A stretch of 64,000 nucleotides of DNA from a virus. Where the stretch lies: IMG/VR virus record IMGVR_UViG_3300034415_000120. One strand, given 5' to 3'. This document shows positions 1-64,000 of this stretch, piece by piece (positions within the stretch are counted from its first letter, which is position 1; every line of letters starts with the position of its first letter). The position numbers were made by a program, and so were the translations under genes. The notes beneath the pieces are model-generated. The model searched no databases. It was not told the origin of the DNA and saw nothing but the letters and a program-made list of their open reading frames with translations.

Positions 1-63
1 TCAATTTTGGGAGAGTGACGGTCTTAGAACTGTAGGGTATGGGTTCAAGTCCCATAATTCCCA
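1..63 (+). tRNA. 3' portion of a tRNA, truncated by the window edge. T-arm ATGGG-TTCAAGT-CCCAT with acceptor 3' strand AATTCCC; anticodon stem ACGGT/ACTGT with an atypical 6-nt loop CTTAGA.
   Basis: Perfect 5-bp T-stem with a GGTTCAAGTCC T-loop at 39-55; acceptor 3' strand 56-62 plus discriminator A63, no encoded CCA. Anticodon stem 18-22/29-33 pairs but its loop is not canonical, so the isotype is unclear (TAG, i.e. Leu, is possible). Confidence 0.45.
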
Positions 64-92
64 TTAAAAGAAAAATGAAAGGAGAGATATAG

Positions 93-824
93 TTGGAATG
101 TTTGATTACTAACGGCAAACAGTACATCCGACTTGATTCAAATGGTACTCCGCAAACGTGTGGTCAGGTGCTTGCTGATAAATTTTCAGAAGATAAAGCA
201 CGAAACATTATTAGAAATTTGCCAAAGCCTATGCGGAAATTTCATTTTAATGTGCAGCTTATCCCTGAGATCAACACATCCGTTAAGCAAGTTGAAGAAG
301 AAAAGTTACCAGATGACATCAATGATGTACTAACAGAACTCGATGATTATTATGAGGATTATCAGAGAAATCCTAAATATGACAATCCTTACACCTATCA
401 CGGGGAAACATCTTTAGAAAAAGAAATGTCTGTAAATCATGTAGATATAGGTAATTTCTTTAAGATGGTGATTGAGTGTGTTTCTGATAGAAAAAATTAT
501 ATTGAGAATATGGAATATCTTATCAAAGAATATGATTTAAAAATTCTTGATGTAAGGCACTTTATTAGAGATGAAGACACTAAGTTAGGTACAGTTGCAA
601 TGAGTAGAATTAGTTACTTGTTGCAATATTATGAACGTCAACGGGCTATATGTAAGAGAAATAGAAATTGCGCAAAGATTTTTCAATATCACGTTGAGAG
701 ATTTAAGAGCAAGAAGTATATGAAAGTGATTGATACGATCATGAACTCTAAATATAAATATAGGCGGTTGAGTAAATCTTATCTTGAGGATTATGCGAAA
801 GGCATAACCAGAGAGAAGAAATAA
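93..824 (+). CDS. hypothetical protein (243 aa)
   Basis: Long ORF with phage-typical codon bias; no motif recognised. Confidence 0.5.
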   Translation: MECLITNGKQYIRLDSNGTPQTCGQVLADKFSEDKARNIIRNLPKPMRKFHFNVQLIPEINTSVKQVEEEKLPDDINDVLTELDDYYEDYQRNPKYDNPYTYHGETSLEKEMSVNHVDIGNFFKMVIECVSDRKNYIENMEYLIKEYDLKILDVRHFIRDEDTKLGTVAMSRISYLLQYYERQRAICKRNRNCAKIFQYHVERFKSKKYMKVIDTIMNSKYKYRRLSKSYLEDYAKGITREKK

Positions 825-855
825 TTATTACATAGCAACTATTAACAGAAAGGAA

Positions 856-3156
856 TTGGTGATACAAATGCACTATAAAGATATTCTGGAATCCTATTAT
901 GAGATTAATGAAGATCATCCAGAAAACTCAGCAAGGAAATTACATAATTTTGTAGATAAAATTCTCTCAGAGTTTGGTGGTATCACCGATTTTGATAAGG
1001 ATGAGTGCTATTCAATAGCTAATTTATACATTGCAAAATACATAAAAACTCAATTAGAAGACGGAATTGAGGATTTAGATGAGAAAAAATTTGATGCTTT
1101 TATGTATTGTGGAATAAAAAATAAAATTAAAAGCTATATAACAAAGAAGAATAGAGGAAAGCGTTGCAAAATTATAACTACTAAAGAAGGTGATAAAGAA
1201 GTTAAACAGTATATTTATCCTGTTTCTTTAGACGGTATGAGTGCCGATGATGGAGAAGCTCAATACATAGATGTAATTCCTTCTGATTTTAATTTGGATA
1301 AAGAGTTGGATATATCAGTAGAAAATGAATCAGTACAATTGTTTTTGGATTCGTTACCAGATATTCAGAAGAAATTACTTCTTATGAAAATGGAAAATAT
1401 ACCTGTACATGAAATAAAGAAGTCATTAGAACTTACGGAAAACGCATATGCACAATGTATGCAGTCGATTCGTGAGAATAAGATGATTAATTTATTCAAC
1501 AAAAATAGAAAATACCTTAATCAGATTCAAAAGGAGAGTAAGAAAATGGAGAACACAACTGTTAAAGATGAAGATTTAATCATGGATATTGATACTACAG
1601 ACGGTTATAGGATGGATAAATACACTCTTGAATCTCTGATTGAGGATAAACAGGATGGAGAACTTGATTGTGAGTATATATCTCAGCGTGTTCCGTTTGT
1701 ATGGACAGATGAAAAAGTAAACAAATTCTATTCAAGAGTATTAAATAATCAGCCTATACCAGAGTTGATCGTGTGTGAAATGGTTATACCTGGTATAAAT
1801 GGTGGAAAGATTTCTTATCTAATTGATGGTCTACAACGATTGTCATATGCCGAAGCATTTAGAGAGAATCGTTTTCCAGTTGGAAAGAAAGGTGCAGAAT
1901 TTACGAAAATCCGTTACAGAAAATATAAGTATGATGAAAACGGTAAAAAAGTGCTTGATGAAAACGGTAGAGCAAAATTCACAATTGAGATTTTCGATAT
2001 TTGTGGAAAATACTATAAGGATTTACCAGAATTTTTACAGAAAAGATTTGATAAGTTCAATGTAAACGTAACAAGATTCTTTGATTGTACTCAGGAAATG
2101 ATTGATTATCACTTGAGAAATTATAACAATCATGAAGCTATGAGTAAGAATCAGTATGGAATCACATGTGTATCAAACGAAACATCCAAACATATTAAAG
2201 ATATTTCTCAGAAACATACTTTTATGAAGAACAATATTAAGTGTACTAATAAGAGTTTAAAGATGGGAATGCCGGAAGAAATGGTTTCAAGAGCAATTAT
2301 GACTATGAAATATATTGACGATTGGAAGAAAGAATCTATGGATGTATATAAGTTCCTTGATGCAAATGCGGATGAATCTGATTTTAAACACTTAACATTC
2401 TTACTTGATAGACTTGCAATCGTATGTGATAAAGGTGTGAAAGAACTTTTCAACACTACCAACTTCAATATTTGGGTTGCAGCGTTTGATAAATTTATTG
2501 ATTACGGAATGGATGACACATGGTTTGTACAGTTTATGAAGCAATTTATCAGTGAATTACATAGCAAAGAAATTAACGGACGTTCATATGATGATGTTAA
2601 TACAAAAAATACAAAAGATAAGAATACTGTTAAGAACAAATTAGCAGTAATTGAAGATCTGATGAAAGAATATTTACATATAGAAGATTCTGTTGAAGAA
2701 ATTACAGAAGAATCTGAACCAGAAACTGTTGAAAATGATTTATTTGACACTGCAACAGTCGAAGAATCACCTGATAAACCTATTATTGCAGAAGTAACGG
2801 AGTATTCGGCAATCGGGAACGTGGAAATTGAACACGTTGAGGGAGAAGTAGTAGATAACGATACGCTTGATTTTGTGAAAGAATGTGTTGATAAGAACGT
2901 AACGGACATTGATGTTTCTTATTATGAAGATGATTTAAACACTATTACAAAAGACGTACAGTCTAAGTTACTTGATGAGGTAAACAGAAAATCATTAATT
3001 GCAATTATTGCATATGCTTATATGCAGGATGAAAACTATGAAGAATGGTTTGAGAATTACTTTAAGAGAGTTGATACATATGATGCTGATCAGAAAAAGA
3101 ATTATCTTAATATGAGAAACGATTTGATTTCTTTCAATAAAGGAGCAGTTGCATAA
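856..3156 (+). CDS. Multidomain protein: N-terminal sigma-70 region-4-like HTH (LPDIQKKLLLMKMENIPVHEIKKSLELTENAYAQCMQSIRENK), central DUF262/ParB-like domain (ISQRVPFVWTDEKVNKFYSRVL ... LIDGLQRLSYAEAF), acidic Glu/Asp-rich C-terminal tail.
   Basis: QR..W and (I/V)DGQQR-like signature motifs of DUF262 (GmrSD N-domain family); region-4-like HTH pattern; C-terminal run of E/D-rich low complexity. RBS GGAATTGGTG precedes the start. Confidence 0.55.
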   Translation: MVIQMHYKDILESYYEINEDHPENSARKLHNFVDKILSEFGGITDFDKDECYSIANLYIAKYIKTQLEDGIEDLDEKKFDAFMYCGIKNKIKSYITKKNRGKRCKIITTKEGDKEVKQYIYPVSLDGMSADDGEAQYIDVIPSDFNLDKELDISVENESVQLFLDSLPDIQKKLLLMKMENIPVHEIKKSLELTENAYAQCMQSIRENKMINLFNKNRKYLNQIQKESKKMENTTVKDEDLIMDIDTTDGYRMDKYTLESLIEDKQDGELDCEYISQRVPFVWTDEKVNKFYSRVLNNQPIPELIVCEMVIPGINGGKISYLIDGLQRLSYAEAFRENRFPVGKKGAEFTKIRYRKYKYDENGKKVLDENGRAKFTIEIFDICGKYYKDLPEFLQKRFDKFNVNVTRFFDCTQEMIDYHLRNYNNHEAMSKNQYGITCVSNETSKHIKDISQKHTFMKNNIKCTNKSLKMGMPEEMVSRAIMTMKYIDDWKKESMDVYKFLDANADESDFKHLTFLLDRLAIVCDKGVKELFNTTNFNIWVAAFDKFIDYGMDDTWFVQFMKQFISELHSKEINGRSYDDVNTKNTKDKNTVKNKLAVIEDLMKEYLHIEDSVEEITEESEPETVENDLFDTATVEESPDKPIIAEVTEYSAIGNVEIEHVEGEVVDNDTLDFVKECVDKNVTDIDVSYYEDDLNTITKDVQSKLLDEVNRKSLIAIIAYAYMQDENYEEWFENYFKRVDTYDADQKKNYLNMRNDLISFNKGAVA

Positions 3157-3173
3157 GAAGGGAGAATATATGC

Positions 3174-3752
3174 ATGAGACTTTCAGAAATTAAAATTCCT
3201 ACGGATTTTGAAAGCAGTATTCCAAATACATATAAATATAATAAATGTGAAAGGTATTATAAGGAGAATAATAAGCAGGATAGATACTTAGTTGTAAATG
3301 AAAATAATTATCTTATTGATGGATATATTATGTATCTGGTGCTTAAAAATAATGGAGCTGAATACGGAGATGTACGAATAGTCACATTAAACGGACGTAA
3401 ATATACCGATAGACAGAGAAAACATTATGGGAAATTAATTCCAACAGATAAAAACGATACATACAAAAGAAAGCCTACTACATATGTATACGGTATTCAT
3501 TATAAGGGATTCAATCATAAAACATATATGTGGAGAATACCTCCAACATGGACAACCATGATAAAGGAATTACAACCAGGAGATAAAGTCTATTGTAAAA
3601 CAAGATTTGGAAAAGTTCCTGTAATCGTAACACAAATAGAAACGAAAGACAAAATTGATACGGATATGATTGTGAGAAAAGTTTGTTCACATAAAATAAT
3701 TCGTGATGGAGAAATATTAAAATATGATAAAGGTAAAAATGCTTATGTGTAA
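3174..3752 (+). CDS. ParB N-terminal (sulfiredoxin-fold) nuclease-like domain protein
   Basis: Pattern RYLVVNENNYLIDGYIMYLVLKNNGAEYGDVRIV resembles the ParB-N consensus (..viv....y.liaG.rR..Aak..G...v.v.v). Confidence 0.4.
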   Translation: MRLSEIKIPTDFESSIPNTYKYNKCERYYKENNKQDRYLVVNENNYLIDGYIMYLVLKNNGAEYGDVRIVTLNGRKYTDRQRKHYGKLIPTDKNDTYKRKPTTYVYGIHYKGFNHKTYMWRIPPTWTTMIKELQPGDKVYCKTRFGKVPVIVTQIETKDKIDTDMIVRKVCSHKIIRDGEILKYDKGKNAYV

Positions 3753-3912
3753 TCACAACTGGGTATTAATCGAAAAGCCACGACATTTAAAGTATGATTA
3801 TAGCGGATTAGAAGTTGTAATTGGTAAATGTCGATGCACGAAATGTAAGAAGATAAAGGACAGGAAGATGATTGGACATCAGATTGGAAATATATTCGAG
3901 GAGACAGGATAA
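3724..3912 (+). CDS. small Zn-ribbon-like protein (CNHN...CRCTKCKK)
   Basis: Short ORF with paired Cys motifs, overlapping the previous stop. Confidence 0.35.
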   Translation: MIKVKMLMCNHNWVLIEKPRHLKYDYSGLEVVIGKCRCTKCKKIKDRKMIGHQIGNIFEETG

Positions 3913-3941
3913 AAGCGTGGTTTCAAAATGAGGTACATAAT

Positions 3942-4355
3942 ATGAAAATTGGAGATATTGTAGTATATAACGGGAAAATTGGAAAAGTTATAAAAGATGT
4001 AAATGGTTTTAGATTTAAGCCTATGGGTTATGGACGATATTATATTAGTGATTTAGATACGATTTTTGATAATAGCGTAAGAGAAGCAACGAATGAAGAA
4101 AAGATAAGATTAATTAAAGAAGAATTTGTATGGGGATATATAATTAACATACATTGTATTGGAGAATATCAGATTATAGAGTATGAAGATAAAAACACAC
4201 ATGAGATATTTTGGCATGGATATGTTAATTATGAAGATACAAATTGTACTTATTCATCTTTAGATTCTGCATTAATTGGATGTATTGGAATAAAATATGA
4301 AGGTTTGGGTGGTAGAGCTTCAATGTATTTTGAAAGAATGCTTGGATTAGAGTAG
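3942..4355 (+). CDS. hypothetical protein (137 aa)
   Basis: ORF with RBS AGGTACATAATATG. Confidence 0.5.
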   Translation: MKIGDIVVYNGKIGKVIKDVNGFRFKPMGYGRYYISDLDTIFDNSVREATNEEKIRLIKEEFVWGYIINIHCIGEYQIIEYEDKNTHEIFWHGYVNYEDTNCTYSSLDSALIGCIGIKYEGLGGRASMYFERMLGLE

Positions 4356-4362
4356 CTGAAAC

Positions 4363-4677
4363 TTGAATTTCAAAGAAAGGAAGCGAGATGCAATAAGTCA
4401 GGAATTTGAAAATGAATTTTATAAATTAGATTACATTCATAATTACATTTTAAATATTATGAATCACATACCGAAATATGTTTATGGCAAACCAAAACAA
4501 TCAAAGAGACTCATTAAAGAATACATGTTGAAAAATGAATATGATGAATATTTTACAGAAGAAATTAATAATGATTTTTGTGAAGGTTTTGGATGCGCAG
4601 TTGATTTAATATTTAATGAATTTTTAAATGACATTCACGAGAAACATGAATTATTAAAAACAAGGGAGAATACATGA
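4363..4677 (+). CDS. hypothetical protein (start uncertain, TTG)
   Basis: ORF; the TGAAA-N6-TTTCA motif at 4357-4372 overlaps the annotated start. Confidence 0.35.
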   Translation: MNFKERKRDAISQEFENEFYKLDYIHNYILNIMNHIPKYVYGKPKQSKRLIKEYMLKNEYDEYFTEEINNDFCEGFGCAVDLIFNEFLNDIHEKHELLKTRENT

Positions 4678-4916
4678 ATATAATAGTTAGAAACGACAGA
4701 TATGAAACAATATTGAAACTACATTGTGAAAAGAATGGTACATTGACTATTGAACCAGTACCATCAGAAAGAAAAGCATATATGATTGAAATATTTGCTG
4801 ATAATAATGGAGAAGTTACATATAAGGTTGAAGTCTCAATGCCAGAAGAAATAATTGAACAGATTAGCACAGATGATCTGTTAAGAGAAGTGAGAAGAAG
4901 GATGGTAACTAAATGA
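4674..4916 (+). CDS. hypothetical protein (80 aa)
   Basis: ORF with RBS GGGAGAATACATG; overlapping stop/start coupling. Confidence 0.45.
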   Translation: MNIIVRNDRYETILKLHCEKNGTLTIEPVPSERKAYMIEIFADNNGEVTYKVEVSMPEEIIEQISTDDLLREVRRRMVTK

Positions 4917-5227
4917 GAGTTAAAAGATTATTGATTGGATTACTTGTATCTGGATTAGCATTTTCATTTACAGGATGTGGTGACGAAGTGATAAATGACA
5001 ACGGAGAAAAGGTTAGTTCTTATGGACAATTTATAGAAATTAATAAAAAGAACATTGTATCAAGTAATGGTTTTAAATTTATTCAATATTTTGTATATGA
5101 TAAAACCACCAAAATTGTATATGTATTGCAAGGCTTAAAAAATTTTAGTGGAATCGCACCATATTATGTATTAGATGAAAATGGCAAACCAGAAATTGCA
5201 ATCTATGGAGAAAATTATAATGGATAA
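4913..5227 (+). CDS. putative lipoprotein (signal peptide + lipobox FTGC)
   Basis: N-terminus MRVKRLLIGLLVSGLAFSFTGCGDE is a classic SPII signal peptide with lipobox. Confidence 0.55.
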   Translation: MRVKRLLIGLLVSGLAFSFTGCGDEVINDNGEKVSSYGQFIEINKKNIVSSNGFKFIQYFVYDKTTKIVYVLQGLKNFSGIAPYYVLDENGKPEIAIYGENYNG

Positions 5228-5440
5228 TGGGTTATTGAGTTATCCGATTTTGATGGAAAGGATATTGAACTGGAATGATTAAACATATCAAACAAGGCGA
5301 TAGAATAGGTGTAGCAAAACAAGTTCAAGGTGCAGTAGTTGACGTAAAATCACATCTAAGATTTACTGGGATGTATACTTTTACATATAATGGGGAACCC
5401 TGGACGTGTAGCGATTATGCATTTGATGAGGAATATAAGA

Positions 5441-5617
5441 ATGAAGTGGATTAAGAGAAAGATTATTATGTGGCTATTTGGGTATGATTTTCCACGGTAT
5501 GTAAGGCAGTTTTATAAAGAGCAGGATCAGATTATCAAAATGTATTCTGAAATGTTGCGAGAGGAAGAAAAACTTCTTAGATGGCTTAAATTAGCAGAAG
5601 AAAAGAGGTGTAAATAG
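5441..5617 (+). CDS. small basic hypothetical protein (MKWIKRK...)
   Basis: Internal ATG at 5441 has a better RBS (GAGGAA) than the ORF-track start at 5390. Confidence 0.35.
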   Translation: MKWIKRKIIMWLFGYDFPRYVRQFYKEQDQIIKMYSEMLREEEKLLRWLKLAEEKRCK

Positions 5618-6396
5618 TGGAAGAAATCATTAAGAATTATGATTCATATATATCAGGAATGAAGAAATCAAGTGCAGATAAGCTATTTTGGATGAGTAAA
5701 ATAGAAGAGATTGATACAGTGGTTGATTTTGGATGTGCTGATGGTACGTTAATTAGACAAATGAATAGTGAAATGCCAGATTTACACTACATAGGATATG
5801 ATAATAGCAAGGCTATGATTTCTCTTGCGGGAACAAGGACACCTCATGAACTAGAAAACATTCAATATGTAAGTAATTTAAAAGAATCTTTGAAAGAAAA
5901 TAACCCAAATAAAACATTATTAAATTTATCAAGCGTGATTCATGAAGTATATTCTTATTCAAATATTAATGGAATTGATAAGTTTTGGAATAATGTTTTT
6001 GGATATGATTATGGATACATAGCTATCAGAGATTTTTGTGTAAGTAGATCAGTAAATAGAAATAGTGATATTAATGATTATACCAAAGTGATTCAAAATG
6101 CAGAAGAGAAGCAGATCATTGATTATGAATCAATATGGGGAAGTTTACGAGATAACAGGAATTTGATTCATTATCTTATGAAATATAGATATATAGAAAA
6201 TTGGGATAGAGAAGTGAGAGAAAATTATTTTCCAATTACACTTGAGCAATTACTTAGTAAAATCCCTACATATAAATACGAGATTATATATTTTGAAGAT
6301 TACATCTTACCATTCACATCTAATAGAATCAAACAAGATTTCGATGTCGATATTCACGACAATACTCATGTAAAATTATTATTGCAATTGAAATAA
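5617..6396 (+). CDS. class I SAM-dependent methyltransferase
   Basis: Motif I VVDFGCADGTLI followed by an acidic loop (GYDNS); Rossmann MTase pattern. Confidence 0.6.
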   Translation: MEEIIKNYDSYISGMKKSSADKLFWMSKIEEIDTVVDFGCADGTLIRQMNSEMPDLHYIGYDNSKAMISLAGTRTPHELENIQYVSNLKESLKENNPNKTLLNLSSVIHEVYSYSNINGIDKFWNNVFGYDYGYIAIRDFCVSRSVNRNSDINDYTKVIQNAEEKQIIDYESIWGSLRDNRNLIHYLMKYRYIENWDREVRENYFPITLEQLLSKIPTYKYEIIYFEDYILPFTSNRIKQDFDVDIHDNTHVKLLLQLK

Positions 6397-6407
6397 GGTG
6401 TAAATGA

Positions 6408-7004
6408 TTGAGCTGTGTAGGGATTAGGGTTAAATATTTAGGTTATGTTTATAAGATGTATGGCAAAGAAGGTATAGTTATTGAAGACATTAGTAAAGAA
6501 TATCTAAATGCTGTAAAAATTGAATTTGATAATGGTACAATTCTTGTTGTAGATAAAAAAGATGTGGTAGTAATCGAAAGTGAGGATGATAACATGGCAA
6601 ATTTAGAAGGATATAAAGCAGTTGCAGTAACAAAAGAGGGTTATTACAAAAAGAAATATTATTATGCAATTTATGATGATGGAGAAACTTATAATGTAGG
6701 CGATAAAATTTTAGTTAGTGGTGCAAATAAAGACATCCTTACGATTGATGACATTATTGCGCCAGATGAATGTAATGTAAATATCACCGCCGAAGTTATC
6801 TGTAAAGTTGATGTTGATACATCTGCATATGATAAACGTATCGAAGAACGCAAAGAGAAAGCAGAACGTAAGAAAGAAGCTGATAAGATTAAGAGACAGA
6901 TGGATAAAATGATTTTAGCAATGGATTATGAGATGTACGCAAGTAATAATCCTGAGTTAGCGGAGAAATTAAAAGTATACAAAGAGTTGATCGGAGAGAA
7001 ATGA
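6408..7004 (+). CDS. hypothetical protein with C-terminal coiled coil
   Basis: ORF; the C-terminus ERKEKAERKKEADKIKRQMDK is charged helical. Confidence 0.45.
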   Translation: MSCVGIRVKYLGYVYKMYGKEGIVIEDISKEYLNAVKIEFDNGTILVVDKKDVVVIESEDDNMANLEGYKAVAVTKEGYYKKKYYYAIYDDGETYNVGDKILVSGANKDILTIDDIIAPDECNVNITAEVICKVDVDTSAYDKRIEERKEKAERKKEADKIKRQMDKMILAMDYEMYASNNPELAEKLKVYKELIGEK

Positions 7005-7261
7005 GCAAAGAAAAGATACATAAATTTCGTAGAAAGTTAGGCTGGATTGTTTTTATTGGTGGAATGATAGCAAATGTGATAATTTCGTGGGGATTTTTGT
7101 TCATGAAACCCGTCTTTCATCTGTTATTTTCCATTGCAGCAGGGGTATTTTCAGTCAAATTACTGGCAATTTCACTCTTAAAATGCTTTTTAGCTCCTGT
7201 TGTGTGGTATGCATTACTATGGACGATAGAAGTTATCACAGGATATTTAGGAGATTATTGA
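7001..7261 (+). CDS. small membrane protein (2 TM)
   Basis: Hydrophobic stretches GWIVFIGGMIANVIISWGFLF and IAAGVFSVKLLAISLL. Confidence 0.45.
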   Translation: MSKEKIHKFRRKLGWIVFIGGMIANVIISWGFLFMKPVFHLLFSIAAGVFSVKLLAISLLKCFLAPVVWYALLWTIEVITGYLGDY

Positions 7262-7372
7262 TGGATAAGGAAAAAGAATTAAAAGAACGTATCGAAAACT
7301 GTATTCAGAATTATGTTTGGAAATTATTCACTGGACAAAAATTAACTATAGAAGAAATGGGAGGATATTCAA

Positions 7373-7621
7373 ATGTCGGTTTTAAAAACAAAAGACGGTA
7401 GAGAATTAATTTTAAGTTGTCGTTGCGGATGCGATGATGGTATTCATTTCAAGATTGATAAGGATTTCGAGGATTACATGTATATGACATACACGAATGG
7501 AAACTTTTATCGTGATCAGGATGATACGTTTGTGCGTAATTTTATAAGAAAATTGCATAAAATTTTATCAATTATCTTTAATAGGGATTATGTTTACGCA
7601 GAAGCAATAAGAAGATTTTGA
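7373..7621 (+). CDS. small Cys-containing hypothetical protein
   Basis: ORF with CRCGCDDG motif. Confidence 0.35.
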   Translation: MSVLKTKDGRELILSCRCGCDDGIHFKIDKDFEDYMYMTYTNGNFYRDQDDTFVRNFIRKLHKILSIIFNRDYVYAEAIRRF

Positions 7622-7798
7622 GGAGTTTAGAACATATATAAATAGCTTCACAGTACATAAAGAAAACTCCACTGACGTTGTGGACAATCAGTAGAGTTAT
7701 TGGAATAGATCAAGACCAGTGATCTATGTAGAATATCATATCATGTTTCTATGGCTTGTTCAAGTCAATGTTTCCAAAGCGAATAAAATTGAATAGAG

Positions 7799-9025
7799 GT
7801 GAATGCAAATATAAAAGTAAAAAGATGTGAACAAGTAATTATTAGAAAGAATCATCCTAAATTTAAAATGATAGATCAACAGTGCTTTTGCTCTAAGAAT
7901 TTGTATAATGAAGCAAATTATGTATTACGTCAAGAATTTATAAACAATGATAAATACATAAGCTATTATGATATGAATAGAGAATTTAAAACACATGAGA
8001 ATTATAAACTTACATTCAGTCAACCTGCAAATTGTACTTTAAGATTGTTGGATAAAAACTGGAAATCTTATTTTAATGCAATTAAAGATTGGGGTAAAAA
8101 TCCCAATAAATATTTAGGTAAACCAAAACTTCCAAAATACTTAAAGAAAGACGGAAGGTTCATATGGATGATTCCAAATAATCAACTTCATTATAACTAT
8201 GAAAAGGGGACGATTCATATAAGTAATCGTTTAGTAAATGATTATGATTGGAAATGTCGTTGCTTAGGCAGAATAATTCAAGTTAGATTTGTTCCAAGAG
8301 GATCTTGTTATGTGATGGAAATTATCTATGAGACGGAAATTCCAAATACAAATAAAAAACCTAAGAGTATAGCAGCTATTGATTTAGGCGTAAATAATCT
8401 TGTAACTATGACAAATAATATCGGATTAAATCCAATTATTATTAACGGCAAGGGAATTAAAAGCATAAATCAGTGTTATAATAAAAGACTTGCAAAAGAA
8501 AGATCAATGCTGAAAATACGACATAATAAAGATTGGTCAAAGAAATTAGATATAATTACTTTTAAAAGATTTCAGAGAATAAAGAATTACATGCACAATA
8601 CAAGTCATTACATTGTAAGTTGGTGTATTGAAAATAACATTGACACATTAGTAGTTGGTAAAAACAACAAATGGAAACAAGAATCTGAGATGAATAAGAA
8701 ATCTAATCAGAATTTTATAATGATTCCGTACCAGATATTATTACAACAACTTAAATATAAGTGTGAAAATGTTGGAATTAATTACATTGAGCAAGAAGAA
8801 AGTTATACATCTGGAACAAGTTTCTTAGATGAAGAAAATCCAATTAAAGAGAATTATAATAAGAATAGACGTATTCAAAGAGGATTATTCAAAAGTAATT
8901 CTGGGCTATTAATTAATAGTGATGTAAATGGATCATTTCAGATTATGAAAAAAGTATTCCCAAATGCGATTAGTCGATATGGGATAGAGGGTGTTCTAAC
9001 CCCTATAGTTATAAATGTGGCATAA
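7799..9025 (+). CDS. tnpB: TnpB-like (IS200/IS605 OrfB family) protein, degenerate. RuvC-I Asp retained (AAIDLGV); RuvC-II Glu replaced (DTLVVGKNN vs canonical ..vvED.L..); the Zn-finger CxxC...CxxC is absent; the RuvC-III region (NSDVNGSFQI) is retained.
   Basis: Direct alignment against the intact TnpB at 25637 in this window. Overall TnpB architecture, with YTS motif ESYTSGT and DxNAAxNI-like SDVNGSFQI. Confidence 0.75.
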   Translation: MNANIKVKRCEQVIIRKNHPKFKMIDQQCFCSKNLYNEANYVLRQEFINNDKYISYYDMNREFKTHENYKLTFSQPANCTLRLLDKNWKSYFNAIKDWGKNPNKYLGKPKLPKYLKKDGRFIWMIPNNQLHYNYEKGTIHISNRLVNDYDWKCRCLGRIIQVRFVPRGSCYVMEIIYETEIPNTNKKPKSIAAIDLGVNNLVTMTNNIGLNPIIINGKGIKSINQCYNKRLAKERSMLKIRHNKDWSKKLDIITFKRFQRIKNYMHNTSHYIVSWCIENNIDTLVVGKNNKWKQESEMNKKSNQNFIMIPYQILLQQLKYKCENVGINYIEQEESYTSGTSFLDEENPIKENYNKNRRIQRGLFKSNSGLLINSDVNGSFQIMKKVFPNAISRYGIEGVLTPIVINVA

Positions 9026-9094
9026 GTTACATGATTTACTATGAACGTATTTATTATTAAGTACGATAGAATCTTGCTTTTAGGAGGTGAATAA

Positions 9095-9742
9095 ATGAGT
9101 AGTTGGACTTACATACAGGGAACAATAACAGTATCACCCATAGGGCGTACACAAGCGGAGAAAAGGTACATTCTTGATACTGTATTAGCACATTTACCGA
9201 TAGTTTCTGGTTCAGAGAAAGATATGGATGTGTATGTTATTCAGAAGAATGGACATAATGGATCAAGTTCATGTGATGAATTTGGAGAAAGAACAAATAA
9301 TCTTGTTGATTGGCATGGAAACAGAACAAGAAGTAGAGGAATGTTGCGTGTGCAAGATGAATATATCTTAGTCGTAGATGCTGCATTAAGAGATAGAGAG
9401 TTTGATGAAACGTACAGAGAATTTATAAAGTGGCTTGTGAGATTAGGTAAAAGAGTCATGATTGATAATGTTCTTGTACAAATCAGTGGATATGATAAAT
9501 CTACAATCATCAAAGATCATTGCATACAGAATGAAAAGTATTCATATCAGAATGTTTTCTTTAATTTATTTGAAGGCACAAGTTGGGTTAGAGATGATGG
9601 AGAAGTTAATTGGTGTGAATATATGTTATATCCAAGAGCCAAAGATTCTAATTATCCCATGATGTTAGCTTATAAATACTTCAATGATGAAGAAAATGAT
9701 AAAGAAGTAGAGAGAAGAATGAAATATGAGAGGGGCAAATGA
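9095..9742 (+). CDS. hypothetical protein (215 aa)
   Basis: ORF with strong RBS AGGAGGTGAATAAATG immediately downstream of the tnpB-like gene. Confidence 0.5.
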   Translation: MSSWTYIQGTITVSPIGRTQAEKRYILDTVLAHLPIVSGSEKDMDVYVIQKNGHNGSSSCDEFGERTNNLVDWHGNRTRSRGMLRVQDEYILVVDAALRDREFDETYREFIKWLVRLGKRVMIDNVLVQISGYDKSTIIKDHCIQNEKYSYQNVFFNLFEGTSWVRDDGEVNWCEYMLYPRAKDSNYPMMLAYKYFNDEENDKEVERRMKYERGK

Positions 9743-9749
9743 AATATAT

Positions 9750-9793
9750 ACAATATATAGTTGCTTAAAATGTTAATATATACAATATATTGT
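9750..9793. promoter_or_regulatory. Pair of AT palindromic boxes ACAATATATAGT / ACAATATATTGT, 32 bp apart
   Basis: Read directly; upstream of the gene at 9845. Confidence 0.45.
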
Positions 9794-9844
9794 GTTAAAT
9801 ATTACATGAAATTGGCATTTCATAGACAAAATTGGAGGTAAAAT

Positions 9845-10405
9845 ATGTTAATTAGAAGTCAAAATGGAACAAAATTAATAGATATGTCTAGTAAAACAAT
9901 ATCAGTCGATAAATCAGGTTCAACTTTACCATATAAAAATGGATATGATGTTAAAATTTTATATGCAAATAGTTCTGTTTGGCTAGGAGAATATGATAGC
10001 AAAGAAAAAGCATTTAAAGTATTGGATATGATTGGCGAAGCACATCATTATTTTGAATCAGGATTTGAGATGGAAGTTTTTCAGATGCCACAAAATGATG
10101 ACGTTAATGTATCTGGAGTGAAATGTAAAGAAAATCCCACATTAACCGCAAATGAAAAATTATTTCTTGATTTGATTAAAGAAGAATATACATATATTGC
10201 AAGAGACAAAGATGGTCTATTGGCGGTTTATCCTAGAAAGCCTGAGAAAAAATTGACATATTGGTTACTTGCAGATAGCCCAAATACTGCAAGAGATTTA
10301 TATACTAGAGCATTAGATGTTGGTTTTGACTTCATTAAATGGGAAGACGAAGAACCTTGGTTAATTGAAAATTTGAAGAAGTTGGAGTTGAAAGATGAAA
10401 AATAG
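9845..10405 (+). CDS. hypothetical protein, paralog A (conserved C-terminal module ..FLD..EY.YI..DK...L.V......FDFIKWEDEEPWLIENLKKLELKDE)
   Basis: Shares about 80 aa of C-terminal similarity, and nucleotide similarity 10330-10400 vs 10745-10815, with the next gene. Confidence 0.5.
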   Translation: MLIRSQNGTKLIDMSSKTISVDKSGSTLPYKNGYDVKILYANSSVWLGEYDSKEKAFKVLDMIGEAHHYFESGFEMEVFQMPQNDDVNVSGVKCKENPTLTANEKLFLDLIKEEYTYIARDKDGLLAVYPRKPEKKLTYWLLADSPNTARDLYTRALDVGFDFIKWEDEEPWLIENLKKLELKDEK

Positions 10406-10820
10406 AGAAAAGTTTGCAAAAGAGATTTTAGATATTGCGTGTGGGGGTGGAGCATTTGCAGTTACAAAGTCAAGTAAAATTACCTCTTGCAATCAGATTA
10501 GCTGTGAGAAATGTATATTTCGTTCTGAAAAAACTTGCAGAATTAAGCGATATGAATGGTCACAATCAGAATATGTAGAGAAGCATACCATCACATTAAG
10601 AGAAAAGAAGTTTCTGGATATACTTTCACCAGAGTACAAATATATTACAAAAGATAAGAACAATGAACTTTATGTACACGATAAAAATTGGGTTTCAAAT
10701 GATAGAGATCATAATATATCAACAAATATTTTTGGTAATATGTTTGATTTTATTAAATGGGAAGATGAAGATCCTTGGTTAATTGAGGATTTGAAAAAAC
10801 TGGAGTTGAAAGATGAATGA
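10395..10820 (+). CDS. hypothetical protein, paralog B (Cys-rich N-terminus + the same C-terminal module)
   Basis: C-terminus FDFIKWEDEDPWLIEDLKKLELKDE; N-terminus CGGGAF...CNQISCEKC. Confidence 0.5.
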   Translation: MKNREKFAKEILDIACGGGAFAVTKSSKITSCNQISCEKCIFRSEKTCRIKRYEWSQSEYVEKHTITLREKKFLDILSPEYKYITKDKNNELYVHDKNWVSNDRDHNISTNIFGNMFDFIKWEDEDPWLIEDLKKLELKDE

Positions 10821-11142
10821 TTTAGATGATTATGAAGAAGATCCATATGACTACTGTTATGAATGTGGTGGATATGGTGATGATTATTATACGGACGAAG
10901 ATGGAGAATTAGTCTGTAGATGTCTTGAATGTCCTATGAATCCTAATTCGTGGGATGATTAATACATATCAAGTAAATTTCTATGGGTGATCACCCAAAT
11001 TATTTCCAAGAACAAAGAAATATTATTTTTTATCGGTCGGTTGCAAACGTCCGATTTACGTAGCATTGCAGAGTTTATAGAAAGGAATTTAGGTAAATTC
11101 TAGGATAAAGTAGTTGTGCAACTCCCTATAAAATAAGGGAAT

Positions 11143-12126
11143 TTGAGTCATTTAGTTGAAAATAATATTTTATCAGAGAATGGATTAAGAGTATTAAGTC
11201 TATTTGATGGTATATCATGCGGTAGAATTGCATTGGATAGAGCTGGGTTTGAAATAAATGATTATTATGCTTATGAGATTGAACAAAATGCAATCAAGAT
11301 AAGTAGATATAATTACCCATCAATTCATCAATGTGGTGATGTATTTGAGGAAGATTTTAGTAAATATGAAGGTATTGATTTGTTGATTGGAGGCAGTCCA
11401 TGCACCTTTTGGTCAAGTTCCAAGTGTTCAAAAACGGCAAAACATAAGAGGGAAGTTAAACCAGAGGGTGATGGATGGAATTTATTTATGGAATATGTAA
11501 GAGCATTACACGAATCTAAACCAAAATATTTTCTATATGAGAATAATTATAGGATTGATGATTCTATACAAGCTGCAATTACAGAAAATTTAGGTGTTGA
11601 ACCTGTTCTTCTCGATAGTCAGTTAATTTCGGCTCAAAGACGCAAGAGATTATATTGGACAAATATTCCAATAAAAGGAGAACCAGAAGATAAAGGAATT
11701 TTAGTAAAGGATGTGATTACAGATGATTATGAACTAATCAAACATTTTGATGATAGGATAAAAAATACATTAGTCAAATGTGAGAATTACATAAAGTATG
11801 ATTTGAGTGGTAAAGGACATTATTCTCAACAGGATAGGATGTATTTTCTTGATAATAAAGCACCAACTGTTCCGAGATGTAGAACTGAAACTAAATTTAA
11901 TGTTTGGTTAGGTGGTGAAACATATAAGAAAACTTGTCCTGTTGAGATAGAAAGACTTCAAACATTACCAGATGGATATACAGAATTTGGTATGAATGAA
12001 AATGGAAGTGTTGTAAAAATGCCTAAGACAAGAAGATTTGAAGCTATTGGAAATGGTTGGACTGTTGATATGATAGCTTGGATATTTAGTTTTATGAAGG
12101 AGAAATATAATGCAGATAACAGCTAA
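11143..12126 (+). CDS. DNA (cytosine-5)-methyltransferase
   Basis: Motif I LSLFDGISCG; PC motif GGSPCTFWSS; ENV-like YFLYENN; motif VIII QRRKRLYW. TTG start. Confidence 0.8.
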   Translation: MSHLVENNILSENGLRVLSLFDGISCGRIALDRAGFEINDYYAYEIEQNAIKISRYNYPSIHQCGDVFEEDFSKYEGIDLLIGGSPCTFWSSSKCSKTAKHKREVKPEGDGWNLFMEYVRALHESKPKYFLYENNYRIDDSIQAAITENLGVEPVLLDSQLISAQRRKRLYWTNIPIKGEPEDKGILVKDVITDDYELIKHFDDRIKNTLVKCENYIKYDLSGKGHYSQQDRMYFLDNKAPTVPRCRTETKFNVWLGGETYKKTCPVEIERLQTLPDGYTEFGMNENGSVVKMPKTRRFEAIGNGWTVDMIAWIFSFMKEKYNADNS

Positions 12127-12976
12127 AAGTTATTTTAGTGGAGCAGGAGGGATGGATTTAGGAATAGAGGAATCTGGAATTAACATAATTGAATCATATG
12201 AGATAGATAAAAAGTGTTGCGATACTCTGAGAAAGAATTTTAAACATCATGTAAATGAAGCGGATATTACACAGATTACCGTTCTTGATCAGAATGACGC
12301 AGATGTATATATTGGTACATTTCCATGCACACGGTATTCAACTATTGCTGATATTTCAGGCACAAGAACAGGAGATGATTTATTTTTACATTTCTTTAGA
12401 CATATTGCTTTGGCTCAACCAGAAATGTATGTAGTAGAAAATGTTCCTGGAATGCTTAAATTTAAAGTAGTTATGGAAGCATTAACAAAACTACCTGATT
12501 ATTATGTAAGAGTTGAATGTCCTGTTAATGCAAATATGTGGCTACCACAAGAAAGAAAACGATTGATTCTAATTGGAAGTAAAAAACCATTTACCAATTT
12601 TGATTATCCTGATTCTCAACCGTTAAGGCTTAAAGATATTATTGAAAAGGATGCTTCGATTGATATTCCACAATATGTATATAATCGCATCAATGGAAAG
12701 TATAGAGATAAACCAATTATTTCAGATCCAGACAATGATGATCTTGCTCCAACTTGTGTAGCACATTACGCAAAAGATAAAGGAACAAGATTGATTAAAG
12801 ACGGACAGAGAATTAGACCATATACAGTAAAAGAATATGCTAGATTACAAGGCTTTCCAGATTGGTTTGAGTTTTGTGGAACAGATAATGATGCTTATAG
12901 ACAAATTGGTAATGCTGTTGCTGTTCCAATGGGACGTTGGATTGGTAAACAGATTGTAAAATATTTTAATTCATAA
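12110..12976 (+). CDS. DNA (cytosine-5)-methyltransferase (second; overlaps the previous by 17 nt)
   Basis: Motif I YFSGAGGMDLG; PC motif GTFPCTRYS; ENV VVENVPGM; QERKRLILIG. Confidence 0.8.
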   Translation: MQITAKSYFSGAGGMDLGIEESGINIIESYEIDKKCCDTLRKNFKHHVNEADITQITVLDQNDADVYIGTFPCTRYSTIADISGTRTGDDLFLHFFRHIALAQPEMYVVENVPGMLKFKVVMEALTKLPDYYVRVECPVNANMWLPQERKRLILIGSKKPFTNFDYPDSQPLRLKDIIEKDASIDIPQYVYNRINGKYRDKPIISDPDNDDLAPTCVAHYAKDKGTRLIKDGQRIRPYTVKEYARLQGFPDWFEFCGTDNDAYRQIGNAVAVPMGRWIGKQIVKYFNS

Positions 12977-13500
12977 TAAGAAAAGGAGAAAACACTATGG
13001 GAATTACAAGCAAACAGACAGGAAAATTCAGAGGAATGATGAGAAAAATCGAGAATGAGCAGCTTAAAATTAAAGCCGATTCCGTAAAACGTAAGAAGAA
13101 AGAAGATAAGAAAAATGCCTGATATTACAATGTGCCGTAGTAGTGACTGCCCTAAACGCAGTCATTGCTACAGGGTACAAGCCAAACCAGATAAATTGCA
13201 GAGTTATTCAGACTTCTCTGCTGAATGTTTTCAATACAATTTCTTGCGATTTTGGAGTATGAGTGAGGAAGTTGATAAGATGAAGGGTTGATTTCAAATG
13301 AGATGGTTAATCAATTATATACGAAGTTGTTTTTGTAAACATGGCTTGGAATTAATTTTTGATACTCAAGTACATGGTGAAAAATTAGATGGAAGTCGTT
13401 ATGAATATCCATTATATCGTGTAAAAACATATCGTTGTAAAAAATGTGGAATGGAGAAGAAATATAAGAGTAACAGTTGAAAAGACTAATGAGGTGAATA

Positions 13501-13809
13501 ATGTCTAATTATATTTGTTTAACGTCATCAAAGTTATCAAGATACAAACAATATATGTATGTTGATTGTAAGAATTATCTTGCTGATGATTTATTCATAA
13601 AAAATAAAATCACGGTAAAATTTGAAGGTGATTTCACAAAGGATAATTCTGATTATATTTTTGTGTATTGTAAAGTAAAGAAAAAAGATCATGATAAATT
13701 CATTAAGACTCTTGGAGAATTGAAAAATAAGATGTTAATTATGGGACATTCTGATTACGAATCATTTTGTGAAAAACAGATTAATAAGATTTTGTGCAAA
13801 TTAAATTAG
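13501..13809 (+). CDS. hypothetical protein
   Basis: ORF with RBS GAGGTGAATAATG. Confidence 0.45.
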   Translation: MSNYICLTSSKLSRYKQYMYVDCKNYLADDLFIKNKITVKFEGDFTKDNSDYIFVYCKVKKKDHDKFIKTLGELKNKMLIMGHSDYESFCEKQINKILCKLN

Positions 13810-13862
13810 TAAAATTCGAGTTGAAAGAAATCTTTCATAGCATGGATAAATAGGAGGTAATT

Positions 13863-14405
13863 ATGGTATATGGAGTATTTGGTGGTTGTTATAGCGACTG
13901 GTATATAGTTGGTTATTTTGGTAATCGTGATGATGCAGAAAAATATTGTTGTATCTCCAATGCTGATTATTATGTAGAACCATTAAAAAATTTAACAAAT
14001 GAAAAAGATCTGTCGAAAGTAGAATTAAAGTATACTCATGAGGTTCTTTTTGATTATGATAAAAACAATAAATATACTATGAGAAAAGAACCAGATAGAT
14101 ATAGATATTATATAGATAATGAATTGCATTGCAATAGCATAACGAAAAGTAATAGACTGTGTAACTGGATAAAATTTGAAATTAATATTAGTCATAATGA
14201 TAGAAAACTTGCTGAAAAAATTGCACAAGATTATTTGGCAGAATTACGTTCTTACGGTGATGGTAAAATTTATGATGAAAATATTAAGTTGATGAATGAA
14301 AAATTTGTAAGACCTTTTAAAGAAAAAGAAAGATTAGAAAAAGAGAAACAGCTAAGAGAAAAAGAGTTAGCTGAATTACAAAGGTTAAAAGAAAAGTATG
14401 AGTAA
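13863..14405 (+). CDS. hypothetical protein with C-terminal coiled coil (KEKERLEKEKQLREKELAELQRLKEKYE)
   Basis: ORF with RBS TAGGAGGTAATTATG. Confidence 0.5.
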   Translation: MVYGVFGGCYSDWYIVGYFGNRDDAEKYCCISNADYYVEPLKNLTNEKDLSKVELKYTHEVLFDYDKNNKYTMRKEPDRYRYYIDNELHCNSITKSNRLCNWIKFEINISHNDRKLAEKIAQDYLAELRSYGDGKIYDENIKLMNEKFVRPFKEKERLEKEKQLREKELAELQRLKEKYE

Positions 14406-14476
14406 AGAACTAAAATGGTGTAAGCAATTCATTAAATGTAGCAGGTTATCAATGTATCATAAGAAAAGGAGAAACA

Positions 14477-14812
14477 ATGATAAACGTGGTTGAAATGAGA
14501 TTAGTTAAAATTGTAGATATGAAACTCAAAAAATCAGATAAGCAATTCTTGTTGGATGTTAAATTAGATACTGGGGATTCATATGTTTATGTTAGAGATA
14601 TTGAAATTGCCAATATGGACAATGTATTAAATAGTGTAAAGATTGAACAAGATAACTTAACTGGCGATTGTATGATTTCAAGATTGTGCAAAAATAATTT
14701 ATGGGTACTTAATAATACCATAGAACATGAACAAAAACCAAAAGAAATGACATTAGAAGATATTGAAAAAGCTCTTGGATATCCTGTGAAGATTGTTGAG
14801 GATAAGAAATGA
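14477..14812 (+). CDS. hypothetical protein
   Basis: ORF with RBS AAGGAGAAACAATG. Confidence 0.45.
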   Translation: MINVVEMRLVKIVDMKLKKSDKQFLLDVKLDTGDSYVYVRDIEIANMDNVLNSVKIEQDNLTGDCMISRLCKNNLWVLNNTIEHEQKPKEMTLEDIEKALGYPVKIVEDKK

Positions 14813-14981
14813 ATAAATTAACTATGTATATTATATGGATTTTATGTGCAGTAATTTCTATCGGGGGAATGTTAATTACGAAAAATTCTGATACGGTTTG
14901 GTTTATGGTAATTCCTTTTGCGGTAATGTTTGCAGAAGATTTATGGAGTTGAAAAATTTATTTCAAGGAGAGAAATAATAC

Positions 14982-15197
14982 ATGATTAAATATATTTGTG
15001 ACTTATGTGGTAAAGAATCAGAGTATTTAGACAAATATTATATTCCAATGATGCATTCGGATGGTAAATTCAAATCAGTACAATTACATTTATGTGATGA
15101 TTGCTGTAATAGAATTGATTTATTCGCACATGATATAGTATCTAAGGGCATGGAGAAAAGACTGGACAGGTTGGTAAATGTAAATGATGATGAATGA
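14982..15197 (+). CDS. small Zn-ribbon protein (CDLCGK...CDDCC)
   Basis: ORF with RBS AAGGAGAGAAATAATACATG. Confidence 0.45.
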   Translation: MIKYICDLCGKESEYLDKYYIPMMHSDGKFKSVQLHLCDDCCNRIDLFAHDIVSKGMEKRLDRLVNVNDDE

Positions 15198-15558
15198 ATG
15201 GAGAAATCGGATATACCTACATCCACCAGATAAAATGAATGATTTATATTATAAAGTTTGTTGCTATTGGAACGCAAAGACTGAAATATATGATTCTATT
15301 TTAGCTGACAGTTATAGTTATCTATATGACACAATGTATATTTCAAATCCTAAACTTCGTGGCTATTCTGCCGAATATTCCCGTCAAATATTTTTGTTTT
15401 GTCAACACGTACTTATTTGTGAATGTGATAAACCGTTTGATGAAAACTTATGGAAGTATATAAATAACAATAGATATACTGCTCGTCAGTGGATGAAAGA
15501 ATATGGAAGATTAAAGTCTAATGGAGAATTAGATTTTATAGAACGATATAAACAATAA
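15184..15558 (+). CDS. hypothetical protein
   Basis: ORF overlapping the previous stop. Confidence 0.4.
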   Translation: MMMNEWRNRIYLHPPDKMNDLYYKVCCYWNAKTEIYDSILADSYSYLYDTMYISNPKLRGYSAEYSRQIFLFCQHVLICECDKPFDENLWKYINNNRYTARQWMKEYGRLKSNGELDFIERYKQ

Positions 15559-15580
15559 TAAATAAATAAAAGGAGATTTA

Positions 15581-16945
15581 ATGAATTACGAAGATTTTCT
15601 AAAACAAAAGGATTATATTCTGGAAAGTAGCGGATTTAATATTGATAAAGATAAATTAAATCCCATGCTATTTGACTTTCAGAAAGATGTAGTAAGATGG
15701 GCGTTAGCAAAAGGTAAAGCTTGTATTTTTGCAGAGTGTGGGCTTGGCAAAACGCCAATGCAATTATCATGGGCGCATCAAGTACATCTACATACGGGCG
15801 GTAAAGTTTTGATTCTTGCACCTCTATCGGTTGCGGATCAGACAAAGAGAGAAGCTGAAAAATTCCATTACAATGCAAAAGTATGTGAGAAACAGGAAGA
15901 TTGTATTGATGGAATTAATATTACAAACTATGAGAAACTAGATAAATTCGTAGCAAATGAATTTGTTGGAGTAGTCTTAGACGAGAGTTCAATTCTTAAA
16001 TCCTACACTGGTAAAGTGAGGACTTCTATTATCGAGAATTTCCAAAATGTTCCCTATAAATTAGCTTGTACTGCGACACCTGCTCCAAATGATTATATGG
16101 AGTTGGGAAATCATTCTGAATTTTGTGGAGTTATGACACGTTCAGAAATGTTATCAATGTTCTTTGTTCATGATGGTGGTCAAACATCTAAGTGGAGATT
16201 AAAAGGTCATGCAAAAGATGTATTTTGGCAATGGATGGCAAGTTGGTCTGTATTTATTGATAATCCATCAAATTTAGGATATGACGGTACAGATTATGAA
16301 TTACCTAATTTGAATATTTATGAAATTATAGTTGATGGAGATGAACCAATCACTGAATCACTTACATTAACAGAGCGTAGAAATGCAAGAAAAGATACTC
16401 TTGAATTAAGATGTCAAAAAGCAGCAGATTTAGTAAATAATTCAGATGAACAATGGTTAGCCTGGTGTGATCTTAATGCAGAAGGTGATAGATTAAATGA
16501 ACTGATTGAAGAAAGTAAAAACGTTCAAGGAAGTGATAAGAATAAATACAAGAGTGAAACAATGCTATCATTTTCTGATGAAAAATTAAAATGTCTTATC
16601 AGCAAGCCACAGCTCGCAGGCTACGGCATGAATTGGCAGAATTGCCACAATGTTATTTTTACTGGACTTTCTGATAGTTTTGAGCAGTATTATCAGGCTG
16701 TAAGAAGATGTTGGCGTTTTGGTCAGACTCAAGAAGTTAATGTATACATAATCATTTCAGCAAAAGAAGGTTGCGTAAAAGAGAATATTGAAAGAAAACA
16801 GTTAGATTTTATCACTATGAGGGATGCAATGATTAATCTAACTAAAGAAATTACTAAGAAAGAGCTTAAATCAACGTGTAGGCTTACTACACCATATGAA
16901 GCAAATACAACAATGAAATTACCAAACTGGGAGGAATTCAAATAA
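15581..16945 (+). CDS. SNF2/DEAD-like family helicase (compact, 454 aa)
   Basis: Motif I AECGLGKT; motif II VVLDESSILK; motif III CTATPAPN; motif VI QAVRRCWRFGQ. Confidence 0.75.
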   Translation: MNYEDFLKQKDYILESSGFNIDKDKLNPMLFDFQKDVVRWALAKGKACIFAECGLGKTPMQLSWAHQVHLHTGGKVLILAPLSVADQTKREAEKFHYNAKVCEKQEDCIDGINITNYEKLDKFVANEFVGVVLDESSILKSYTGKVRTSIIENFQNVPYKLACTATPAPNDYMELGNHSEFCGVMTRSEMLSMFFVHDGGQTSKWRLKGHAKDVFWQWMASWSVFIDNPSNLGYDGTDYELPNLNIYEIIVDGDEPITESLTLTERRNARKDTLELRCQKAADLVNNSDEQWLAWCDLNAEGDRLNELIEESKNVQGSDKNKYKSETMLSFSDEKLKCLISKPQLAGYGMNWQNCHNVIFTGLSDSFEQYYQAVRRCWRFGQTQEVNVYIIISAKEGCVKENIERKQLDFITMRDAMINLTKEITKKELKSTCRLTTPYEANTTMKLPNWEEFK

Positions 16946-17853
16946 TGATGAACGTAATTGATCAAGCAGTAGCAAACAGATATGCACTTTATCATGGAGA
17001 TAGTGTAGAAATTACTAAGGAGATTCCAGATAATAGCATCCACTACACTATCTTTTCCCCACCATTTTCACAGTTATACGTGTACTCTAATTCAGATAGA
17101 GATATGGGTAATTGTAAAGGGGATGAAGAATTTTACAATCATTTCAAATATCTTGCAAAAGAATTATATAGAATTACAATGCCTGGACGACTTCTGAGTT
17201 TTCACTGTATGGATTTACCTCTTATGAAATCAAGAGATGGTGTAATTGGACTAAAAGATTTTCCTGCGCTCATGCTTAAAATCTTTCAGGATTGTGGATT
17301 CATCTACCATAGTAAAGTAACTATTTGGAAGAATCCTGTTACAGAAATGCAAAGAACAAAAGCACTTGGGCTTTTACATAAACAGATTAAGAAAGATAGT
17401 AGTATGAGTCGTCAAGGACTTCCAGATTATGTGATTACGGTTAGGAAGCCCGGTGATAATCCAGAACGAGTTGAACACACAAATGAATCATTTCCTGTTA
17501 ATGTATGGCAAAATTACGCTTCACCTGTATGGATGGACATTAGACAGAGTGATACATTACAGAGAAAATCAGCAAGATCTGAACAAGATGAGAAACATAT
17601 TTGTCCATTACAGCTTGAAGTAATTCAGAGATGTATTGAATTATGGACAAATCCAAACGATATTGTGTTTGATCCGTTTGGTGGAATTGGTTCTACTCCA
17701 TATGTTGCACTTAAATTAGGAAGAAGAGGAATTGCAAGTGAATTAAAAGATAGCTATTTTGAGCAGTTAAAGAAAAATGTAGAGTCTGTGGCTGCCGAAG
17801 AACCAGAAGTATTTCCAGTTGGAGAAAAGAGTATTGAGGATGTAGTCGCATAA
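16945..17853 (+). CDS. beta-class DNA N6-adenine/N4-cytosine methyltransferase
   Basis: Motif IV IFSPPF precedes motif I FDPFGGIGSTPYVALKLGRRGIASEL (PF01555-like order). Start overlaps the helicase stop (TAATGATG). Confidence 0.8.
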   Translation: MMNVIDQAVANRYALYHGDSVEITKEIPDNSIHYTIFSPPFSQLYVYSNSDRDMGNCKGDEEFYNHFKYLAKELYRITMPGRLLSFHCMDLPLMKSRDGVIGLKDFPALMLKIFQDCGFIYHSKVTIWKNPVTEMQRTKALGLLHKQIKKDSSMSRQGLPDYVITVRKPGDNPERVEHTNESFPVNVWQNYASPVWMDIRQSDTLQRKSARSEQDEKHICPLQLEVIQRCIELWTNPNDIVFDPFGGIGSTPYVALKLGRRGIASELKDSYFEQLKKNVESVAAEEPEVFPVGEKSIEDVVA

Positions 17854-17902
17854 GCGGCTATATTCCTTACATAAAATACGGGTTTCACAGGAGGAATAAT
17901 TT

Positions 17903-18475
17903 ATGAGTTATATTATCAAATCGCCAGATGAATTAAAAGATCCATTCTTATGTTATTGTATTTTTCAGAGGTTTATGGAAGAAGCGGGAGAAGATTACAT
18001 TGACTATAACGAGTTAATTGTCAAACCAATACCATTTATATTTTGGTTAAAAGGACGTAAGGAAATTACAAATGAACAGTTAGAAAAGCTTTTGAAAACA
18101 AAATATTTAGAAGAAGTGTTAGAGCAAGAATTATTTCCAAATACATATGGAGAAGCTGAGATTTCACAGAGTAAAGCTTATGTACTGTTAGCTGAATATA
18201 TGTGTCAAATTTCAGAATTTAGACAAAGAGTTTTTGATAGTGTGAATGATAAGGCAGACAGTTTTGAAGATAGTCAATTTTATAAAGATGAAAATGGAAT
18301 TAGTCTTGCTTGTATTATTGATGACGAAGATATGATTGAAACAAAACAGTATAATTTTGATGATTTTAAAAATATGACATTATATGAGTTTAATAAATTA
18401 TCTTATAAAGAACAATTTAATGCAGTAAAGAAATTATCAATTGAGGAAACCGATAGTATTGATAACATATATTAG
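17903..18475 (+). CDS. hypothetical protein (190 aa)
   Basis: ORF with RBS CAGGAGGAATAATTTATG. Confidence 0.5.
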   Translation: MSYIIKSPDELKDPFLCYCIFQRFMEEAGEDYIDYNELIVKPIPFIFWLKGRKEITNEQLEKLLKTKYLEEVLEQELFPNTYGEAEISQSKAYVLLAEYMCQISEFRQRVFDSVNDKADSFEDSQFYKDENGISLACIIDDEDMIETKQYNFDDFKNMTLYEFNKLSYKEQFNAVKKLSIEETDSIDNIY

Positions 18476-18503
18476 ATGAAACACAGGTTTCATGGATAGA
18501 ATA

Positions 18504-18551
18504 ATACTATATATTGTGTACTGATGTTTTAATATACACAATATATAGTAT
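18504..18551. promoter_or_regulatory. Perfect 17-bp inverted repeat ATACTATATATTGTGTA ...14 nt... TACACAATATATAGTAT, containing two 12-bp AT palindromic boxes 32 bp apart
   Basis: Read directly. Related box pairs occur at 9750-9793 and 51993-52035. Confidence 0.5.
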
Positions 18552-18577
18552 AAAATAGAAAGGAGAACACAATATAA

Positions 18578-18727
18578 ATGTGTATTAAATGTACATTTAT
18601 AAAGTGGGAGCATTCTGATTATAACTTTTGCCCTTATTGCGGAGAAAGAATTAAAAGCACATTTGTTCCAAACGTTAAAGATATAACTTCAATCACAAAT
18701 AATCTACATACAATTGAGAAAAGAAGG
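18578..18727 (+). CDS. small Zn-ribbon protein (MCIKCT...CPYCGERI), 49 aa, below the ORF-track cutoff
   Basis: ATG preceded by AAAGGAGAACACAAT; CxxC...CxxC. Confidence 0.4.
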
Positions 18728-18736
18728 TGAATTTGT

Positions 18737-19057
18737 GTGGTATTAAAAGAAAGAGATAGTATAAGTAGTTCAAAAGAATATTATTGCGATTTAACAGAAG
18801 AATTAGATCAATTAGCAGGATTTAATACCACGGAATATCATCGTTATAAACATTATCTAATGTACTTTGAAAATAATTATAATAGATGTGTATATGCTAT
18901 TCGAGTTCCAGGTAGAACAGTTGGAGGTGTGTGGATATATAAAAATAATAGAATATATAAAATTGTTACTGATAATATTTATGTCAAATTTTATCCAGAT
19001 GATTTGGATGATAAGTTGGAGAAGTATATTGGTAAGAAGATTGAATTTGAGAGGTGA
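18737..19057 (+). CDS. hypothetical protein
   Basis: ORF (GTG start). Confidence 0.4.
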   Translation: MVLKERDSISSSKEYYCDLTEELDQLAGFNTTEYHRYKHYLMYFENNYNRCVYAIRVPGRTVGGVWIYKNNRIYKIVTDNIYVKFYPDDLDDKLEKYIGKKIEFER

Positions 19058-19614
19058 GTCAGATGGTTAATTTAATGAACACATGTGTTTTGGTCAAAAC
19101 ACGAAAAGAATATGAAGATATTTTAAATGAAGCTGAAAAGCAGGGATTTCACTGGTATAAAAAAGATGATGGTAAACCATTTGAACAATCCACATTTCCA
19201 GATATTTTAAAATTCTCATCAGATAATATTATTTGTAGAAGAAGTGGAATTTCTTTGGGTTATACTTTCTATGAAGCATCAGAACTCCTCGGCACAAAAG
19301 AAATGACAGCGAGAGAGTTTGCTGAGTGGATTGCAGATATAGGCAAGTGCGGTGAACGTAAATGTGCAGAATGTGTATTGAATAAAATGAATACTGAGTG
19401 TAGCTTTAGTTTATGTATTCCACGCAACTGGAAAGGCAATATTGATGAACTTCTTGAAATTGCGTTATTGAACAGAACTACAGTTTTATCACCAGAAGAG
19501 GAAGCAATTGATACGATTGAAAAATTTATTGAGAATCCAGATCACACAACATTAGACGATGAATTTGTAAATGCGTTGAAGTTTGCGGTGGAGAAGTTAA
19601 AAGAGGTGAAGTAG
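19054..19614 (+). CDS. hypothetical protein (Cys cluster CGERKCAECVLNKMNTEC)
   Basis: ORF with translational coupling. Confidence 0.45.
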   Translation: MSQMVNLMNTCVLVKTRKEYEDILNEAEKQGFHWYKKDDGKPFEQSTFPDILKFSSDNIICRRSGISLGYTFYEASELLGTKEMTAREFAEWIADIGKCGERKCAECVLNKMNTECSFSLCIPRNWKGNIDELLEIALLNRTTVLSPEEEAIDTIEKFIENPDHTTLDDEFVNALKFAVEKLKEVK

Positions 19615-19836
19615 ATGATAAAAATTAGCAAAATTGCCTTTGAAGCATTAAAAGATACGGACGGAAATGCTTCAATAAAACCAGTGGAATGGTGGAGAAA
19701 AAATAAGCTGGCATGTATTTGGTGCATATTGTGTCTACTGGCAGAGATTCCAATAGTAATATTAAGATTTGTGTTTATGGTAATTTGTTTTATTCCACAT
19801 AAAATTTATGAGTATTTAGAAGACATGTCTTTTTAA
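19615..19836 (+). CDS. small membrane protein
   Basis: TM stretch LACIWCILCLLAEIPIVILRFVFMVICFI. Confidence 0.4.
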   Translation: MIKISKIAFEALKDTDGNASIKPVEWWRKNKLACIWCILCLLAEIPIVILRFVFMVICFIPHKIYEYLEDMSF

Positions 19837-19848
19837 GAGGTGAAGTAG

Positions 19849-20301
19849 ATGGAGAGATTAACACTTGAAAATGCTATTAAATACATTAAAGAAGTAGAGC
19901 GAAAGAACAGAATAAACAAAGAGAGAAACACCATCATTATTCCTAACAGTTTTATCGGTAGTAAAGATTGTGCGGATAAATACGGACAAGTTGCTAAATG
20001 GCTAGAAAAACTAAAAGACTATAATGACTTAGAAGAACAAGGATTGTTGTTGAAACTTCCAATACCATTAAACACTACTGTTTATACAATATATACAAAA
20101 CAATGGTGTTATTATGACGATAACTGTATGGAAGATATAGAATATAAATGTATGAATGGGGAGTTTTGCGAAAATCAAAAAGTAAGACACTATCTTCATA
20201 TTGAAAAATTCAGTGTTCCAATGATTAACTTTATAAATAAAACTGTATTTTTAACCCGTGAAGAAGCCGAAAATAGATTGAAGGAGTTAGAAAATGAATA
20301 A
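19849..20301 (+). CDS. hypothetical protein
   Basis: ORF with RBS AGAGGTGAAGTAGATG. Confidence 0.45.
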   Translation: MERLTLENAIKYIKEVERKNRINKERNTIIIPNSFIGSKDCADKYGQVAKWLEKLKDYNDLEEQGLLLKLPIPLNTTVYTIYTKQWCYYDDNCMEDIEYKCMNGEFCENQKVRHYLHIEKFSVPMINFINKTVFLTREEAENRLKELENE

Positions 20302-20509
20302 TGTGTATCTAGTAACAAGACAGAAAGATAATGTATTGGTTTCAGTTATAAGAAATAAATTAGATGATACTTATTCTTTTGTAAACTTGACAAAAGGGCA
20401 TATATGCACTTGTAAATTTAATACCATTGAAGATGCGGTAAAAGATATGCAGATTAAAAAAGAAAATGGTGAGATTATAGATTATTTTGAGGTGAAAAAT
20501 GATAAGTAA
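20294..20509 (+). CDS. hypothetical protein
   Basis: ORF. Confidence 0.4.
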   Translation: MNNVYLVTRQKDNVLVSVIRNKLDDTYSFVNLTKGHICTCKFNTIEDAVKDMQIKKENGEIIDYFEVKNDK

Positions 20510-20777
20510 TTTATTTGGAAGTTTATTCGAAGGAATTGGAATAATAACAAGTGTATTACTTGTTTATTCTGTTACTTTATTTCTTTATTCAAAATTTGAT
20601 ATTTGGCGTAAAAATAAATGTAAAATTAAATTGCTTTGTCGTCCACATGTGTATGAGATTAATTGGCTTTTTGAAGAAGATGGAGAATGTGAATTAAAAT
20701 GTAAAAAATGTGGTAAAACAAAACATATGTATATTGATGTAAAGTCATTTGAAAAATTTTTAATAAAGAGCAAATAG
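20499..20777 (+). CDS. membrane-anchored Zn-ribbon protein
   Basis: N-terminal TM (GIGIITSVLLVYSVTLFLY) plus CRPH...CKKCGK. Confidence 0.4.
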   Translation: MISNLFGSLFEGIGIITSVLLVYSVTLFLYSKFDIWRKNKCKIKLLCRPHVYEINWLFEEDGECELKCKKCGKTKHMYIDVKSFEKFLIKSK

Positions 20778-20788
20778 GGAGTTAGAAA

Positions 20789-21052
20789 ATGGATCGAAGA
20801 AATAGAAAGTATTATTTAGTGGAATTACCATATTGTCACAATGCATGTGTGAAAAAATTAAAAGAAATTAGAACTGTAAAAATTTCAAATCCTTATGATT
20901 TTGATAAAGATAAGGAATATGGATATGTAAATTGTTTAATTGGATTTTCCAATGATGTAGAAAATTCTGTTCTTACAGTTTTAAATTCAAAATGGGAATA
21001 TGGTTATAAAGCAAAGTATAGAGAAATTACTAAAGAAATGATTGGACATTAA
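20789..21052 (+). CDS. hypothetical protein
   Basis: ORF with RBS GGGAGTTAGAAAATG. Confidence 0.4.
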   Translation: MDRRNRKYYLVELPYCHNACVKKLKEIRTVKISNPYDFDKDKEYGYVNCLIGFSNDVENSVLTVLNSKWEYGYKAKYREITKEMIGH

Positions 21053-21097
21053 AGTTAAAACGGCAGTTTCAAGGACAAAAAATGAAAGGTGCGTAAA

Positions 21098-21604
21098 ATG
21101 AAAGTTGGAATAACAGGACACAGAAATCAAAGATTAGGTTTGCCAGAAGATGAAACAGATGAGAAATGGACTCCAATTCAGTTTTGGATTATAGACGAAT
21201 TGAGTAAATTTATAAAGACTTGTGCAGATAATAATGAACCACTTGATTTATATACAGGAATGGCTTCTGGGAGTGATATTGCATTTGCGATCGCAGGAGT
21301 GTTAATGCATTACATAAATAGCATTAAATTACACTGTATTCTTCCTTGTAAAGATTATAACTCAACACATAAATATTATAAATTTTTAAAGCTAAAAGCA
21401 ACTGAATGGGTTGAATTATCAGATAAATTTTATAAAGGCTGTGATAACGTAAGAGATCAATACATAGTTGATAAGTGTGATGTTTTGCTAGCAATTTGGG
21501 ATGGTAATAAGTCTGGTGGTGTTTGGTCTACCATTCGTAAAGCTCAAAAAGCAGGAAAGAGAATTATTTATTGTCCAAAAGAAGTACTTGAATTTCACAA
21601 CTGA
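21098..21604 (+). CDS. YpsA-like SLOG-family (DUF1273-like) protein, putative nucleotide-binding
   Basis: N-terminus MKVGITGHRNQRLGL, internal TGMASGSDIAFAIAG and DVLLAIWDGNKSGG resemble B. subtilis YpsA (MKVLAITGYKP.., ISGQLGVE.., DGLLLLYD..) as recalled from memory. ATG 21098 has the better RBS spacing. Confidence 0.4.
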   Translation: MKVGITGHRNQRLGLPEDETDEKWTPIQFWIIDELSKFIKTCADNNEPLDLYTGMASGSDIAFAIAGVLMHYINSIKLHCILPCKDYNSTHKYYKFLKLKATEWVELSDKFYKGCDNVRDQYIVDKCDVLLAIWDGNKSGGVWSTIRKAQKAGKRIIYCPKEVLEFHN

Positions 21605-21612
21605 AATTATTT

Positions 21613-21807
21613 ATGGAGAATAAGATGAGTGAAACAGTTAAAGCAAGGAATAGAAATACAATGAAAGAAGCAAAATCAAAAGCCGAAAGAATTGGATTTG
21701 TACCTTCTGCGTGTTTGGAATGTCTGATGTATCAAGCTGGATTAAGACCAGGTACAAATAATCATTGTAGTAAATGTGTCGATGGAATAGGTATATTTCG
21801 TGGATAA
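21613..21807 (+). CDS. small hypothetical protein
   Basis: ORF. Confidence 0.35.
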   Translation: MENKMSETVKARNRNTMKEAKSKAERIGFVPSACLECLMYQAGLRPGTNNHCSKCVDGIGIFRG

Positions 21808-21841
21808 AATGTTGTTTTCATGGATAAGAAAGGAAAAATCT

Positions 21842-22744
21842 ATGCCAATAAAAGATGATTTAGGAACTAGAATGAAAACTTTTTATGAGGAAATTCCAAA
21901 AACAAAACTTATGCGCCGCTGCCCAGTTGCTATCAGAATTGACGGAAAATCATTTCATACATTTACAAGAAAATTTGAGAAGCCATTTGATGAAGTTTTA
22001 ATTGAATCTATGCAGAAAACAATGAAATATCTTTGTGAAAATATTCAAGGATGTGTATTGGGATATACCCAGTCTGATGAGATTACATTGATTCTTGTTG
22101 ATTATAAGAAATTAAATTCTTCTGCATGGTTTGATTATGAAGTTCAGAAAATGACTTCTATATCAGCTTCTATGGCAACACTAGCCTTCAATGATTTTTT
22201 TAAAAAAGGTATAACAAAAGAAAATAGTGCCTTTACTGATGAATGGTTGGACAATGGAGATTTTAATCCAAAATATAAAGATGAAGAATTAAATAAATTA
22301 TGGATAACTCATAAAAGAGCATCCGAAAAAGGTGCAATGTTTGACGCACGTTGCTTTAATATTCCGAAAGAAGAAGTCACAAATCTTATTTACTGGCGAC
22401 AATTAGACGCTTCTCGTAATTCAATTCAAATGGTAGGTCGAGCTAATTTTTCTCATAAAGAACTTCAAAATAAATCATGCAACCAGATTCAAGATATGTT
22501 AATGGAACAGAAAGGTATTAACTGGAACGATCTTCCTATATATCAAAAAAGAGGAAGTTGTTGTATTAAAATTAAAGATAAAATTGATGAAGTGATGGTA
22601 AACGAACAACAAGAATTTGGAGAAGATAAGGTAACAAAGATAGTTTCCATAGAAAAGAGTCATTGGATCATTGATAAAGAAATTCCTATTTTTAAAGGTG
22701 ATAATAGAAAATATATTGATAAGTTGATTAATGTAGGAGAATAA
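21842..22744 (+). CDS. Thg1-like protein (tRNA-His guanylyltransferase family, 3'-5' nucleotidyltransferase)
   Basis: VAIRIDGKSFHTFTRKFEKPFDE matches the Thg1 motif ([24 protein letters not shown]). CVLGYTQSDEITLIL matches IVIAYGQSDEYSFVF. LIYWRQLDASRNS matches YLSWRQADCHINN. Both catalytic Asp are present. The alternative start at 21800 is less favoured; an RBS precedes 21842. Confidence 0.8.
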   Translation: MPIKDDLGTRMKTFYEEIPKTKLMRRCPVAIRIDGKSFHTFTRKFEKPFDEVLIESMQKTMKYLCENIQGCVLGYTQSDEITLILVDYKKLNSSAWFDYEVQKMTSISASMATLAFNDFFKKGITKENSAFTDEWLDNGDFNPKYKDEELNKLWITHKRASEKGAMFDARCFNIPKEEVTNLIYWRQLDASRNSIQMVGRANFSHKELQNKSCNQIQDMLMEQKGINWNDLPIYQKRGSCCIKIKDKIDEVMVNEQQEFGEDKVTKIVSIEKSHWIIDKEIPIFKGDNRKYIDKLINVGE

Positions 22745-23010
22745 AATCTTATGACAGAACAAGAAATGATTGAATATTTAAAATCAACAGGATTATACGA
22801 ATAACATGAAGATTTCTTTTATGAACAAGAAATGATAAATACAAATAAAACAGTTCCAATTAGTGATCTTATTGAAAGATTTATTGAAATTGATAAAGAA
22901 TTTGAAGGAATGCCCTGGAATATATTACAAATTCTTACAAATATCAATATGATTATTCCTGTTGAGGATAGAAAATAACATTGAAATGCGTCTTTCATGA
23001 GGTGAGAAAT

Positions 23011-23307
23011 ATGTTTGAATTAGAATTATTTGATAAAATTCCAATGTCTGTTTATAAATTAATTTATGAACAAACTTTTGAACCACAAAGATTACAAAGT
23101 GAAGATGATTTATATTTTAAACATGGAATATCTGATCCAAATAGTTGCGATTATCATATGATGGATTTTGAAACAACTGAAATTTTAGGTGCATTTATGG
23201 ATTTACGTCAGGTATCTCCAAATCAATTAAAGAGGATATTAATTTTAGGCTATTTATTTAATATGGTTTTTGGTAGATATTATACGGATAAAAATGAGGA
23301 GCATTAG
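23011..23307 (+). CDS. hypothetical protein
   Basis: The ORF-track TTG start at 22981 lies inside the regulatory palindrome; ATG 23011 follows RBS GAGGTGAGAAATATG. Confidence 0.45.
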   Translation: MFELELFDKIPMSVYKLIYEQTFEPQRLQSEDDLYFKHGISDPNSCDYHMMDFETTEILGAFMDLRQVSPNQLKRILILGYLFNMVFGRYYTDKNEEH

Positions 23308-23310
23308 AAT

Positions 23311-23667
23311 ATGAGTGAGTATGTAAATTATAGAGGTAAACTAAAATTAATTCACAAAAAAGAAAATGAAACATATGGTGATTTTTGTAAAAGAGTTGCA
23401 TTAACTTGTCCTGGTTGTGATGAGAATTTGCCGAGTTATTATGACACATGGGAAGAATATCTTATATATGAATTTTATGATTATTATGTCGTTGTTGGTG
23501 AAAATGTGTATAGGATTATGTCAAAACAACAAATTGATTATGATGAGTCCACTTTTGATCTGACAAAGTTACAGGATGGAGAATATAAATACAATGTTAG
23601 ATATTACAACGGTGGATGTTGTTTTAGTGAAGCTATTCAATATGCGTTTAAAGAAAATGAGGAATAA
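23311..23667 (+). CDS. hypothetical protein (Cys-containing)
   Basis: ORF. Confidence 0.45.
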   Translation: MSEYVNYRGKLKLIHKKENETYGDFCKRVALTCPGCDENLPSYYDTWEEYLIYEFYDYYVVVGENVYRIMSKQQIDYDESTFDLTKLQDGEYKYNVRYYNGGCCFSEAIQYAFKENEE

Positions 23668-23723
23668 TAAATGGATGGATTTACAGTAATTGTAGAAATA
23701 TTATTTATGCTGTTACTTAGTGG

Positions 23724-24005
23724 GTGCGTATTAATTGGAAGGAACAAATAATGAGGTTAATAGATGCTGGTGAGTTAAAAGAACGATTTTGTGAAGAAAC
23801 CTGTGGTAAGAACAGATGCGTTGGTTACATGGATAAATGTGCATGGATTTTATCAGTAGAAGAAAGTAAAACTGCTTTCGATGCGGAAAAAGTTACGGAA
23901 TCGCTTATGAACAGATTTCGTGTTGTTTCCAATGATGATGACTTAGAGTGGAATAGAGCTATAGATTATGCTATTAAAATCTTAGAAGGTGGTGGAATTG
24001 AATGA
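23724..24005 (+). CDS. hypothetical protein
   Basis: ORF. Confidence 0.4.
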   Translation: MRINWKEQIMRLIDAGELKERFCEETCGKNRCVGYMDKCAWILSVEESKTAFDAEKVTESLMNRFRVVSNDDDLEWNRAIDYAIKILEGGGIE

Positions 24006-24451
24006 GAGAGATTCTTTTTAAGGCAAAACGAATTGATAACGGAGAATGGGTAGAAGGATATCTTTTTGACAATGGATTTGACGGAGAAGAGAAAAAGTAT
24101 TTCGTAGGTGGTTTAGTTATTGAAAAATACAATGGAACTGCTTGTGATGAGTGGGATATTACAGGAATTGATTTTTGTGAGATTGATCCAGAAACCCTCT
24201 GCCAGTTCACAGGGGAGACTGACAAGAACGGTAAGAGGATCTGGGAGAGCGATGTTGTTTGGCTTGTTTATGATGGGAAAGAACATATTTATCAGATAGT
24301 TTGGGATAACTCTGAATTAGATTTTAAAGCGACCAATGGTGAAGAAAATTACGGATCGAATTTTGAATATTTACTATGTTGCGATGAAATTGAAGTGATT
24401 GGAAACATTTTTGATAATCCAGAATTATTACAGGAGGAATCAAATGAGTAA
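24002..24451 (+). CDS. YopX-family phage protein
   Basis: N-terminus MREILFKAKRIDNGEWVEGYL is the characteristic YopX start (MREIKFRAW....GEWVYG). Confidence 0.6.
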   Translation: MREILFKAKRIDNGEWVEGYLFDNGFDGEEKKYFVGGLVIEKYNGTACDEWDITGIDFCEIDPETLCQFTGETDKNGKRIWESDVVWLVYDGKEHIYQIVWDNSELDFKATNGEENYGSNFEYLLCCDEIEVIGNIFDNPELLQEESNE

Positions 24452-24595
24452 AGGAAAAGACATTTCCACTATGTTCACAAGAGAGGAAAACAAAAAGAAT
24501 GGAAGACTCGGATATGGACTGGCTACCAGAGAAAAAGATACTATCATTAGTCCTGCACAATATGGAGCATTCTTGCAGAAAAGAGGTAAGAGAAG

Positions 24596-24898
24596 ATGAG
24601 CAAATCAGTATTAGTGATTGATACACCAGAGAATTGCTTAGATTGTCAATTCTGTTATGAATTAGATGAAGGTGTCGAAGCATGTTGTTCAATCTCAGAT
24701 GATGATGAAGACGCAAGTCTCATGAAGAAAATTGATTGTGAATATGGATATTGTCAAGGTAAGCCTGATTGGTGTCCGCTTATGGACTTGCCGGAGAAGG
24801 ATGATTTTGATGATTTGTATGACGAATATTATACTGGGTATCATGACGGTTGGAATAGATGTTTAAAAGAAATTACAAGTCAAGGGAAAGATAATTAA
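24596..24898 (+). CDS. Cys-rich hypothetical protein
   Basis: ORF with CLDCQFCYELDEGVEACC. Confidence 0.45.
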   Translation: MSKSVLVIDTPENCLDCQFCYELDEGVEACCSISDDDEDASLMKKIDCEYGYCQGKPDWCPLMDLPEKDDFDDLYDEYYTGYHDGWNRCLKEITSQGKDN

Positions 24899-24902
24899 CA
24901 GT

Positions 24903-24918
24903 TGAAAGTAAACTTTCA
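24903..24918. promoter_or_regulatory. TGAAA-N6-TTTCA palindromic motif (extended to GTTGAAAG-N4-CTTTCAAC)
   Basis: One of at least 12 occurrences: 4357-4372, 9807-9822, 13822-13837, 18477-18492, 22982-22997, 24903-24918, 27876-27891, 32591-32606, 36094-36109, 38726-38741, 51964-51979, 53546-53561. Imperfect TAAAA variants at 17872, 21055, 29399 and 34231. Confidence 0.5.
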
Positions 24919-24985
24919 ACTAAGTTCTTAGAGTATTTCTGCTCAAACTTTCCAATGATTTATAATTGAATAGAGGTGAAATTAA

Positions 24986-25408
24986 ATGACAATGATAAGT
25001 GTAGAACCTGCAATATGTAAGAAATGCGGTACAAAACAACCATATACAGTTGTACACAGTTGGAATAAATTAATTGATCCAATATATCCTGCAAATAACA
25101 TCTGTAAAAATTGTGGTGAGAAATTGACATCTGATGATATTGATATGAATAAATGTAGTCCAGATCATAGATTATGGACAAGAGGTGTAAAAATATACAA
25201 TTATTGGATGGACAATTGTTTAACTAGAGAAGAATATGATAAATACGATTTTGAACATGATTTGGATAAAATACAAAGAAAAGTAGAAAATGAGATGGTT
25301 TCACTAGGATTAATTCCAAGTATGCAAGAAGAAATCAAATATAAGAAAAAATATTATGAATGCCTAGAAAACAAGTATAGGAATAAAGGTGATAGCAATG
25401 ATACATAA
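24986..25408 (+). CDS. double Zn-ribbon protein
   Basis: CKKCGT...CKNCGEK. Confidence 0.45.
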   Translation: MTMISVEPAICKKCGTKQPYTVVHSWNKLIDPIYPANNICKNCGEKLTSDDIDMNKCSPDHRLWTRGVKIYNYWMDNCLTREEYDKYDFEHDLDKIQRKVENEMVSLGLIPSMQEEIKYKKKYYECLENKYRNKGDSNDT

Positions 25409-25577
25409 ATCAAAAAGATATACAAATACATGGTGGAGTTTATGCAATAACTATGAAGATTACATTAATTTCGCAAAAGAAATGTACAAATGGAAAGGTG
25501 AAGATGCCATATTTGGAGGTGATCAATTCCAAACAGAAGATTCATTATTTGATAGAAATGTGAACGCATACTTGTGA
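25389..25577 (+). CDS. small hypothetical protein
   Basis: ORF. Confidence 0.35.
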   Translation: MIAMIHKSKRYTNTWWSLCNNYEDYINFAKEMYKWKGEDAIFGGDQFQTEDSLFDRNVNAYL

Positions 25578-25636
25578 CTTTAGCCATGAGTTAGTGAACG
25601 AAAATATAGAGAATTATATAGAAAAGAGGTGAAATT

Positions 25637-26758
25637 GTGGAAAGAGCATTTAAGTATAGAATTTATCCAACAAAGAAACAACAAAAGTTAATTCAGAAAA
25701 CATTTGGATGTTGTCGATTTGTATATAATTATTATCTCAATATGAGGAAAGAATCATATGAAAAAGATAAAATATCTGTAACTTATAATATGTGTTCAAA
25801 AGATATGACAAGTTTGAAGAAACAATTGGAATGGTTGAAAGAACCAGATAAAGACGCTTTGCAAAAATCATTGAAAGATTTAGATATGGCATATCAGAAG
25901 TTCTTTAAAGAACATACAGGATATCCAAAATTCAAATCTAAAAAGACCAGATATAAGTCTTATAGAACTAGCTGTACAAATAACAATATCAGATATGATA
26001 ACAGAAAGATCAAACTTCCAAAAATCGGATGGATTAAAACCAAGGATAAACAAATTCCACAAGGTAAAATATTGAATGCTACAATTTCACAAGAACCAAA
26101 TGGACATTATTACTGTTCATTATGTTGTTCTGATGTAGAATTTCTACAATTCACAAAAACAGATAAAAATATTGGTATTGACTTAGGAATCTGTGATTTT
26201 GCAATATTTTCTGATGGAACGAAAATTGAGAATCCAAGATTTTATGAAAAATCAGAAAACAAACTCGTTAAATTACAACGTGAATTATCAAGAAAAACAA
26301 TTGGTAGTAATCGTTGGGATAAAGCAAGAATTAAAGTTGCAAATTTACAAAAACATATTTCAAATCAACGTAAAGATTTTTTACAAAAATTAACCACAGA
26401 TATTGTAAAGAATTACGATGTGATCTGCATTGAGGATTTAGATATTATATCTATGAAAGAAACAGATTCTACTATTCGTAATAAACGAGTTGGTGATGTT
26501 TCATGGTCAGAGTTCAGAAGAATGCTTACATATAAAACTCAATGGTATGGAAAAGAATTATCTGTCATAGGTAGATTCTATCCATCTTCTCAGATTTGTC
26601 ATATTTGTGGAAATAAGGATGGGAGAAAATCAGAAGATATTAGATTCTGGACTTGTCCTAATTGTAAATCTGAATTAGACAGAGATATAAACGCAGCAAT
26701 AAATATTCTCAATGAAGGTTTGAGAATAAGAACCGTAGGAACTACGGGGATAGCCTAG
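25637..26758 (+). CDS. tnpB: TnpB (IS200/IS605 OrfB family RNA-guided endonuclease), apparently intact
   Basis: N-terminus MERAFKYRIYPTKKQQKLIQKTFGCCRFVYNYYL. RuvC-I GIDLGI; RuvC-II CIEDLDI; Zn finger CHICGN...CPNCKS; RuvC-III DRDINAAINIL. Confidence 0.85.
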   Translation: MERAFKYRIYPTKKQQKLIQKTFGCCRFVYNYYLNMRKESYEKDKISVTYNMCSKDMTSLKKQLEWLKEPDKDALQKSLKDLDMAYQKFFKEHTGYPKFKSKKTRYKSYRTSCTNNNIRYDNRKIKLPKIGWIKTKDKQIPQGKILNATISQEPNGHYYCSLCCSDVEFLQFTKTDKNIGIDLGICDFAIFSDGTKIENPRFYEKSENKLVKLQRELSRKTIGSNRWDKARIKVANLQKHISNQRKDFLQKLTTDIVKNYDVICIEDLDIISMKETDSTIRNKRVGDVSWSEFRRMLTYKTQWYGKELSVIGRFYPSSQICHICGNKDGRKSEDIRFWTCPNCKSELDRDINAAINILNEGLRIRTVGTTGIA

Positions 26759-26821
26759 TGATACTTAACACGTTGGTGTTATTGACTAGGAATCTCGTCA
26801 CTTTAGCGATTAGAGGTTCAA
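26600..26821 (+). ncRNA. putative omegaRNA (reRNA) region of the TnpB element: tnpB 3' end plus the 63-nt downstream spacer
   Basis: By analogy with IS605/IS1341 TnpB systems, where the guide RNA scaffold overlaps the tnpB 3' end. No secondary structure was verified. Confidence 0.3.
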
Positions 26822-27040
26822 ATGTCATTGAATACAGCTTTATATGAATGGTATGAAAAAGACATAAATAAGGAACTAGATACTTCTGATGGTGCAATTA
26901 GGAAATATATTGATGATTTAAAAGATCAAAAGGATATGCAAGTTAATAGGGTATATGAAAAATATCAAGCAGAATTAAGGAGAGTAGAAGAAAAGAATCT
27001 ATGGATGAAACAATTTTTAGATAGTTTGGAGAATATGTAG
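26822..27040 (+). CDS. hypothetical protein
   Basis: ORF. Confidence 0.4.
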   Translation: MSLNTALYEWYEKDINKELDTSDGAIRKYIDDLKDQKDMQVNRVYEKYQAELRRVEEKNLWMKQFLDSLENM

Positions 27041-27075
27041 GTATATGAAACAAACGATTCAAGGCAGGTGAATAA

Positions 27076-27345
27076 ATGTCAATAGAGGAAATTATTAGTA
27101 TATCTTGGTTTTTAATCGGGTTAATAACAGGAACTATAATGATATTATTAGATATGCAAGGGGAAGAATTTGATGAAGATTATTTCTCATCGGAAATTAT
27201 AATATTTTATCTTGGTTCGATATTACTGGGATATATTACTACATTTATTTTTATTGGTATTTGTATATACAATCATAGACCATTTACAAAATTTATGTAT
27301 TGGTTGGCAAATATCGGAGTTAAGAAAGATGGTGATAATAAATGA
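27076..27345 (+). CDS. small membrane protein (2 TM)
   Basis: Hydrophobic segments. Confidence 0.45.
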   Translation: MSIEEIISISWFLIGLITGTIMILLDMQGEEFDEDYFSSEIIIFYLGSILLGYITTFIFIGICIYNHRPFTKFMYWLANIGVKKDGDNK

Positions 27346-27423
27346 CATTATTAGAGTTATGGAAAACATTGGATAAATTACCTACGATTATCCTTAAAAG
27401 TACAAATGCTATAGTTCTTACAA

Positions 27424-27666
27424 GTGAAGGAGAATTTGAAATTGGAAATATTGAGTACAAAAATAATCAGATTAAAGTGGCATGATCGAGAAGATTACCC
27501 AGAAGAGAATAAATGGATTATTGTAAAAGATAAAGATGGTAGAGAATTTAAATACCATCAATGGACAGGATATTGTTATTATGCTTATGTGCTAGACGCT
27601 GATGGATGTGATGGGTGGCGCAGCGATATAGATATTGTAGCCTGGCGATATGATTATTCAATTTAA
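27424..27666 (+). CDS. hypothetical protein
   Basis: ORF. Confidence 0.4.
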   Translation: MKENLKLEILSTKIIRLKWHDREDYPEENKWIIVKDKDGREFKYHQWTGYCYYAYVLDADGCDGWRSDIDIVAWRYDYSI

Positions 27667-27686
27667 CAAAAAGGAGAAGATGAGAT

Positions 27687-27878
27687 ATGAAAACAATCTA
27701 TGAATTAAACGAAAATGATATTGTAAAAATTGTAGCAGATAAATTTGATATTGATACAGAATGCGTTCATGCAAGCTATGATAATGTAACAACTGGTTAT
27801 GGTGTCGCAGAAACTACGAAACCAACTATTAAGATCCAAATTACAATGGATAAAGAAATAGATGAAGTGTGGTTTTGA
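27687..27878 (+). CDS. hypothetical protein
   Basis: ORF with RBS AAAGGAGAAGATGAGATATG. Confidence 0.4.
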   Translation: MKTIYELNENDIVKIVADKFDIDTECVHASYDNVTTGYGVAETTKPTIKIQITMDKEIDEVWF

Positions 27879-27903
27879 AATCTCGATTTCATGGAGGTAA
27901 AAT

Positions 27904-28293
27904 ATGAATATTGCATATAAAATATTTATCTTATTTACTATGATTTTCTGCCACATTGTAGATGATTATTATTTACAAGGATGGTTGGCATCCGCTAAAC
28001 AAAAATCATGGTGGGAAAAGAACGCACCAGAGAAATTATATAAATATGATTACCTAGCAGCGTTATTTATGCATAGCTTTAGTTGGTCATTTATGATTAT
28101 GTTACCACCAACAATTGCTCTTATGGTAATTGGTGGAATATGGAAACCTGTATTATTAATTGTTAATTTATTGATACATATGTTTGTAGACAATTTGAAA
28201 GCTAATGAAAAGAAAATTAATTTAATTCAAGACCAAATGATCCACATTATTCAGGTTATTGTTACATGGTGGGTTTTAATTGGAATATTATGA
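27904..28293 (+). CDS. membrane protein (3-4 TM)
   Basis: Hydrophobic segments; RBS GGAGGTAAAATATG. Confidence 0.5.
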   Translation: MNIAYKIFILFTMIFCHIVDDYYLQGWLASAKQKSWWEKNAPEKLYKYDYLAALFMHSFSWSFMIMLPPTIALMVIGGIWKPVLLIVNLLIHMFVDNLKANEKKINLIQDQMIHIIQVIVTWWVLIGIL

Positions 28294-28306
28294 TGGGTGA
28301 TATTTT

Positions 28307-28660
28307 ATGAATAAAAGAGTACATAAAAAGCGGTTAAAGAAACAAGGATTGTATATAAATCCAAAAGAAACATGGAATCTAGATTGTAATATTGCAAAAT
28401 ATGTTCTTCCAAGATTAAAGATGTATAAGAAATTAACCATTGCTTATCCTGGATATGGCGAAGCGAATACACCTGAGAAATGGGATGCTCTATTGGATAA
28501 AATGATTTGGTCATTCGAGCAAGTTGCTAATGATTATGAGATATATGTGTCTATAAATTTTAAGGATTCCGATTGGATGGATAAATACAATGAATTGAAT
28601 GATAAGATTCAAGAAGGATTGACATTATTTGCAAAATGGTTTCGGTATTTAGGGTGGTGA
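28307..28660 (+). CDS. hypothetical protein
   Basis: ORF. Confidence 0.45.
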   Translation: MNKRVHKKRLKKQGLYINPKETWNLDCNIAKYVLPRLKMYKKLTIAYPGYGEANTPEKWDALLDKMIWSFEQVANDYEIYVSINFKDSDWMDKYNELNDKIQEGLTLFAKWFRYLGW

Positions 28661-28664
28661 GAAA

Positions 28665-29120
28665 ATGAAAGAGATTTTAGGTAATAACCTTGAGCAATTC
28701 TTTTTTGTACTGGATTATCCAAAAGAATATGGAGCAGTATGTACATACAAAAGTAATAGATATGAAGTTTGGTTAATGGATGATGAAATATTTAATATGA
28801 TTTCAAATATGTCAGAAGAAGATTTTGTTAAATTTGCTGGTGAAGATGCTTGGTGGAGAAGTAGTAGTGGTAGTGTATTATATTCACTTGATAAAGGAGA
28901 AGTAACAATCAATAATCATAAAATGATTGGATGGATTAGAAAACCTTGGGATGAAGAAATATCAACAGATATTAAATATTCATCATTAACAGAATATTTA
29001 TGTGAATTTATTGGAGCTTCTACACCTCATAATGTTGTAGCTTGCGCAATGGATTTGGCTAAATTTAATCATTTGATAATGGGCGGATTGTTTAAAAAAT
29101 ATGAACCAGTGGAGGATTAA
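28665..29120 (+). CDS. hypothetical protein
   Basis: ORF. Confidence 0.45.
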   Translation: MKEILGNNLEQFFFVLDYPKEYGAVCTYKSNRYEVWLMDDEIFNMISNMSEEDFVKFAGEDAWWRSSSGSVLYSLDKGEVTINNHKMIGWIRKPWDEEISTDIKYSSLTEYLCEFIGASTPHNVVACAMDLAKFNHLIMGGLFKKYEPVED

Positions 29121-29126
29121 AAATTT

Positions 29127-29396
29127 ATGATTATTACAGGAATGAATCACTTTCAGAAAGTATGTTTAAAGAAATTAGTAGAATGGTATTATGAAAATTA
29201 TCCAGAAGATGAAGTTGATTTGAATGATGTATTTATTGTTTGGTCATGTAAGACTCTACAAAACTATAAATGTCTTGCTTCTACTACGGTTTCTGGTGAT
29301 GGTATTTATGCTGAATATACATACAATGGTGATAAGCAGGAACTTTATGAAGATGTGTATAAGAAAGTGACAAATACTTGTATTACTGAGGAATAA
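29127..29396 (+). CDS. hypothetical protein
   Basis: ORF. Confidence 0.4.
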   Translation: MIITGMNHFQKVCLKKLVEWYYENYPEDEVDLNDVFIVWSCKTLQNYKCLASTTVSGDGIYAEYTYNGDKQELYEDVYKKVTNTCITEE

Positions 29397-29615
29397 CATA
29401 AAATATTTCTTTCATGTGATATGTTAAATCACTAATATTTATGCGGTTTCAGCGTCCCAAAACCACATGATTCTATGTATTCTAGCTGTATCATCTCTTT
29501 CAAAAGTCAGTAAAATCAATGATTTTTAAGACTACGATGAAAGAAATAATTGATAGAAGAAAGGAATACATAGTCTCATGAGATAAGCTGCGCAACACTA
29601 TTATGGTGCGAGACT

Positions 29616-30260
29616 GTGAAAGTATTAGGATTATTTGCAGGTACAAGATCTATTGAAAAAGCATTTGAATCCAGAGGACATGAAGTTTTTAGTGTAGAAT
29701 GGAATAAAGATTTTAAAAACATTGATTTATATGATGATGTTAATAATATTACAGCGAAAGATATATTAGAGAAATTTGGGCATCCAGATGTAATCTGGGC
29801 GAGTCCTGATTGTACAACATTTTCTATTGCGGCTATTAGTCATCATAGAAGAAAGAATCCAGAAACAGGTAATCTTGATCCTGTAAGTGATTATGCGAAA
29901 TTCTGTGATAAAACTGATCAACACGTTCTATCCTTAATCAAGGAATTAAACCCAACTTTTTATTTTATTGAAAACCCTAGAGGTGGTATGAGAAAGATGA
30001 CATGGATGCAAGGTTTACCACGTTATACGGTGACTTATTGCAAATACGGAGATGACAGGATGAAACCTACTGATATTTGGACAAATCATCCTAATCCTAA
30101 ATTCTTACCTATGTGTAAAAATGGTGATCCATGTCATGTTTCTGCTCCAAGAGGTAGTAGAACTGGAACACAAGGACTAAAAGGTAGTGTTGAGAGAAGT
30201 AAAATACCACAGAAATTGTGTGAGCATATTGTAGATATTTGTGAAGAATATATTAAGTAA
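29616..30260 (+). CDS. small DNA (cytosine-5)-methyltransferase-like protein (214 aa)
   Basis: Motif I VLGLFAGTRS; PC motif SPDCTTFSIA; ENV-like YFIENPRGGM. Short for a canonical C5-MTase. GTG start. Confidence 0.55.
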   Translation: MKVLGLFAGTRSIEKAFESRGHEVFSVEWNKDFKNIDLYDDVNNITAKDILEKFGHPDVIWASPDCTTFSIAAISHHRRKNPETGNLDPVSDYAKFCDKTDQHVLSLIKELNPTFYFIENPRGGMRKMTWMQGLPRYTVTYCKYGDDRMKPTDIWTNHPNPKFLPMCKNGDPCHVSAPRGSRTGTQGLKGSVERSKIPQKLCEHIVDICEEYIK

Positions 30261-30305
30261 TTAAATGAAATTATTTTTTCAATGTGTGGAAGGAGGTGAG
30301 AAACA

Positions 30306-30662
30306 GTGCATCCAAGCAAATTTTTTAATGAATGTAATTTAAGGACAGGAATTGATACGTTTGAAATATACGATAAAGAACTAAAAGATAAACTATCTTC
30401 GGTTCATCCATTGAATTTTCTTAAAACAAAAGTTACATTGCCTGTATATCAAATTGATCTAAGCTACATGACAGACAAAGGTAATTATAAAAATGTCACA
30501 AGATATGCAGTAATGGATTCAGAAGCAGATGATGAATACATGGATTTCTGGGCTGATATGTTTACAAGAGATTACAATAACAATCACCCTGAACATCAAA
30601 TGATTGATTGTAAAATCAATAGCATAGAGAAAATTTGTGAAGCTGTGCTGCCGATTGGCTAG
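30306..30662 (+). CDS. hypothetical protein
   Basis: ORF (GTG start). Confidence 0.4.
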   Translation: MHPSKFFNECNLRTGIDTFEIYDKELKDKLSSVHPLNFLKTKVTLPVYQIDLSYMTDKGNYKNVTRYAVMDSEADDEYMDFWADMFTRDYNNNHPEHQMIDCKINSIEKICEAVLPIG

Positions 30663-30799
30663 AATACGGCAATGTGTATTTAATACCTTTATTAGATAAA
30701 GGTTGTCACAATGATTTATATGTCGGATCGTTGGTCTATATAAATCGAAAAAAGTAATGTGATAGTGACGTAAAAAGACACTCACTAAGTATGGCTTTA

Positions 30800-30832
30800 C
30801 CTCATACGAAACGAAATAAATTTCGTGTGAGG
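30800..30832 (+). promoter_or_regulatory. Stable hairpin (12-bp stem CCTCATACGAAA / TTTCGTGTGAGG, 9-nt loop) 10 nt upstream of the next start codon
   Basis: Inverted repeat read directly from the sequence, with one G-U pair. No T-run follows, so more likely regulatory or processing than a terminator. Confidence 0.4.
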
Positions 30833-30842
30833 AAAGTACATA

Positions 30843-31859
30843 TTGCTGAGTAAAGCCAATAGTATAGAAGAATTATTAGAAAGTTGCCCTAAGAATCAAA
30901 CAATTGGAGATAACCTGGTTAGGGCATGGTCAAAGATTAATAGTAGTAAGTATAAAAATATTCTATGTAGCATCTCAGGTGGTTCTGATAGTGATGTAAT
31001 GTTAGACATTGTGTGGAGATGCGATAAAGACAATAAAGTTACATATGTGTGGTTTGATACAGGTCTTGAATATCAAGCTACAAAAGATCATTTGAAATAT
31101 CTTGAAGAGAAATATAACATAGAGATTCATCCATATAAAGCAATTAAACCAATTCCTTCGTCCTGTAAAAAATATGGACAACCATTCATTTCTAAGCAAG
31201 TCAGCGAATTTATCCAACGATTACAAGCACATAATTTCAAGTGGGAAGATGAAGATTTTGATACCTTGATGAAAAAATATCCAAAATGTAAATCTGCACT
31301 AGCATGGTGGTGTAATGCAAAAGGCAATGGAAGTAGTTTTAATATTTCTCGTAATAAATATCTGAAAGAATTTATGGTTGCAAATCCACCCACGTTTAAA
31401 ATATCAAATAAGTGTTGTAAATATGCTAAGAAAGATGTTATGCATAAATGTATTTCAGAGTCCAATTATGATCTTGACATATATGGTGTAAGAAAAGCAG
31501 AAGGTGGTTCAAGAGCAACTGCGTATAAATCATGCTTTGATGAAACAGATGCAGGATGTGATAATTATAGACCTTTATTCTGGTATAAAGATTCCGACAA
31601 GATTGATTATGAAGGAGCTTATTTTGTTGAGCATAGTAATTGTTACACTGAATATGGATTAAAACGTACTGGATGCGCTGGTTGTCCATTTGGTAGAGAT
31701 TTTGAATATGAATTAGAAGTTATTCGGAAATATGAATCGAAATTATTTAAAGCGGTGAATAATATATTTGGAGAATCTTATGAGTATACAAGAAGATATA
31801 GAGAATTTTGTAAACAGATGAAGGAGAAAGAAAAGGATAACAATGAAATGTGTAAGTAA
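30843..31859 (+). CDS. PAPS reductase-family PP-loop protein (phage 'phosphoadenosine phosphosulfate reductase'-like)
   Basis: PP-loop SISGGSDSD; GVRKAEGGSRA motif; C-terminal Cys cluster CAGCPFG. TTG start. Confidence 0.65.
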   Translation: MLSKANSIEELLESCPKNQTIGDNLVRAWSKINSSKYKNILCSISGGSDSDVMLDIVWRCDKDNKVTYVWFDTGLEYQATKDHLKYLEEKYNIEIHPYKAIKPIPSSCKKYGQPFISKQVSEFIQRLQAHNFKWEDEDFDTLMKKYPKCKSALAWWCNAKGNGSSFNISRNKYLKEFMVANPPTFKISNKCCKYAKKDVMHKCISESNYDLDIYGVRKAEGGSRATAYKSCFDETDAGCDNYRPLFWYKDSDKIDYEGAYFVEHSNCYTEYGLKRTGCAGCPFGRDFEYELEVIRKYESKLFKAVNNIFGESYEYTRRYREFCKQMKEKEKDNNEMCK

Positions 31860-32112
31860 GAAACAATATGAATGCATAAAATTAACAAAGGAAAATTTAA
31901 AAGAATTTTTAAGAATAGTTGAACCTTATCTTGATAGTAAATATGTCTTTATCCAAGATGATAATGATAAATATTGTCTTGTTAAACGTTTTAAAGTGGA
32001 GAAATATTATTTTTACAATAAGTGGTATGTTTTCGATTGGGACGAAGCAACGTTGGAAAGTTATACAGATGAAGAATTTAAAGAAGAGTTTGAATTAGTA
32101 GAAGAGAGGTGA
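31843..32112 (+). CDS. hypothetical protein
   Basis: ORF. Confidence 0.4.
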   Translation: MKCVSKKQYECIKLTKENLKEFLRIVEPYLDSKYVFIQDDNDKYCLVKRFKVEKYYFYNKWYVFDWDEATLESYTDEEFKEEFELVEER

Positions 32113-32353
32113 TCCACGATAGAAATTAAATTCAAAAATGGAAGTAAATTAGAGAATATAGAATCAAAAGATAATAAACGTAGTAATTCTATGAGAATTA
32201 AATTTGGAGAATGGGAAACTACAACACCAGAAAATCCAGAAGAATTTGGGCGTAGACTTGTTGAAATTGTTGAAACATATAGAGAAACTTATGGTGTAGA
32301 TGATCCACAATATTCCATTGGATTTTGTGAATATGATATAGAGGTGAATAATT

Positions 32354-32593
32354 ATGATAAGTGCAACTACGGCATACGATAGAACAATGGATAATATCAG
32401 AAGCAATTTAACAGAAGAAATGGAGCGCATATCGAAAGAAATTTCTGATGCTATAGAAGATGGTAAGTTTCGTATTAAAATTGATAAATTAAGTGGTATT
32501 ACTCGAATGCAACTTGAGAAATTAGGATATAAAATAGATTCAGATTCAGAATTTTTTGGAACATATGATGTTATTAGTTGGGATAAAATCTGA
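32354..32593 (+). CDS. hypothetical protein
   Basis: ORF. Confidence 0.4.
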   Translation: MISATTAYDRTMDNIRSNLTEEMERISKEISDAIEDGKFRIKIDKLSGITRMQLEKLGYKIDSDSEFFGTYDVISWDKI

Positions 32594-32626
32594 AATTTTC
32601 ATTTCATGGAAAGGAGAAACAATATT

Positions 32627-32911
32627 ATGGGTTGTCAAGAAATTTCTTATGAACAAATGTGTAGAGAAATGGACAGGATTATGTCTGATAAACCTAACAC
32701 CAATTTTGATATTCCGTTTGATGAGGTGTTAAATCGAATTAAAACATATGAACATAATCCTAAATTTTATTACAATAGTGGCATAGCTGCTCGAAATGTT
32801 TTTTGTGATATTGCTGAAAACGAAGGAAATGATGCCCTCAATGCAGCATGTGGTGGGTTATATATGTTTGAAGAATTGATTTTGTTACACAAAGAGGATG
32901 AAGATATATGA
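32627..32911 (+). CDS. hypothetical protein
   Basis: Second ATG (32627) follows RBS GGAAAGGAGAAACAATATT; the ORF-track start at 32606 overlaps the palindromic motif. Confidence 0.4.
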   Translation: MGCQEISYEQMCREMDRIMSDKPNTNFDIPFDEVLNRIKTYEHNPKFYYNSGIAARNVFCDIAENEGNDALNAACGGLYMFEELILLHKEDEDI

Positions 32912-33495
32912 ATTCGACAGAACAAAATAATATATCTTTCCTACTAAATCAATATAAAGATATAGTAAAAAATGATGATGGTTCATTTAGATTGGCTCAT
33001 CGTTGTATTCCTGGTGATAATGATAGTTATGTTAAATTTGTAGACACAGGTGTACATAGCCATAATGAAATTGAACATAATTGCTACTGTTATAAATGTA
33101 AACATTGCGAATTAAATTATCCATTTGATTACTGTATTCTAAGAACAACTCTTGAAAACTCATCTATTAAAATTCCCATACACTATATTGCAAATTGTGA
33201 TGCATATGATCCAATTGAATGTTTTAATGCTATTCATAATATTTGTGATATGGTGAAGTTTATAGAAATGGTAAAAAATCGTTTTAAGTGTCCAGAAGAT
33301 TGCGAAAAATATTTTGGATTTACTCTAAATGTAAACGACAGCACAGGAAAAGTTTTAGAAACAGTAAAAGAATATTATGAACGTGGTGGAGAATTTAGTA
33401 ATATACCAGATAAATACCCATGTGTAATTTATTTTCCAATTGATAATATAGATATTCGCAAGAAATTAGAATGGATTTATATAGGAGAAAAATAG
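32908..33495 (+). CDS. Cys/His-rich hypothetical protein
   Basis: HNCYCYKCKHCELNYPFDYC. Confidence 0.45.
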   Translation: MNSTEQNNISFLLNQYKDIVKNDDGSFRLAHRCIPGDNDSYVKFVDTGVHSHNEIEHNCYCYKCKHCELNYPFDYCILRTTLENSSIKIPIHYIANCDAYDPIECFNAIHNICDMVKFIEMVKNRFKCPEDCEKYFGFTLNVNDSTGKVLETVKEYYERGGEFSNIPDKYPCVIYFPIDNIDIRKKLEWIYIGEK

Positions 33496-33498
33496 AAT

Positions 33499-34008
33499 AT
33501 GAAAGTAATTCAAAATAATTATAAAAATCAACCAAGAAATCCACATCAGTTATCAGAAGCAAGTAGACCTAAACCAAGAATAGAAAAAGTAACAGTAGAA
33601 TGTGAAAATTGCGGATCTGTTCTTGAAGTATCAAGAGAAGATACTCATACAGGATACTTAGGATTGCCACATGTAACATGTCCATGCTGTAATTATGAAA
33701 TGGATGTTGAAGAATTTGAAGATGATGCAATTAATATTTGTGCATCAAATCTGAAATATCCAACTCATTTCACTGTATCAAGTAAAGATTTTAGAGCTAT
33801 TGAAATTTCAGATAAAGAAATTAATAAATGGATTCAACAAGGAATTGAATATTTTAGAGGAAACCCAGAAGCATATTCTTATTTTATGGGTTCTGGTAAC
33901 AGTATGATACATATGTATAAATTCGATGAGGATAAAGAATATTATGTCGTAGTGTCAAAAGATTATGAATCAGGTGAAATTGAGTTTGAGAAAGAAGATT
34001 GTGTATGA
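33499..34008 (+). CDS. Zn-ribbon hypothetical protein
   Basis: CENCGS...CPCCNYE. Confidence 0.45.
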   Translation: MKVIQNNYKNQPRNPHQLSEASRPKPRIEKVTVECENCGSVLEVSREDTHTGYLGLPHVTCPCCNYEMDVEEFEDDAINICASNLKYPTHFTVSSKDFRAIEISDKEINKWIQQGIEYFRGNPEAYSYFMGSGNSMIHMYKFDEDKEYYVVVSKDYESGEIEFEKEDCV

Positions 34009-34229
34009 GTAAAAAAATTAAAATCAAAGGTAAATGTCCTAGATGCGGTTCTAAATTAGAGATGGGTTTATTATGTTATGAATTTTCATATATGGATGAA
34101 CCAGAAGTAACAGAACTTTTACCAATATGTACAAACGATAATTGTGATGAGTCATGTGGATATGGTAGTGAAATCAAATATAGATGGATTAATCATAGGA
34201 CAATCAAAATTGATGGATTATGGGACTAA
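33999..34229 (+). CDS. Zn-ribbon hypothetical protein
   Basis: CPRCGS...CTNDNCDESCG. Confidence 0.4.
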   Translation: MCMSKKIKIKGKCPRCGSKLEMGLLCYEFSYMDEPEVTELLPICTNDNCDESCGYGSEIKYRWINHRTIKIDGLWD

Positions 34230-34265
34230 TTAAAACTCTGATTTCATGGAGAAAGTGAGAACATT

Positions 34266-34568
34266 ATGAGTATAAACGAAGATTTTCAAATTCTTGCGAA
34301 AAAGTTGGACAATTGTGAACTACTTACAAATTACAATCTGAATGTATTAAATGAAGATATGATGTTGTTACAAAATGCTTTTATTGGAGCGTTAGTTACA
34401 AGAGATATTTCTGAAATGGAACGCTTATTGAATAATATAAAAGAACTTGCATACAGAATGAAGAATACATTAAAGAGAACAGAATCAATAGAATCACCAG
34501 ATGTATTGGCTTCAAAATTTGTAGCGACTTATGATATTTTTGAGAAGATTTTGACAATGAATAAGTGA
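34266..34568 (+). CDS. hypothetical protein
   Basis: ORF. Confidence 0.4.
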   Translation: MSINEDFQILAKKLDNCELLTNYNLNVLNEDMMLLQNAFIGALVTRDISEMERLLNNIKELAYRMKNTLKRTESIESPDVLASKFVATYDIFEKILTMNK

Positions 34569-34599
34569 TGTACATGTTAGAAAGGTGGTGGTAAATATA

Positions 34600-34764
34600 T
34601 GTGGGTTATCTTTTTACTAAGTGCTGTTGGTTTTGCAATTGGCGCACTTGTATTATTTTCAATTGGTTGGTTAATGCTCCATAAGATTGAAATGCACATT
34701 AATCGTCAAGATGATGATTATGAAAACGAAAAAGAGAATAAAAAGAAAGAGGACAAAGAATGAA
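34600..34764 (+). CDS. small single-TM protein (54 aa, below the ORF cutoff) with an acidic/lysine C-tail
   Basis: MWVIFLLSAVGFAIGALVLFSIGWLML...; overlaps the start of the SPFH gene (operon partner). Confidence 0.4.
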
Positions 34765-35707
34765 GAAAAAATCAGCAACAAGTAAAGTAGTGGCAGGATT
34801 AGTAATTGCATGTGCAGTAATTGGAGGGATTTTTACAATTTCTCACATTAAGATTATTGGTACTGGTAAGGTGGGTATAACCTATACGTATTCATCTGGG
34901 GTAAAAGATGAGTTATTAAAGCCAGGTGCGCATTTTATTCCACCAATGGAATATATGAAAGAATTTTCAACAAGTAATGAGATTCTTGTGTTATCAAAAG
35001 ATAGCAGAGATGGAAGTAAAGATGATGATTCTTTTAAGGTTGCAACATCAGATGATGCTAGTATTGCAATTAGTTTCCAAATGACATACCGATACATTGA
35101 AGATCAAGTAATTGATACATATAAAAAATTCAAAGGCATGGATGGAACAGATATTGTTGAAAATCGTGTTAAGACAGTTTTAAAATCTAAAATTTCTGAG
35201 GTCACAACTGATTATTCTATGATGGATATTTATTCTGGTAATCGTGCGCAACTTAACGAAGCGATTACAGAATATCTAAATAAAGACTTTTCTCAAAAAT
35301 ACGGCATTGAAGTTCTCGATGCATCTATTATTGACGTTCACCCAGATAAGAAATTAAAAAAGGCAATTGATAATCGTGTTACCGCACTACAGGAAAAGCA
35401 ACAAGCTCAAGCTGAACAGGAAAAAGTAAAAGTACAAAAACAGACTGAGCAGTTACAAGCCGAAGCAGATGCAAATATTGAGATTACAAAAGCGCAAGCT
35501 GATGCAGAGAAAACAAAAATTAAAGCGGAAGCCAATGCTGAAAAGACTAGAATTGCAGCGGAAGCACAAGCAAAGGCGAATAAAGAATTGAGTTCTTCCA
35601 TTACTGATGAGCTTATCAGAATGAAAGAAGCCGAAGCGCATTATAAGAATGGTTGGGTTACTGTACAAGGTGCAGGCACAACTGTAGTGGACGCAACAGA
35701 GAAATAA
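34760..35707 (+). CDS. SPFH/band-7 (stomatin/prohibitin/HflC-like) membrane protein
   Basis: N-terminal TM. SPFH core (IPPMEY...). C-terminal alanine/glutamate coiled coil (AEQEKVKVQKQTEQLQAEADANIEITKAQADAEKTKIKAEANAEKTRIAAEAQAKANKEL) typical of HflK/C-like proteins. Confidence 0.7.
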   Translation: MKKKSATSKVVAGLVIACAVIGGIFTISHIKIIGTGKVGITYTYSSGVKDELLKPGAHFIPPMEYMKEFSTSNEILVLSKDSRDGSKDDDSFKVATSDDASIAISFQMTYRYIEDQVIDTYKKFKGMDGTDIVENRVKTVLKSKISEVTTDYSMMDIYSGNRAQLNEAITEYLNKDFSQKYGIEVLDASIIDVHPDKKLKKAIDNRVTALQEKQQAQAEQEKVKVQKQTEQLQAEADANIEITKAQADAEKTKIKAEANAEKTRIAAEAQAKANKELSSSITDELIRMKEAEAHYKNGWVTVQGAGTTVVDATEK

Positions 35708-35708
35708 T

Positions 35709-35780
35709 AGTGTAGATATGGTGTGATTCTATATGGAGAAATATAGAATGGCAAGGTTCAATTCCTTGCCTACACATTCA
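35709..35780 (+). other. Nested hairpin cluster after the SPFH gene: 9-bp stem ATTCTATAT/ATATAGAAT, then hairpin GGCAAGG-TTCAATT-CCTTGCC (T-arm-like GGTTCAATTCC), flanked by GTGTAGA...TCTACAC
   Basis: Inverted repeats read directly. The outer pairing plus the TTCAATT loop gives a tRNA-like acceptor/T-arm but no D-arm. Confidence 0.35.
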
Positions 35781-35910
35781 AAATAAATAGGAAAGGGGAA
35801 ATAAGTATGGCAAATATAGAAGTAAGAATCCATTTTGGCAATCTCGAATTTCGAAATTGGAATAAACATAAGAAATGGCATGGTATAGAAACTAATATGT
35901 GAGGTAGATT

Positions 35911-36096
35911 ATGAGAAATATAGATAGATTAAGATCAATGTCACTTGAAGAAATTGCACCATATTTTGTTCATAGAACTATGATTAATGAGTTAGAAGTT
36001 TGGTATAGTCCTAGTGGGTATACGTTCAGTAATAAAGATGCTGCGATTAGCAATTGCATTCATTGGTTAGATAAAGAATATCATAAGGAGAAATGA
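35911..36096 (+). CDS. hypothetical protein
   Basis: ORF. Confidence 0.4.
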   Translation: MRNIDRLRSMSLEEIAPYFVHRTMINELEVWYSPSGYTFSNKDAAISNCIHWLDKEYHKEK

Positions 36097-36121
36097 AATC
36101 TAGTTTTCATAGGAGAAGTAT

Positions 36122-36475
36122 ATGATAGAAAAATACCAATACAATACAAAATATAAAAATGAGCATTTTGATGAGTACAGAAAAGAATGCATAAAGTCAT
36201 ATGGTTCGCCATGTATGCTTGATTTATCGAAAGAATGTGACGTAAAAATGTTTCATAATCTTGTAGGTATTGATGAATCAAGAATACCAGATGCATATAA
36301 TATGAAAGTATTTATGGTGATTCCTTGTAAATGGCACAAGAAAAAGCGAATAAATAAGAAATTGCTTAAAAAACATGGACATCCTAATTATGTTCAACAA
36401 AGAAGTATTAGAAAAGGTATATGTTTTACAACATATCCAGATGGAACATTTGAATTTATTAAAAAGGATATTTGA
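36122..36475 (+). CDS. hypothetical protein
   Basis: ORF. Confidence 0.45.
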   Translation: MIEKYQYNTKYKNEHFDEYRKECIKSYGSPCMLDLSKECDVKMFHNLVGIDESRIPDAYNMKVFMVIPCKWHKKKRINKKLLKKHGHPNYVQQRSIRKGICFTTYPDGTFEFIKKDI

Positions 36476-36663
36476 TTATGAAAGATATTAAAATTGCAAG
36501 ATTTGTAGAATTAATCATTAAAGGCAAAACAGCAATAGAAGCTGCGAGAGAATCCGGTATATCACATTTACTAATGGATGAAGTATTGACAGAATTATCA
36601 AAAGAAGATTATGAATCTGATTGGGATAAATTAGCAAAAGCGATTATGGGAGAATGCGTATGA
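36472..36663 (+). CDS. small HTH-like protein (IIKGKTAIEAARESGIS)
   Basis: Helix-turn-helix-like pattern; speculative. Confidence 0.35.
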   Translation: MIMKDIKIARFVELIIKGKTAIEAARESGISHLLMDEVLTELSKEDYESDWDKLAKAIMGECV

Positions 36664-37022
36664 TTAAAAATGAAAAAGATAGTGTTTATCTAATTACTCA
36701 TTCCTATGGAGAAGTAATAGATGGAATCACATACGATGAAGAGTCTGCAAAATATTTTGTTGATAAGATGAATGAGAAATATAAATTATCTATGAAGTGT
36801 TTTGAGTGTCGTAAAGATTGGTTTGAAACTGGTGAAGAAACTTGCGATAATGCAGAAATTCATTTCAATAGTAGTGGTCATGGTAGTAGATGCACAGTAT
36901 TTTGTGTAAATGACGTAAATGATAAGTTAAATAAGAACTACATCGAATCGCCGCATGAATATCATTACCAGAAGATTGATGTACTTGATGTGAAGAAAAT
37001 GTTAGGAGAAGAGAAGTTATGA
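36654..37022 (+). CDS. hypothetical protein
   Basis: ORF. Confidence 0.4.
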   Translation: MRMIKNEKDSVYLITHSYGEVIDGITYDEESAKYFVDKMNEKYKLSMKCFECRKDWFETGEETCDNAEIHFNSSGHGSRCTVFCVNDVNDKLNKNYIESPHEYHYQKIDVLDVKKMLGEEKL

Positions 37023-37282
37023 TTAGTGCAAAAGAAGCAAGAGAATTAATTAAAAGAAATACAGAATATAATAATAAATTAAAAAATTATATTGATAAAA
37101 TAGACAAGGAAATACGAAAACATGCTTCATATTCAGAAGATAATGCAATTCAATGGACAATTTCAAAACCAGAACCATTTAGAACATTATCAAAAGATTT
37201 AGAAGATGTTTTAAGAAGAAATGGTTATGATTTTGCTGTAAAATATGAAAAAGACCATAGTATAATTCAAATTTCTTGGTAA
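37019..37282 (+). CDS. hypothetical protein
   Basis: ORF. Confidence 0.4.
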   Translation: MISAKEARELIKRNTEYNNKLKNYIDKIDKEIRKHASYSEDNAIQWTISKPEPFRTLSKDLEDVLRRNGYDFAVKYEKDHSIIQISW

Positions 37283-37297
37283 ACGGAGAATACATAA

Positions 37298-37543
37298 ATG
37301 AACATTAAAATAACTGGAAAAATTGAAAAGCCTGTTGAAATCAATCCATTAGATGTAATCAGAGAGTTGAAGTTGCAATTACTTGGTAGAAATGATTATT
37401 TCATTGGTGAAGATGAACAAGTCTATTATCAAGAACAATGTAGTTTATATGGTGATTATGAAAATGTTCTAGCCCCTCAATATATTCAAGAAAATATTGA
37501 AGTTATAAAAGCGTTAAATGTTCTTGCAAATAAATTATCATAA
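37298..37543 (+). CDS. hypothetical protein
   Basis: ORF. Confidence 0.4.
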
Positions 37544-37557
37544 AGGAGAAATTATTA

Positions 37558-37887
37558 GTGGCGAAGAAAAATTATATGAAAGAACTTCTTGATCAATACG
37601 GTAGACTCAATACAAATTATCGAAATAGTTTTCACCAAGGGGACATTGTTAAGCATTTTAAAAGAGAAACAATAAATATAGCAAATTCGCCAAATGAATA
37701 TCTTTATAAAATTTTATGTATCGCAAAGTATACAGAAAAAGATGAATATATGGTTGTGTATCAAGCGTTATATGGACAGTTTGAAATTTATGCAAGACCT
37801 TATAAGATGTTCATGAGCGAAGTAGATCATAAGAAATATCCTGAGATTAAACAGAAATATAGATTTGTGTTATGGGATGGAGAATAA
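37558..37887 (+). CDS. hypothetical protein
   Basis: ORF (GTG start). Confidence 0.4.
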
Positions 37888-38085
37888 ATAAATGGCATGT
37901 GAAAAATATACAAATTGTGAATATTGCGGAAAAGATTATCACTGTCCATATGATCACATGGGAGATGGAAGTCCCTGGTGTAGAGAATTTCAATGCATAG
38001 TGGACAATTGTAAAAGATATGAATGTATCTCATATGATGAAGAATTATATGAGATGAGAGGCTATTGAAAGGAGAATAAATACAT

Positions 38086-38724
38086 ATGAAGTATAGTGAT
38101 AATATTACAATCCAAAAATTTATAGAACAGTTGGTTGATGCATTGAAATACGAGAATACATATAGAGAACTAAATGGTAAAAAGTTAAATATTCCATTTT
38201 TAGTATCTGCGCTATGGCAGGATTTAATGGACAACTATGAATGTTATGATGAATTTTGTTCTGATTTAAGAGATTGTGATAATTATGATATTGTAATTGG
38301 AGATGATAATTATTACATTTGTAAGGTAAATATTTTTCTTTACAACGAAATTGAAAACGATGATTGGAAATGTTTAAGAGAATCAGATTCCAGATACGAA
38401 TTTACATTTAATTATGATGAACACAATTGGGGATATTGTGAATGTAAACCTGGTGATCCAGATTATAGAGAAGATAAACATTGTTGTGGTCATGGATGTG
38501 ATTGGGATGCACCAAGTATTGAAGTAAGAAAAAGTTTTCTTGTATCAAACCACTCATGGAATGGAGATGAACATGATTATTGGGACTTTGAAGATAAGTT
38601 TTATGCGAATGATAAAGAAGAAAATGAAAAAAAGTTATTAGCAGAAAGAGAATATAAGATTAAGAATCTTAAAGAAACTATCGAAAATGCTCAAAAAGAG
38701 TTAAAAAAGTTAGAGAATTTATAA
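38086..38724 (+). CDS. Cys/His/Trp-rich protein with C-terminal coiled coil
   Basis: CECKPGDPDYREDKHCCGHGCDWD; the C-terminus is a charged helix. Confidence 0.45.
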   Translation: MKYSDNITIQKFIEQLVDALKYENTYRELNGKKLNIPFLVSALWQDLMDNYECYDEFCSDLRDCDNYDIVIGDDNYYICKVNIFLYNEIENDDWKCLRESDSRYEFTFNYDEHNWGYCECKPGDPDYREDKHCCGHGCDWDAPSIEVRKSFLVSNHSWNGDEHDYWDFEDKFYANDKEENEKKLLAEREYKIKNLKETIENAQKELKKLENL

Positions 38725-39161
38725 ATGAAACTTTCGTTTCATGTGCTTCTCAAACCCAGTGTTTATAAGGGTTTTGGGACACGAAATTTAAAAAATGCTT
38801 GAAAATCAAGTAAAATCAACAAATTACAGATTTTTTAAAAATCAATCGCTGAAAAGCCTTGATACATAAGGGTTTCTGAGTTTAAAAAACGAAAAAATGT
38901 AAATGTGTTAAATAGTTGAAATCCAAATTTCATCGGAGAAATAAATCTCATAGATTCAATCGAATCGAATTTTCCAAATAAATTAAAACTGAATAGAGAA
39001 ATAAAAAATGGGTGGTTAGCAGCATACCCTTGGGATTTTGTACCCATAAACCACTGTTGACATAGAATTTATCTTATAGATTTAATTCCATGTTCCGTCC
39101 GATAGGGCGTTTATCATAAACAAATTAAAAATTAATAAACAATTATTAAGGAGAAAAACAC
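38725..39161. promoter_or_regulatory. Largest intergenic region (~435 bp, AT-rich) upstream of the replication module. Contains TTGACA (39056), AAAATCAA repeats (38789-38840) and inverted AAAATC/GATTTT elements. Candidate early promoter/operator or origin.
   Basis: Repeats read directly; no function has been shown. Confidence 0.35.
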
Positions 39162-40115
39162 ATGAAAGAATTAAAGAATCTAGTAACAGTAACAGGAAGA
39201 CTTGTAAAAAATAACATTGAAGAGTTTAAAACAAAAAAAGGTGTAGACGCAATCGGAGGAAGTCTTGTATTAAGAACTGCTGACAATAGTGAACATGAGA
39301 TTAATTTCTATGCGAATAAATACAAGAAAAATGAAAACAAAGAGTTTACAACAGAAGAAAGTTACTTCTATAAACAGTATATGGATGCAAAAAATAATCT
39401 GAAAGATATTGAACATTGCTCAGAAGGAGAATCACCAGATGTTGTATCTATTACAGATGGTACATTCACAGACAACGACTTCAAGATTAATGGAAAAGTA
39501 GTATCTTCAAACAAAATCAACGCTAAATTTATTAATAAAATTGAGCCGAAAGATTATGAAAGCACAGTTCTGGAAGCTAAATTTGAAGTAGAAGGAATTG
39601 TAGAAAAAATTACAGATGAGATTGTGAAAGATGTTCCTACTGGAAATCTCGTAGTTACAATGAATGCTATTGGTCAAATGGCTGATGGATTTGGAAAAGA
39701 TGCCAAATATGAAGCTGATCACCTGATTCCAATTAGAATGACTGTTGATAAATCAATGGCTACAGATTTCCGCAATGCAGGATATTATGATGGATGCTTT
39801 ACTAAATTCACAGGTGTTGTAATTAATACTGTTGAAATTACAAAAGAAGTTGAGAAGGCTGCGTTTGGAACAGACATTATTAAAAAAGTAAAGAGAAATA
39901 TCAGAAGAAACGAAATTAAATCTGGTGTTGCGGTATCAACAATTTATGAACATGATCTGACAGAAGATGTTGTAGATACTCTGAAATCAAAGAGAAAAGC
40001 AAAACTCAAAGAGATTGAAAGTGGAGAATCAGCACATACAGAAACAGCAGAAGGATTTGAGAAAAATCCAACTCCTGCTCCTGCAACTACATACAATCCA
40101 TTTTTACAGAGATAA
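39162..40115 (+). CDS. putative single-stranded-DNA-binding (SSB/OB-fold) protein
   Basis: N-terminus NLVTVTGRLVKNNIEEFKTKKGVDAIGGSLVLRT follows the SSB OB-fold start pattern (N.V.L.GRL..dPE.R.T..G..V..F.LA). Position immediately upstream of the recombinase/helicase/primase genes. Confidence 0.4.
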   Translation: MKELKNLVTVTGRLVKNNIEEFKTKKGVDAIGGSLVLRTADNSEHEINFYANKYKKNENKEFTTEESYFYKQYMDAKNNLKDIEHCSEGESPDVVSITDGTFTDNDFKINGKVVSSNKINAKFINKIEPKDYESTVLEAKFEVEGIVEKITDEIVKDVPTGNLVVTMNAIGQMADGFGKDAKYEADHLIPIRMTVDKSMATDFRNAGYYDGCFTKFTGVVINTVEITKEVEKAAFGTDIIKKVKRNIRRNEIKSGVAVSTIYEHDLTEDVVDTLKSKRKAKLKEIESGESAHTETAEGFEKNPTPAPATTYNPFLQR

Positions 40116-40207
40116 ACACAATTAATTGAAATGGTAAATTACCTACTCAGTTCATATTGAATTGAGTAGGTACACAAATAAATCACATATATAAGGAGAA
40201 AATTAGA

Positions 40208-41188
40208 ATGATTCCAAATTTATTAGACTTACAACCAAACAAAGTATCTGTTGACCTTACTCAGTATTCAATGATTATCATGGGTGATACTGGTGTTGGT
40301 AAAACAATGAGTACAATGAAGTTTCTGAAAGAATTAGTTCCAGATAAAGATCCATTCTTCCTAGAATTTGAAGATAGATTCCAGAACATTCCTGGAATTA
40401 CCGCAGTAAAAGTAAATAGTATGTCAGACTTTAAATCAATCATTGGACAGTTAAGAAATCCAGCATTAAAAAATAAATTCTCTTGTATTGTAATTGATAC
40501 GCTTGACAAATATGAAGAATTTTGTGAGAGATATGTCCTTGAGAATAGAGATGCTGAAATCTTAAAAGATGTTGGTGGTTTTGGTGAAGGTTCATTAAGA
40601 TTTAAAAGTGCATTAAGAAACATTGGATTGATTCAAAGTTTAGGATATACAGTTCATTGTATTGCACAGTCTTCTCACGTAAAAGATTTTGACACAAAGA
40701 AAGAGAGTGATTCTCTTAAACTTAACAAAAACACATTTTCATATTGTAGAGAAGGTGCTTTCCTTGTTGGATATATGTATCAAAAAGATGGAGAGCGTTA
40801 TGTAACATTTAAGAAAAGTGACAAATATCCAGATTTAAAAGATACATTCAATCTTCCAAACGAAATCAACATTAAAGATTTGAAAGATGTATGGGTAAAA
40901 GCAGTAGAAGATTTAGGTGGAGATTTCACAACCAAAGAGAAAACAATTGATAAGACTACTCATGTAGAAGACTTTAATGCAATTAAGAATAAAGGATTAG
41001 AGTTAGGAGCATTACTTGCACAGCATGGATATCTGAATGAAGCTACCGCAGTTTTACAGAAAAATTTAGGTCTTGATGATGATGGAAATGTAAAAATGTT
41101 TGATAGTCTAAGAGATACACAGATTGATCTTACAAAAGTAATTGTAATGGAACTTGAAGAACTTGTTACAAAATACAACATTAAATAA
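40208..41188 (+). CDS. RecA-like/Sak4-like P-loop ATPase (recombination)
   Basis: Walker A GDTGVGKT; Walker B CIVIDTLD; size and position typical of phage Sak4/AAA_24. Confidence 0.5.
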   Translation: MIPNLLDLQPNKVSVDLTQYSMIIMGDTGVGKTMSTMKFLKELVPDKDPFFLEFEDRFQNIPGITAVKVNSMSDFKSIIGQLRNPALKNKFSCIVIDTLDKYEEFCERYVLENRDAEILKDVGGFGEGSLRFKSALRNIGLIQSLGYTVHCIAQSSHVKDFDTKKESDSLKLNKNTFSYCREGAFLVGYMYQKDGERYVTFKKSDKYPDLKDTFNLPNEINIKDLKDVWVKAVEDLGGDFTTKEKTIDKTTHVEDFNAIKNKGLELGALLAQHGYLNEATAVLQKNLGLDDDGNVKMFDSLRDTQIDLTKVIVMELEELVTKYNIK

Positions 41189-41243
41189 ATCTAAGGGAGG
41201 GGCAATTCCCTCCCAATAATTAAATTTAAAAGGTGAGTGTATT

Positions 41244-41747
41244 ATGGCAAGAGGTGTTAAATGTAAATGTTGTGGTAAAGCATTACAACCAGAAGAAAAG
41301 CATAAATATGATAATCGTTATTATTGCGAAGAATGTTTTAGTAAAGTAGAAAAAGATGCAAGAGAATATAAACAACTTATGGATTACATATTCACTATAT
41401 TTCATTTGGAAAAAGCAAATGGATTAATATTGAATCAAGTTAAAAAATTTAGAAAAGAATATAACTATCCATACGCTGCTATGACATATACGTTGTGGTA
41501 TTGTAAAGAAATTTTAGGAAAATCATTTAATGAAAAGTATGGAATTTATATTATAGATCATTATTACGATGAAGCTTGTAATTTTTATCTTCAACAAGAA
41601 AAACAAAAAGAACAAGCTGACAAAATATCCAAAGTAGATATTAAAACAAAAATTGTAAATAGAAAATCTTTAAATATGAATAAAATAAAATCATCTACAT
41701 CATTGATTAATTTAGGTGATTTGATAGAGGGTGGTGATTCAAATTAA
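41244..41747 (+). CDS. Zn-finger protein (CKCCGK...YYCEECF)
   Basis: N-terminal C4 motif. Confidence 0.4.
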   Translation: MARGVKCKCCGKALQPEEKHKYDNRYYCEECFSKVEKDAREYKQLMDYIFTIFHLEKANGLILNQVKKFRKEYNYPYAAMTYTLWYCKEILGKSFNEKYGIYIIDHYYDEACNFYLQQEKQKEQADKISKVDIKTKIVNRKSLNMNKIKSSTSLINLGDLIEGGDSN

Positions 41748-43350
41748 TTTTAATCAACAGGTAGATAAGAAAGCTATATTTTTATTATTTGGTTGTTATT
41801 GTTTGAATCCAAGATTAGCATTGGATGAAAAATATGCAACTAATACAAATGATTACCCTGAGAATTTTCATAAAATGATATGGGGTGCAATTATTAATAT
41901 TGCTAAGAAAAGAACGGCTGAAAAAATTACACCCATAGATATTGAAAATGAAATATCACAATTTGATACCGCTTTGTCTTTATGGAAAAATAACGATGGT
42001 TGGGGGTATATTGAATCTGCGATTGATATGTCTTCTGACAAACTTTCAAATGTAGGTAAATATTATGATGATGTAAGAAAATATTCAATCATTAGAAATG
42101 CTACAGAATCTCTTAGAATGGATGTATCGTTTATATATGATGAAAATGATGATGAAAAACTTGAACATTTCAATCAGTTGACTAGCATTGAAGTATTAAA
42201 TGAAATCAATAATAAATTTATGGATTTTAAATCTAAATGGAAGAATGTTTTTGGTGATAACTATTCATTTAGAGCAGGTGAAGGCATTGTAGAAAGATTA
42301 AATGAACATAAGAATCAGCAAAATGTATATGGTTATCCGTTTCAATCTGGATATTTAACTACAGTATATCGAGGGATGCGACCTAAAAAATACATTTTAA
42401 GAAGTTCTGTATCTGGTGGTGGAAAATCAAGATCTTCATTAGCAGATGGATGTAACATGGTATCAGATAGAATTTATGATTGGAATAAAAGAGAATGGAT
42501 TCCAACAGGTGAAAGCCAACCAGTGTTATTTATTTCAACAGAGCTTGAAAAAGAGGAAATTCAAGATATCATTTTAGCTCATGTTAGTGGAGTTGATCAG
42601 GATAGAATTGAAGAATGGAGTGATATTACACCAGAAGAAGAATCAATTCTTGATGAATCTGCAAAATACATAGAAAATTATAATTATTATATAGAGTATA
42701 TGCCAGATTTTACAATTGATTTGATTTCTGAAACTATTGAGAAATATGTTTTAAACTATGGAATAGTAGCTTGTTTCTTTGATTACATAAATGATTCACC
42801 ATCACTTTACGAATATTATTACAATAAGACGCATACAAGACTTAGAACAGATCAGATTCTTTTTTTGTTTAGTGCAGCTTTAAAATCAGTTTGTAATAAA
42901 TTTAATGTATATCTTGGTTCAGCTACACAGTTAAATGATAATTATAAAGAAGATAATAATAAAGATGCAGGTGCATTAAAAGGATCTAAAGCTATTATCG
43001 AAAAAGCTGATGGTGGTATACTTGCACTTCCTGTAACACACAAAGATTTAAAAAGATTAAAACCAATTCTTGAGTCAGATGGTTCATTCGGATCATTAAT
43101 CCCCAATATGTCTTACTACATATTTAAAAATCGTGGTGGAAAATGGAAAACTATTATAATTTGGACAAAACTCAATATGGGAACTATGAGAGAAGTAGAT
43201 TGTTTTGTGACGGATTACAACTATGAATTAATTACTGATATTGAGAAAACGTTGATTGATTTTAGATTAGATGATGTTGGAGATGTTGGTATTATTGAAA
43301 CTGATATTGATGTATCTGGATCAGATTTAGCAATGCAATTATCTAAGTAG
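41731..43350 (+). CDS. DnaB-like replicative helicase (RecA-fold C-terminal domain)
   Basis: Walker A RSSVSGGGKSRSSL; Walker B-like CFFDYINDS; located upstream of the primase. Confidence 0.5.
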   Translation: MVIQINFNQQVDKKAIFLLFGCYCLNPRLALDEKYATNTNDYPENFHKMIWGAIINIAKKRTAEKITPIDIENEISQFDTALSLWKNNDGWGYIESAIDMSSDKLSNVGKYYDDVRKYSIIRNATESLRMDVSFIYDENDDEKLEHFNQLTSIEVLNEINNKFMDFKSKWKNVFGDNYSFRAGEGIVERLNEHKNQQNVYGYPFQSGYLTTVYRGMRPKKYILRSSVSGGGKSRSSLADGCNMVSDRIYDWNKREWIPTGESQPVLFISTELEKEEIQDIILAHVSGVDQDRIEEWSDITPEEESILDESAKYIENYNYYIEYMPDFTIDLISETIEKYVLNYGIVACFFDYINDSPSLYEYYYNKTHTRLRTDQILFLFSAALKSVCNKFNVYLGSATQLNDNYKEDNNKDAGALKGSKAIIEKADGGILALPVTHKDLKRLKPILESDGSFGSLIPNMSYYIFKNRGGKWKTIIIWTKLNMGTMREVDCFVTDYNYELITDIEKTLIDFRLDDVGDVGIIETDIDVSGSDLAMQLSK

Positions 43351-43362
43351 GGAGGTACTTAT

Positions 43363-44442
43363 ATGACCGCCCAGGAATTAAAAAGTAAACTTACAGAAGA
43401 TGATATTAAGAAACTTCTTGAATTGATGGGAGCTACTTTTTATTACGAAGACGATGATATGTGGATAACAGATACGATATGTCATCATGGAACTAAACCT
43501 AAATTATATTTTTATAAAGATTCTATGTCATTTCATTGTTATACAGAATGTGGTCAATTAGATATTATTGGCGTAGTCATGGGATATAAAGGATATGAAC
43601 AAGAAGAATTTCAAAAAGCTATCAATTGGATTTCTATAAAATTAAATCTTGACAATCATGTGTATGGATTTGGTAAACAGGAACAAATTTCTGATTGGGA
43701 GTTTATCAAAAAATATAAGAAAAATAAAAAGGTAAAACCAAAAGACAAAATATTAGTTCCTTACGATAAAAATATTCTTAATATATTTCAGCACTTTTAT
43801 TGTCAATCATGGATAGAAGAAGGAATTTCTGTAGAAACGATGAAAAAGTACAACATTCTTTATTCAACATGGCAACAAAAAATTATCATACCTCATTACG
43901 ATATGAACAATAATTTAGTTGGTGTAAGATCGAGAGCATTACTTCCTGATGATATTGAATTATTTGGTAAATATGCACCCTTTAAAATTGGCAATAAATT
44001 TTATAATCATTCTCTTGGATTAAATTTATTTGGTTTAAATCATAATATAAATGCAATTCAAAAAAAGAGAAAGATAATGCTTGTAGAAGCTGAAAAATCA
44101 GTATTTCAAACTGATACTATGTTTGGTGAAGATAATTTTACAGTTGCTTTATGTGGAAGTAATTTAACTGATTATCAAAAAGGAATGATTCTTATGTTGG
44201 GAGTTAGAGAAGTTATTATTGCATTGGATAAACAATATCAAACTCTTGATTCAGACGAATGTAAAAACTGGTCACAACATATAAAAGATAAAATCATAGA
44301 TAAATTAAGTCCATTTGTTTCTGTATCTGTACTATGGGATAGTACAAATTTGTTAGGTTATAAAGATTCTCCAACAGATAGAGGTAAAGAAACTTTGTTG
44401 AAACTTATGGAGAATAAAATATATGTAGGAACAAATCAATAA
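43363..44442 (+). CDS. DnaG-type DNA primase (Zn-binding domain + TOPRIM)
   Basis: CHHGTKPKLYFYKDSMSFHCYTECGQLDIIGVVM matches the DnaG zinc-ribbon consensus (CPFH.E..PSF.V......YHCFGCG..G..I.F). TOPRIM-like EAEKSVF...D residues. Confidence 0.7.
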   Translation: MTAQELKSKLTEDDIKKLLELMGATFYYEDDDMWITDTICHHGTKPKLYFYKDSMSFHCYTECGQLDIIGVVMGYKGYEQEEFQKAINWISIKLNLDNHVYGFGKQEQISDWEFIKKYKKNKKVKPKDKILVPYDKNILNIFQHFYCQSWIEEGISVETMKKYNILYSTWQQKIIIPHYDMNNNLVGVRSRALLPDDIELFGKYAPFKIGNKFYNHSLGLNLFGLNHNINAIQKKRKIMLVEAEKSVFQTDTMFGEDNFTVALCGSNLTDYQKGMILMLGVREVIIALDKQYQTLDSDECKNWSQHIKDKIIDKLSPFVSVSVLWDSTNLLGYKDSPTDRGKETLLKLMENKIYVGTNQ

Positions 44443-44457
44443 TTAAGGTGGTGCAGA

Positions 44458-46197
44458 GTGAGTTTTAAATATGATGTACTTGGACATGTGAGGTTTGGAT
44501 ATGAATTAAATGATATTTTGACATTAAAAGGTATTGAAGATATTGATTCATTTTTACATCCAACCATTAAACATGTTGAGAGTGAAGAATTATTTGACAA
44601 TATAAAAAAAGCAAGAGATGTATATGTACAGCATGTGTCGCAGAATCATACAATTGATTTACTTGTTGACTGTGATGTTGATGGATATACATCTGGTGCA
44701 AATATATATCAATATACCAAAAGAATAAATCCATCAATAGAAATTAGATGTTTTATTCACAGTGGGAAAGTACATGGATTATCTGAATTTATAGACTCTA
44801 TGTGTTCAGATAATTCAGATTTAGTTATTATTCCTGATGCTGGTAGCGGTGATTGGAATGAATGTAAGCGATTAATTGACTCTGGTAAAGATGTGATTAT
44901 TCTTGATCATCATTCAATTGATACATCTGGAAATCCTGCAATTGTAATTAATAATCAATCATCAAAAAATATTACAGATAAAGCTATGACAGGAGTTGGA
45001 ATTACATACAAATTTACAAAACTATTAGACAAATACTATAAAGTAAATTACGCTGATGATTATTTGGATTTAGTGGCTCTTGGTATGATTGGCGATAGAG
45101 CGGATGTTTTAAATCTTCAAACACGATATTTAATACTAAAAGGTATTGAAGAGATTAAAAATCATACTAATAAAAATAAGTTGATTAGTACGTTTGTCGA
45201 AGCTCAAATGTATTCTATGAATAATAAAGTTACTATTAATGGTATAGGTTTCTATGTGTGTCCATTAATCAATTCAATGATTAGACTTGGAGATTATCAA
45301 GATAAATGTTATATGTTTGAAGCGTTATGTAATTCTAATGAATTTCTTGATAGAAAAGTTAGAGGTCAAGGAATTGTAAATATGTCAATTCAAGACTATG
45401 TGTTAAAAGCATGTCAGTCAAGTAATCGTAAACAGAAAAAACAAACAGAAGAAAGTGCTGCGATATTATCGGAAGAAATATCAAAATACAATCTTGATAA
45501 ATTTCCAATTCTAGTATGTAATGCAAAAGATGATGTTGACGGTAATTCCACTGGTTTAATTGCTAATAGACTTGCTGATCAATATCAACGTCCATGTTTA
45601 TTAATGAGAAGAAAAGGTGATATATGTAGAGGAAGTGGAAGAGGAAGCGACAAATGCGAAATACTAGATTTTAATGAATGGTGTAAAAATACAGGTTTAT
45701 TTAATAAAGTAGAAGGTCATTCAGGAGCATTTGGTTGTGAAATAAGTGTTGATAATACAAATAGATTATTTGAATTATTATCAACTATGAAAAGCATTAA
45801 TGAACCTACATATCATGTCTATAACGTCTATGAATCAAATCAAATTCATGATCAGATTATCAAAAATGTAGCGAAATATGACTACATTTGGGGTAACACG
45901 ATTAGTGAACCGATATTTCTTATCAAAAATATTCCATGTAATAAATACAATTTATATCTATTAGGTTCTAAACAAAATAGAATCGAATTTACATATCACA
46001 ATATTAAATTCATAAAACAAACCAAAGGAAGTTCTTTGGCAGCACAATATAAAGAAATTATAGATATTGGAGATAATGTGGAATTTGATATTGTTGGTAG
46101 ATTTTCAATTGATTATAAAACAAAATCAGCACAAGTTTTGATTGATGACTGGATGTTCTATAAGAGTGATAAAGTTTCTGGATTTGCATTTGGATAA
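44458..46197 (+). CDS. RecJ-like DHH-family single-strand exonuclease
   Basis: DHH motifs: I VDCDVDGYTSGA; II IIPDAGSGD; III ILDHHS; IV GHSGAFG. Confidence 0.7.
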   Translation: MSFKYDVLGHVRFGYELNDILTLKGIEDIDSFLHPTIKHVESEELFDNIKKARDVYVQHVSQNHTIDLLVDCDVDGYTSGANIYQYTKRINPSIEIRCFIHSGKVHGLSEFIDSMCSDNSDLVIIPDAGSGDWNECKRLIDSGKDVIILDHHSIDTSGNPAIVINNQSSKNITDKAMTGVGITYKFTKLLDKYYKVNYADDYLDLVALGMIGDRADVLNLQTRYLILKGIEEIKNHTNKNKLISTFVEAQMYSMNNKVTINGIGFYVCPLINSMIRLGDYQDKCYMFEALCNSNEFLDRKVRGQGIVNMSIQDYVLKACQSSNRKQKKQTEESAAILSEEISKYNLDKFPILVCNAKDDVDGNSTGLIANRLADQYQRPCLLMRRKGDICRGSGRGSDKCEILDFNEWCKNTGLFNKVEGHSGAFGCEISVDNTNRLFELLSTMKSINEPTYHVYNVYESNQIHDQIIKNVAKYDYIWGNTISEPIFLIKNIPCNKYNLYLLGSKQNRIEFTYHNIKFIKQTKGSSLAAQYKEIIDIGDNVEFDIVGRFSIDYKTKSAQVLIDDWMFYKSDKVSGFAFG

Positions 46198-46199
46198 GG

Positions 46200-48785
46200 A
46201 TGGTGATTGATATAATAGATAAAAGTAAAATTTATGGTTATGATTTCGAGGTATACAGTAAAATTAATTGGTTTTGCGTTACATTTATAAATTATGAAGA
46301 TAGAAATAAAGAAGTAGTTATAGTAAATGACAGAGCAAAATTAATAGAATTTTACAACTCACACAAAGACGATATTTTTATTTCATATAATGGACGACAA
46401 TATGATACGGGGATTTTTAAAGGAATCCTGGATGGAATGAATGTCGGATTTGTAAATGATAAACTTATCAAAGAAGGTAAAAAACCTTTTCAAGTTGTAA
46501 AAAATGCAAAGAAATATCCATTGAATGATTATGATACCATTTTAAAAGATAAATCATTGAAGCAGTTAGAAGCATTTATGGGAGATGATATTAGAGAAAC
46601 AGAAGTAGACTTTAATATTGATAGATCTCTCACACAAGAAGAAATAGAACAAACACTCTATTACAACCATCATGATGTAATAGAGGTATTGAGAGTTCTT
46701 GATTATTGTTGGGATGATTTTGAAGGTCAATTAGATATCATTGAATTATATGGACTTGATATGTCGTATTTCACTAAAACTAAGGTTCAATTAGCTGTAT
46801 CTCCTAAAATTTTAAATGCTGTAAATCAACATACTTTAGATGATGAATTTGATATTCGTCTTCCAGAAACCATTCAATTATCTGATAAATACAAATTTAT
46901 TCCAGAATGGTATATGAATCCTAAAAATTGGAGATATAAAGAACATTTACGATCAGATGACGATAAACAACATAATAATCAGTTATGTTGCACTGTTGCA
47001 GGAATACCGCATGTATTTGCATGGGGAGGATGTCATGGGGCTGATGACAAAGAAGCTGTATTTGAAGGAATTATTCTACATGCTGACGTAGCTTCAATGT
47101 ATCCTACAACAGATATTGAATATGGTTTGTTGAGTAGAAAATTTAAGAATCCTGATGACTTTAAGCAAATGAGAGATTTTAGATTAAAATTAAAATCAGA
47201 AAAGAATCCAAAAAATAAAGCTCTTAAACCTATGATTAATGGTGTGTATGGAGCAGGAAAAGATAGAAATAATCCATCATATGATCCGTTAATGGCTAAT
47301 TTAACTTGTGTATTTGGACAAATGTTTATTCTTGATTTAATTGATAAACTTGAACCATATTGTAGATTATTACAAACTAATACAGATGGTATTTTTGTTC
47401 TTTGTGAAAACGAAGAGATGAAAAATAAGGTAATTGAGATAACGAATGAAGTTGGTAAACGACTCAAAATGGAGTTTGAGATAGATGAATATATAAAACT
47501 CATTCAAAAAGATGTAAATAATTATATTGCTGTTATGAAAAATGGGAAACTGGAATGTAAAGGAGCAATGGTTAAATTCAATAAACCAATTGATAATGAT
47601 TTGCCGATTTTGAATGATGCTGTTAGAAATTATTTAGCATATGATATTCCAGTTGAACAAACAATTAATGAGTGTAATGAATATATCAAATTTCAAAAAG
47701 TTATTAAGTTATCTGCGAAATACAAAGAAATATGGTATGGAAATGGAGTGTCTAGCAAAGATGGTAAAGTAATATCAATAAATGGAGAATTATTGAAAGG
47801 TAAAGTACATAGAGTATTTGCTAGCAAACGACAATCTGATGGATCAATTTACAAATTAAAAATTGAAAAAGGTATAAAATCATATGAACAGTTTGCTAAT
47901 ACACCTACTCATTTGTTTATTGACAATGAAGATATTCACGATAAGTCAATACCTGAATATCTCGATAAAGATTATTACATCAATGAAGCGAAAAAACGAG
48001 CAGATATGTTTTTAACGAAAGACGAAGAAAAAATAGATGAAACTCCATATGTATTATATAAATGTATGTGTGAAAGTCCAACATTCTATGAATTTTTAAA
48101 AGAATGTTTAGATAATAAAATAACGAAAAAAGTATTAGAACAATATTTAATTGCAGATTGTTGTAATATTTATGGTAAAACAAAAAAATTATTAATTTTT
48201 AGAGATTATTTTACTATTCTATACGGAAAAGATAAAATTAATTTAACTACGTTGAACAAGAAAATAACTGATGAAGTTATAAAAAATATAATTATTTCAA
48301 ATTCTGAATTATCTAAATCTGGTAAATCTTATAACAACATGAATTTTGAAAAAGTTCTATTAGAAATATTCGATATTATTCCAAACGAAAATATAAACCC
48401 ATATAATATCATGGAAATGCAAATTAATAAATTTGATAAAGTTAGTTATATTGATTCATCTTTAGAAAAGGATATGTGGTTTGTATTAAACACCAGAAAT
48501 GTAATTGCTCCAAATTTAATTATTTATAATATTAAAAATGGAGAAATACAATATAGAAAGGTAGACAAACAAATATTTAAAATATTACCTTTACAGGATG
48601 GTGATATTATCGAAATTAAAAATTCTAAAAAGGAATTTGCAAAAAAAATAATTGGAAAAGATGAAGATGGTAAAAACATCGTTGTTGCCGATATAGATAG
48701 AGAATTAGATATTATCACACAATATGAAATATTATATAGAAACTATGGAAAAGGCAAGTCTTTAGTTAACAGTGAGGATATTTAA
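46200..48785 (+). CDS. Family B DNA polymerase with 3'-5' exonuclease
   Basis: Exo I YGYDFEV; Exo III YNHHDV; Pol motif A DVASMYPT; motif B KPMINGVYG; motif C-like QTNTDGIFV. Confidence 0.8.
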   Translation: MVIDIIDKSKIYGYDFEVYSKINWFCVTFINYEDRNKEVVIVNDRAKLIEFYNSHKDDIFISYNGRQYDTGIFKGILDGMNVGFVNDKLIKEGKKPFQVVKNAKKYPLNDYDTILKDKSLKQLEAFMGDDIRETEVDFNIDRSLTQEEIEQTLYYNHHDVIEVLRVLDYCWDDFEGQLDIIELYGLDMSYFTKTKVQLAVSPKILNAVNQHTLDDEFDIRLPETIQLSDKYKFIPEWYMNPKNWRYKEHLRSDDDKQHNNQLCCTVAGIPHVFAWGGCHGADDKEAVFEGIILHADVASMYPTTDIEYGLLSRKFKNPDDFKQMRDFRLKLKSEKNPKNKALKPMINGVYGAGKDRNNPSYDPLMANLTCVFGQMFILDLIDKLEPYCRLLQTNTDGIFVLCENEEMKNKVIEITNEVGKRLKMEFEIDEYIKLIQKDVNNYIAVMKNGKLECKGAMVKFNKPIDNDLPILNDAVRNYLAYDIPVEQTINECNEYIKFQKVIKLSAKYKEIWYGNGVSSKDGKVISINGELLKGKVHRVFASKRQSDGSIYKLKIEKGIKSYEQFANTPTHLFIDNEDIHDKSIPEYLDKDYYINEAKKRADMFLTKDEEKIDETPYVLYKCMCESPTFYEFLKECLDNKITKKVLEQYLIADCCNIYGKTKKLLIFRDYFTILYGKDKINLTTLNKKITDEVIKNIIISNSELSKSGKSYNNMNFEKVLLEIFDIIPNENINPYNIMEMQINKFDKVSYIDSSLEKDMWFVLNTRNVIAPNLIIYNIKNGEIQYRKVDKQIFKILPLQDGDIIEIKNSKKEFAKKIIGKDEDGKNIVVADIDRELDIITQYEILYRNYGKGKSLVNSEDI

Positions 48786-51130
48786 TGGAAGAGAAAATTT
48801 TAAAATTTGAATGTGCTTTGGATAGAATTATCTATCCAAAGTATACCAAAAAAGTACAATCTGGTGACTTTGCGATATTTAGTATGAGAATAACTAAATG
48901 GTTAGATAATCAAATTGATGGCGTTGAAGTTATCAAACTCAAAGGAACAACGTGTACACTTGAATATGGAACTACATATAAAATATTTTGTAAATTAGCA
49001 GAAACTCACGAAATATATGGAGATACGTATGGATTAATTTATATTAGTAAATGTATTGATATTTCAAGTAAAGATAAACAAAAAGAATTTTTGAAAAATG
49101 TTTTGAATGAAAATTTAGTAGAAAAGCTTTTTGATGAATATGATGACGTTATTAAATTACTTGAAAATAGAGATGTTAAATCTCTAATGAAGATAAAAGG
49201 AATAGGAAATCAAGTAGCTTTAAGAATGATTGATGAATACGAGGAATCTAAAGATTATAGCTCTATTTATATGGAATTAGGTCAGTTGGGATTTACACAT
49301 ACATTTATTAAAAAGCTTGTAGATTTTTATAAATCACCAGATACAGTAATTGATATTGTTAAAAATAATCCATATGATTTGTTGAGAGTTGATGGTATTG
49401 GTTTCAAAAAGGCTGATGAAGTAGCTTGTAAAGTTGGAATAACTCAATATGATGTTAGAAGAATCAAAGGATTTTTATTATATTATTTGAATGATCAAGG
49501 AGAAGCAGGAAGAAGTTATTTAAATTATCAAGATTTAATGAAAGCCTTATATGATACATTGGGATTTGTACCAGAAGAAATAATAAATACCACAGCGAAA
49601 CAAATGATTGATAATAAGGATGTAGTTGTACTTGATAATGGTTCTAAAATAGCATTGAAAAAATTCTACGATTTGGAGAAAAATATTATGAATGAATTAT
49701 TTAGACTTCAAATTGGACTTGTAAAAGTAGTAGAAAATGATTCAAACAAACTCAATAGTATTCATGATGATTATATTCCTAAGTCATTCAACATAGGAAA
49801 TTGGGAAACAATTACAGAAAATGTAGAAGAGAAACAAGGATTTATGTTTACTGATGAACAAAGAGCCGCAATTAAACTTAGCCTGGATAATCATGTTATG
49901 GCTTTAACTGGTGGAGCAGGATCAGGTAAAACAAGCACAGCAAATGGAATATGTTCATTATATAGTGGGTATAGTATTTTAGCTTGTGCGTTATCAGGAA
50001 AAGCCAGTGTGAGAATTACCGAAGCTACGGGACTTTCAGCTAGTACAATTCATAGAGCTTTAGGATATCAAAATGGTGAATTTATGTTCAACAAAGATAA
50101 TAAATTAGCAGTTGATATTGTTTTAATTGATGAAGCAACTATGATTAATGGTGCATTATTCTTATCATTGTTAGAAGCTATCCCAACAGGTGCGAAAGTA
50201 ATTATCATGGGTGATGTACAACAGCTTACACCAATTGGTAATTGTCAAGTATTTGCTGATATTCTTGATAGTAATGTTTTACCAGTAGTAAAATTAAGTA
50301 AACCACATAGACAAGCTTTGAGAAGCGGTATTATTCCAACTTCAATTAAAATTGCCAACCAAGAACAAATCTTTGATGGAAATTATACAGGAAATGTGAT
50401 TATTGGAGAATTAGAAGATATGGAATTGGATATTTCTGGAAAAGGAAATGATGAATCTATATCTGATAAGATTATTAAACATTTTCAAATTGAATTAGAA
50501 AAATTCCATGATATTATGGAAGTTCAGATTTGTGTTCCTATGAGATTACGTGGAGAATTATCTTGCTATAATCTAAATTCTAAAATTCAATCTATTTATA
50601 ATCCCAAATTAAGTAATGGTAACGAAATTGAAATTTTCTTAGAAAAGAAAAAAGACGAAGCAAAAAAATATATTATTAGAGCAGGAGATAAGGTTATTAA
50701 TACAAAAAATAATTACAAGTGTATCAATTCAGAAGGTGACACAACTCCTGTATTCAATGGAAATATGGGAATTGTAAAAGAAATTGAAAAGAATGGAATG
50801 TGTACAATAGATTTTATTGGTATTGGAGAAGTAATCTTTACAAAATCCGATTGTAAAAATCTTGAGTTAGGATATGCATGTACCGTACATAAACTTCAAG
50901 GATCTGGATTCTGCTCAACAATTGTTGGATTGGATAATAGCAGTTACATAATGAATAATTCAGAATTACTTTATACGGCTATCACCAGAGCAAAAAAATA
51001 CTGTGTTCTCATCGCTAACAATTATGCTGTTGTTAAATCTATTCAGACCAAAGAAGTTAAAACTAAGCAAACATTTTTAAAAGATATGTTACTTGAAAAT
51101 GCAAAAAGATTAAAAGAAAAGGAGAATTAA
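48785..51130 (+). CDS. SF1 RecD/Dda-like ATP-dependent DNA helicase
   Basis: Walker A LTGGAGSGKTS; Walker B VLIDEATMI; C-terminal motif YACTVHKLQGSGF (TVHKSQGSE-like). Confidence 0.8.
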   Translation: MEEKILKFECALDRIIYPKYTKKVQSGDFAIFSMRITKWLDNQIDGVEVIKLKGTTCTLEYGTTYKIFCKLAETHEIYGDTYGLIYISKCIDISSKDKQKEFLKNVLNENLVEKLFDEYDDVIKLLENRDVKSLMKIKGIGNQVALRMIDEYEESKDYSSIYMELGQLGFTHTFIKKLVDFYKSPDTVIDIVKNNPYDLLRVDGIGFKKADEVACKVGITQYDVRRIKGFLLYYLNDQGEAGRSYLNYQDLMKALYDTLGFVPEEIINTTAKQMIDNKDVVVLDNGSKIALKKFYDLEKNIMNELFRLQIGLVKVVENDSNKLNSIHDDYIPKSFNIGNWETITENVEEKQGFMFTDEQRAAIKLSLDNHVMALTGGAGSGKTSTANGICSLYSGYSILACALSGKASVRITEATGLSASTIHRALGYQNGEFMFNKDNKLAVDIVLIDEATMINGALFLSLLEAIPTGAKVIIMGDVQQLTPIGNCQVFADILDSNVLPVVKLSKPHRQALRSGIIPTSIKIANQEQIFDGNYTGNVIIGELEDMELDISGKGNDESISDKIIKHFQIELEKFHDIMEVQICVPMRLRGELSCYNLNSKIQSIYNPKLSNGNEIEIFLEKKKDEAKKYIIRAGDKVINTKNNYKCINSEGDTTPVFNGNMGIVKEIEKNGMCTIDFIGIGEVIFTKSDCKNLELGYACTVHKLQGSGFCSTIVGLDNSSYIMNNSELLYTAITRAKKYCVLIANNYAVVKSIQTKEVKTKQTFLKDMLLENAKRLKEKEN

Positions 51131-51133
51131 TAT

Positions 51134-51658
51134 ATGTCAAGTATTTATGAACTTACAGGAGAATATCTGGAACTTATGGATATGTTAGAAGATGAGGAAA
51201 TTGATGAGCAAACAATCATTGATACACTTGAAGCATTGGACGGAGAAATAGAAAATAAAGCAGACAACTACGCTAAGATTATCCGATCTCTTGAATCTGA
51301 CATTGAGGGAATTTCAAAAGAGAATAATAGATTAGCATCAAGAAAAAAAACATATGAAAATAGAATCAAGTGGTTAAAACAAAATCTTGAAATGTGTATG
51401 AGAACCATTGGAAAGAAAAAATTTACAACAGATTTGTTCTCATTTAGCATTCAGAAAAATGGTGGAAAGCGCAAACTTACAATTGATGTTGATGTAGAAA
51501 ATATTCCAGAGGAATATAGAATTAAACAACCTGATGCTGTTGATGGAGAAAAGCTGAGAGATTATTTAAAGGAAAATGGATTAGAAGGACAAGATGGATC
51601 ACTCAATTGTGAATGGTGTCACTTAGAACCACAGAGCGAAAGTTTGAGAATTAGATAA
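51134..51658 (+). CDS. Siphovirus Gp157-like protein
   Basis: N-terminus MSSIYELTGEYLELMDMLEDEEIDEQTIIDTLEALDGEIENKADNYAKII matches the Gp157 family start pattern. Confidence 0.5.
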   Translation: MSSIYELTGEYLELMDMLEDEEIDEQTIIDTLEALDGEIENKADNYAKIIRSLESDIEGISKENNRLASRKKTYENRIKWLKQNLEMCMRTIGKKKFTTDLFSFSIQKNGGKRKLTIDVDVENIPEEYRIKQPDAVDGEKLRDYLKENGLEGQDGSLNCEWCHLEPQSESLRIR

Positions 51659-51692
51659 CTTTTATTTTATAAAGTTTAAAGGAGTATGAGAT

Positions 51693-51962
51693 ATGACATT
51701 TGATAATTTACTTGATTTACAACCTAATGTTAGGTTAGCAGATTTAATTCAATTATTCTTAATGGGGTATGATGATAAAATTTATGTAAATGTGATTATA
51801 CATGAAGCAAACTTAAAAGAACCAATTGAATTATCTGAGGTAAGAATTATAGATAGTGCTTTGAAACCGTATTATGAATATAAAATAGCATATTTAGAAG
51901 ATTCATATTATGAAACTCCTGGAAGCATGATGACAATAAATCTAACAAAAGAAGATGATTAA
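51693..51962 (+). CDS. hypothetical protein
   Basis: ORF. Confidence 0.4.
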   Translation: MTFDNLLDLQPNVRLADLIQLFLMGYDDKIYVNVIIHEANLKEPIELSEVRIIDSALKPYYEYKIAYLEDSYYETPGSMMTINLTKEDD

Positions 51963-51992
51963 ATGAAAGCAGAATTTCATGGCAAAAATGAT

Positions 51993-52035
51993 ACTATATA
52001 TAGTGTTTTGAATAGTTATAAATACTATATATAGT
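51993..52035. promoter_or_regulatory. Pair of perfect palindromes ACTATATATAGT, 31 bp apart
   Basis: Read directly. Preceded at 51964-51979 by a TGAAA-N6-TTTCA site, the same arrangement as at 18477-18551. Confidence 0.45.
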
Positions 52036-52051
52036 ACGTGAGAAAAGGGGT

Positions 52052-52450
52052 GAACAACTATTATTCCAGAAAAATGTAATAAATGTGGTTGTGAAGAATT
52101 TTATACAAAAGAAAGTGGCACACAGACAGGACTGTATTGTAAGAAATGCAACAAATGGATTAAATGGTTAAGTAAGAAAGAAATAACTGACTTTAATAAA
52201 CTGAGTGTTTCTGATGTACAGATTGATACAAATGGTGACATTCATGGCAAATTAGTTTCTTCAATTGAAGAGCGTTTGTGGAGATTTGTAGAATTTCTTG
52301 ATAAGAAAATTGATAAAGAATTAGAAAGAGAACCATTATCTCAATCAGATTCTATTGCAAAATGTTCTTATTCACTTGCATTAGAAAGAGATAAAAACGC
52401 ACTAATCAATATTCTTAATGGTAGAGAATTTCATGATATGGGTGAATAAA
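52052..52450 (+). CDS. Zn-ribbon protein with no canonical start codon in frame (possible ATT start after RBS AAAAGGGG)
   Basis: Open frame of ~132 codons from the stop at 52042 to TAA 52448-52450, encoding ..IIPEKCNKCGCEEFYTKESGTQTGLYCKKCNKW.. The first in-frame ATG/GTG/TTG is far downstream, so the start is uncertain. Confidence 0.3.
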
Positions 52451-52451
52451 T

Positions 52452-52766
52452 ATGTTATACAAAATCAAGAGTATTAAACATAACGGTACATGTGATGAAT
52501 GTGGCACTGAAAGAACAGATGACAGATATCATCAACGAATTGGTAGAGTTGTAGAGTTAAATATTGATGATATCGAAATTGGATATCCGCTACTCATTCG
52601 ATATATAAAAGATTCTGATGGTACTTCAATGAAGTTTAGTCTTTTGAAAACAAGTTGTGTTAAAAACTATATTACTGTTGATGATTTAGAAGGAATCGTA
52701 AAATATATTACGATAGAAACCCAAAACTCCATATTTGAGTTTGAAAGAGTGGATGATAATGAATAA
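52452..52766 (+). CDS. hypothetical protein
   Basis: ORF. Confidence 0.45.
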   Translation: MLYKIKSIKHNGTCDECGTERTDDRYHQRIGRVVELNIDDIEIGYPLLIRYIKDSDGTSMKFSLLKTSCVKNYITVDDLEGIVKYITIETQNSIFEFERVDDNE

Positions 52767-52978
52767 ATATGTTAAATCATATCTACAAGCTTTAGAAGAA
52801 ACATTGTCAAAGAAGTACAGTATTTCATCATATAAAGCAAAATGATTATTCAAGATTCATATGTAATTCAATGTTTAAGAGACTATCCAGAAGAAAGTTT
52901 ACATGAGGATATAGAAACTGTCGCAGATATTATATATGGTGATTATATATGGTGATTATATAGAAAAGAGGTAAATAA

Positions 52979-53548
52979 ATGCAAGATATTTTAGGAAGAG
53001 AACTACAAGACGGTGATATATGTGTTGGAAAAGGCACTGGACGTAATGTAATTGGAATGTCAATTGGTGTCTGGTATGGTAATTCAATGACTGATGAAGA
53101 TGGATGTAAACGACATATGAGAGATCTATTTAAGATTGTAAATCCTTCTGATGAGGAACTTAAGATTGCAAATGAAATTAAAAGTAGACTACGTGAACAA
53201 GAAGAAGAGAAAGAAAAGAAGAGGCAAATTAAAACTATTCCATTGAAAGATTTAGTTGTTGGTGGAATATATAAAGGCATCTATGGAGAATATTATTTAT
53301 ATTTGGGAAATAGAATTGTTTCTAATGAATATAGAGACGCATTAATAGAAGAAAAGGGTAATTGTTTTATTCGTATATCAAATGCAAATATGGAATTAAA
53401 AAGAATGTTTAATTCGGCAGATATTAAGGTTTTAAAAGGGTGTAAAAAATTAGTAGAACATATAAAAACTGTAGAATTAAAAAAATTCCCAATAGTAATT
53501 GAGTCCTGTTCTCCACTTGATTACAAAAGAAAACTTACAATAAGATGA
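52979..53548 (+). CDS. hypothetical protein
   Basis: ORF with RBS AGAGGTAAATAAATG. Confidence 0.45.
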   Translation: MQDILGRELQDGDICVGKGTGRNVIGMSIGVWYGNSMTDEDGCKRHMRDLFKIVNPSDEELKIANEIKSRLREQEEEKEKKRQIKTIPLKDLVVGGIYKGIYGEYYLYLGNRIVSNEYRDALIEEKGNCFIRISNANMELKRMFNSADIKVLKGCKKLVEHIKTVELKKFPIVIESCSPLDYKRKLTIR

Positions 53549-53572
53549 AAGAACTGTTTCATGGAGGTCAAT

Positions 53573-53788
53573 ATGAGAGATAAGAATAGAATACCAGAAT
53601 TTACTAAAGAATTAGAAAGAGTATGGATGAGATATTATCCAGATTGGAGATTTGGTCAGTTGATGATGAACTTTCTAAATTATGTTGCACTTGAATATAA
53701 ACGAGATCCATTCTTTCCAGAAGAATCAGAGATGTTAAAGTATCTGAAAGAATATGAGAAGAAAAGTCCATATTATAAGGAGAAATAA
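53573..53788 (+). CDS. hypothetical protein
   Basis: ATG 53573 follows GGAGGTCAAT; the ORF-track start at 53561 overlaps the palindromic motif. Confidence 0.4.
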   Translation: MRDKNRIPEFTKELERVWMRYYPDWRFGQLMMNFLNYVALEYKRDPFFPEESEMLKYLKEYEKKSPYYKEK

Positions 53789-53792
53789 AAGT

Positions 53793-54047
53793 ATGAGTAA
53801 AAAGCATTATATATATGTCCCATGTATTAAATATGGTCATAATGGCGGTGTAATGGGAGACAAATACAAAAATATGCAAGATGCATGGGACTGGCTTTTA
53901 GAATACAAACAAACTTATCATACAAGGAATGATGTTGTGTTTATTGGAGTTATTAAATGTAGAGAAGATGAATCTGCATTTAGCAGAATTATGGATATTG
54001 ATAAAAGGAGTTATGAAAATATATGGGAAACACTATTGGCAAAATGA
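53793..54047 (+). CDS. hypothetical protein
   Basis: ATG after AAGGAGAAATAAAAGT; the ORF-track start at 53754 is less likely. Confidence 0.4.
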   Translation: MSKKHYIYVPCIKYGHNGGVMGDKYKNMQDAWDWLLEYKQTYHTRNDVVFIGVIKCREDESAFSRIMDIDKRSYENIWETLLAK

Positions 54048-55981
54048 AAGAATTAATCCAGGAACTCAATACAGCATCATATGCATATTACACAAGTACA
54101 CCAATTATGTCTGATTATGACTGGGATAAGAAATATGAAGAACTACAGATGTTAGAAAGTCAAGAAAATATCATCTTCCCAAACAGTCCTACTCAAAACG
54201 TGGGATATACAGTATCAGATAAATTAAATGAGGTTAAGTTGGATCATTTGATGTTATCGCTTGACAAGACAAAATCTATCAATGATTTAAAACAATTTGC
54301 TGGGAACAAACAGTGCATTGTATCTGTAAAATGTGATGGTCTTAGTACAACATTAAAGTATATTCATGGTGAATTAGTAAGTGCTGTCACTAGAGGTAAT
54401 GGCTATGAAGGTACAGATGTTCTCAAAAATGTATTAACAATCAAGAATATTCCAAAGAAAATCCCATATTACGATGAGTTAATCATTGATGGAGAAACTA
54501 TTATTGGGTGGGACACATTCAATAAGATTAATGAAAATATTAAAGATACAGATAAAAAATATAAGCATCCAAGAAATCTTGTGTCTGGTTCATTACTTTT
54601 ATTAGATAGTAAAGAAGCTGCTCAAAGAAATATGAGATTCATTGCATGGCGTGTCATTAAAGGATTTGAACATAAATCAGTATATGAAGATTTGCTAAAT
54701 GCAGAAAAATGTGGATTTGAAAGAGTCCCAATGATTCCATATATAGAATGTGAAAATACCCAAACTGTATTAGATACGATTAAAGATGTTGCTGACGCAA
54801 ATAATATTCCATATGACGGTGCAGTAATGGCATATGATGATTACGATTATGGAGAATCATTAGGTAAAACTGATAAATTCTTTAGACATTCCATTGCATA
54901 TAAATATGAAGATCAACTATATGAAACTATATTAAAAGATATTGAATGGAATACTTCTAAAACAGGATTAATTAATCCCGTAGCAATATTTGAACCTATT
55001 GATTTAGATGGTGCAATTACTACCAGAGCCACATTACATAACATTTCTTATATCAAGAAGTTATCTCTTGGTATCGGTGACAGAATCAGAGTATATCGCT
55101 CAAATAAAGTTATCCCAAAAGTACATGATAGTATTGATAAATCTAATAATTTTACAATTCCAGATAAATGTCCTATTTGTGGTGGGGAAACTAAAATTGT
55201 AAAAGAAAATGATTCAGAAGTATTAATGTGTATGAATGATGATTGCCAAGGTAAGTTATTAGGCAAACTCAGTCATGCGGTGAATAGAAATACACTGGAT
55301 ATAGATAATTTATCAGAAGCTACGATTGAGAAATTTATTTCTCTTGGTTGGTTAGATTCTATTAAGAGCGTTTATCATCTATCTGACTATAAGGGTAAAA
55401 TGTATAGTCTTGAAGGATTTGGTAAGAAATCAGTAGATAAATTGTTAGAATCTATTGATAAAAGTAGAGAAACAACACTTGATAGATTTATCTATAGTTT
55501 ATCCATTCCTTTAATTGGTAAAAGTGCAAGTAAAGATATTGCTAAACATTTTAAATATAACTTTGATGAATTTTATCATTGTTTCTCTTGTGGATATGGA
55601 TATTTTTGGAATCTTAAAGTAGATGGTATCGGTGTAGTTGCAAGTAATAATATTCAAAAATTTGCTATAACATACATGGATAAAGTTTTTGAATTGAGTA
55701 AAGAATTTACATTTAAAATTCCCAATGAATCTAATCATAATCAAAATATTTTACAAGGTAAAACATTTGTTATTACAGGATCATTAGAGAAATACAGTAA
55801 TAGAGATGAACTGAAATCTATTATTGAGTTAAATGGCGGTAAAGTATCTGGTTCTGTATCTGCTAAGACGTTTGCGTTGATTAATAATGATATTGAATCT
55901 TCTTCCAGCAAGAACAAGAAAGCAAAATCATTGGGAGTGCAAATTATCAATGAAGAACAATTTATGCAACTATTAAATTAA
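54023..55981 (+). CDS. ligA: NAD-dependent DNA ligase (LigA)
   Basis: Adenylation motif VKCDGLS; Zn finger CPICGGE...CMNDDCQGK; HhH region; C-terminal BRCT-like LQGKTFVITGSL. The N-terminus (MKELIQELNTASYAYY) is LigA-like; the true start may be 54044. Confidence 0.85.
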   Translation: MGNTIGKMKELIQELNTASYAYYTSTPIMSDYDWDKKYEELQMLESQENIIFPNSPTQNVGYTVSDKLNEVKLDHLMLSLDKTKSINDLKQFAGNKQCIVSVKCDGLSTTLKYIHGELVSAVTRGNGYEGTDVLKNVLTIKNIPKKIPYYDELIIDGETIIGWDTFNKINENIKDTDKKYKHPRNLVSGSLLLLDSKEAAQRNMRFIAWRVIKGFEHKSVYEDLLNAEKCGFERVPMIPYIECENTQTVLDTIKDVADANNIPYDGAVMAYDDYDYGESLGKTDKFFRHSIAYKYEDQLYETILKDIEWNTSKTGLINPVAIFEPIDLDGAITTRATLHNISYIKKLSLGIGDRIRVYRSNKVIPKVHDSIDKSNNFTIPDKCPICGGETKIVKENDSEVLMCMNDDCQGKLLGKLSHAVNRNTLDIDNLSEATIEKFISLGWLDSIKSVYHLSDYKGKMYSLEGFGKKSVDKLLESIDKSRETTLDRFIYSLSIPLIGKSASKDIAKHFKYNFDEFYHCFSCGYGYFWNLKVDGIGVVASNNIQKFAITYMDKVFELSKEFTFKIPNESNHNQNILQGKTFVITGSLEKYSNRDELKSIIELNGGKVSGSVSAKTFALINNDIESSSSKNKKAKSLGVQIINEEQFMQLLN

Positions 55982-56008
55982 CATTATAATAGGAAAGGAT
56001 TTTATAAA

Positions 56009-56251
56009 ATGAAGTGCAAAGTCAAATTAAACACAATCAATGATGCAGGATTATTCGTAGCAAAATGTGGAGAATATAAAGATGTGGATATCGACTATGT
56101 ATATTCTAGGTATACGATTGATGCCAAATCTATTATGGGAATTCTAAGCACAAGTCTTAATAAAGAATGTGTTGTAAATTTCTTATCGGATGATGAAAAA
56201 TTATGTAATCAATTTAAAGAAGATATTAGATTATGGATTGTGGAGGGGTAA
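56009..56251 (+). CDS. hypothetical protein
   Basis: ORF with RBS AGGAAAGGATTTTATAAAATG. Confidence 0.4.
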   Translation: MKCKVKLNTINDAGLFVAKCGEYKDVDIDYVYSRYTIDAKSIMGILSTSLNKECVVNFLSDDEKLCNQFKEDIRLWIVEG

Positions 56252-56254
56252 TAC

Positions 56255-57133
56255 ATGACAAGAGCAGATTTATTATTAATGAATGATATTCGTAATATTC
56301 TTGCAAATGGAACAAAAGACGAAAATCCTCGTCCAAAATATGAAGATAGTACACCAGCTCATACATATTTTGTGAATCATGTTGTGAGAACTTATAATCT
56401 TCAAACTGAATTTCCAATTTGTACATTACGTTCTATTGCGTGGAAAAGTGCGATTAAGGAATTGCTATGGATATACCAAGATCAGAGTAGTTCATTACAT
56501 TTATTAAAAGATAAATATAATGTTAATTATTGGGACGCATGGGAATCTAAAGATATTCCAGGAACAATAGGTGTTAGATACGGTGAAACAGTAAGAAAAC
56601 ATAATCTTATAAACAATTTAATTGCTGATATTAAAGAAAATCCATATGGACGTAGACATATTATGTCTTTGTGGCAAGAAGAAGATTTTAAAGAATCTGA
56701 CGGACTTATGCCATGTGCATTCCTTACAATCTGGAATGTAAGAGGTGAATATCTTGATATGTGTCTCATTCAGAGAAGTGGAGATATGCTTACTGCTTCG
56801 GGTGCAGGTGGAGTTAATGAAGTACAGTATGCTTGTTTACAGATGATGGTTGCGAAAGCTACTGGATATAAGCCAGGTAAGTTCACACATTTTGTAGCAA
56901 ATGAACAGATTTACGATCGTCACATTGACGCAGCTAATGAATTACTTAACAGAGCAAAGCAACAGAAATTAGATTTATCTACATCTAATGGACATTATAA
57001 TTATGAATTTGAATCAATCAAAATGAATTTCAATCCTAAGTCTGATAATTTTTATGATTTCTCAATCGAAGATTTTTCTCTTGAAAATTATAATCCGATT
57101 AAGCCACAGATCAAACTTGAATTAGGCATTTAA
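56255..57133 (+). CDS. Thymidylate synthase (ThyA) family enzyme, divergent; dUMP-type pocket (Asn retained); candidate dTMP synthase or dUMP hydroxymethylase
   Basis: ELLW motif; RRHIMSLWQ (cf. SRRIIVSAWN); catalytic Cys in LMPCAF (cf. LPPCH); IQRSGD (cf. YQRSCD); VNEVQY (Asn of the N177 position); NEQIYDRH (cf. GDTHLY). Confidence 0.7.
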   Translation: MTRADLLLMNDIRNILANGTKDENPRPKYEDSTPAHTYFVNHVVRTYNLQTEFPICTLRSIAWKSAIKELLWIYQDQSSSLHLLKDKYNVNYWDAWESKDIPGTIGVRYGETVRKHNLINNLIADIKENPYGRRHIMSLWQEEDFKESDGLMPCAFLTIWNVRGEYLDMCLIQRSGDMLTASGAGGVNEVQYACLQMMVAKATGYKPGKFTHFVANEQIYDRHIDAANELLNRAKQQKLDLSTSNGHYNYEFESIKMNFNPKSDNFYDFSIEDFSLENYNPIKPQIKLELGI

Positions 57134-57143
57134 GAATAGGAGC

Positions 57144-57725
57144 GTGATTATTATACATACAGTATATTGTGTATTAGGAAGAACAGGATCAGGTAAATCA
57201 ACAATTACAAAAGAAGCATCAAAGCAATTGAATATGAGTATCTTACGTTCATATTCTACACGACAATATCTACGTAAAGGTGAAACAAAAGAAAATTCAG
57301 ACCATATATTAATTTCACCAGACGAAGTGGAGAAACATCGTAACGATATGATTGCTTATACTGATAGAGTAGGATATTGTAACTTCGCAACAAAACAACA
57401 ACTCTTAGATAATGACTTCTACATTATCAATCCCACAGGATATTACGAATTAAAACTCAAAACAAAAGATATGGATATTGAATTAGTAACCATTATGGTG
57501 AATGTTCCATATAATGACTTACGAAAAAGAGCAGAGAAACGTGGAGATTATGATGCTTGGCAAGCTAATTACATCAAAGAAAGTGAAGAATTTTCAAGTT
57601 TTGAGAAATCCAATCTTATTGATTACTTTGTATTGAATGATAGAAGTCTTGAAGAATCTGTTGCGAAAATGGTACGTGTAATCAATAAGGACAGAGCAAA
57701 ACGAGGTATCACAGATGAGAAATGA
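57144..57725 (+). CDS. P-loop NTPase, putative (deoxy)nucleoside monophosphate kinase
   Basis: Walker A GRTGSGKST; small size; position between the ThyA-like and HAD genes. GTG start. Confidence 0.45.
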   Translation: MIIIHTVYCVLGRTGSGKSTITKEASKQLNMSILRSYSTRQYLRKGETKENSDHILISPDEVEKHRNDMIAYTDRVGYCNFATKQQLLDNDFYIINPTGYYELKLKTKDMDIELVTIMVNVPYNDLRKRAEKRGDYDAWQANYIKESEEFSSFEKSNLIDYFVLNDRSLEESVAKMVRVINKDRAKRGITDEK

Positions 57726-58305
57726 TATTAAAACATTATATGTTGATTTTGATGGAACATTAGTTGCCACTATAGATGCAATTGTTGATTTATACAATGA
57801 AGATTTTCAGTATTATAAGAAATTTCATTATGTAAATTGGTGGAATGTTGATACTTATGGATTTGAAGAATGCAATTGTGCGTCACCTGGATTTATTGAT
57901 TTGTACTTCAATCAACCTAGATTCTTTGAGAGATTACATTTTATGCCTTGGGCTGAACGTGCAATTAATGAATTATCTGAGTATTACATAATTAAAATTG
58001 TGTCACATGGATATTCACCTAATCTTAAACAAAAGGAAGAATGGATTAAAAAAAGATTTCCAGATATAGAATTTATTGGTGTAAATCTCAAAGAACATTC
58101 AGATAAGTCACATATTGATATGAGTGATGGATTATTTATTGATGATAGTACAAAAAATCTTGTGACTTCCAATGCAAAAGAAAATATTTGTTTTGGTAGA
58201 ACATATAGTTGGAATAGAGATTGGACAGGTAAAAGATTACAGAATTGGGCTGAAATTAGACAATATCTACTAGGTATTGGAAAAGAGGTGACAAAGGAGA
58301 AGTGA
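57715..58305 (+). CDS. HAD-superfamily phosphatase, 5'(3')-deoxyribonucleotidase-like
   Basis: Motif I LYVDFDGTLV (DxDGT); motif III/IV-like GLFIDDS. Confidence 0.55.
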   Translation: MRNDIKTLYVDFDGTLVATIDAIVDLYNEDFQYYKKFHYVNWWNVDTYGFEECNCASPGFIDLYFNQPRFFERLHFMPWAERAINELSEYYIIKIVSHGYSPNLKQKEEWIKKRFPDIEFIGVNLKEHSDKSHIDMSDGLFIDDSTKNLVTSNAKENICFGRTYSWNRDWTGKRLQNWAEIRQYLLGIGKEVTKEK

Positions 58306-58499
58306 TTATTAGTAGCGGAGAGCTAGTACGAGAGTTAAGACGTATTGGGGATAATTTTATCACTGTTGAAGTTGAGAATAGAGAATATGTAATTGATATG
58401 ATTTCGCATAAACCAAATTGTGCTGATTCATTATGTACACATCTTGTTTTGAAATGTAAAGATGGTGGTAACGGTGAAATCAAAAGAATTTGCTCATAA
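58302..58499 (+). CDS. small hypothetical protein
   Basis: ORF (GTG start). Confidence 0.3.
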   Translation: MIISSGELVRELRRIGDNFITVEVENREYVIDMISHKPNCADSLCTHLVLKCKDGGNGEIKRICS

Positions 58500-59005
58500 G
58501 GATATGGAGGGCAAGTTAATAGTTGCATGTTGATAAAATTTGATATATCCCATTTATACAATTTATATATAAGAGAATTAAACACTATATGGACTATTAA
58601 TTTTTGGATAAATTTTTGAAACGCCCTCCATTAACAAATATTATATCACATTTGTGGAGAAAATAAACATATAAGAAAAAATTAGTAAGGAATCATAAAA
58701 CAATGACAGAAAAAGAGAAGAAACTACTTGTGGAACTTATATGCAACGAGCAGACACATATGATTCGTAAAGATCATACCAGATATGATACTGATGAATA
58801 TAAAGAATTAGAAGCATTGAAAATTAAGATTAAAGATATGTGAGGTGGTTATTATGAATGCAGTTGTTATCGGAGTTGGAGCTTTTATAATTGCGTGTTT
58901 GATTGTAATCGCATATATGTGCTTATGTTTAGCAATTTCAACGAAGGATAGAGAAAAGATGGAAAAGGAACTATTTAATAAGAGATTTAGTAAAGGAGAT
59001 AATGA

Positions 59006-61499
59006 ATGATTAGAATTATCAAAAAGGATGGGACTTTAGAAGATTTTGATGAACAAAAAATTGTAAATGCTTGTGATAAAGCCGCAAGACGAGCAATGTT
59101 TGAATTTTCAGAAAATGATTATTCTATTATTCTGAATGATGTTTGGCAAAAAATCGAAGAACTATATGAAGACGATTCCAATATTGAAATTTATGATATG
59201 CACAATATTGTAGAATCCGTGCTTGAAGAAGATTTTCCAGTTGTTGCAAAGATGTATAAAGAGTATAGAAATTACAAAAAAGATTTTGTTCATATGATGG
59301 ATAAGGTATATGAGAGAAGTCAAACTATCAGATATATTGGAGATAAAAACAATGCCAATACAGATAGTGCATTAGTAGCAACTAAAAGAAGTCTTATTTA
59401 CAATGAATTAAGTAGCCAATTATATAAGAAATTTTTCTTAACGCATGATGAAAAACAGGCTATGAAAGATGGATATATTTATATTCATGATAGAAGTGCA
59501 AGACTTGACACATTTAACTGTTGCTTATTTGATATTGGTTCAGTTATGAAGAATGGATTTGAAATGGGAAATATTTGGTATAATGAGCCAAATTATCTGG
59601 ACACTGCTTTTGATGTTATGGGAGATATTATTTTATCAACGGCTGCACAACAATATGGTGGTTTCACTGTACCAGAAGTAGACAAAATTTTAGAACCATA
59701 TGCAGAGAAAAGTTATGATAAATATTTTAATGAATATTTAGAAATTTGCGAAGATGTAAATGGTATTATTCCAGAAGTAATGGATTATAGATGTGAAAAA
59801 GCATGTGAATATGCAACTGAAAAAGTAGAACGTGACTTTGAACAGGGATGGCAAGGGATAGAATATAAATTAAATAGCGTTGGATCAAGTCGAGGTGACT
59901 ATCCGTTTGTAACAATGACCGTAGGGTTATCTACGAGCAAGTTTGGGAAAATGGCTGCGATTACATTATTAAATGTTCATAAAGAAGGTCAAGGTAAAAA
60001 CGGATTTAAACGCCCTGTATTATTCCCTAAAATTGTATTTCTTTACGACAAAGATTTACACGGAGATGGTTCTGAAAAATATCCAAGTGCAGATGTATTT
60101 AATGCAGGAATTGAATGTAGTGCAAAAACAATGTATCCAGATTGGTTATCATTAACAGGCGATGGATATGTGGCAGAAATGTATAAGAAATATAAACGAG
60201 TGGTAAGTCCGATGGGATGTAGGGCGTTCCTTTCACCTTGGTATGAAAAAGGTGGAATGCATCCAGTGGATGAAAATGACAAACCTGTTTTCGAAGGAAG
60301 ATTTAACTTGGGCGTTGTGAGTCTGCATCTTCCTATGATTCTTGCTAAAGCAAGAAGAGAATCTAAAGATTTCTATGACGTTCTTAATTATTATCTTGAA
60401 ATGATTCGTAATCTCCATAAACGTACATATGAATACATTGGCGAATTAAGAGCAAGTGTAAATCCTATTGCATTTTGTGAAGGTGGGTTACTTGGTGGTC
60501 ATTTAAAACCAGACGATAAAATTAAATCATTATTATCACCAATGACATTAAGTTATGGAATTACAGCGTTAAACGAACTTCAAAGATTATATAATGGCAA
60601 ATCTATCAGAGAAGATGGGGAATTTGCATTAGAAGTAATGAAGTATATCAATAATTATACAAATAAAATCAAAGAAGAAGATCATTTACTCTATGCAATT
60701 TACGGCACTCCTGCTGAGAGTTTATGTGGGTTGCAAATTAAGCAGTTCCGTAAGATTTATGGAATCGTAGAAAATGTATCAGATAGAGAATATGTAAGTA
60801 ATAGCTTTCACTGTCATGTATCAGAAGATATGAACCCTATCGAAAAGCAAGATAAAGAAGGAAGATTCTGGAATTATTTTAATGGTGGAAAAATTCAATA
60901 TTGCAGATATAATCTTGGGTACAATAAAGAAGCTATTAAAACATTGGTATTAAGAGCTATGGATAAAGGTTTCTATGAAGGTGTAAATCTTGCAATGTGC
61001 TATTGTGAAGATTGTGGGTATCAGCAAGTGGAGATGGATATATGTCCTAAGTGTGGAAGTAAAATGATTACAAAGATTGACAGGATAGAAAATCCGTTTG
61101 TCCTGTATAAATAGGTTAAATTGCGGGGACATCCCCATAATCCTATCTCGCTACAACGTAACTAGAAATGGTAAGCGTGAATGCGGTACATATTTATAAT
61201 ATATCAGCCGAAAGGTAGAAACCATAAAAAGTAGATAGGTTAGGGACAACCGAGTGTGCAAGTCACTCAGACGCAGCGAAATCTTCTTAACAGATCATGC
61301 TGATGAAGAACGTTCAGAGACTATAATCCTACATTGATTGTATAGTCCAACCCGTTATTCATATATGAATAAGAAATATTACGAAAGTGACGGTAATTAA
61401 AGATATTGGAACGGTTATCTAGGATTCACAAGAGTTCATGGTAAGACAAGATACAATGAGGCAAAAAATGCTGAAATTAAAGATAGGGTGAGCATGTGA
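59006..61499 (+). CDS. nrdD: Anaerobic ribonucleoside-triphosphate reductase NrdD, split by a group I intron (exon 1 59006-~61093; exon 2 ~61410-61499)
   Basis: ATP-cone N-terminus (MIRIIKKDGTLEDFDEQKI); C-terminal Zn ribbon CEDCGY...CPKCGS at the end of exon 1. The readthrough stops at 61114 without the glycyl-radical motif. Exon 2 (frame with GGT at 61413) encodes (N)GYLGFTRVHGKTRYNEAKNAEIKDRVSM*, matching the class III RVCGYLG....N.GK..E..RRV C-terminus. Confidence 0.75.
61094..61409 (+). ncRNA. Group I self-splicing intron in nrdD (~316 nt; boundaries +/- a few nt)
   Basis: Conserved R/S elements GTTCAGAGACTATA (61311-61324) and TATAGTCC (61341-61348) forming P7. The intron ends in G (61409) and exon 1 ends in U (61093). 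Higher GC and stop-rich, unlike the flanking coding DNA. Confidence 0.7.
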
Positions 61500-62116
61500 T
61501 TATAGATTTTAGACAAAAAATAAATGATGTATTTATAACTAATGAAGGGTATAAAATTCAAATCATTGACTACCTTGATACTAAAAATGTTCTAATTAAT
61601 TTTGTAGATAGACCAGATGTTCAAATTTGGTCTACTCTGCAAAATATTAAGAAAGGACAAATTAAAAATCCATATCATAGATCTGTATATAATAAAGGTT
61701 ATTATGGCATAGGGAAATATACCGCAAGAAAAAATAACGTAAAAACAGAAGAGTATGTAAAATGGATAAGTATGTTTGTAAGATGTTATGACGAAAAATA
61801 TCATATGAGACAACATACATATATTGGCTGTAAAGTATCAGAAGAATTTTGTAATTTCCAAAATTTTGCTGAATGGTATTCACATTATAAATACGATTGT
61901 AAATATCCATTAGAAATCGACAAAGATTTGTTATATGAAGGAAATAAAATTTATTCTCCAAGAACTTGTTGTGTGATACCTAAAGAAATTAATACAACAT
62001 TAAATAGTAAAAGACATGACATTTCTACAATGAAAAGTTTATACCAAAAATATAAAATGGATGTTCCTTATTATATAAGAACTGAATTGTATGAACTAAC
62101 AAAGGAGAATAAATAA
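61496..62116 (+). CDS. Free-standing ORF between nrdD exon 2 and nrdG; candidate homing-endonuclease-like or DNA-binding protein
   Basis: GTG start overlapping the nrdD exon-2 stop. The position (between nrd genes, next to an intron) is typical of freestanding HEGs. Only weak AP2-like similarity (YNKGYYGIGKYTARKN); no clear HNH/GIY-YIG/LAGLIDADG motif. Confidence 0.3.
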   Translation: MIIDFRQKINDVFITNEGYKIQIIDYLDTKNVLINFVDRPDVQIWSTLQNIKKGQIKNPYHRSVYNKGYYGIGKYTARKNNVKTEEYVKWISMFVRCYDEKYHMRQHTYIGCKVSEEFCNFQNFAEWYSHYKYDCKYPLEIDKDLLYEGNKIYSPRTCCVIPKEINTTLNSKRHDISTMKSLYQKYKMDVPYYIRTELYELTKENK

Positions 62117-62117
62117 T

Positions 62118-62675
62118 ATGAATTATCATAATATAACATATCCAGATCAAAACAATGGTGATGGATTAAGAATTGTATTATGGGTAGCTGGTTGTGAACA
62201 TCATTGTGCAAATTGCCAGAATCAACAAACGTGGAATCCGCAAAGTGGGATTCCATTTGATGAAAATTCAATGAATGAAATACGAAATGAGTTAAAAAAA
62301 GACTATATTAGTGGCATTACATTCAGTGGTGGTGACCCTTTACACCCTAAAAATGTACAAAATGTTCTGAAAATCGTAGATGAAATCCGAGTTTCATATC
62401 CCACTAAAAATATATGGTTATACACAGGATATACTTGGGAAGAAATCTGGATTAAAGATATAGTAAAAACTGGTGATAGAATTAAAAATATGAGACAAAA
62501 AGCAATTACAAATCTTCGCAGACAAGTAGTAAGTATGTGTGACGTACTTATAGATGGGAGATATGTTGATGAACTCAGAGATGTATCACTACATTGGATA
62601 GGTTCATCAAATCAGAGGGTTATTAATGTACAAGAAACATTGGAACAAAAACAAATAGTATTATGGGAGTCTTAA
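62118..62675 (+). CDS. nrdG: Anaerobic ribonucleotide reductase activating protein NrdG (radical SAM)
   Basis: N-terminus MNYHNITYPDQNNGDGLRIVLWVAGCEHHCANCQNQQTW matches the NrdG consensus (..VLFVSGC.H.C.GC.N..TW). Confidence 0.8.
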   Translation: MNYHNITYPDQNNGDGLRIVLWVAGCEHHCANCQNQQTWNPQSGIPFDENSMNEIRNELKKDYISGITFSGGDPLHPKNVQNVLKIVDEIRVSYPTKNIWLYTGYTWEEIWIKDIVKTGDRIKNMRQKAITNLRRQVVSMCDVLIDGRYVDELRDVSLHWIGSSNQRVINVQETLEQKQIVLWES

Positions 62676-63032
62676 TTGACTCCCGTACAAAAGGAGAAAA
62701 TTCTTATGGTAGAACCAAAAACATATCGTGTAAAACAACCGATTAGAGATAGAGATTTTGTATCTAATAATTTTAGAGTAACACCAACTCAGTATATACT
62801 GAACAAGCCATTATATACAGAAGAAATTATTCTTAATCTTACTGTAGATAAAGAAGATTACTTTGTATCAACAAATGTACGATATGCAAACGGAACATTA
62901 TTTGCACCATTTTATAATCCAGATGATAGAGGAAATAATAAACTCTATAAAAAAGTAGTAAAAGCATACAATAAATTCATGAATAATATGAAAGATGTTT
63001 TCGAGGAAATATCAGAGAATGAAAACTATTAA
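62676..63032 (+). CDS. hypothetical protein
   Basis: ORF. Confidence 0.4.
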   Translation: MTPVQKEKILMVEPKTYRVKQPIRDRDFVSNNFRVTPTQYILNKPLYTEEIILNLTVDKEDYFVSTNVRYANGTLFAPFYNPDDRGNNKLYKKVVKAYNKFMNNMKDVFEEISENENY

Positions 63033-63288
63033 TAAAGGAGATGTCGTATATTATACACGTATATTTCCAGAAACAGGCACATATGATTTGTGCGATTTAG
63101 TCATAAGAACTGTTATGAATAATTGGTTCTGTGGTGTAGACAAGAAAGACAAACGTGCATATCTATTAGGGTTCAACGAAATAGATGAAAATGTGTTTGA
63201 TACTCGTTCAATTGCTCTTAAAAGAATACACAATGCAGAACAAAAATATCCAAAAATAAACGGAGAAACATATTATGAAGAATATTGA
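62995..63288 (+). CDS. hypothetical protein
   Basis: ORF. Confidence 0.4.
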   Translation: MFSRKYQRMKTINKGDVVYYTRIFPETGTYDLCDLVIRTVMNNWFCGVDKKDKRAYLLGFNEIDENVFDTRSIALKRIHNAEQKYPKINGETYYEEY

Positions 63289-63499
63289 TGATAGCATTAA
63301 GCTAGAGTGGAATGTATTTATATACGATATAAATGAAAGGCAGATTGAATTATTTAATGTGTTTAATCATGGAAGATACAGACAGGAAATTATTAAGTTA
63401 TTAAATCATAAACATGATTTTAGGCTAAAAGAATTTACAGAAAAAGTAAAACGTCAACGATGTATTACTATTGGTGCAAGTGTGAATGGGAGATTTTAA
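63275..63499 (+). CDS. hypothetical protein
   Basis: ORF. Confidence 0.35.
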   Translation: MKNIDDSIKLEWNVFIYDINERQIELFNVFNHGRYRQEIIKLLNHKHDFRLKEFTEKVKRQRCITIGASVNGRF

Positions 63500-63610
63500 T
63501 TGCTCCTTGGATTGGTGATTTTGATAAGGAATCTGTAAAAATGGACGTGTATATGCAGTTAGAAATGAATTGGAATCACTACATAAAATATTTATGGGAG
63601 ATATAAATTT

Positions 63611-64000
63611 ATGCTTAAATATTATATACCAACAACCGAAGTGTGTATCAATTCTATTACTCCATTCCATATAAATTTGTATGCACCTAAGATATGTGAG
63701 AATTATCCTGATACAGATGTAATTAATATCAATTGGGATAACACAGAAGAAGAAATTCAAAAACTTGATATATGGCTTCCATTTGGAATTACGAAGCGAA
63801 GAAAAGGATTAAAATTATTCTTTTGGGATGATTTATTTACAAATGTTAAACAATGGAAAGAAGATTTAGATATAGAAATTAAAACATCTTGGAGAGAATA
63901 TAAGCCTACAATTAAAGAAATTATGGACTTCAAAGATAGTGATAAATCTATTCAATATCTTGTCGAACGTGGTCTTAATGCAAGTTCATTAATAAAATAA
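63611..64000 (+). CDS. hypothetical protein (runs to the window end)
   Basis: ORF. Confidence 0.4.
   Translation: MLKYYIPTTEVCINSITPFHINLYAPKICENYPDTDVININWDNTEEEIQKLDIWLPFGITKRRKGLKLFFWDDLFTNVKQWKEDLDIEIKTSWREYKPTIKEIMDFKDSDKSIQYLVERGLNASSLIK

Follow-up and report, generated by a model that had tools for sequence, protein, structure and literature searches.

A sigma factor joined to a ParB-DUF262 module, fused or in an adjacent gene, in phages of gut Lachnospiraceae

The window analysed here, a 64,000-nucleotide stretch of viral DNA (IMG/VR record IMGVR_UViG_3300034415_000120), carries a gene in which a predicted sigma70-family factor is joined to a nucleotide-binding domain of the ParB-DUF262 type. 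The reading preferred here, with a probability of about 0.55, is that of a phage sigma factor which would be targeted or gated by an NTP-dependent ParB-like DNA-binding module, either built in or separately encoded. The usual means of controlling a sigma factor are anti-sigma proteins, proteolysis and small fused sensor domains, whereas nucleotide-binding DNA sensors of the ParB/Srx fold have until now been met in chromosome partition and in anti-phage restriction (GmrSD, SspE, BrxU, Menshen). Here, in every case examined, sigma has such a sensor fused to it or encoded in the adjacent gene. The pairing was not found in the literature searched, including the ECF re-classification, the Menshen/NsnA survey and the GmrSD phylogenomics paper; it appears to be undescribed, as had been supposed when the architecture was first noticed.

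The features discussed below are the following, with residue numbers of the fusion protein counted from the TTG at 856:

1..63, + strand: 3' part of a tRNA gene, truncated by the window edge (T-arm/acceptor sequence GGGTTCAAGTCCCATAATTCCCA)
93..824, + strand: conserved upstream partner gene, 243 aa, with a small N-terminal beta domain and a long helical hairpin
856..3156, + strand: sigma / ParB-DUF262 fusion gene; TTG 856 opens the reading frame, stop codon at 3154-3156
934..1164, + strand: sigma2 domain, residues ~27-103
1165..1323, + strand: long sigma2-sigma4 linker, residues 104-156, with a region-3.2-like 'SLD..D...D.IPSDFD' motif and a predicted hairpin, without sigma3
1324..1536, + strand: sigma4 domain with HTH, residues ~157-227
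1537..1602, + strand: disordered junction, residues 228-249, the site where the split sigma gene ends and the DUF262 gene starts
1603..2145, + strand: ParB-DUF262 (ParB/Srx-fold) nucleotide-binding domain, residues 250-430, with GmrSD_N matches and fold matches
2146..2688, + strand: helical NsnA-type 'ParBDB' putative DNA-binding domain, residues 431-611, directly after DUF262
2689..2859, + strand: acidic disordered linker, residues 612-668 (57 aa), with 19 D/E and 1 K/R
2860..3153, + strand: C-terminal helical module, residues 669-766 (~95 aa), folded and conserved, W731 and Q746 invariant
3174..3752, + strand: downstream neighbour, 192 aa; C-terminal half DUF5839, N-terminal ~70 aa weakly ParB-N-like (LxDGY, no Arg)
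24929..24979, + strand: second copy of a conserved element of ~50 bp (nhmmer E = 5.2e-5)

The fusion gene and its relatives

The fusion gene is one open reading frame without interruption. Homologue alignment and a GGTGA Shine-Dalgarno sequence indicate that its real start is probably the ATG at 868, which would give a product of 762 aa, the length of the relative P0001 (98% identical to the window protein). The cluster formed at 98% identity counts 177 members, spread over at least 48 contigs, and the fused form is found in 73 loci; therefore, the gene is neither a frameshift nor an assembly artefact. The original prediction had described a single frame made of a sigma-like HTH, a DUF262 domain and an acidic region, and had named a hidden frameshift as its possible flaw. 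The frame is not split, the fusion is real and the order of the domains is correct, but the details of the N-terminus, the tail and the neighbouring gene required revision. Searched alone, the window protein has no matches in Pfam or PHROGs, and its domains are detectable only via relatives, profiles and structure.

At 90% identity, the family falls into more than 1,000 clusters, carried by phages and prophages of gut Lachnospiraceae; some members are found in bacterial genomes, for example in Faecalicatena contorta, of which the cultured isolate NLAE-zl-C134 holds a prophage with a family member. Among 106 informative loci, many of which are close relatives and not independent observations, the DUF262 module is fused to sigma in 73, directly follows a separate sigma gene (adjoining or overlapping) in 33, and stands without sigma in none. 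About half of the 50%-identity clusters are fused and half standalone, from which it appears that the link between sigma and DUF262 has outlasted repeated fusion or fission. Paralogues of any module were not found when the module HMMs were run on the window and on loci L001-L003.

Domain architecture of the protein

Profiles and structural models show residues 1-227 as a predicted two-domain sigma70-family factor, composed of sigma2, a long linker with a region-3.2-like motif, and sigma4. A likeness of this N-terminus to sigma-70 region 4 had been proposed at the outset; sigma/HTH similarity is indeed present, and so the proposal is not refuted, but it falls short of the whole sigma factor (sigma2 and sigma4) that is seen. 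Linker residues 104-156 align to region 3.2 of SigA, with a gap at the place of sigma3, and the residues K102, R103, D126, S143 and F145, in or near the linker, are invariant. Low pLDDT values are found at residues 120-156, and values below 50 at residues 215-249; the split sigma ORFs span positions 3-211 of the sigma HMM. The window protein matches TIGR02937 (E = 2.4e-5, model positions 12-152 of 165), and a SigA profile match was obtained at E = 2e-4. Among the relatives, Sigma70_r2 is matched by 7 of 28 (best 5.3e-7), and sigma4 is supported by matches to Sigma70_r4, r4_2, Sigma70_ECF and GerE. These scores are low: the window protein reaches 24 bits against a cut-off of 42.9 bits, and nearly all sigma scores of the relatives lie under curated cut-offs (Pfam gathering score, NCBIfam cut-off), the only exception seen being P0151 with Sigma70_ECF (23.8 vs 21.1 bits). 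By profile comparison, the sigma part is a divergent lineage outside every named sigma subgroup.

Extensions described in ECF sigma factors include SnoaL-like (ECF41/56), TPR (ECF42) and Cys-rich (ECF238) domains (PMC7826278, PMC3426412). These factors share with the present family a two-domain sigma2-sigma4 core followed by a C-terminal extension, which in ECF factors replaces a separate anti-sigma factor, and the likeness extends to the type of extension, which tracks the phylogeny of the sigma core. In contrast, the extension here measures ~540 aa (ParB-DUF262, ParBDB, linker and helical module), is absent from the 19 known groups (PMC7826278) and also occurs as a separate downstream gene, while the sigma is phage-borne and its long linker carries a sigma70-type region-3.2 motif.

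In 50 non-redundant fused proteins, sigma4 distances correlate with those of DUF262 (r 0.74) and ParBDB (r 0.78) and with those of sigma2 at only 0.40, although part of the co-variation between sigma4 and DUF262 may be plain physical linkage, since they are neighbours in the sequence. Sigma2 and DUF262 co-vary poorly in the same analysis (r 0.24). A swap of the sigma4 plus DUF262 block was seen between otherwise similar phages, and nucleotide identity to MT835469.1 restarts at window position 2658, at the end of ParBDB.

Co-variation of sigma4 with DUF262 and ParBDB is what a contact interface should produce, and it would suit an anti-sigma-like autoinhibition, by which the DUF262/C-terminal part would hold sigma2 and sigma4 off until a nucleotide or metabolic signal arrives and DNA binding would have no targeting role. 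Split loci, with the DUF262 gene immediately 3' of the sigma gene, show the classic sigma/anti-sigma order; like anti-sigma domains, the C-terminal module forms a small bundle of helices; and fused C-terminal regulatory extensions are known in ECF sigma factors (PMC7826278). This explanation is nevertheless considered rather unlikely: profile and fold searches gave no likeness to any anti-sigma domain, sigma2, the other usual anti-sigma contact, is the part that co-varies poorly with DUF262, AF2 predicts no confident packing between the domains (pTM 0.46), and the ParB-DUF262 and ParBDB pair is DNA-binding wherever studied (PMC12065111).

Residues 250-611 are shown by the same kinds of prediction to be an NsnA-type ParB-DUF262 nucleotide-binding domain with a helical, putatively DNA-binding ParBDB domain. 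The DUF262 motifs of the window protein (Q277-R278...W283, D324-G-x-Q327-R328 and N424) are kept in 301-323 of 316-323 aligned residues across 326 unique sequences. In the pocket, R278 is present in 316/316, D/E324 in 318/318, N424 in 323/323 and R328, the arginine of the nucleotide motif expected of a ParB-type ParB/Srx fold, in 316/318, and the D/E-G-x-Q-R motif is kept in at least 306/318; because these motifs are nearly invariant, selection for nucleotide binding is indicated. The best structural matches of the domain are BrxU and SspE; further fold matches include ParB and Srx, in the forms of ParB-CTP, PadC, pNOB8 ParB-N and sulfiredoxin. Residues 431-611 are all-helical in the AF2 model (pLDDT 80-95). 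The PADLOC NsnA model is matched by the relatives P0173 (1.7e-11) and P0017 (3.7e-11, covering model positions 17-383 of 385) and gave no match with the window protein or P0024. In the work that defines the ParBDB domain, DUF262/ParBDB modules are regarded as DNA sensors (PMC12065111).

The protein shares with GmrSD, BrxU and SspE (DUF262-DUF1524 type IV restriction enzymes and PT-sensing nickases) an N-terminal DUF262 with a DGQQR-type motif, and its structural closeness to BrxU and SspE would be in keeping with a phage-borne type IV restriction enzyme of the GmrSD/BrxU kind. That possibility is effectively refuted. A DUF1524/HNH nuclease domain was found in none of the 38 members scanned, and an HNH-like reading of H569...N582 is ruled out by the poor conservation of both residues (212/316 and 148/316 sequences, respectively). 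Because the DUF1524 HNH nuclease is missing, the fusion protein is, by its predicted domain content, not a restriction enzyme.

The core is the same as in Menshen NsnA, especially the 'type II' form with N-terminal DNA-binding sensor domains: ParB-DUF262 (QR..W, DGxQR, ...N) followed by helical ParBDB, together with a habit of gaining extra N-terminal DNA-binding modules (PMC12065111). However, where NsnA has a wHTH or a sensor of that kind at its N-terminus, this protein has an entire sigma factor, an acidic linker and a C-terminal domain are added, and the protein is phage-encoded, not placed in defence islands. Membership in Menshen fails on the NsnB (ABC-ATPase) and NsnC (effector) genes, which are missing immediately downstream.

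Behind ParBDB, an Ocr-like DNA-mimic tail of about 150 aa rich in Glu and Asp had been suspected. The region instead divides into a 57-aa disordered linker (pLDDT below 50, net charge about -18), which holds the clade-conserved peptides DDLFDTE and IAEVTEYSAIGN, and a folded helical domain of ~95 aa. The charge of the linker, and the heavy investment of this phage in anti-restriction, with three DNA methyltransferases, could speak for an anti-defence factor, in which the acidic region would act as an Ocr-like DNA mimic, or DUF262 as a decoy for host DUF262 defences, somehow coupled to transcription. Ocr-type mimics are folded proteins with a rigid, conserved acidic surface, whereas the stretch here is predicted to be disordered and is poorly conserved, ranging from 1 to 255 aa in the family and shrunk to 12-25 residues in many relatives; a decoy would, moreover, leave both the invariant nucleotide pocket and the obligate sigma pairing unexplained. 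An anti-defence factor is thus very improbable. Reading DDLFDTE as a clamp-binding peptide is reduced to speculation: the replication proteins that had lacked annotation were identified as a primase and a DNA polymerase, and no sliding-clamp gene was seen in the window.

The C-terminal helical module stays with the DUF262 gene in the split versions; 12 of 104 loci lack it in that ORF. A profile search of this module against PDB sequences returned nothing; it possibly serves dimerisation.

Genomic neighbourhood and DNA elements

The fusion gene heads the early arm, which holds replication and nucleotide-metabolism genes, and the same cassette is kept at the head of this arm in phages of ~170 kb. 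Strict pairing with sigma and this position point to a role in transcription control, as judged from gene order and content; for the anti-defence or exclusion role of the original prediction no support was found.

Another explanation is a prophage defence or superinfection-exclusion switch, in which DUF262 would sense incoming foreign (e.g., modified) DNA and turn on sigma for a toxic or protective operon, such as the PemK-like toxin gene of the cassette. That gene occurs in 62 of 105 loci, the cassette lies at a prophage edge in locus L004, relatives match the NsnA model and some members reside in bacterial genomes, as mentioned above, and the characterised DUF262 systems are all defence sensors (PMC12065111). 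It is still judged improbable: neither NsnB/NsnC nor a nuclease effector accompanies the family, the ~170-kb phages encode a replication machinery of their own and do not look like resident defence islands, and the PemK-like gene is located 5' of sigma in the same orientation, not behind a recognisable sigma-dependent promoter.

The genes downstream of family members encode small DUF5839 proteins or proteins of no assigned family, without PADLOC matches. In the window this neighbour (3174..3752), present in 30 of 105 loci, had been taken for a second ParB-N-like protein. A weak hint in that direction exists, since its best PDB profile match is the pNOB8 ParB-N domain (5k5d, E = 0.1, aligned over LxDGY), but it is a DUF5839 protein, the ParB arginine is absent (DGYIMY), and no ParBc Pfam match was found in 11 members or 82 homologues. 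Upstream, the 243-aa protein has no matches to Pfam or PDB sequences, and the conserved cassette adjoins a divergent HTH gene.

In relatives, a conserved DNA element of ~50 bp precedes the sigma operon, and a tRNA lies between this element and the 243-aa gene, with intact tRNA-like sequences there in L001, L005, L006, L033, L047 and L050. Regex scans for the element gave one further intergenic copy in the window (24929..24979), which has an inverted repeat (24900-24921) before it and a zinc-ribbon gene (24986..25408) after it. Each genome has just two copies of the element, and its sequence does not change between phages that carry different sigma4/DUF262 cassettes; it is therefore unlikely as sigma's own promoter and probably not the target that sets specificity. 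Neither the window nor a complete 176-kb relative yielded a sigma-dependent promoter motif, and intergenic k-mer enrichment (strand-aware in the relative) returned only ribosome-binding sites and AT-rich words.

Proposed mechanism and significance

The preferred reading, a sigma factor targeted or gated by its ParB-like module, draws on the domain identities, the nearly invariant nucleotide pocket, the obligate sigma pairing, the co-variation of sigma4 with DUF262 and ParBDB, the place at the head of the replication arm beside a divergent HTH gene, and the conserved element upstream. As a precedent, fused C-terminal regulatory domains rank second among the modes of regulation of ECF sigma factors (PMC7826278). 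Against it stand the promoter motif that was looked for and not found, the sigma scores below curated cut-offs, and the AF2 model, which shows no confident packing of the domains. The following course is proposed. The protein would be made from the early arm after infection or induction; its sigma part would bind the host RNA polymerase core and redirect it to phage promoters, while the ParB-like part would engage DNA depending on nucleotide. This engagement would either tether sigma to phage DNA or relieve its inactivity, and sigma would thereby be permitted to act only on the proper DNA or at the proper time.

Modules of this type have known habits: those of GmrSD and SspE sense the state of DNA, those of ParB and KorB are NTP switches on DNA. 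ParB, KorB and VirB regulate transcription through ParB-family switches whose nucleotide-dependent DNA engagement controls promoters, and DndB is a DUF262 relative. The layout here matches that of ParB clamps (an NTP-binding ParB/Srx fold, a DNA-binding domain, a flexible linker and a small C-terminal domain), which makes NTP-dependent dimerisation around DNA plausible by analogy. On the other hand, the known roles of these proteins are those of repressors, anti-silencers and partition factors, none is joined to sigma, and the DNA-binding domain here is ParBDB, not a parS-specific HTH.

In late transcription of phage T4, the sigma factor gp55 (with gp33) is tethered to the DNA-loaded sliding clamp gp45, and gp55 is thus the known precedent for a phage sigma that depends on a tether to a topologically or dynamically DNA-bound protein. 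Should the ParB-like module clamp or track DNA, the T4 system would be the nearest counterpart in function; however, there is no homology, and a PCNA-like ring with short clamp-binding tails stands against a proposed ParB/Srx-fold NTPase.

A more specific idea, tentative and rather doubtful, is that of a DNA-state reader, in which an NTP-gated ParB-DUF262/ParBDB sensor or clamp would recognise the DNA of the phage itself, for instance by a loading site or by how it is methylated or modified, and then license the attached or partner sigma. If true, promoter recognition would contain an epigenetic or topological self/non-self check, functionally analogous to the clamp-coupled gp55 of T4 and derived from a defence-type ParB/Srx NTPase.

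Lachnospiraceae are a dominant group of human gut bacteria, and the family is abundant in their phages. The natural split and fused variants, together with the prophage of F. contorta NLAE-zl-C134, make the system directly testable. If the module gates or targets sigma, it would represent a new principle of transcription control, an NTP- and DNA-dependent licensing of sigma, in which phages have reused a defence-type sensor domain for their own gene regulation, and it would offer a handle on the developmental programme of large gut phages.

A sigma factor joined to a ParB-like core

The fusion gene lies in a window of about 30% G+C, in which the + strand holds nearly all genes. Its open reading frame (856-3156) is uninterrupted and has 766 codons counted from TTG 856, the start used here for residue numbers. 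Since homologues begin at MHYKD in the alignment and a GGTGA Shine-Dalgarno sequence precedes ATG 868, the sequence favors a product that most likely starts at this ATG and has 762 aa. The 98%-identical cluster of this protein comprises 177 member sequences and at least 48 contigs, the longest of about 146 kb, and an assembly artefact is ruled out. Database annotations of the family are automatic only ("sigma24 family", "ECF sigma..." or "hypothetical").

A single-sequence scan of the protein gave no match in Pfam or PHROGs. Three independent lines of evidence identified its domains: the family matches of relatives, a profile compared with PDB sequences, and an AlphaFold2 model (mean pLDDT 72).

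Modules of the window protein in the AlphaFold2 model
Residues 27-103, sigma2, helices
Residues 104-156, sigma2-sigma4 linker, poorly ordered
Residues 157-227, sigma4, helices
Residues 215-249, junction, disordered
Residues 250-611, DUF262 (250-430) and ParBDB (431-611), confident region, pLDDT 80-95
Residues 612-668, acidic linker, predicted disorder
Residues 669-763, C-terminal module, helical bundle

Among 28 diverse relatives, seven matched Sigma70_r2 (best 5.3e-7), three matched region-4/GerE models, and six matched GmrSD_N/DUF262 (best 1.1e-7); more divergent members gave extra matches to Sigma70_r4_2, Sigma70_ECF, and GmrSD_N. The NCBIfam model TIGR02937 (sigma70-ECF superfamily) matched residues 23-196 of the window protein over model positions 12-152 of 165, with E = 2.4e-5 and a score under the curated cut-off. 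Against PDB sequences, the better profile matches were all sigma factors (SigA, E = 2e-4), and the sole non-sigma protein among the 27 matches was a weak ArsR-type repressor (E = 0.65). The SigA-type alignment extends from region 2 to region 4 by way of a region-3.2-like motif, with a gap in place of the sigma3 domain. With the AlphaFold2 model, Foldseek placed BrxU at the top (E = 6.5e-5); next came CTP-bound ParB, ECF sigmaH, SspE, and sulfiredoxin. Family matches, profile alignment and structural model all point to an N-terminal part that is a complete two-domain sigma factor.

NsnA, GmrSD, SspE, and DndB have in common a ParB-DUF262 NTPase domain with the motifs QRxxxW, DGxQR, and FxxxN, followed by an eight-helix DNA-binding domain named ParBDB (Li et al., 2025, PMC12065111). 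The window protein fits this layout with residues 250-430 and 431-611, and two relatives matched the PADLOC model for the sensor subunit of Menshen, NsnA, at ~1e-11 over nearly its full length. As counted over 326 unique family sequences, the residues of the predicted nucleotide pocket are almost invariant: Q277 (314/316), R278 (316/316), W283 (301/316), D/E324 (318/318), G325 (317/318), Q327 (306/318), R328 (316/318), and N424 (323/323). By this measure the pocket is intact. Two standalone members, P0176 and P0185, carry IDGGHR as motif II in place of DGxQR, which recalls the DGQHR variant of DndB-type regulators.

A DUF1524/HNH domain was detected in none of the 38 members scanned, and no NsnB or NsnC genes come next. 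The one His/Asn pair that might pass for a His-Me finger is not conserved (H569 in 212/316, N582 in 148/316). For these reasons the window protein is, judging from its sequence, not a restriction enzyme of the GmrSD type and not a Menshen system either, and despite the domain held in common with GmrSD, a role as a restriction enzyme of any kind is extremely improbable.

Residues 612-668 contain 19 Asp/Glu against one Lys/Arg. At the same position many relatives have a linker of just 12-25 residues, and across cluster representatives its length spans 1-255 aa with a median of 23, and its composition is generally acidic. The module of ~95 aa that follows is conserved, with W731 and Q746 invariant, and in split versions it remains with the DUF262 gene; it was undetected in the same ORF at 12 of 104 loci. 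The "acidic tail" is thus better described, from alignment and model, as a predicted flexible linker with a small C-terminal domain behind it. Within the variable linker (window 2689-2859), a clade of ~170-kb phages keeps the peptides DDLFDTE and IAEVTEYSAIGN.EIE.V.GEVVD, which may be short docking motifs; reading them as clamp-binding is unsupported, as the window showed no clamp gene.

The original prediction, an HTH resembling sigma region 4 followed by DUF262 and an Ocr-like acidic tail, was right as to the architecture, and the DUF262 assignment is borne out by the GmrSD_N and BrxU matches. Its details need correction: the sigma similarity stands, extending to a whole sigma2 and sigma4 factor instead of region 4 alone, and the tail is not a folded DNA mimic, being predicted disordered, very variable in length, and joined to a folded module. 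An anti-defence or DNA-mimic role is unsupported and very improbable.

Obligate partnership and mosaic evolution

A profile of residues 250-766, searched against 1.84 billion cluster representatives, matched 1,477 clusters with E below 1e-3, 325 of them below 1e-30. Two length classes are found: proteins of ~700-770 aa, in which the DUF262 module begins near residue 210-260, and proteins of ~460-550 aa, in which it begins at the N-terminus. Among the best 150 representatives, 148 were newly returned, comprising 71 with a sigma domain, two with divergent sigmas, 68 standalone proteins, and seven N-terminally truncated fragments.

Genomic context was inspected at 115 loci in metagenomes, IMG/VR, and GTDB genomes, 106 of them informative. 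Sigma and DUF262 are fused in 73 of these; in the other 33, a separate sigma gene of 186-229 aa, which the HMM of the sigma module recognizes with E-values of 1e-25 to 1e-67, ends 0-80 nt before the DUF262 gene or overlaps it, and the latter has its own ribosome-binding site. No informative locus lacks a sigma (0/106), so that the pairing is obligate among the loci examined. Many of these loci are closely related and the counts are not independent, but fused and split forms each recur in several clades, the classic fusion/fission signature of two proteins predicted to work together. Sigma-less relatives of the domain also occur elsewhere: a 181-aa GmrSD_N protein ~2.3 kb upstream of the sigma gene (7160-7705 in three loci, L001-L003) and, in the complete 176-kb relative MT835469.1, a 330-aa DUF262 paralogue on the opposite-strand arm (154203-155195, -; E = 6e-26 to the family DUF262 HMM).

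Module identities differ strongly between two groups of relatives, named after the family proteins P0017 and P0024.

Identity to the window protein, by module
P0017-like: sigma2 71-76%, sigma4 22-28%, DUF262/ParBDB 28-36%, C-terminal module 59-96%
P0024-like: sigma2 21-33%, sigma4 37-49%, DUF262 domain 65-78%, ParBDB 48-56%, C-terminal module 24-43%

Pairwise module distances among 50 non-redundant fused proteins correlate well for sigma4 with DUF262 (r 0.74) and ParBDB (r 0.78), and less for sigma2 with sigma4 (r 0.40), DUF262 (r 0.24), or the C-terminal module (r 0.49). By these identities and correlations, the ParB-like core and sigma4, whose HTH reads the -35, behave as one exchangeable cassette, although their adjacency in sequence may partly account for it. 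Nucleotide identity between the window and MT835469.1 picks up again at window position 2658, the end of ParBDB.

The early-arm locus and its conserved element

The phage is large and infects an anaerobe, and the window is its early/replication arm. Genome titles point to Lachnospiraceae hosts (Coprococcus, Roseburia, Lachnospira, Acetatifactor, Hungatella, Anaerosporobacter, and a Faecalicatena contorta isolate), and one relative is contained in a "Ruminococcus" MAG bin. Its genes include DnaB, primase, a DHH protein, DNA polymerase, NAD-dependent ligase, RecD2, a Gam-like protein, AAA_24, and thymidylate synthase.

Features of the window
1-63, 3' part of the leader tRNA gene, cut by the window edge
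93..824, 243-aa protein immediately before the sigma gene
856..3156 (+), sigma/DUF262 fusion gene
3174..3752, 192-aa DUF5839 protein
7799-9025 and 25637-26758, two TnpB genes (IS200/IS605 OrfB, Cas12f-like TNB)
11143-12976 and 15581-17853, DNA-modification cluster
21800-22744, Thg1-like tRNA-His guanylyltransferase (3'-5' polymerase; Pfam Thg1, 2e-29)
24929-24979, second-copy position of the ~50-bp element, between an inverted repeat and the zinc-ribbon gene
24986-25408, 140-aa zinc-ribbon protein
30843-31859 and 34760-35707, PAPS-reductase-domain and SPFH/Band-7 proteins
59006-61114, nrdD
61496-62116, HNH endonuclease gene
62118-62675, nrdG

In the modification cluster, an SNF2/ResIII-type helicase joined to an N6/N4 methyltransferase comes after two C5-cytosine methyltransferase ORFs (327 and 288 aa) that overlap each other, and the phage DNA is probably multiply methylated. 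PAPS-reductase-domain proteins often accompany ParB-like or DNA-modification functions. The HNH gene sits as an insertion between nrdD and nrdG, the genes of the anaerobic ribonucleotide reductase, and looks like a homing endonuclease. No TnpA was found beside the TnpB genes among the scanned ORFs; two other loci (L002 and L006) carry TnpB elsewhere.

Upstream of sigma (e.g., L001-L006, L114), a recurrent cassette comprises a divergent XRE-type HTH gene (54/105 loci), a PemK/MazF-like toxin gene (62/105), a ~98-aa gene (35/105), and, directly before the sigma/DUF262 gene or pair, a gene for a ~233-aa protein (79/105), represented in the window by 93..824. In L004, the HTH gene borders directly on bacterial metabolic genes, a hint of a prophage edge or a lysogeny-switch-like region. 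A prophage defence switch turning on the toxin would draw on these two features; for a gene that lies in a phage early arm, it has a small chance of being correct. This 243-aa protein of the window has a small N-terminal beta domain, a long helical hairpin, and invariant K45, H156, K188, and R224, and is a candidate third component of the module. Downstream, the 192-aa neighbor is present in only 30/105 loci; it had been taken for a second ParB-N-like protein, of which a faint resemblance at best survives (E = 0.1 to 5k5d), with no ParBc matches among its relatives.

A non-coding element of ~50 bp lies upstream of the sigma operon in many loci, even where the proteins share just 15-30% identity. 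Its approximate consensus is AGCGaTTCTGCnAAaTTTTTCCAat, N13-22, TAAATAtAG (short form AGCGaTTCTGC..TTTCCAat..TAAATAtAG). A nucleotide profile placed it upstream of sigma at 52/101 loci and gave just two hits elsewhere in the 1.35 Mb of locus sequence. It occurs at ~8990-9045 in L001 and in exactly two copies in the 176 kb of MT835469.1 (29702-29748 and 54557-54603), both in the early arm. Right behind the second copy, at 24929-24979 of the window, the 140-aa protein has weak zinc-ribbon matches (TFIIB-type Zn_Ribbon_TF, DZR) and may be a small transcription factor. A tRNA gene usually comes next after the element, located in relatives in the leader between it and the 243-aa gene; by eye, these tRNAs have a Met-like CAT or Gln-like TTG anticodon, and the location is odd for a tRNA. 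As the element is the same across phages with differing sigma4/DUF262 cassettes, it is probably not specifically read by these domains; promoter, operator, and loading site are candidate roles. No further candidate for a sigma-dependent promoter motif emerged in the window or in the complete 176-kb relative.

Known systems and a possible mode of action

Two known designs come closest: ECF sigma factors that have regulatory domains fused at the C-terminus, and NsnA proteins of type II, which have extra N-terminal DNA-binding modules. The extensions in the ECF re-classification (SnoaL, TPR, Cys-rich, DUF1835, and transmembrane) include none that is ParB-like, and phage sigma factors were, by its own statement, not captured (PMC7826278). 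The sensors of the Menshen survey carry wHTH, inactive REase, PUA, or sigma-region-1.1-like modules and no sigma factor (PMC12065111). Neither the GmrSD phylogenomics paper nor further full-text literature searches yielded a sigma/DUF262 pairing, and the claim of an unusual, undescribed architecture holds against these sources.

The sigma part would divert host RNA polymerase, and the ParB-like part would show nucleotide-dependent DNA binding like that of its relatives; this binding would either tether sigma to phage DNA or gate its activity. Pure anti-sigma-like autoinhibition has a minor but real chance. As regards DNA engagement, ParB clamps have the same parts in the same order: an NTP-binding ParB fold, a DNA-binding domain, a flexible linker, and a small C-terminal domain. 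This likeness makes a sigma-carrying dimer loaded on DNA conceivable. The T4 sigma factor gp55 is clamp-coupled, and such a dimer would be its functional analogue. What is new is a sigma factor bearing a novel type of fused or partner module, and there is a minority chance that the sigma/DUF262 protein embodies a truly new control principle.

Follow-up and report, generated by a model that had tools for sequence, protein, structure and literature searches.

The window analysed here is the whole 64,000-nt stretch of IMG/VR virus record IMGVR_UViG_3300034415_000120. About two dozen short intergenic gaps in the early/accessory arm of this large gut phage hold the palindrome (A)TGAAA-N6-TTTCA(T), which spans 16-18 bp in full. 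Tandem NrdR-like boxes accompany some of these sites, and the window also encodes a Sak4-type recombinase, an HPr-like protein and an nrdG-like gene (Table 1).

Palindromic sites in the gaps between genes

TGAAA-N6-TTTCA has 17 exact copies in the window, compared with a mean of 0.55 and a maximum of 3 in 100 dinucleotide-preserving shuffles. The original prediction of a recurrent motif, which had suggested a comparison with a shuffled background, is thereby upheld; all 12 of its exact coordinates are correct, and five more copies were found (7104, 14950, 30266, 38917, and 62381). Eight additional one-mismatch copies lie at gene junctions. The TAAAA variant, which had been described as an imperfect form, is also enriched (8 versus 1.65 expected), and counted in the window only, variants are asymmetric, with 7 TAAAA and 1 TTTTA. 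A spacer of 6 bp is the sole enriched length, since the other lengths tested from 3 to 10 bp gave 0-2 copies each.

Table 1. Palindromic sites and associated features in window coordinates
Feature	Position	Strand	Context
Site, TAAAA left arm	3910..3925	.	TAA is the stop of ORF 3724-3912; next start 3942; homology block with MT835469 stops exactly at 3925
Exact site	4357..4372	.	1 nt past stop of ORF 3942-4355
Exact match in ORF 7001-7261	7104..7119	.	Possibly chance or non-functional
Tandem NrdR-like boxes	9748..9795 (9748-9763, 9780-9795)	.	Partner element of composite module
Exact site	9807..9822	.	11 nt after tandem NrdR-box pair; 22 nt before ATG 9845
One-mismatch site (TGAAG)	13281..13296	.	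Junction of ORFs 13115-13291 and 13298-13480
Exact site	13822..13837	.	Between ORF 13501-13809 and ATG 13863; homology block stops 14 nt beyond site
Exact site	14950..14965	.	TGA is the stop of ORF 14809-14952; ribosome-binding site directly after; ATG 14982
Site, TAAAA variant	17872..17887	.	15 nt before ATG 17903
Exact site	18477..18492	.	1 nt past stop of ORF 17903-18475; 11 nt before tandem NrdR-box pair
Tandem NrdR-like boxes	18504..18551 (18504-18519, 18536-18551)	.	
Site, TAAAA variant	21056..21071	.	Between ORF 20789-21052 and ATG 21098
Site, TAAAA variant	21805..21820	.	TAA is the stop of ORF 21613-21807; MT835469 ortholog has TGAAA
Exact site	22982..22997	.	13 nt before ATG 23011; homology block begins exactly at 22982
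Exact site	24903..24918	.	After ORF 24596-24898; downstream cassette (zinc-ribbon ORF and TnpB) missing at same slot in relatives
One-mismatch site (ATTCA)	27046..27061	.	14 nt before ATG 27076; MT835469 ortholog is the exact motif
Exact site	27876..27891	.	TGA is the stop of ORF 27687-27878; TGGAGG directly after; ATG 27904
Site, TAAAA variant	29399..29414	.	2 nt past stop of ORF 29127-29396; long non-coding stretch after
Exact site	30266..30281	.	Between ORF 29616-30260 and GTG 30306
Exact site	32591..32606	.	TGA is the stop of ORF 32354-32593; ATG 32627
Site, TAAAA variant	34231..34246	.	1 nt past stop of ORF 33999-34229; ATG 34266
Exact site	36094..36109	.	TGA is the stop of ORF 35911-36096; ATG 36122
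Exact site	38726..38741	.	1 nt past stop of ORF 38086-38724; left border of 175-nt ORF-free stretch; homology block stops exactly at 38741
Exact site	38917..38932	.	Right border of 175-nt ORF-free stretch; conserved non-coding segment 38936-39094 just after
Sak4-type recombinase (AAA_24)	40208-41188		
Exact site	51964..51979	.	1 nt past stop of ORF 51693-51962; 11 nt before tandem NrdR-box pair
Tandem NrdR-like boxes	51991..52037 (51991-52006, 52022-52037)	.	
Exact site	53546..53561	.	TGA is the stop of ORF 52979-53548; TGGAGG directly after; ATG 53573
80-aa HPr-like protein	56009-56251		
Exact match in nrdG-like gene 62118-62675	62381..62396	.	Probably chance or coding-constrained

The gap that separates a stop codon from the following ribosome-binding site is minimal, and the sites fill it, hugging the stop codon as closely as the ribosome-binding site. 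In seven window sites, the upstream gene ends on the TGA or TAA of the left arm itself, and the upstream stop codon often lies within the left arm or 1-4 nt before it. Downstream, 64% of the sites have T at +17. About half have GGAGG from +18 onwards, and the ribosome-binding site begins exactly 1 nt past the site in about half. Fourteen of 19 intergenic gaps of 24-53 nt contain a site. The exact matches at 7104 and 62381 lie within probable coding sequence and could be due to chance; the former is kept in MT835469, though inside a uniformly conserved block.

The motif had been placed 10-25 nt upstream of at least 12 start codons. This is clear for seven of the 12 listed sites, with a start 11-25 nt downstream (9807, 13822, 22982, 27876, 32591, 36094, and 53546), but uncertain for 4357, while other elements or non-coding DNA, 67-420 nt in length, come after 18477, 24903, 38726, and 51964. 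With unlisted sites included, the number of start codons preceded by a site at a distance of 11-26 nt rises to at least 15 (added sites: exact, 14950 and 30266; one-mismatch, 3910, 17872, 21056, 21805, 27046, and 34231).

The palindrome is a signature of a family of gut phage contigs of about 110-205 kb with 30% GC. TGAAA is the clear top 5-N6-5 palindrome in three relative clades (128, 54, and 41 copies), and the motif is unchanged across clades down to 40% identity in a core protein. The complete 176-kb relative MT835469 is a temperate gut phage with Firmicutes-type features, carrying an integrase and attP. In total it has about 38 copies (35-40), of which the plus-strand early/accessory/replication arm holds nearly all (24 of the 25 exact ones, at 11-90 kb) and the structural arm almost none, so that the sites are confined to one arm in this relative and not phage-wide as had been proposed.

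Half-site variation and proposed stoperator-like control

Each half-site reads 5'-(A)T-R-A-A-A, and the two centres are 11 bp, or one helical turn, apart. In 1.09 Mb of family DNA, the arm pair 2:15 was G-C 75 times, A.C 16 times, G.T 16 times, and A-T 5 times versus 3.9 expected, without compensatory change, and all other arm positions were nearly invariant. A is avoided at position 6 and T at position 11. The spacer, of constant length but free sequence, drifts at about half the flank rate, with the arms diverging 5-10 times more slowly than spacer or flanks. The stem does not extend into the spacer (25 of 54 paired versus 22 expected; no enrichment at the 6:11 pair). Folding predictions for the RNA give -3 to -7 kcal/mol and, for most contexts, z-scores near 0; some minimum-energy structures lack the hairpin.

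Independent symmetric arm variation, the lack of compensation and the marginal folds thus support a double-stranded DNA site for a symmetric dimer and not an RNA hairpin. So does a composite module of a site, 11 nt and an NrdR-box pair, which occurs in both orientations relative to transcription, the inverted copy being the one with site 9807. Of the two modes of action envisaged in the original prediction, binding by a dimeric protein is the one that the sequence features favour, given the conserved arms, the fixed-length spacer, the 11-bp centres, the symmetric, independent degeneracy and the flipped NrdR module, while the translational operator hairpin finds no support in the 2:15 pair, in spacer pairing or in fold strength.

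We propose, with a probability of roughly 0.45, that a symmetric dimeric protein binds the motif as a double-stranded DNA site conserved in the family, mediating stoperator-like transcription control at cassette junctions, which we infer to be the most likely function of the motif. A dimeric regulator of helix-turn-helix type, perhaps encoded outside the window or by the host, would bind the sites and control RNA polymerase starting near, or reading through, the cassette junctions. A bound site may then form a roadblock or an insulator or, next to a promoter, serve as an operator. The identity of the protein and its transcriptional effect are both inferred.

This proposal draws on the enrichment with 6-bp-only spacing, the family-wide signature, the arm restriction, the slow arm divergence, the missing stem extension and the occupancy of short gaps, as well as on one slot in relatives where a TGnTATAAT promoter has its -35 region at the right arm. 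The temperate lifestyle of the family, seen in the integrase and attP of MT835469, also counts for it. Cluster A mycobacteriophages offer a precedent, where elongation is stopped by repressors bound at more than 20 sites within short intergenic spaces (PMC9283540).

These stoperators, bound by the L5 gp71-type immunity repressor, are likewise found in temperate phages in more than 20 copies of one short conserved site, distributed across the genome in short intergenic spaces, often touching stop and start codons, and are proposed to stop passing transcription (PMC9283540). They differ in being asymmetric 13-mers bound by a monomer, with an orientation that follows transcription, whereas two equivalent half-sites make up the 16-18 bp palindrome described here, which is confined to one arm and invariant across diverged clades, and a candidate repressor was not found in the window.

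A DNA-binding domain was not detected in the window proteins scanned, which counts against the dimer-site reading and leaves unconfirmed the earlier claim that the regulator is likely encoded in this genome. Also counting against it are the identity of the motif in strongly differing clades, as the specificity of immunity repressors usually diversifies, and the TAAAA/TTTTA asymmetry in the window. Invariance across clades at 40% core-protein identity makes a host factor possible too, and the ribosome-binding site 1 nt after about half of the sites could also point to a role in translation or at the RNA level. Most sites have no recognisable promoter adjoining, and the roadblock effect is therefore conjecture.

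Conserved islands and the recombination alternative

The sites persist as conserved islands where flanking gene cassettes were replaced. Being the only conserved junction sequence, they survive such replacement and so mark the mosaic boundaries. PeSL cassettes of T4-type phages are similar in being repeated intergenic elements concentrated in hyperplastic regions of small accessory genes, at the borders of segments inserted, deleted or replaced when close relatives are compared, with no dedicated recombinase demonstrated (PMC2839356). PeSL differ in carrying a sigma70 promoter and a stable GC-rich terminator hairpin, whereas the present site has no promoter signature, a marginal hairpin, a length of only 16-18 bp and a slot-specific spacer.

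Alternatively, the sites may themselves be recombination sites, with inverted arms around a 6-bp crossover spacer, used by a conserved 274-aa tyrosine recombinase or by phage annealing recombinases acting on 16-25 bp of identity. Because spacers differ from slot to slot, co-infecting relatives would exchange only at equivalent sites, and accessory cassettes would be swapped in register without within-genome deletions. Sites such as lox, FRT, dif and pdif, the last known from XerC/D-flanked resistance modules in Acinetobacter plasmids, likewise have inverted arms and a 6-8 bp spacer; they bound gene modules and become mutually incompatible when their spacers differ.

We consider this role, a weaker rival than stoperator-like control and in our view an unlikely one, because the family encodes this small tyrosine recombinase. 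The enzyme has the R, HxxR, H, and Y residues, and its gene belongs to the core of the cassette arm; 22 loci share 96-100% identity, further clades are at 59-67% and 40-41%, and the motif is the same throughout. The Sak4-type recombinase encoded in the window also counts for this role. The same 16-mer, spacer included, is found in different phages next to unrelated upstream and/or downstream genes, with the order of such shared sites conserved. Shared sites fell into flank classes ud (n = 66), uD (n = 48), Ud (n = 36), and UD (n = 33), with 1.3% ud among control shared 16-mers; left breakpoints were at -1 to +4 in 59 of 66, and right ones clustered at 13-26. Homology blocks shared by the window and MT835469 have about 76 ends, of which 17 are no more than about 25 nt from a site (about 1.4 expected), and a 57-aa cassette between near-identical sites is missing in relatives.

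However, the conserved arms are just 5-6 bp, compared with 9-13 bp in known tyrosine recombinase sites and 11-13 bp in the simple ones named above, and the 11-bp centre spacing better suits helix-turn-helix dimers. Homology breaks are common at gene junctions of every kind here, at 86% for those with the motif, 64% for other gaps of 15 nt or more and 46% for short gaps. The mosaic pattern has simpler explanations, as compaction of the genome, selection that keeps junctions intact and ordinary homologous exchange within shared cassettes can produce it. The rate of spacer drift indicates that the spacer is not strongly selected as an address, and the sole link between recombinase and motif is co-inheritance in a single phage family.

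mRNA elements and host regulators as less likely alternatives

It is rather improbable that the sites work as an mRNA element, that is, a hairpin or bipartite RNA motif 5' of the ribosome-binding site, protein-bound or nuclease-cut, which would set translation, processing or stability of the downstream cistron. The tight register with stop codons and ribosome-binding sites would fit, as would the exclusive sense orientation of the sites in a one-directional gene arm and a MazF/PemK-type endoribonuclease encoded in a relative. Start-associated repeats are also known from cluster K mycobacteriophages, where SAS elements precede the start codons of a gene subset in one orientation and about half have upstream inverted repeats (ESAS) split by a spacer, their function being unknown (PMC3203893). 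SAS are asymmetric 13-mers that include the ribosome-binding site, and ESAS have 17-bp arms with a variable spacer of 4-13 bp, whereas the present motif has 5-6 bp arms and a strict 6-bp spacer, and one in three sites is not adjacent to a start codon. The arm and fold data given above argue against an mRNA element, as the non-pairing A.C equals G.U in frequency and the double variant A-U shows no enrichment. Typical protein-binding RNA hairpins show the opposite of the conserved stem and free loop seen here, several sites are upstream of promoters or distant from any start codon, and the NrdR composite module also occurs inverted.

Binding of a conserved host regulator instead of a phage protein, with CcpA at cre-like targets of non-canonical 6-bp spacer as one candidate, is very unlikely, since the spacing is strictly 6 bp without the 4-bp spacer and central CG of canonical cre, the window holds zero canonical cre sites, a genome scan gave chance matches only, and the HPr match is weak (Pfam 1e-5; PDB E ~0.02). 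The arms are nonetheless identical to those of idealised cre (TGAAA...TTTCA), and CcpA is reported to bind inverted TGTAAA/TTTACA arms at cre-var sites, which permit variable spacers (PMC5263246). The HPr-like protein of the phage, in which the KSIMG Ser46 motif is present and His15 is absent, would then possibly modulate CcpA as an HPr/Crh-like factor, coupling accessory-arm expression to host physiology as with the host-type NrdR boxes used by the same phage, and the invariance of the motif across diverged clades would fit. Within operons, cre sites act as roadblocks.

Abundance and placement of the palindrome

The exact palindrome TGAAA-N6-TTTCA occurs 17 times in the window, versus a mean of 0.55 and a maximum of 3 in 100 dinucleotide-preserving shuffles, and its recurrence thus exceeds a shuffled background. 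The 12 exact coordinates listed in the original prediction are all right, and further exact copies start at 7104, 14950, 30266, 38917, and 62381. The imperfect TAAAA variants mentioned there number 8 in the window (1.65 expected), and gene junctions hold two additional one-mismatch copies (13281 and 27046). Enrichment is limited to the 6-bp spacer, which is found 17 times in the window and 25 times in the relative MT835469, versus 0-3 times for each other spacer of 3-10 bp. Among 113 non-redundant sites of the phage family, A precedes the motif at -1 in 59% and T follows at +17 in 64%, and in about half of them GGAGG starts at +18. Information content is at background past -1, and past +17 it consists just of the ribosome-binding-site signal. 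Counting junction sites, there are about 24 in the 64-kb window and about 38 in MT835469.

MT835469.1, an unannotated 176-kb genome from human faeces, was the sole near DNA match among deposited phages. Viral contigs found by scanning for the motif together with a ribosome-binding site were mainly members of one family, with about 110-180 kb and 30% GC, and the same scan of bacterial genomes gave scattered chance matches only, two matches in Parvimonas being in rRNA. A literature search for the motif string returned no match. The motif is a precise sequence handle for recognizing family members in metagenomes, as well as a handle for regulator discovery by DNA pull-down.

The window has 28-32% GC and a strong positive GC skew throughout, with essentially all genes on the plus strand. 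Sites typically lie directly 3' of the upstream stop codon and usually directly 5' of the next ribosome-binding site, which agrees with the originally described position before start codons, except that not every site precedes one. At 7 sites of the window, the upstream gene ends in the left arm, with its TGA or TAA as the stop codon, and in most others a stop codon is found 1-10 nt upstream. Intergenic gaps of 24-53 nt contain a site in 14 of 19 cases, and shorter gaps hold a ribosome-binding site only. MT835469 has 24 of its 25 exact sites, and most of its single-variant sites, at about 7-90 kb in the plus-strand arm, and essentially none in the minus-strand structural arm; within this temperate phage, the element is confined to the early/accessory arm.

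Two of the sites border the first 175 nt of a 420-nt gap without ORFs (38742-39161). Within this gap, 38936-39094 is 93% identical to MT835469 although the neighboring genes have diverged, and a terminator-like hairpin follows at 39096-39109. The gap may encode a small RNA; Rfam gave no match on the non-coding stretch at 38.7-39.2 kb.

Features of the window and of related genomes (coordinates are those of the window unless a genome or locus is named)
Feature	Coordinates	Remark
Motif sites before NrdR-like boxes	18477, 51964	11 nt upstream of tandem NrdR-like boxes
Motif site	24903	Upstream of TnpB-containing cassette
Motif sites	38726, 38917	Borders of 175-nt ORF-free stretch
Motif site	29399	Followed by long non-coding stretch
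Motif sites	7104, 62381	Within likely coding sequence; chance-compatible
Tandem NrdR-like boxes	9748/9780 (9748-9795), 18504/18536 (18504-18551), 51991/52022 (51991-52037)	
TnpB genes	7799-9025, 25637-26758	OrfB_IS605 and Cas12f-like TNB
DNA methyltransferase genes	5617-6396, 11143-12976, 16945-17853, 29616-30260	
HPr/Crh-like protein, 80 aa	56009-56251	Weak match: Pfam 1e-5, PDB HPr E ~0.02
Small tyrosine recombinase, 274 aa	MT835469.1 (L001) 25747-26571; loci of other relatives (L171-L205) around 10001-10822	
Tyrosine integrase, 406 aa	MT835469 (L002) 92350-94300 region	Minus strand

Duplex DNA site or RNA hairpin

The palindrome had originally been read either as the site of a dimeric DNA-binding regulator or as a translational operator hairpin. 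In an RNA or single-stranded DNA stem, G.U would be tolerated far better than A.C, and a compensated A-U pair would be favored. Covariation was assessed in the non-redundant sites adjoining a ribosome-binding site in 1.09 Mb of family DNA, where positions 2 and 15 of the 16-bp site (left arm 1-5, right arm 12-16) are G-C in 75, A.C in 16, G.T in 16, and A-T in 5 cases. Both positions vary at the same frequency (0.188 each) and independently of each other (5 doubles versus 3.9 expected), and compensatory change at this pair is thus not enriched (A-U in 5 versus 3.9 expected under independence). The other arm positions are near-invariant. Equivalent T-R-A-A-A half-sites that a symmetric dimer recognizes in duplex DNA would give exactly this pattern. 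In the spacer, A is avoided at position 6 and T at position 11, and 6:11 complementarity is not enriched (25/54 versus 22 expected, P = 0.23). Divergence is 5-10 times slower in the arms than in the spacer or the flanks.

Predicted RNA folds are marginal, at -3 to -7 kcal/mol, with z between -1.2 and +0.6 in seven of eight contexts; only the context of 18477 folds better than its shuffles (z = -3.2), and in three contexts the minimum-energy fold lacks the motif hairpin. The centers of the half-sites are 11 bp apart, which is one helical turn and the usual geometry of helix-turn-helix dimers.

Orientation is informative at three composite modules. NrdR boxes have the consensus acaCwAtATaTwGtgt, and the window holds three tandem pairs of 16-bp palindromes, ATAC[AT]ATATAT[AT]GTGT, spaced 31-32 bp from start to start. 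These agree with the definition of two partly palindromic 16-bp boxes with a 15-16 bp linker (PMC13584703, PMC12051234), and this match places three plus-arm promoters seemingly under the host (or phage) ribonucleotide-reductase repressor, with no pair directly upstream of nrdD/nrdG. Each pair lies exactly 11 nt from a TGAAA-N6-TTTCA site, in the order site, 11 nt, box, 15/16 nt, box at 18477 and 51964 and as the reverse complement at 9748-9822, where the likeness to the other two modules continues through the spacers. Either orientation relative to transcription is thus compatible with the function, or at least with the persistence, of the element.

Taken together, the symmetric and independently varying half-sites, the 11-bp center distance, the slowly diverging arms, and the inverted module support the motif as a double-stranded DNA site for a symmetric dimeric protein, judging by how its copies vary among relatives. 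A translational operator is not supported, as compensated pairs are not favored, A.C is as frequent as G.U, and the folds are weak.

Other known elements fit less well. An intrinsic terminator or stabilizing RNA hairpin was rejected given the AU-rich 5-7 bp stem, the weak folds, and the lack of a U tract. A sigma70 promoter with TTGAAA as its -35 would need a -10 signal which is not seen in the downstream columns; a real TGnTATAAT at the right distance occurs at one slot in relatives only, and promoter-like matches are fewer than in shuffles, with none systematically at sites. An ECF-type -35 (TGAAAC) or an N4-like hairpin promoter has nothing conserved 16-17 bp downstream, and its transcription start would fall within the ribosome-binding site. 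The arm spacing fits none of the sites of Crp/Fnr, LexA, ArgR, PlcR, parS, or CodY.

Proposed control, candidate proteins, and precedents

We propose that a dimeric regulator binds the sites and, when bound, would control RNA polymerase initiating near cassette junctions or reading through them. At 18477 and 51964, the site may insulate the NrdR-controlled promoters from upstream read-through, and at 9807 it would be located at about +1 of such a promoter. At one slot in relatives, the right arm coincides with the -35 of a TGnTATAAT promoter. The remaining sites could act as a roadblock to RNA polymerase.

The family, comprising gut phages of about 175 kb, is temperate, as MT835469 encodes an integrase with an attP and a Xis-like HTH protein, the gene for the latter lying past the 3' end of the integrase gene and convergent with it. 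The attP upstream of the integrase is classical, with repeated TTCACCC arm-type sites and a tRNA fragment, which suggests that these phages probably integrate into a tRNA gene. The attP is unrelated to the motif, and an integrase core site was thus rejected. In the window, nucleotides 1-63 are the 3' part of a tRNA gene clipped by the window start (Rfam tRNA, 30.2 bits).

To our knowledge, well-studied genome-wide multi-site control of a temperate phage comes from mycobacteriophages only so far. If bound by a regulator, the present sites would represent a second, independently evolved control system of this type, dimeric and palindromic, in large uncultured gut phages with Firmicutes-type features. 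As such, they would belong to a known class, the multi-copy regulatory sites between phage genes, and the motif observation is here extended to a whole phage family. By analogy, the repressor/stoperator system of cluster A mycobacteriophages comes nearest, in which the immunity repressor halts elongation at more than 20 sites in short intergenic spaces (PMC9283540). Both are found in temperate phages, with many copies (>20) of a single site in short gaps between genes, but stoperators are asymmetric, monomer-bound, and orientation-dependent, whereas the motif is palindromic with symmetric half-sites and its module occurs in both orientations. The PeSL cassettes of T4-type phages mark modular shuffling and carry a promoter and a strong terminator (PMC2839356); the motif is likewise found in hyperplastic regions, at the boundaries of cassette insertion, deletion, or replacement, but lacks a sigma70-type promoter or a stable terminator stem-loop. 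Cluster K mycobacteriophages have the SAS/ESAS repeats, start-associated elements with no known function (PMC3203893).

No DNA-binding domain was detected by Pfam or PHROGs in the 64 small proteins of the window, nor in the larger ones. Outside the window, the plus arm of MT835469 encodes the 274-aa tyrosine recombinase, a Bro-N/ORF6C protein (13649-14362), an HTH_38 protein, and, in the region of about 5.6-30 kb, a PemK/MazF-type toxin and a protein with a GmrSD-like N-terminal domain. The Bro-N/ORF6C, toxin, and GmrSD-like proteins have no counterparts in the window, nor does a 186-aa protein with two HTH-like regions (17278-17838).

The motif does not vary between strongly diverged clades, which makes a host factor also conceivable. 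Its arms are those of an idealized cre, the CcpA operator, for which a flexible cre-var architecture has been reported (PMC5263246). Canonical cre (TGWAANCGNTNWCA) has a 4-bp spacer with a central CG, whereas the motif spacer is strictly 6 bp and has no central CG, and the window contains no canonical cre. The HPr/Crh-like protein has the Ser46 motif DAKSIMGILS (KSIMG) and lacks His15 and Arg17, and the DNA of its gene is 96% conserved in MT835469. From its sequence, it could serve as a decoy or co-effector for HprK/P or CcpA.

Cassette mosaicism around the sites

The sites occupy cassette junctions, and identical 16-mers including the spacer recur in different phages in the same genome order between unrelated neighbors. 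Among pairs of contexts sharing a site, both flanks are dissimilar in 66, the upstream flank only in 48, the downstream flank only in 36, and both are similar in 33, while control 16-mers shared between loci have both flanks similar in 90% and neither in 1.3%. The ORFs flanking shared sites encode non-homologous proteins and not diverged alleles. Identity drops to background by -1 and lasts downstream only through the ribosome-binding site; left breakpoints fall at -1 to +4 in 59/66 and right ones cluster at 13-26. Of the 76 ends of homology blocks shared by the window and MT835469, about 17 lie within about 25 nt of a site, where about 1.4 are expected. The enrichment over other gene junctions is modest, as homology is broken at 86% of the junctions with a motif but also at 64% of the remaining gaps of 15 nt or more and at 46% of the short ones. 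The spacer changes about half as fast as the flanks and remains with its slot whichever flank is replaced.

A retained functional site, no spare nucleotides around it, and ordinary homologous exchange within shared cassettes can explain this mosaic pattern, so that a site-specific mechanism is possible but not required. Such a mechanism would make the sites spacer-addressed crossover points, about 35 lox- or pdif-like sites with common arms and a slot-specific 6-bp spacer, at which the conserved small tyrosine recombinase exchanges cassettes in register between co-infecting relatives. Accessory or anti-defense cassettes would then be swapped while the phage's own cassettes are not deleted, a natural form of recombinase-mediated cassette exchange and, if true, a new mechanism of phage genome plasticity. 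We consider this unlikely. The inverted arms and strict 6-bp spacer do match the layout of tyrosine-recombinase core sites (spacers within 6-8 bp), but the arms span 5-6 bp, compared to about 9-13 bp contacted per monomer in simple core sites. Precise single-site partners of cassettes between same-spacer sites amounted to one partial example only.

The proposed recombinase has all catalytic residues (R, HxxR, H, and Y), a short N-terminal region only, and a position inside the accessory arm, and no relative of solved structure was detectable by sequence. It is a core gene of the family, with 96-100% identity in 22 loci and further clades at 59-67% and 40-41%, and the motif is by far the commonest 5-N6-5 palindrome in all three recombinase clades (A, B, and C); this amounts to co-inheritance within one family and not to a functional link. 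A dedicated site beside the gene was also considered, but the 34-nt inverted repeat there is found in clade A only and is not conserved in B and C. In L171, a clade A locus, this 86-bp palindromic region (9449-9560) lies about 470 nt upstream of the gene and contains the 34-nt arms, TTGACA boxes, and three GTACAC-N5-GTGTAC palindromes; by sequence, it looks like a divergent promoter/operator switch.

Two further mobile-element readings were dismissed. Integron attC sites need at least 57 bp with R''/R' cores and travel with the upstream ORF, in contrast to a motif of 16-18 bp whose spacer stays with the slot. An IS200/IS605 target or TnpB TAM would predict a consistent rule at the two TnpB cassettes, which was not seen, and no TnpA was found. 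The TnpB slots hold other genes in relatives: the first TnpB stands in place of a gene, directly beside a decayed site, TAGAA-TCTTGC-TTTTA (~9064-9079), and the cassette with the second begins at 24919, directly after the TTTCA arm of site 24903.

The motif is also a handle for delimiting the exchangeable accessory cassettes of the family, including many DNA methyltransferases and TnpB. Besides these, the window encodes Thg1-like, YopX, PAPS-reductase-like, and SPFH proteins and a replication, recombination, and nucleotide module with a Sak4-type AAA_24 protein, DnaB, a DHH protein, DNA polymerase, RecD2, Gp157, an NAD-dependent ligase, thymidylate synthase, and NrdD/NrdG. Methyltransferases are unusually dense, with three C5 enzymes (one truncated), one N6/N4 enzyme, and one generic SAM-dependent enzyme, which points to a cassette arm that serves largely as an anti-restriction or anti-defense arsenal. 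The final part of each of two adjacent small genes, together with the beginning of the gene after it, lies in a 99-nt direct repeat (10325-10423 and 10743-10841, 81% identical), indicating a local tandem gene duplication.

Follow-up and report, generated by a model that had tools for sequence, protein, structure and literature searches.

NrdR is a bacterial repressor that senses dATP and ATP and controls the genes of ribonucleotide reductase (RNR). Its 16-bp box has the published consensus acaCwAtATaTwGtg (PMC4009431). The highly conserved positions are C4, A6, A8, T9, T11, and G13, the stretch between C4 and G13 must be at least 63% A/T, and 15 to 16 bp of free sequence separates the two boxes of a site (PMC13584703; PMC12051234). 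An NrdR tetramer binds two boxes about three turns apart, one Zn-ribbon pair to each, and overlap with promoters is normal (PMC9110341). Four NrdR proteins bind in vitro at two spacing windows (PMC12051234). In E. coli and P. aeruginosa, paired boxes were found only at RNR operons; the non-RNR candidates, Shewanella dnaA and Pseudomonas topA, are single boxes whose function is doubtful (bioRxiv 10.1101/2025.03.28.645925).

Here we describe three box pairs of this kind in 64,000 nucleotides of viral DNA (the window). The best joint explanation, which we regard as quite likely, is that the three loci are canonical NrdR operators, with predicted dATP-dependent control of the downstream blocks, and that the pairs are optional cassettes. 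The pairs suggest that a large gut phage couples some of its genes to the host's sensor of DNA precursors.

Box pairs at three loci

A sequence-only reading had reported paired AT palindromes 31 to 32 bp apart, and this was confirmed. Within the 64 kb, exact matches to the pattern ACWATATATWGT are confined to 9750, 9782, 18506, 18538, 51993, and 52024, with box start-to-start distances of 32, 32, and 31 bp at loci 1, 2, and 3, respectively. No unpaired exact box was found in the window, the six occurrences forming three pairs, and tolerating one mismatch adds a single match, at 57159. The count of 6 compares with 0.06 expected, and none of 100 shuffles reached it. A stricter chance test restricted the scoring to the six NrdR positions defined in the literature, for both boxes of a pair spaced at 31 or 32 bp; sites with 12 of 12 positions were the three loci only, against 0.01 expected. 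Each of the six boxes carries all six of these residues, positions 5 to 12 are 100% A/T, and the linkers measure 16, 16, and 15 bp. The perfect 17-bp inverted repeat noticed earlier also proved exact, with fully (100%) complementary arms at 18504-18520 and 18535-18551 and 14 nt between them. The element at 18567..18582 has some complementarity to locus 2 box 1 and is a possible weak third box or half-box that could be a chance match. Gene starts previously placed downstream hold at 9845 and 18578 (both ATG) but not at 52052, where the frame opens after a TGA at 52051-52053 and the start is probably ATT 52060.

Table 1. Positions of the putative operators, neighboring motifs, and downstream genes in the window
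Feature	Position	Strand	Remarks
Locus 1 putative NrdR box 1, ATACAATATATAGTTG, 16 bp	9748..9763		6/6 conserved positions; positions 5-12 100% A/T
Locus 1 linker, 16 bp	9764..9779		Length inside the 15-16 bp typical of NrdR sites
Locus 1 putative NrdR box 2, ATACAATATATTGTGT	9780..9795		6/6 conserved positions
TGAAATTGGCATTTCA intercistronic motif	9807..9822	+	13 nt past locus 1 box 2; then SD GGAGG 9834-9838, ATG 9845
Block past locus 1	9845..12976	+	Two phrog_22292 proteins of unknown function, small Cys-rich ORF, two DNA methyltransferases (11143-12126, 12110-12976)
TGAAACACAGGTTTCA motif	18477..18492	+	Directly past stop of 17903-18475; 13 nt ahead of locus 2 box 1 12-mer
Locus 2 putative NrdR box 1, ATACTATATATTGTGT	18504..18519		6/6 conserved positions; left arm of perfect 17-bp inverted repeat
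Locus 2 linker, 16 bp	18520..18535		
Locus 2 putative NrdR box 2, ACACAATATATAGTAT	18536..18551		6/6 conserved positions; right arm of 17-bp inverted repeat
Possible weak third box or half-box, ACACAATATAAATGTG	18567..18582		31 bp past locus 2 box 2; overlaps start codon 18578; 4/6 positions
Block past locus 2	18578..22744	+	50-aa Zn-ribbon ORF, small unknown-function proteins, YpsA/SLOG protein 21089-21604, Thg1-like protein 21800-22744
TGAAAGCAGAATTTCA motif	51964..51979	+	Past stop of 51693-51962; 13 nt ahead of locus 3 box 1 12-mer; kept in MT835469
Locus 3 putative NrdR box 1, ATACTATATATAGTGT	51991..52006		6/6 conserved positions; identical in MT835469 at 78836
Locus 3 linker, 15 bp	52007..52021		Holds TTGAAT, possible -35
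Locus 3 putative NrdR box 2, ATACTATATATAGTAC	52022..52037		TATAGT 52030-52035 = possible -10
Block past locus 3	52060..62675	+	Pfam matches
Zn-ribbon gene	52060-52449		Locus 3 block; probable ATT start
LigA	54023-55981		Locus 3 block; Pfam
Thymidylate synthase (thyA)	56255-57133		Locus 3 block; Pfam
Kinase-like gene	57144-57725		Locus 3 block
5'-Deoxynucleotidase	57715-58305		Locus 3 block
NrdD	59006-61114		Locus 3 block; Pfam
NrdG activase	62118-62675		Locus 3 block; Pfam

Locus 3 heads a ligA-thyA-nrdD-nrdG module, and the search for a plus-strand terminator inside its block found no convincing one. Since no terminator-like sites lie between locus 3 and nrdD, we infer that nrdD, 7 kb off, is co-transcribed from this locus. 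Four related contigs (L106, L079, L249, and L278) have a pair 3 to 10 kb upstream of an ATP-cone ORF, presumed to be nrdD, on the same strand, and in L106 ligA lies directly past the pair. Loci 1 and 2 both stand ahead of non-RNR genes, with no RNR gene downstream.

Spacing and gene context in bacteria and other phages

Bacterial genomes, one per species, were scanned with the same exact pattern, and matches were found in many phyla. RNR genes were adjacent at 18 or more of the 46 full-pair loci; the adjoining ORFs gave 13 NRDD, 5 Ribonuc_red_lgC, and 14 ATP-cone matches, as well as TSCPD and glutaredoxin matches. Among IMG/VR contigs, box pairs with linkers of 14 to 17 bp were found in at least 120, with linkers of 19 to 22 bp in 1, and with linkers of 24 to 27 bp in 81. 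The two populated classes reproduce both in vitro NrdR spacing windows (PMC12051234). The start-to-start histogram of the phage pairs peaks at 31 bp (82 pairs) and 32 bp (46 pairs), and in oriented phage instances a median of 47 nt separates the end of box 2 from a start codon preceded by an SD. One pair lies about 20 nt ahead of a tRNA gene (L108/L111), and two pairs occur within about 5 kb in each of five contigs (L063, L263, L271, L286, and L310).

These data bear on the nature of the binding protein. The "dimer-of-dimers operator" of the sequence-only reading was right in kind, since an NrdR tetramer occupies two boxes about three turns apart (PMC9110341). Its proposed binder, a small phage HTH protein such as that encoded at 36472-36663, does not fit, because the motif is that of NrdR boxes throughout bacteria, where it adjoins RNR genes. 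The window, all 176 kb of its relative MT835469, and 2.6 Mb of phage loci were searched with an HMM made from one real Clostridiaceae NrdR and two further sequences; no NrdR gene was found, and only NrdD ATP-cones were matched. Given its absence from the window and MT835469, the predicted binder would be the host NrdR. The window is part of a phage genome, and a phage nrdR may lie elsewhere in it; nrdR has been reported in some gut phages (PMC10294663).

Conservation and the junction motif

Between the window and MT835469, all 32 box positions of locus 3 are identical, compared with 9 of 15 linker positions; this is the one canonical pair in the 176 kb of MT835469. None of the 55 examined relatives of the gene past locus 1 has the locus 1 pair. 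The pair of locus 2, missing from the nearest relatives, returns at the same junction in more distant ones. The concern raised earlier, that the boxes might not be conserved in related genomes, proved true, for the nearest relative, of loci 1 and 2 and untrue of locus 3, with the locus 2 pair recurring farther away. Because of these absences, the pairs at loci 1 and 2 could be recent and carry little functional weight. Missing or replaced in close relatives, they behave as optional cassettes of about 63 bp, apparently turning over among related gut phages by gain, loss, and exchange.

The link to TGAAA-N6-TTTCA, proposed for two of the loci, is real: at loci 2 and 3 the motif (18477 and 51964) comes ahead of the pair, exactly 13 nt from the first 12-mer in both cases. 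At locus 1 it lies on the other side, past the pair (9807), also 13 nt away, and the same offset is seen again in unrelated phage contexts. The motif is near the pair at 26 of 72 phage sites versus 1 of 43 bacterial sites, where the offset is different. Homology to MT835469 and to one further relative (L403) begins exactly at the locus 1 motif. At the junctions of loci 1 and 2, relatives without the pair have only the motif and an SD, which indicates that a promoter is not required there.

Alternative explanations, predicted control, and related systems

The pairs might instead be a constitutive promoter family, read by host sigma-A or a phage factor, in which the AT boxes serve as -10 or UP-like elements and not as a repressor site. 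They do sit in rare intergenic gaps ahead of gene blocks, one of them ahead of a tRNA gene, and a consensus TTGACA-17-TATAGT/TATATT lies just past the pair in two contigs (L010 and another). At locus 3, TTGAAT in the linker and TATAGT in box 2 match sigma-70 at 9 of 12 positions. However, this modest TTGAAT-16-TATAGT was all that the sigma-70 scan gave at the loci, promoter elements overlapping the boxes were weak at loci 1 and 2, and sigma-70-like matches in the window are no commoner than in shuffles. No conserved -35 signal was found across the pair family, the linker is little conserved if at all, duplicated palindromes 31 to 32 bp apart misfit -35/-10 geometry, and the 10-bp periodicity of allowed spacings is that of a protein bridging two sites on one helix face. 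A "strong early promoter family" consequently fails as a stand-alone account, and we consider it very unlikely. Promoter activity as such is compatible with NrdR operators, because NrdR boxes normally overlap promoters. A role as nucleic-acid structure is hardly credible, whether as an RNA hairpin (for termination, processing, or stability) or, at mosaic junctions, as a DNA cruciform or a hotspot of recombination. Strong folding is predicted for locus 2 (-19.4 kcal/mol; z = -5.6) and locus 3 (-17.0 kcal/mol; z = -4.5) if they are transcribed, and loci 1 and 2 lie at mosaic breakpoints, but the locus 1 fold is no better than shuffled sequence (z = -0.3) and the breakpoints fall at the TGAAA motif, not at the boxes. 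Specific bases are conserved rather than pairing, non-palindromic boxes also occur as direct repeats (8 versus 17 inverted), and a spacing periodicity of about 10 bp would be meaningless for a hairpin loop.

Two further alternatives concern who is regulated and by what. A dimeric regulator encoded by the phage, such as a small HTH protein or the Zn-ribbon proteins past loci 2 and 3, might autoregulate early blocks, with the likeness to NrdR sites arising by coincidence or mimicry. The first gene past both of those loci encodes a CxxC...CxxC protein, a motif in only about 9% of window ORFs, and small Cys-rich genes often come after pairs in other contigs. Yet motif and spacing are identical to those of sites adjoining RNR genes across bacterial phyla, and pairs are found in phages with unrelated downstream genes. 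None of the Zn-ribbon ORFs in the window is matched by the NrdR HMM; the AF2 model of the locus 3 protein (pLDDT 81.6) gave no significant structural match, the protein does not resemble NrdR, and its more distant homologues have no upstream pair. We judge such a regulator highly improbable. Somewhat less remote, although still unlikely, is that these are NrdR sites acting mainly in trans: replicating phage operators would titrate host NrdR, derepress host RNR operons, and raise dNTP, with cis-regulation secondary. The perfect consensus boxes would be stronger than many native sites, which deviate from consensus (PMC13584703), multiple pairs per genome are common (three in the window and two in each of the five contigs named above), and pairs are gained and lost independently of the following gene. 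Infection by pneumococcal phage SpSL1 strongly induces the host NrdR regulon (PMC6755750), although dNTP drain alone could explain this. A pure decoy, however, has no need of a short gap just ahead of a start codon (median, 47 nt), where pairs nearly always lie; moreover, locus 3 heads the phage's own nrdDG module, and MT835469 has only one canonical pair in its 176 kb.

The favored reading, cis-acting NrdR operators, starts from the match of the loci to the NrdR operator in both sequence and spacing. The two Zn-ribbon pairs of NrdR would contact both boxes on one helix face and kink the DNA; NrdR with ATP only forms larger, nonbinding oligomers. Bound NrdR may stop RNA polymerase by occluding an overlapping promoter (as at locus 3, where the -35 would fall in the linker and the -10 within box 2), or may act as a roadblock against read-through from upstream genes. 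Plentiful dATP would then keep the downstream blocks off, and a drain on dNTPs, such as that caused by phage DNA replication, would release them. Control of the phage ligase, thymidylate synthase, and nrdDG module by locus 3 would follow classical regulon logic, and loci 1 and 2 would bring DNA methyltransferases and small early-type genes under the same control.

The closest counterparts are the NrdR operators of bacterial RNR operons (L. monocytogenes nrdAB/nrdDG, E. coli nrdHIEF/nrdDG, and S. coelicolor nrdRJ). These share with the phage sites the 16-bp partial palindrome with six conserved positions, the A/T-only core, two boxes about three helical turns apart center to center with a nonconserved linker of 15 to 16 bp, and a place just ahead of a start codon; phage locus 3 likewise heads a block containing nrdD and nrdG. 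The phage sites differ in that the phage genome, as far as it can be searched, has no NrdR gene, non-RNR genes follow two of the three sites, and locus 3 has its nearest RNR gene 7 kb away instead of next to it. They are also optional, varying as cassettes between phages that are about 90% identical, and their distance from the phage-specific TGAAA-N6-TTTCA is fixed at 13 nt. Like the dnaA and topA candidates, they are NrdR-type boxes ahead of DNA-metabolism genes other than RNR; unlike those single boxes, they are perfect pairs at canonical spacing. Tandem operators of the lambda OR1-OR2 type similarly present two dyad-symmetric sites to a dimer of dimers that binds cooperatively at a promoter. 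They are served by a phage-encoded HTH repressor at a spacing of about 24 bp, whereas the pairs here have no linked repressor gene, are spaced at 31 to 32 bp, and have the sequence of a host Zn-ribbon repressor site. Arbiol, Comeau, and Krisch reportedly described promoter-early stem-loop (PeSL) cassettes of T4-type phages in 2010. The likeness is that conserved regulatory sequences, short and with a stem-loop, lie at the edges of variable gene cassettes, where the homology of relatives breaks. Here, in contrast, the conserved junction element is TGAAA-N6-TTTCA, and the element that accompanies it is a predicted operator for a host repressor instead of a phage early promoter.

Box sequence, pairing, and spacing

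Six exact copies of the 12-mer ACWATATATWGT lie in the window, where 0.06 would be expected by chance, and no shuffle contained as many. When one mismatch was allowed, a single extra match was gained. The six copies form three pairs, termed loci 1 to 3, with start-to-start distances of 32, 32, and 31 bp, and the locus 2 boxes together with their flanks form a perfect 17-nt inverted repeat. On the evidence of the box counts, the spacing, this inverted repeat, and the positions of the intercistronic TGAAA-N6-TTTCA motif, which precedes the pair at loci 2 and 3, the description given in the sequence-only reading was accurate. The window pairs are real and highly non-random.

NrdR, reported to be near-universal in bacteria (PMC4009431), is a repressor of ribonucleotide reductase (RNR) genes that contains a Zn-ribbon and an ATP-cone. 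Loaded with ATP and dATP, its tetramer engages two boxes separated by about three helical turns, kinking both, and ATP-only oligomers do not bind DNA (PMC9110341). The box consensus is acaCwAtATaTwGtg (Rodionov and Gelfand, in the form quoted in PMC4009431). The box is 16 bp long and partly palindromic, with C4, A6, A8, T9, T11, and G13 highly conserved, and at least about 63% A/T between C4 and G13 is required for the sharp DNA kink (PMC13584703). A site consists of two boxes and a linker of 15 to 16 bp, about three helical turns, whose sequence is free (PMC13584703; PMC12051234).

Extending each window 12-mer by two bases per side gives a 16-mer, (a/c)(t/c)ACWATATATWGT(g/a)(t/..). All six window boxes carry 6/6 conserved NrdR positions and are 100% A/T at positions 5 to 12, and the linkers measure 16, 16, and 15 bp at loci 1, 2, and 3. 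A single-box scan by the six conserved positions alone returned 24 matches in this AT-rich window and is uninformative by itself. When the six positions were scored in both boxes at 31 or 32 bp, 12/12 was obtained only at the three loci, with 0.01 expected in the window. The linkers vary in sequence: at locus 3, the window and its close 176-kb phage relative MT835469 are identical at 32/32 box positions and at 9/15 linker positions, and linker information content is low across 43 distinct phage pairs. Judged by sequence, the three pairs are NrdR operators, agreeing with the family on every testable sequence criterion.

The same paired arrangement, with the helical phasing that NrdR requires, was found in about 200 viral contigs. 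In a scan in which the first box was held as ACTATATATWGT and the gap was varied, pairs occurred in at least 120 viral contigs with linkers of 14 to 17 bp, in 1 with linkers of 19 to 22 bp, and in 81 with linkers of 24 to 27 bp. These classes match the binding windows of four NrdR proteins in vitro, for which binding was good at 14 to 17 and 24 to 27 bp and about 100-fold worse between (PMC12051234). In the start-to-start histogram of viral pairs, the commonest distances are 31 bp (82 pairs) and 32 bp (46 pairs). The class with longer linkers (contigs L323 to L401) has one extra helical turn, as in Streptococcus. A periodicity of ~10 bp argues for a protein that spans two sites on the same face of the helix and indicates neither a promoter nor an RNA hairpin.

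The same exact pair pattern was also scanned against one genome per bacterial species and, among the matches listed, was found in Clostridia, Bacilli, Fusobacteria, Gammaproteobacteria, Nitrospirae, and other groups. The open reading frames (ORFs) adjoining 46 full-pair bacterial loci, again among the matches listed, included 13 NRDD, 5 Ribonuc_red_lgC (class I/II large subunit), and 14 ATP-cone matches, with TSCPD, glutaredoxin, and radical-SAM matches as well. Since RNR genes are few per genome, the exact pair pattern is a specific mark of the NrdR regulon.

Gene blocks, cassettes, and the intercistronic motif

All genes of the window lie on the + strand, at a G+C content of ~30% and with strong Shine-Dalgarno (SD) sites. 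The window corresponds to the part of a large phage that serves replication and nucleotide metabolism, coding for a helicase, two DNA methyltransferase regions, a Sak4-like protein, a DnaB-like helicase, a primase, a DHH phosphoesterase, a DNA polymerase, a RecD2-like helicase, and Gam, along with an NAD-dependent ligase, thymidylate synthase, a kinase-like protein, a 5'-deoxynucleotidase, and NrdD with its activase. The nearest record, the unannotated MT835469, comes from human feces and is ~90% identical in mosaic blocks. The sole Rfam match in the window is a truncated tRNA, with nothing at the three loci, and ARAGORN found no complete tRNA.

Features of the window and of related sequences
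Feature	Coordinates	Remarks
Locus 1 boxes	9750, 9782	
Locus 2 boxes	18506, 18538	inverted-repeat arms 18504-18520 / 18535-18551
Locus 3 boxes	51993, 52024	
One-mismatch box	57159	unpaired, within a gene
TGAAA-N6-TTTCA motif	4357-62396	17 copies, including 13822, 22982, 27876, 32591, 36094, 53546
tRNA, 3' part	1-63	cut by window edge; Rfam RF00005, 30.2 bits
766-aa ORF	856-3156	no Pfam, PHROG, or PDB sequence match
TnpB/IS605-type ORF	7799-9025	OrfB_IS605 and Cas12f1-like TNB domains; inside replication region; 68%-identical MT835469 counterpart at another position
YpsA/SLOG protein	21089-21604	downstream block of locus 2
Thg1-like tRNA-His guanylyltransferase	21800-22744	downstream block of locus 2
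Transposase-like ORF (phrog_506)	25637-26758	second such ORF; replication region
Non-coding gap	29397-29615	219 nt; no Rfam match
PAPS-reductase-like protein	30843-31859	
Non-coding gap	38725-39161	437 nt; no Rfam match
Zn-ribbon frame after locus 3	52051-52449	probable start ATT 52060 (52060-52449)
nrdD	59006	
Non-coding gap	61115-61495	381 nt, between nrdD and next ORF; no Rfam match
Gad1 (PF25705)	L083 3747-4655	= MT835469 about 79.3-80.2 kb
Two abutting 16-bp boxes, TTGCAATATATAGTCT and TGACAATATATAGTCT	MT835469 (L002) 28719-28775	~1.2 kb upstream of window's left end; linker 0, non-canonical; overlap perfect TTGACA-17-TATAAT promoter
Nine boxes, several ~47 nt apart	L042 4523-4897	probably tandem repeats unrelated to NrdR pairs
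Five boxes at a spacing of exactly 20 nt	L350 7229-7309	giant-virus MAG contig; probably tandem repeats unrelated to NrdR pairs

The three non-coding gaps are long for so tightly packed a genome.

Locus 3 is followed by a Zn-ribbon gene and small ORFs and then by LigA, ThyA, the kinase-like protein, the 5'-deoxynucleotidase, NrdD, and NrdG, with nrdD 7 kb from the pair. A terminator scan found no convincing + strand terminator between the genes of this block, and no pair lies directly before nrdD. In four related contigs (L106, L079, L249, and L278), a pair lies 3 to 10 kb upstream of an ATP-cone ORF, presumed to be nrdD, on the same strand, and in L106 ligA comes directly after the pair. Thus, given this block and the related contigs, locus 3 fits classical NrdR regulon logic, albeit with the RNR gene at a distance. 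The second gene of the block in a close relative (L083) encodes Gad1, a Gabija anti-defense protein (E = 3e-65), and the corresponding position in the window holds a different, 104-aa ORF. The frame of the Zn-ribbon gene has no ATG, GTG, or TTG start and opens after a TGA; the probable ATT start lies ~10 nt after an AAAAGGGG SD. Relatives keep ATT or ATC at the start, and gene callers give products of 88 to 169 aa. This ATT may be a non-canonical start under translational control.

Locus 1 precedes two phrog_22292 proteins of unassigned function and two DNA methyltransferases, and locus 2 is followed by a 50-aa Zn-ribbon ORF and further small uncharacterized genes; no RNR gene lies downstream of either locus. 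For 66 pair instances from other phage contigs, most of the first four genes downstream are small and lack annotation, and no RNR is among them. The annotated ones comprise LigA, dCMP deaminase, isochorismatase, Lar, a T7 gp5.9-like protein, and an antirepressor.

The pairs differ in their persistence among relatives. The locus 3 pair is kept in MT835469 and L083, with identical boxes and a diverged linker. The locus 1 pair is absent in 55/55 relatives of the downstream gene, one of which (L403) is 98.5% identical from 9808 onward and unrelated upstream. The locus 2 junction shows four states among 22 relatives: a pair with the Zn-ribbon gene, as in the window; a pair immediately followed by the conserved next gene (L462); a degenerate pair preceding another gene, in five contigs; and no pair. 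Conservation of the boxes in related phages, which the sequence-only reading had named as part of its test, was found at locus 3, failed at locus 1, and varied at locus 2. Ten further contigs share the upstream gene, pair, and motif, with a different downstream gene in each. From these comparisons, it follows that the pairs behave as optional ~63-bp cassettes.

The motif, in the form (a/t)TGAAA-N6-TTTCAt, is itself overrepresented in the window, with 17 copies against an expectation of 0.55. Nearly every copy occupies the space from a stop codon to the next SD, the stop often being the TGA of the motif itself. At loci 2 and 3 the motif comes first, 13 nt ahead of box 1, and at locus 1 it follows box 2 by the same 13 nt. 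The GAAA-N6-TTTC core lies within 60 nt of 26/72 distinct phage pairs, 20 of the 26 at exactly the same offset; it can precede or follow the pair, and the 13 nt between them show no conservation. At bacterial sites, the motif was near the pair in 1 of 43, at a different offset. The motif is conserved in sequence and does not covary, the 20-nt stretches around it show weak folding (-3 to -6 kcal/mol), and breaks in homology between relatives coincide exactly with it. Its spacing and its position right before the SD fit neither a sigma-A promoter nor a CRP/FNR-type or cre site. Possibilities include a 5'-proximal stabilizing hairpin, a processing site, and a recombination junction.

Promoter signals, rival explanations, and the candidate effector

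In oriented, non-redundant phage instances, the median distance from the end of box 2 to an SD-preceded start codon is 47 nt, and one pair lies ~20 nt before a tRNA gene. The sequence-only reading had offered a strong early promoter family as one explanation of the pairs. The locus 3 linker contains TTGAAT and its box 2 contains TATAGT; together they make a TTGAAT-16-TATAGT candidate with a 9/12 sigma-70 match, in keeping with the way NrdR boxes usually overlap the site of the polymerase (PMC9110341). Loci 1 and 2 have poor -35 candidates only, and no -35 signal is conserved in the linkers of the 43 distinct phage pairs. Because sigma-70-like sites in the window are no commoner than in shuffles and only locus 3 has a modest match, the sigma-70 and terminator scans say little. 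In relatives without the pair, the corresponding junctions contain nothing more than the TGAAA motif and an SD and therefore do not require a promoter. A phage RNA polymerase or sigma factor that might read such promoters was sought among the large ORFs, and none was found (the 766-aa ORF has no match and the 861-aa ORF is a DNA polymerase). A pure promoter family is disfavored by the pair geometry and helical phasing, which do not fit it. Formation of a structural hairpin has in its favor that loci 2 and 3 fold well; it is disfavored because locus 1 does not and because the conservation is of specific bases, and we judge the folding at loci 2 and 3 to be a by-product of repeated palindromes.

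An NrdR acting at the pairs could in principle come from phage or host. Some gut phages have been reported to carry nrdR (PMC10294663). An NrdR HMM was built from a genuine Clostridiaceae NrdR (locus L126) and two other NrdR sequences. A search with it of the window, the complete MT835469, and 2.6 Mb from phage loci detected no NrdR gene; tblastn, phmmer, and the HMM matched NrdD ATP-cones only. The Zn-ribbon protein after locus 3 was considered as an NrdR mimic and rejected: its AF2 model (pLDDT 81.6) has only generic Zn-ribbon likeness in the PDB, with no match at E <= 0.001. Homologues of the protein are unannotated and confined to similar phages, and the distant ones lack an upstream pair. 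In the sequence searched, a phage-encoded binder, for which the sequence-only reading had suggested small HTH proteins of this region, is disfavored. Therefore, the candidate effector would be the host NrdR.

Weak promoter signals and the pair-less junctions leave two options standing for how host NrdR would act at the pairs, namely, control of an internal promoter or a roadblock to read-through. Either would be predicted to give repression at high dATP/ATP and release once dNTPs are drained. Titration of NrdR, with the phage pairs serving as decoys, is consistent with the anatomy, but the regular placement of the pairs ahead of start codons can be explained without it.

Proposed phage operators and the bacterial NrdR regulon

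If the pairs are what their sequence suggests, a known kind of element, the NrdR operator, is here in an unusual place, a phage genome in which two of three sites precede non-RNR genes. No description of NrdR boxes in phage genomes was found in the searchable literature, the coverage of which is incomplete. A joint reading that we put forward tentatively, and consider doubtful, is that NrdR, the dATP/ATP sensor of the host, has been recruited by a large clade of gut phages with Bacillota-type hosts to serve as a general switch for timing and feedback. Operator cassettes of ~63 bp, portable and set 13 nt from TGAAA-N6-TTTCA, would have been shuffled before arbitrary gene blocks, among them blocks encoding DNA methyltransferases, ligase, and thymidylate synthase and, in MT835469, gad1. 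The blocks would fire only when dNTP pools fall, through phage replication or dNTP-depleting host defenses, and the multicopy operators would also titrate NrdR off host RNR promoters.

Operators of this kind on phage genomes would make NrdR a host sensor into which phages plug, tying phage expression to the dNTP pool. This bears on how large phages time replication and anti-restriction or anti-defense genes, on the phage response to dNTP-depletion defenses, and on plans for antimicrobials against NrdR. An exactly defined operator would also provide a sequence-only handle for predicting regulated transcription units in uncultured gut phages.

The prevailing picture of NrdR is of a repressor specific to RNR genes, and a recent study of E. 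coli and P. aeruginosa located paired boxes at RNR operons and nowhere else (bioRxiv 10.1101/2025.03.28.645925). Phage loci 1 and 2 differ from these bacterial sites in having no RNR gene downstream. If the joint reading is true, paired NrdR boxes are, against this picture, not confined to RNR genes.
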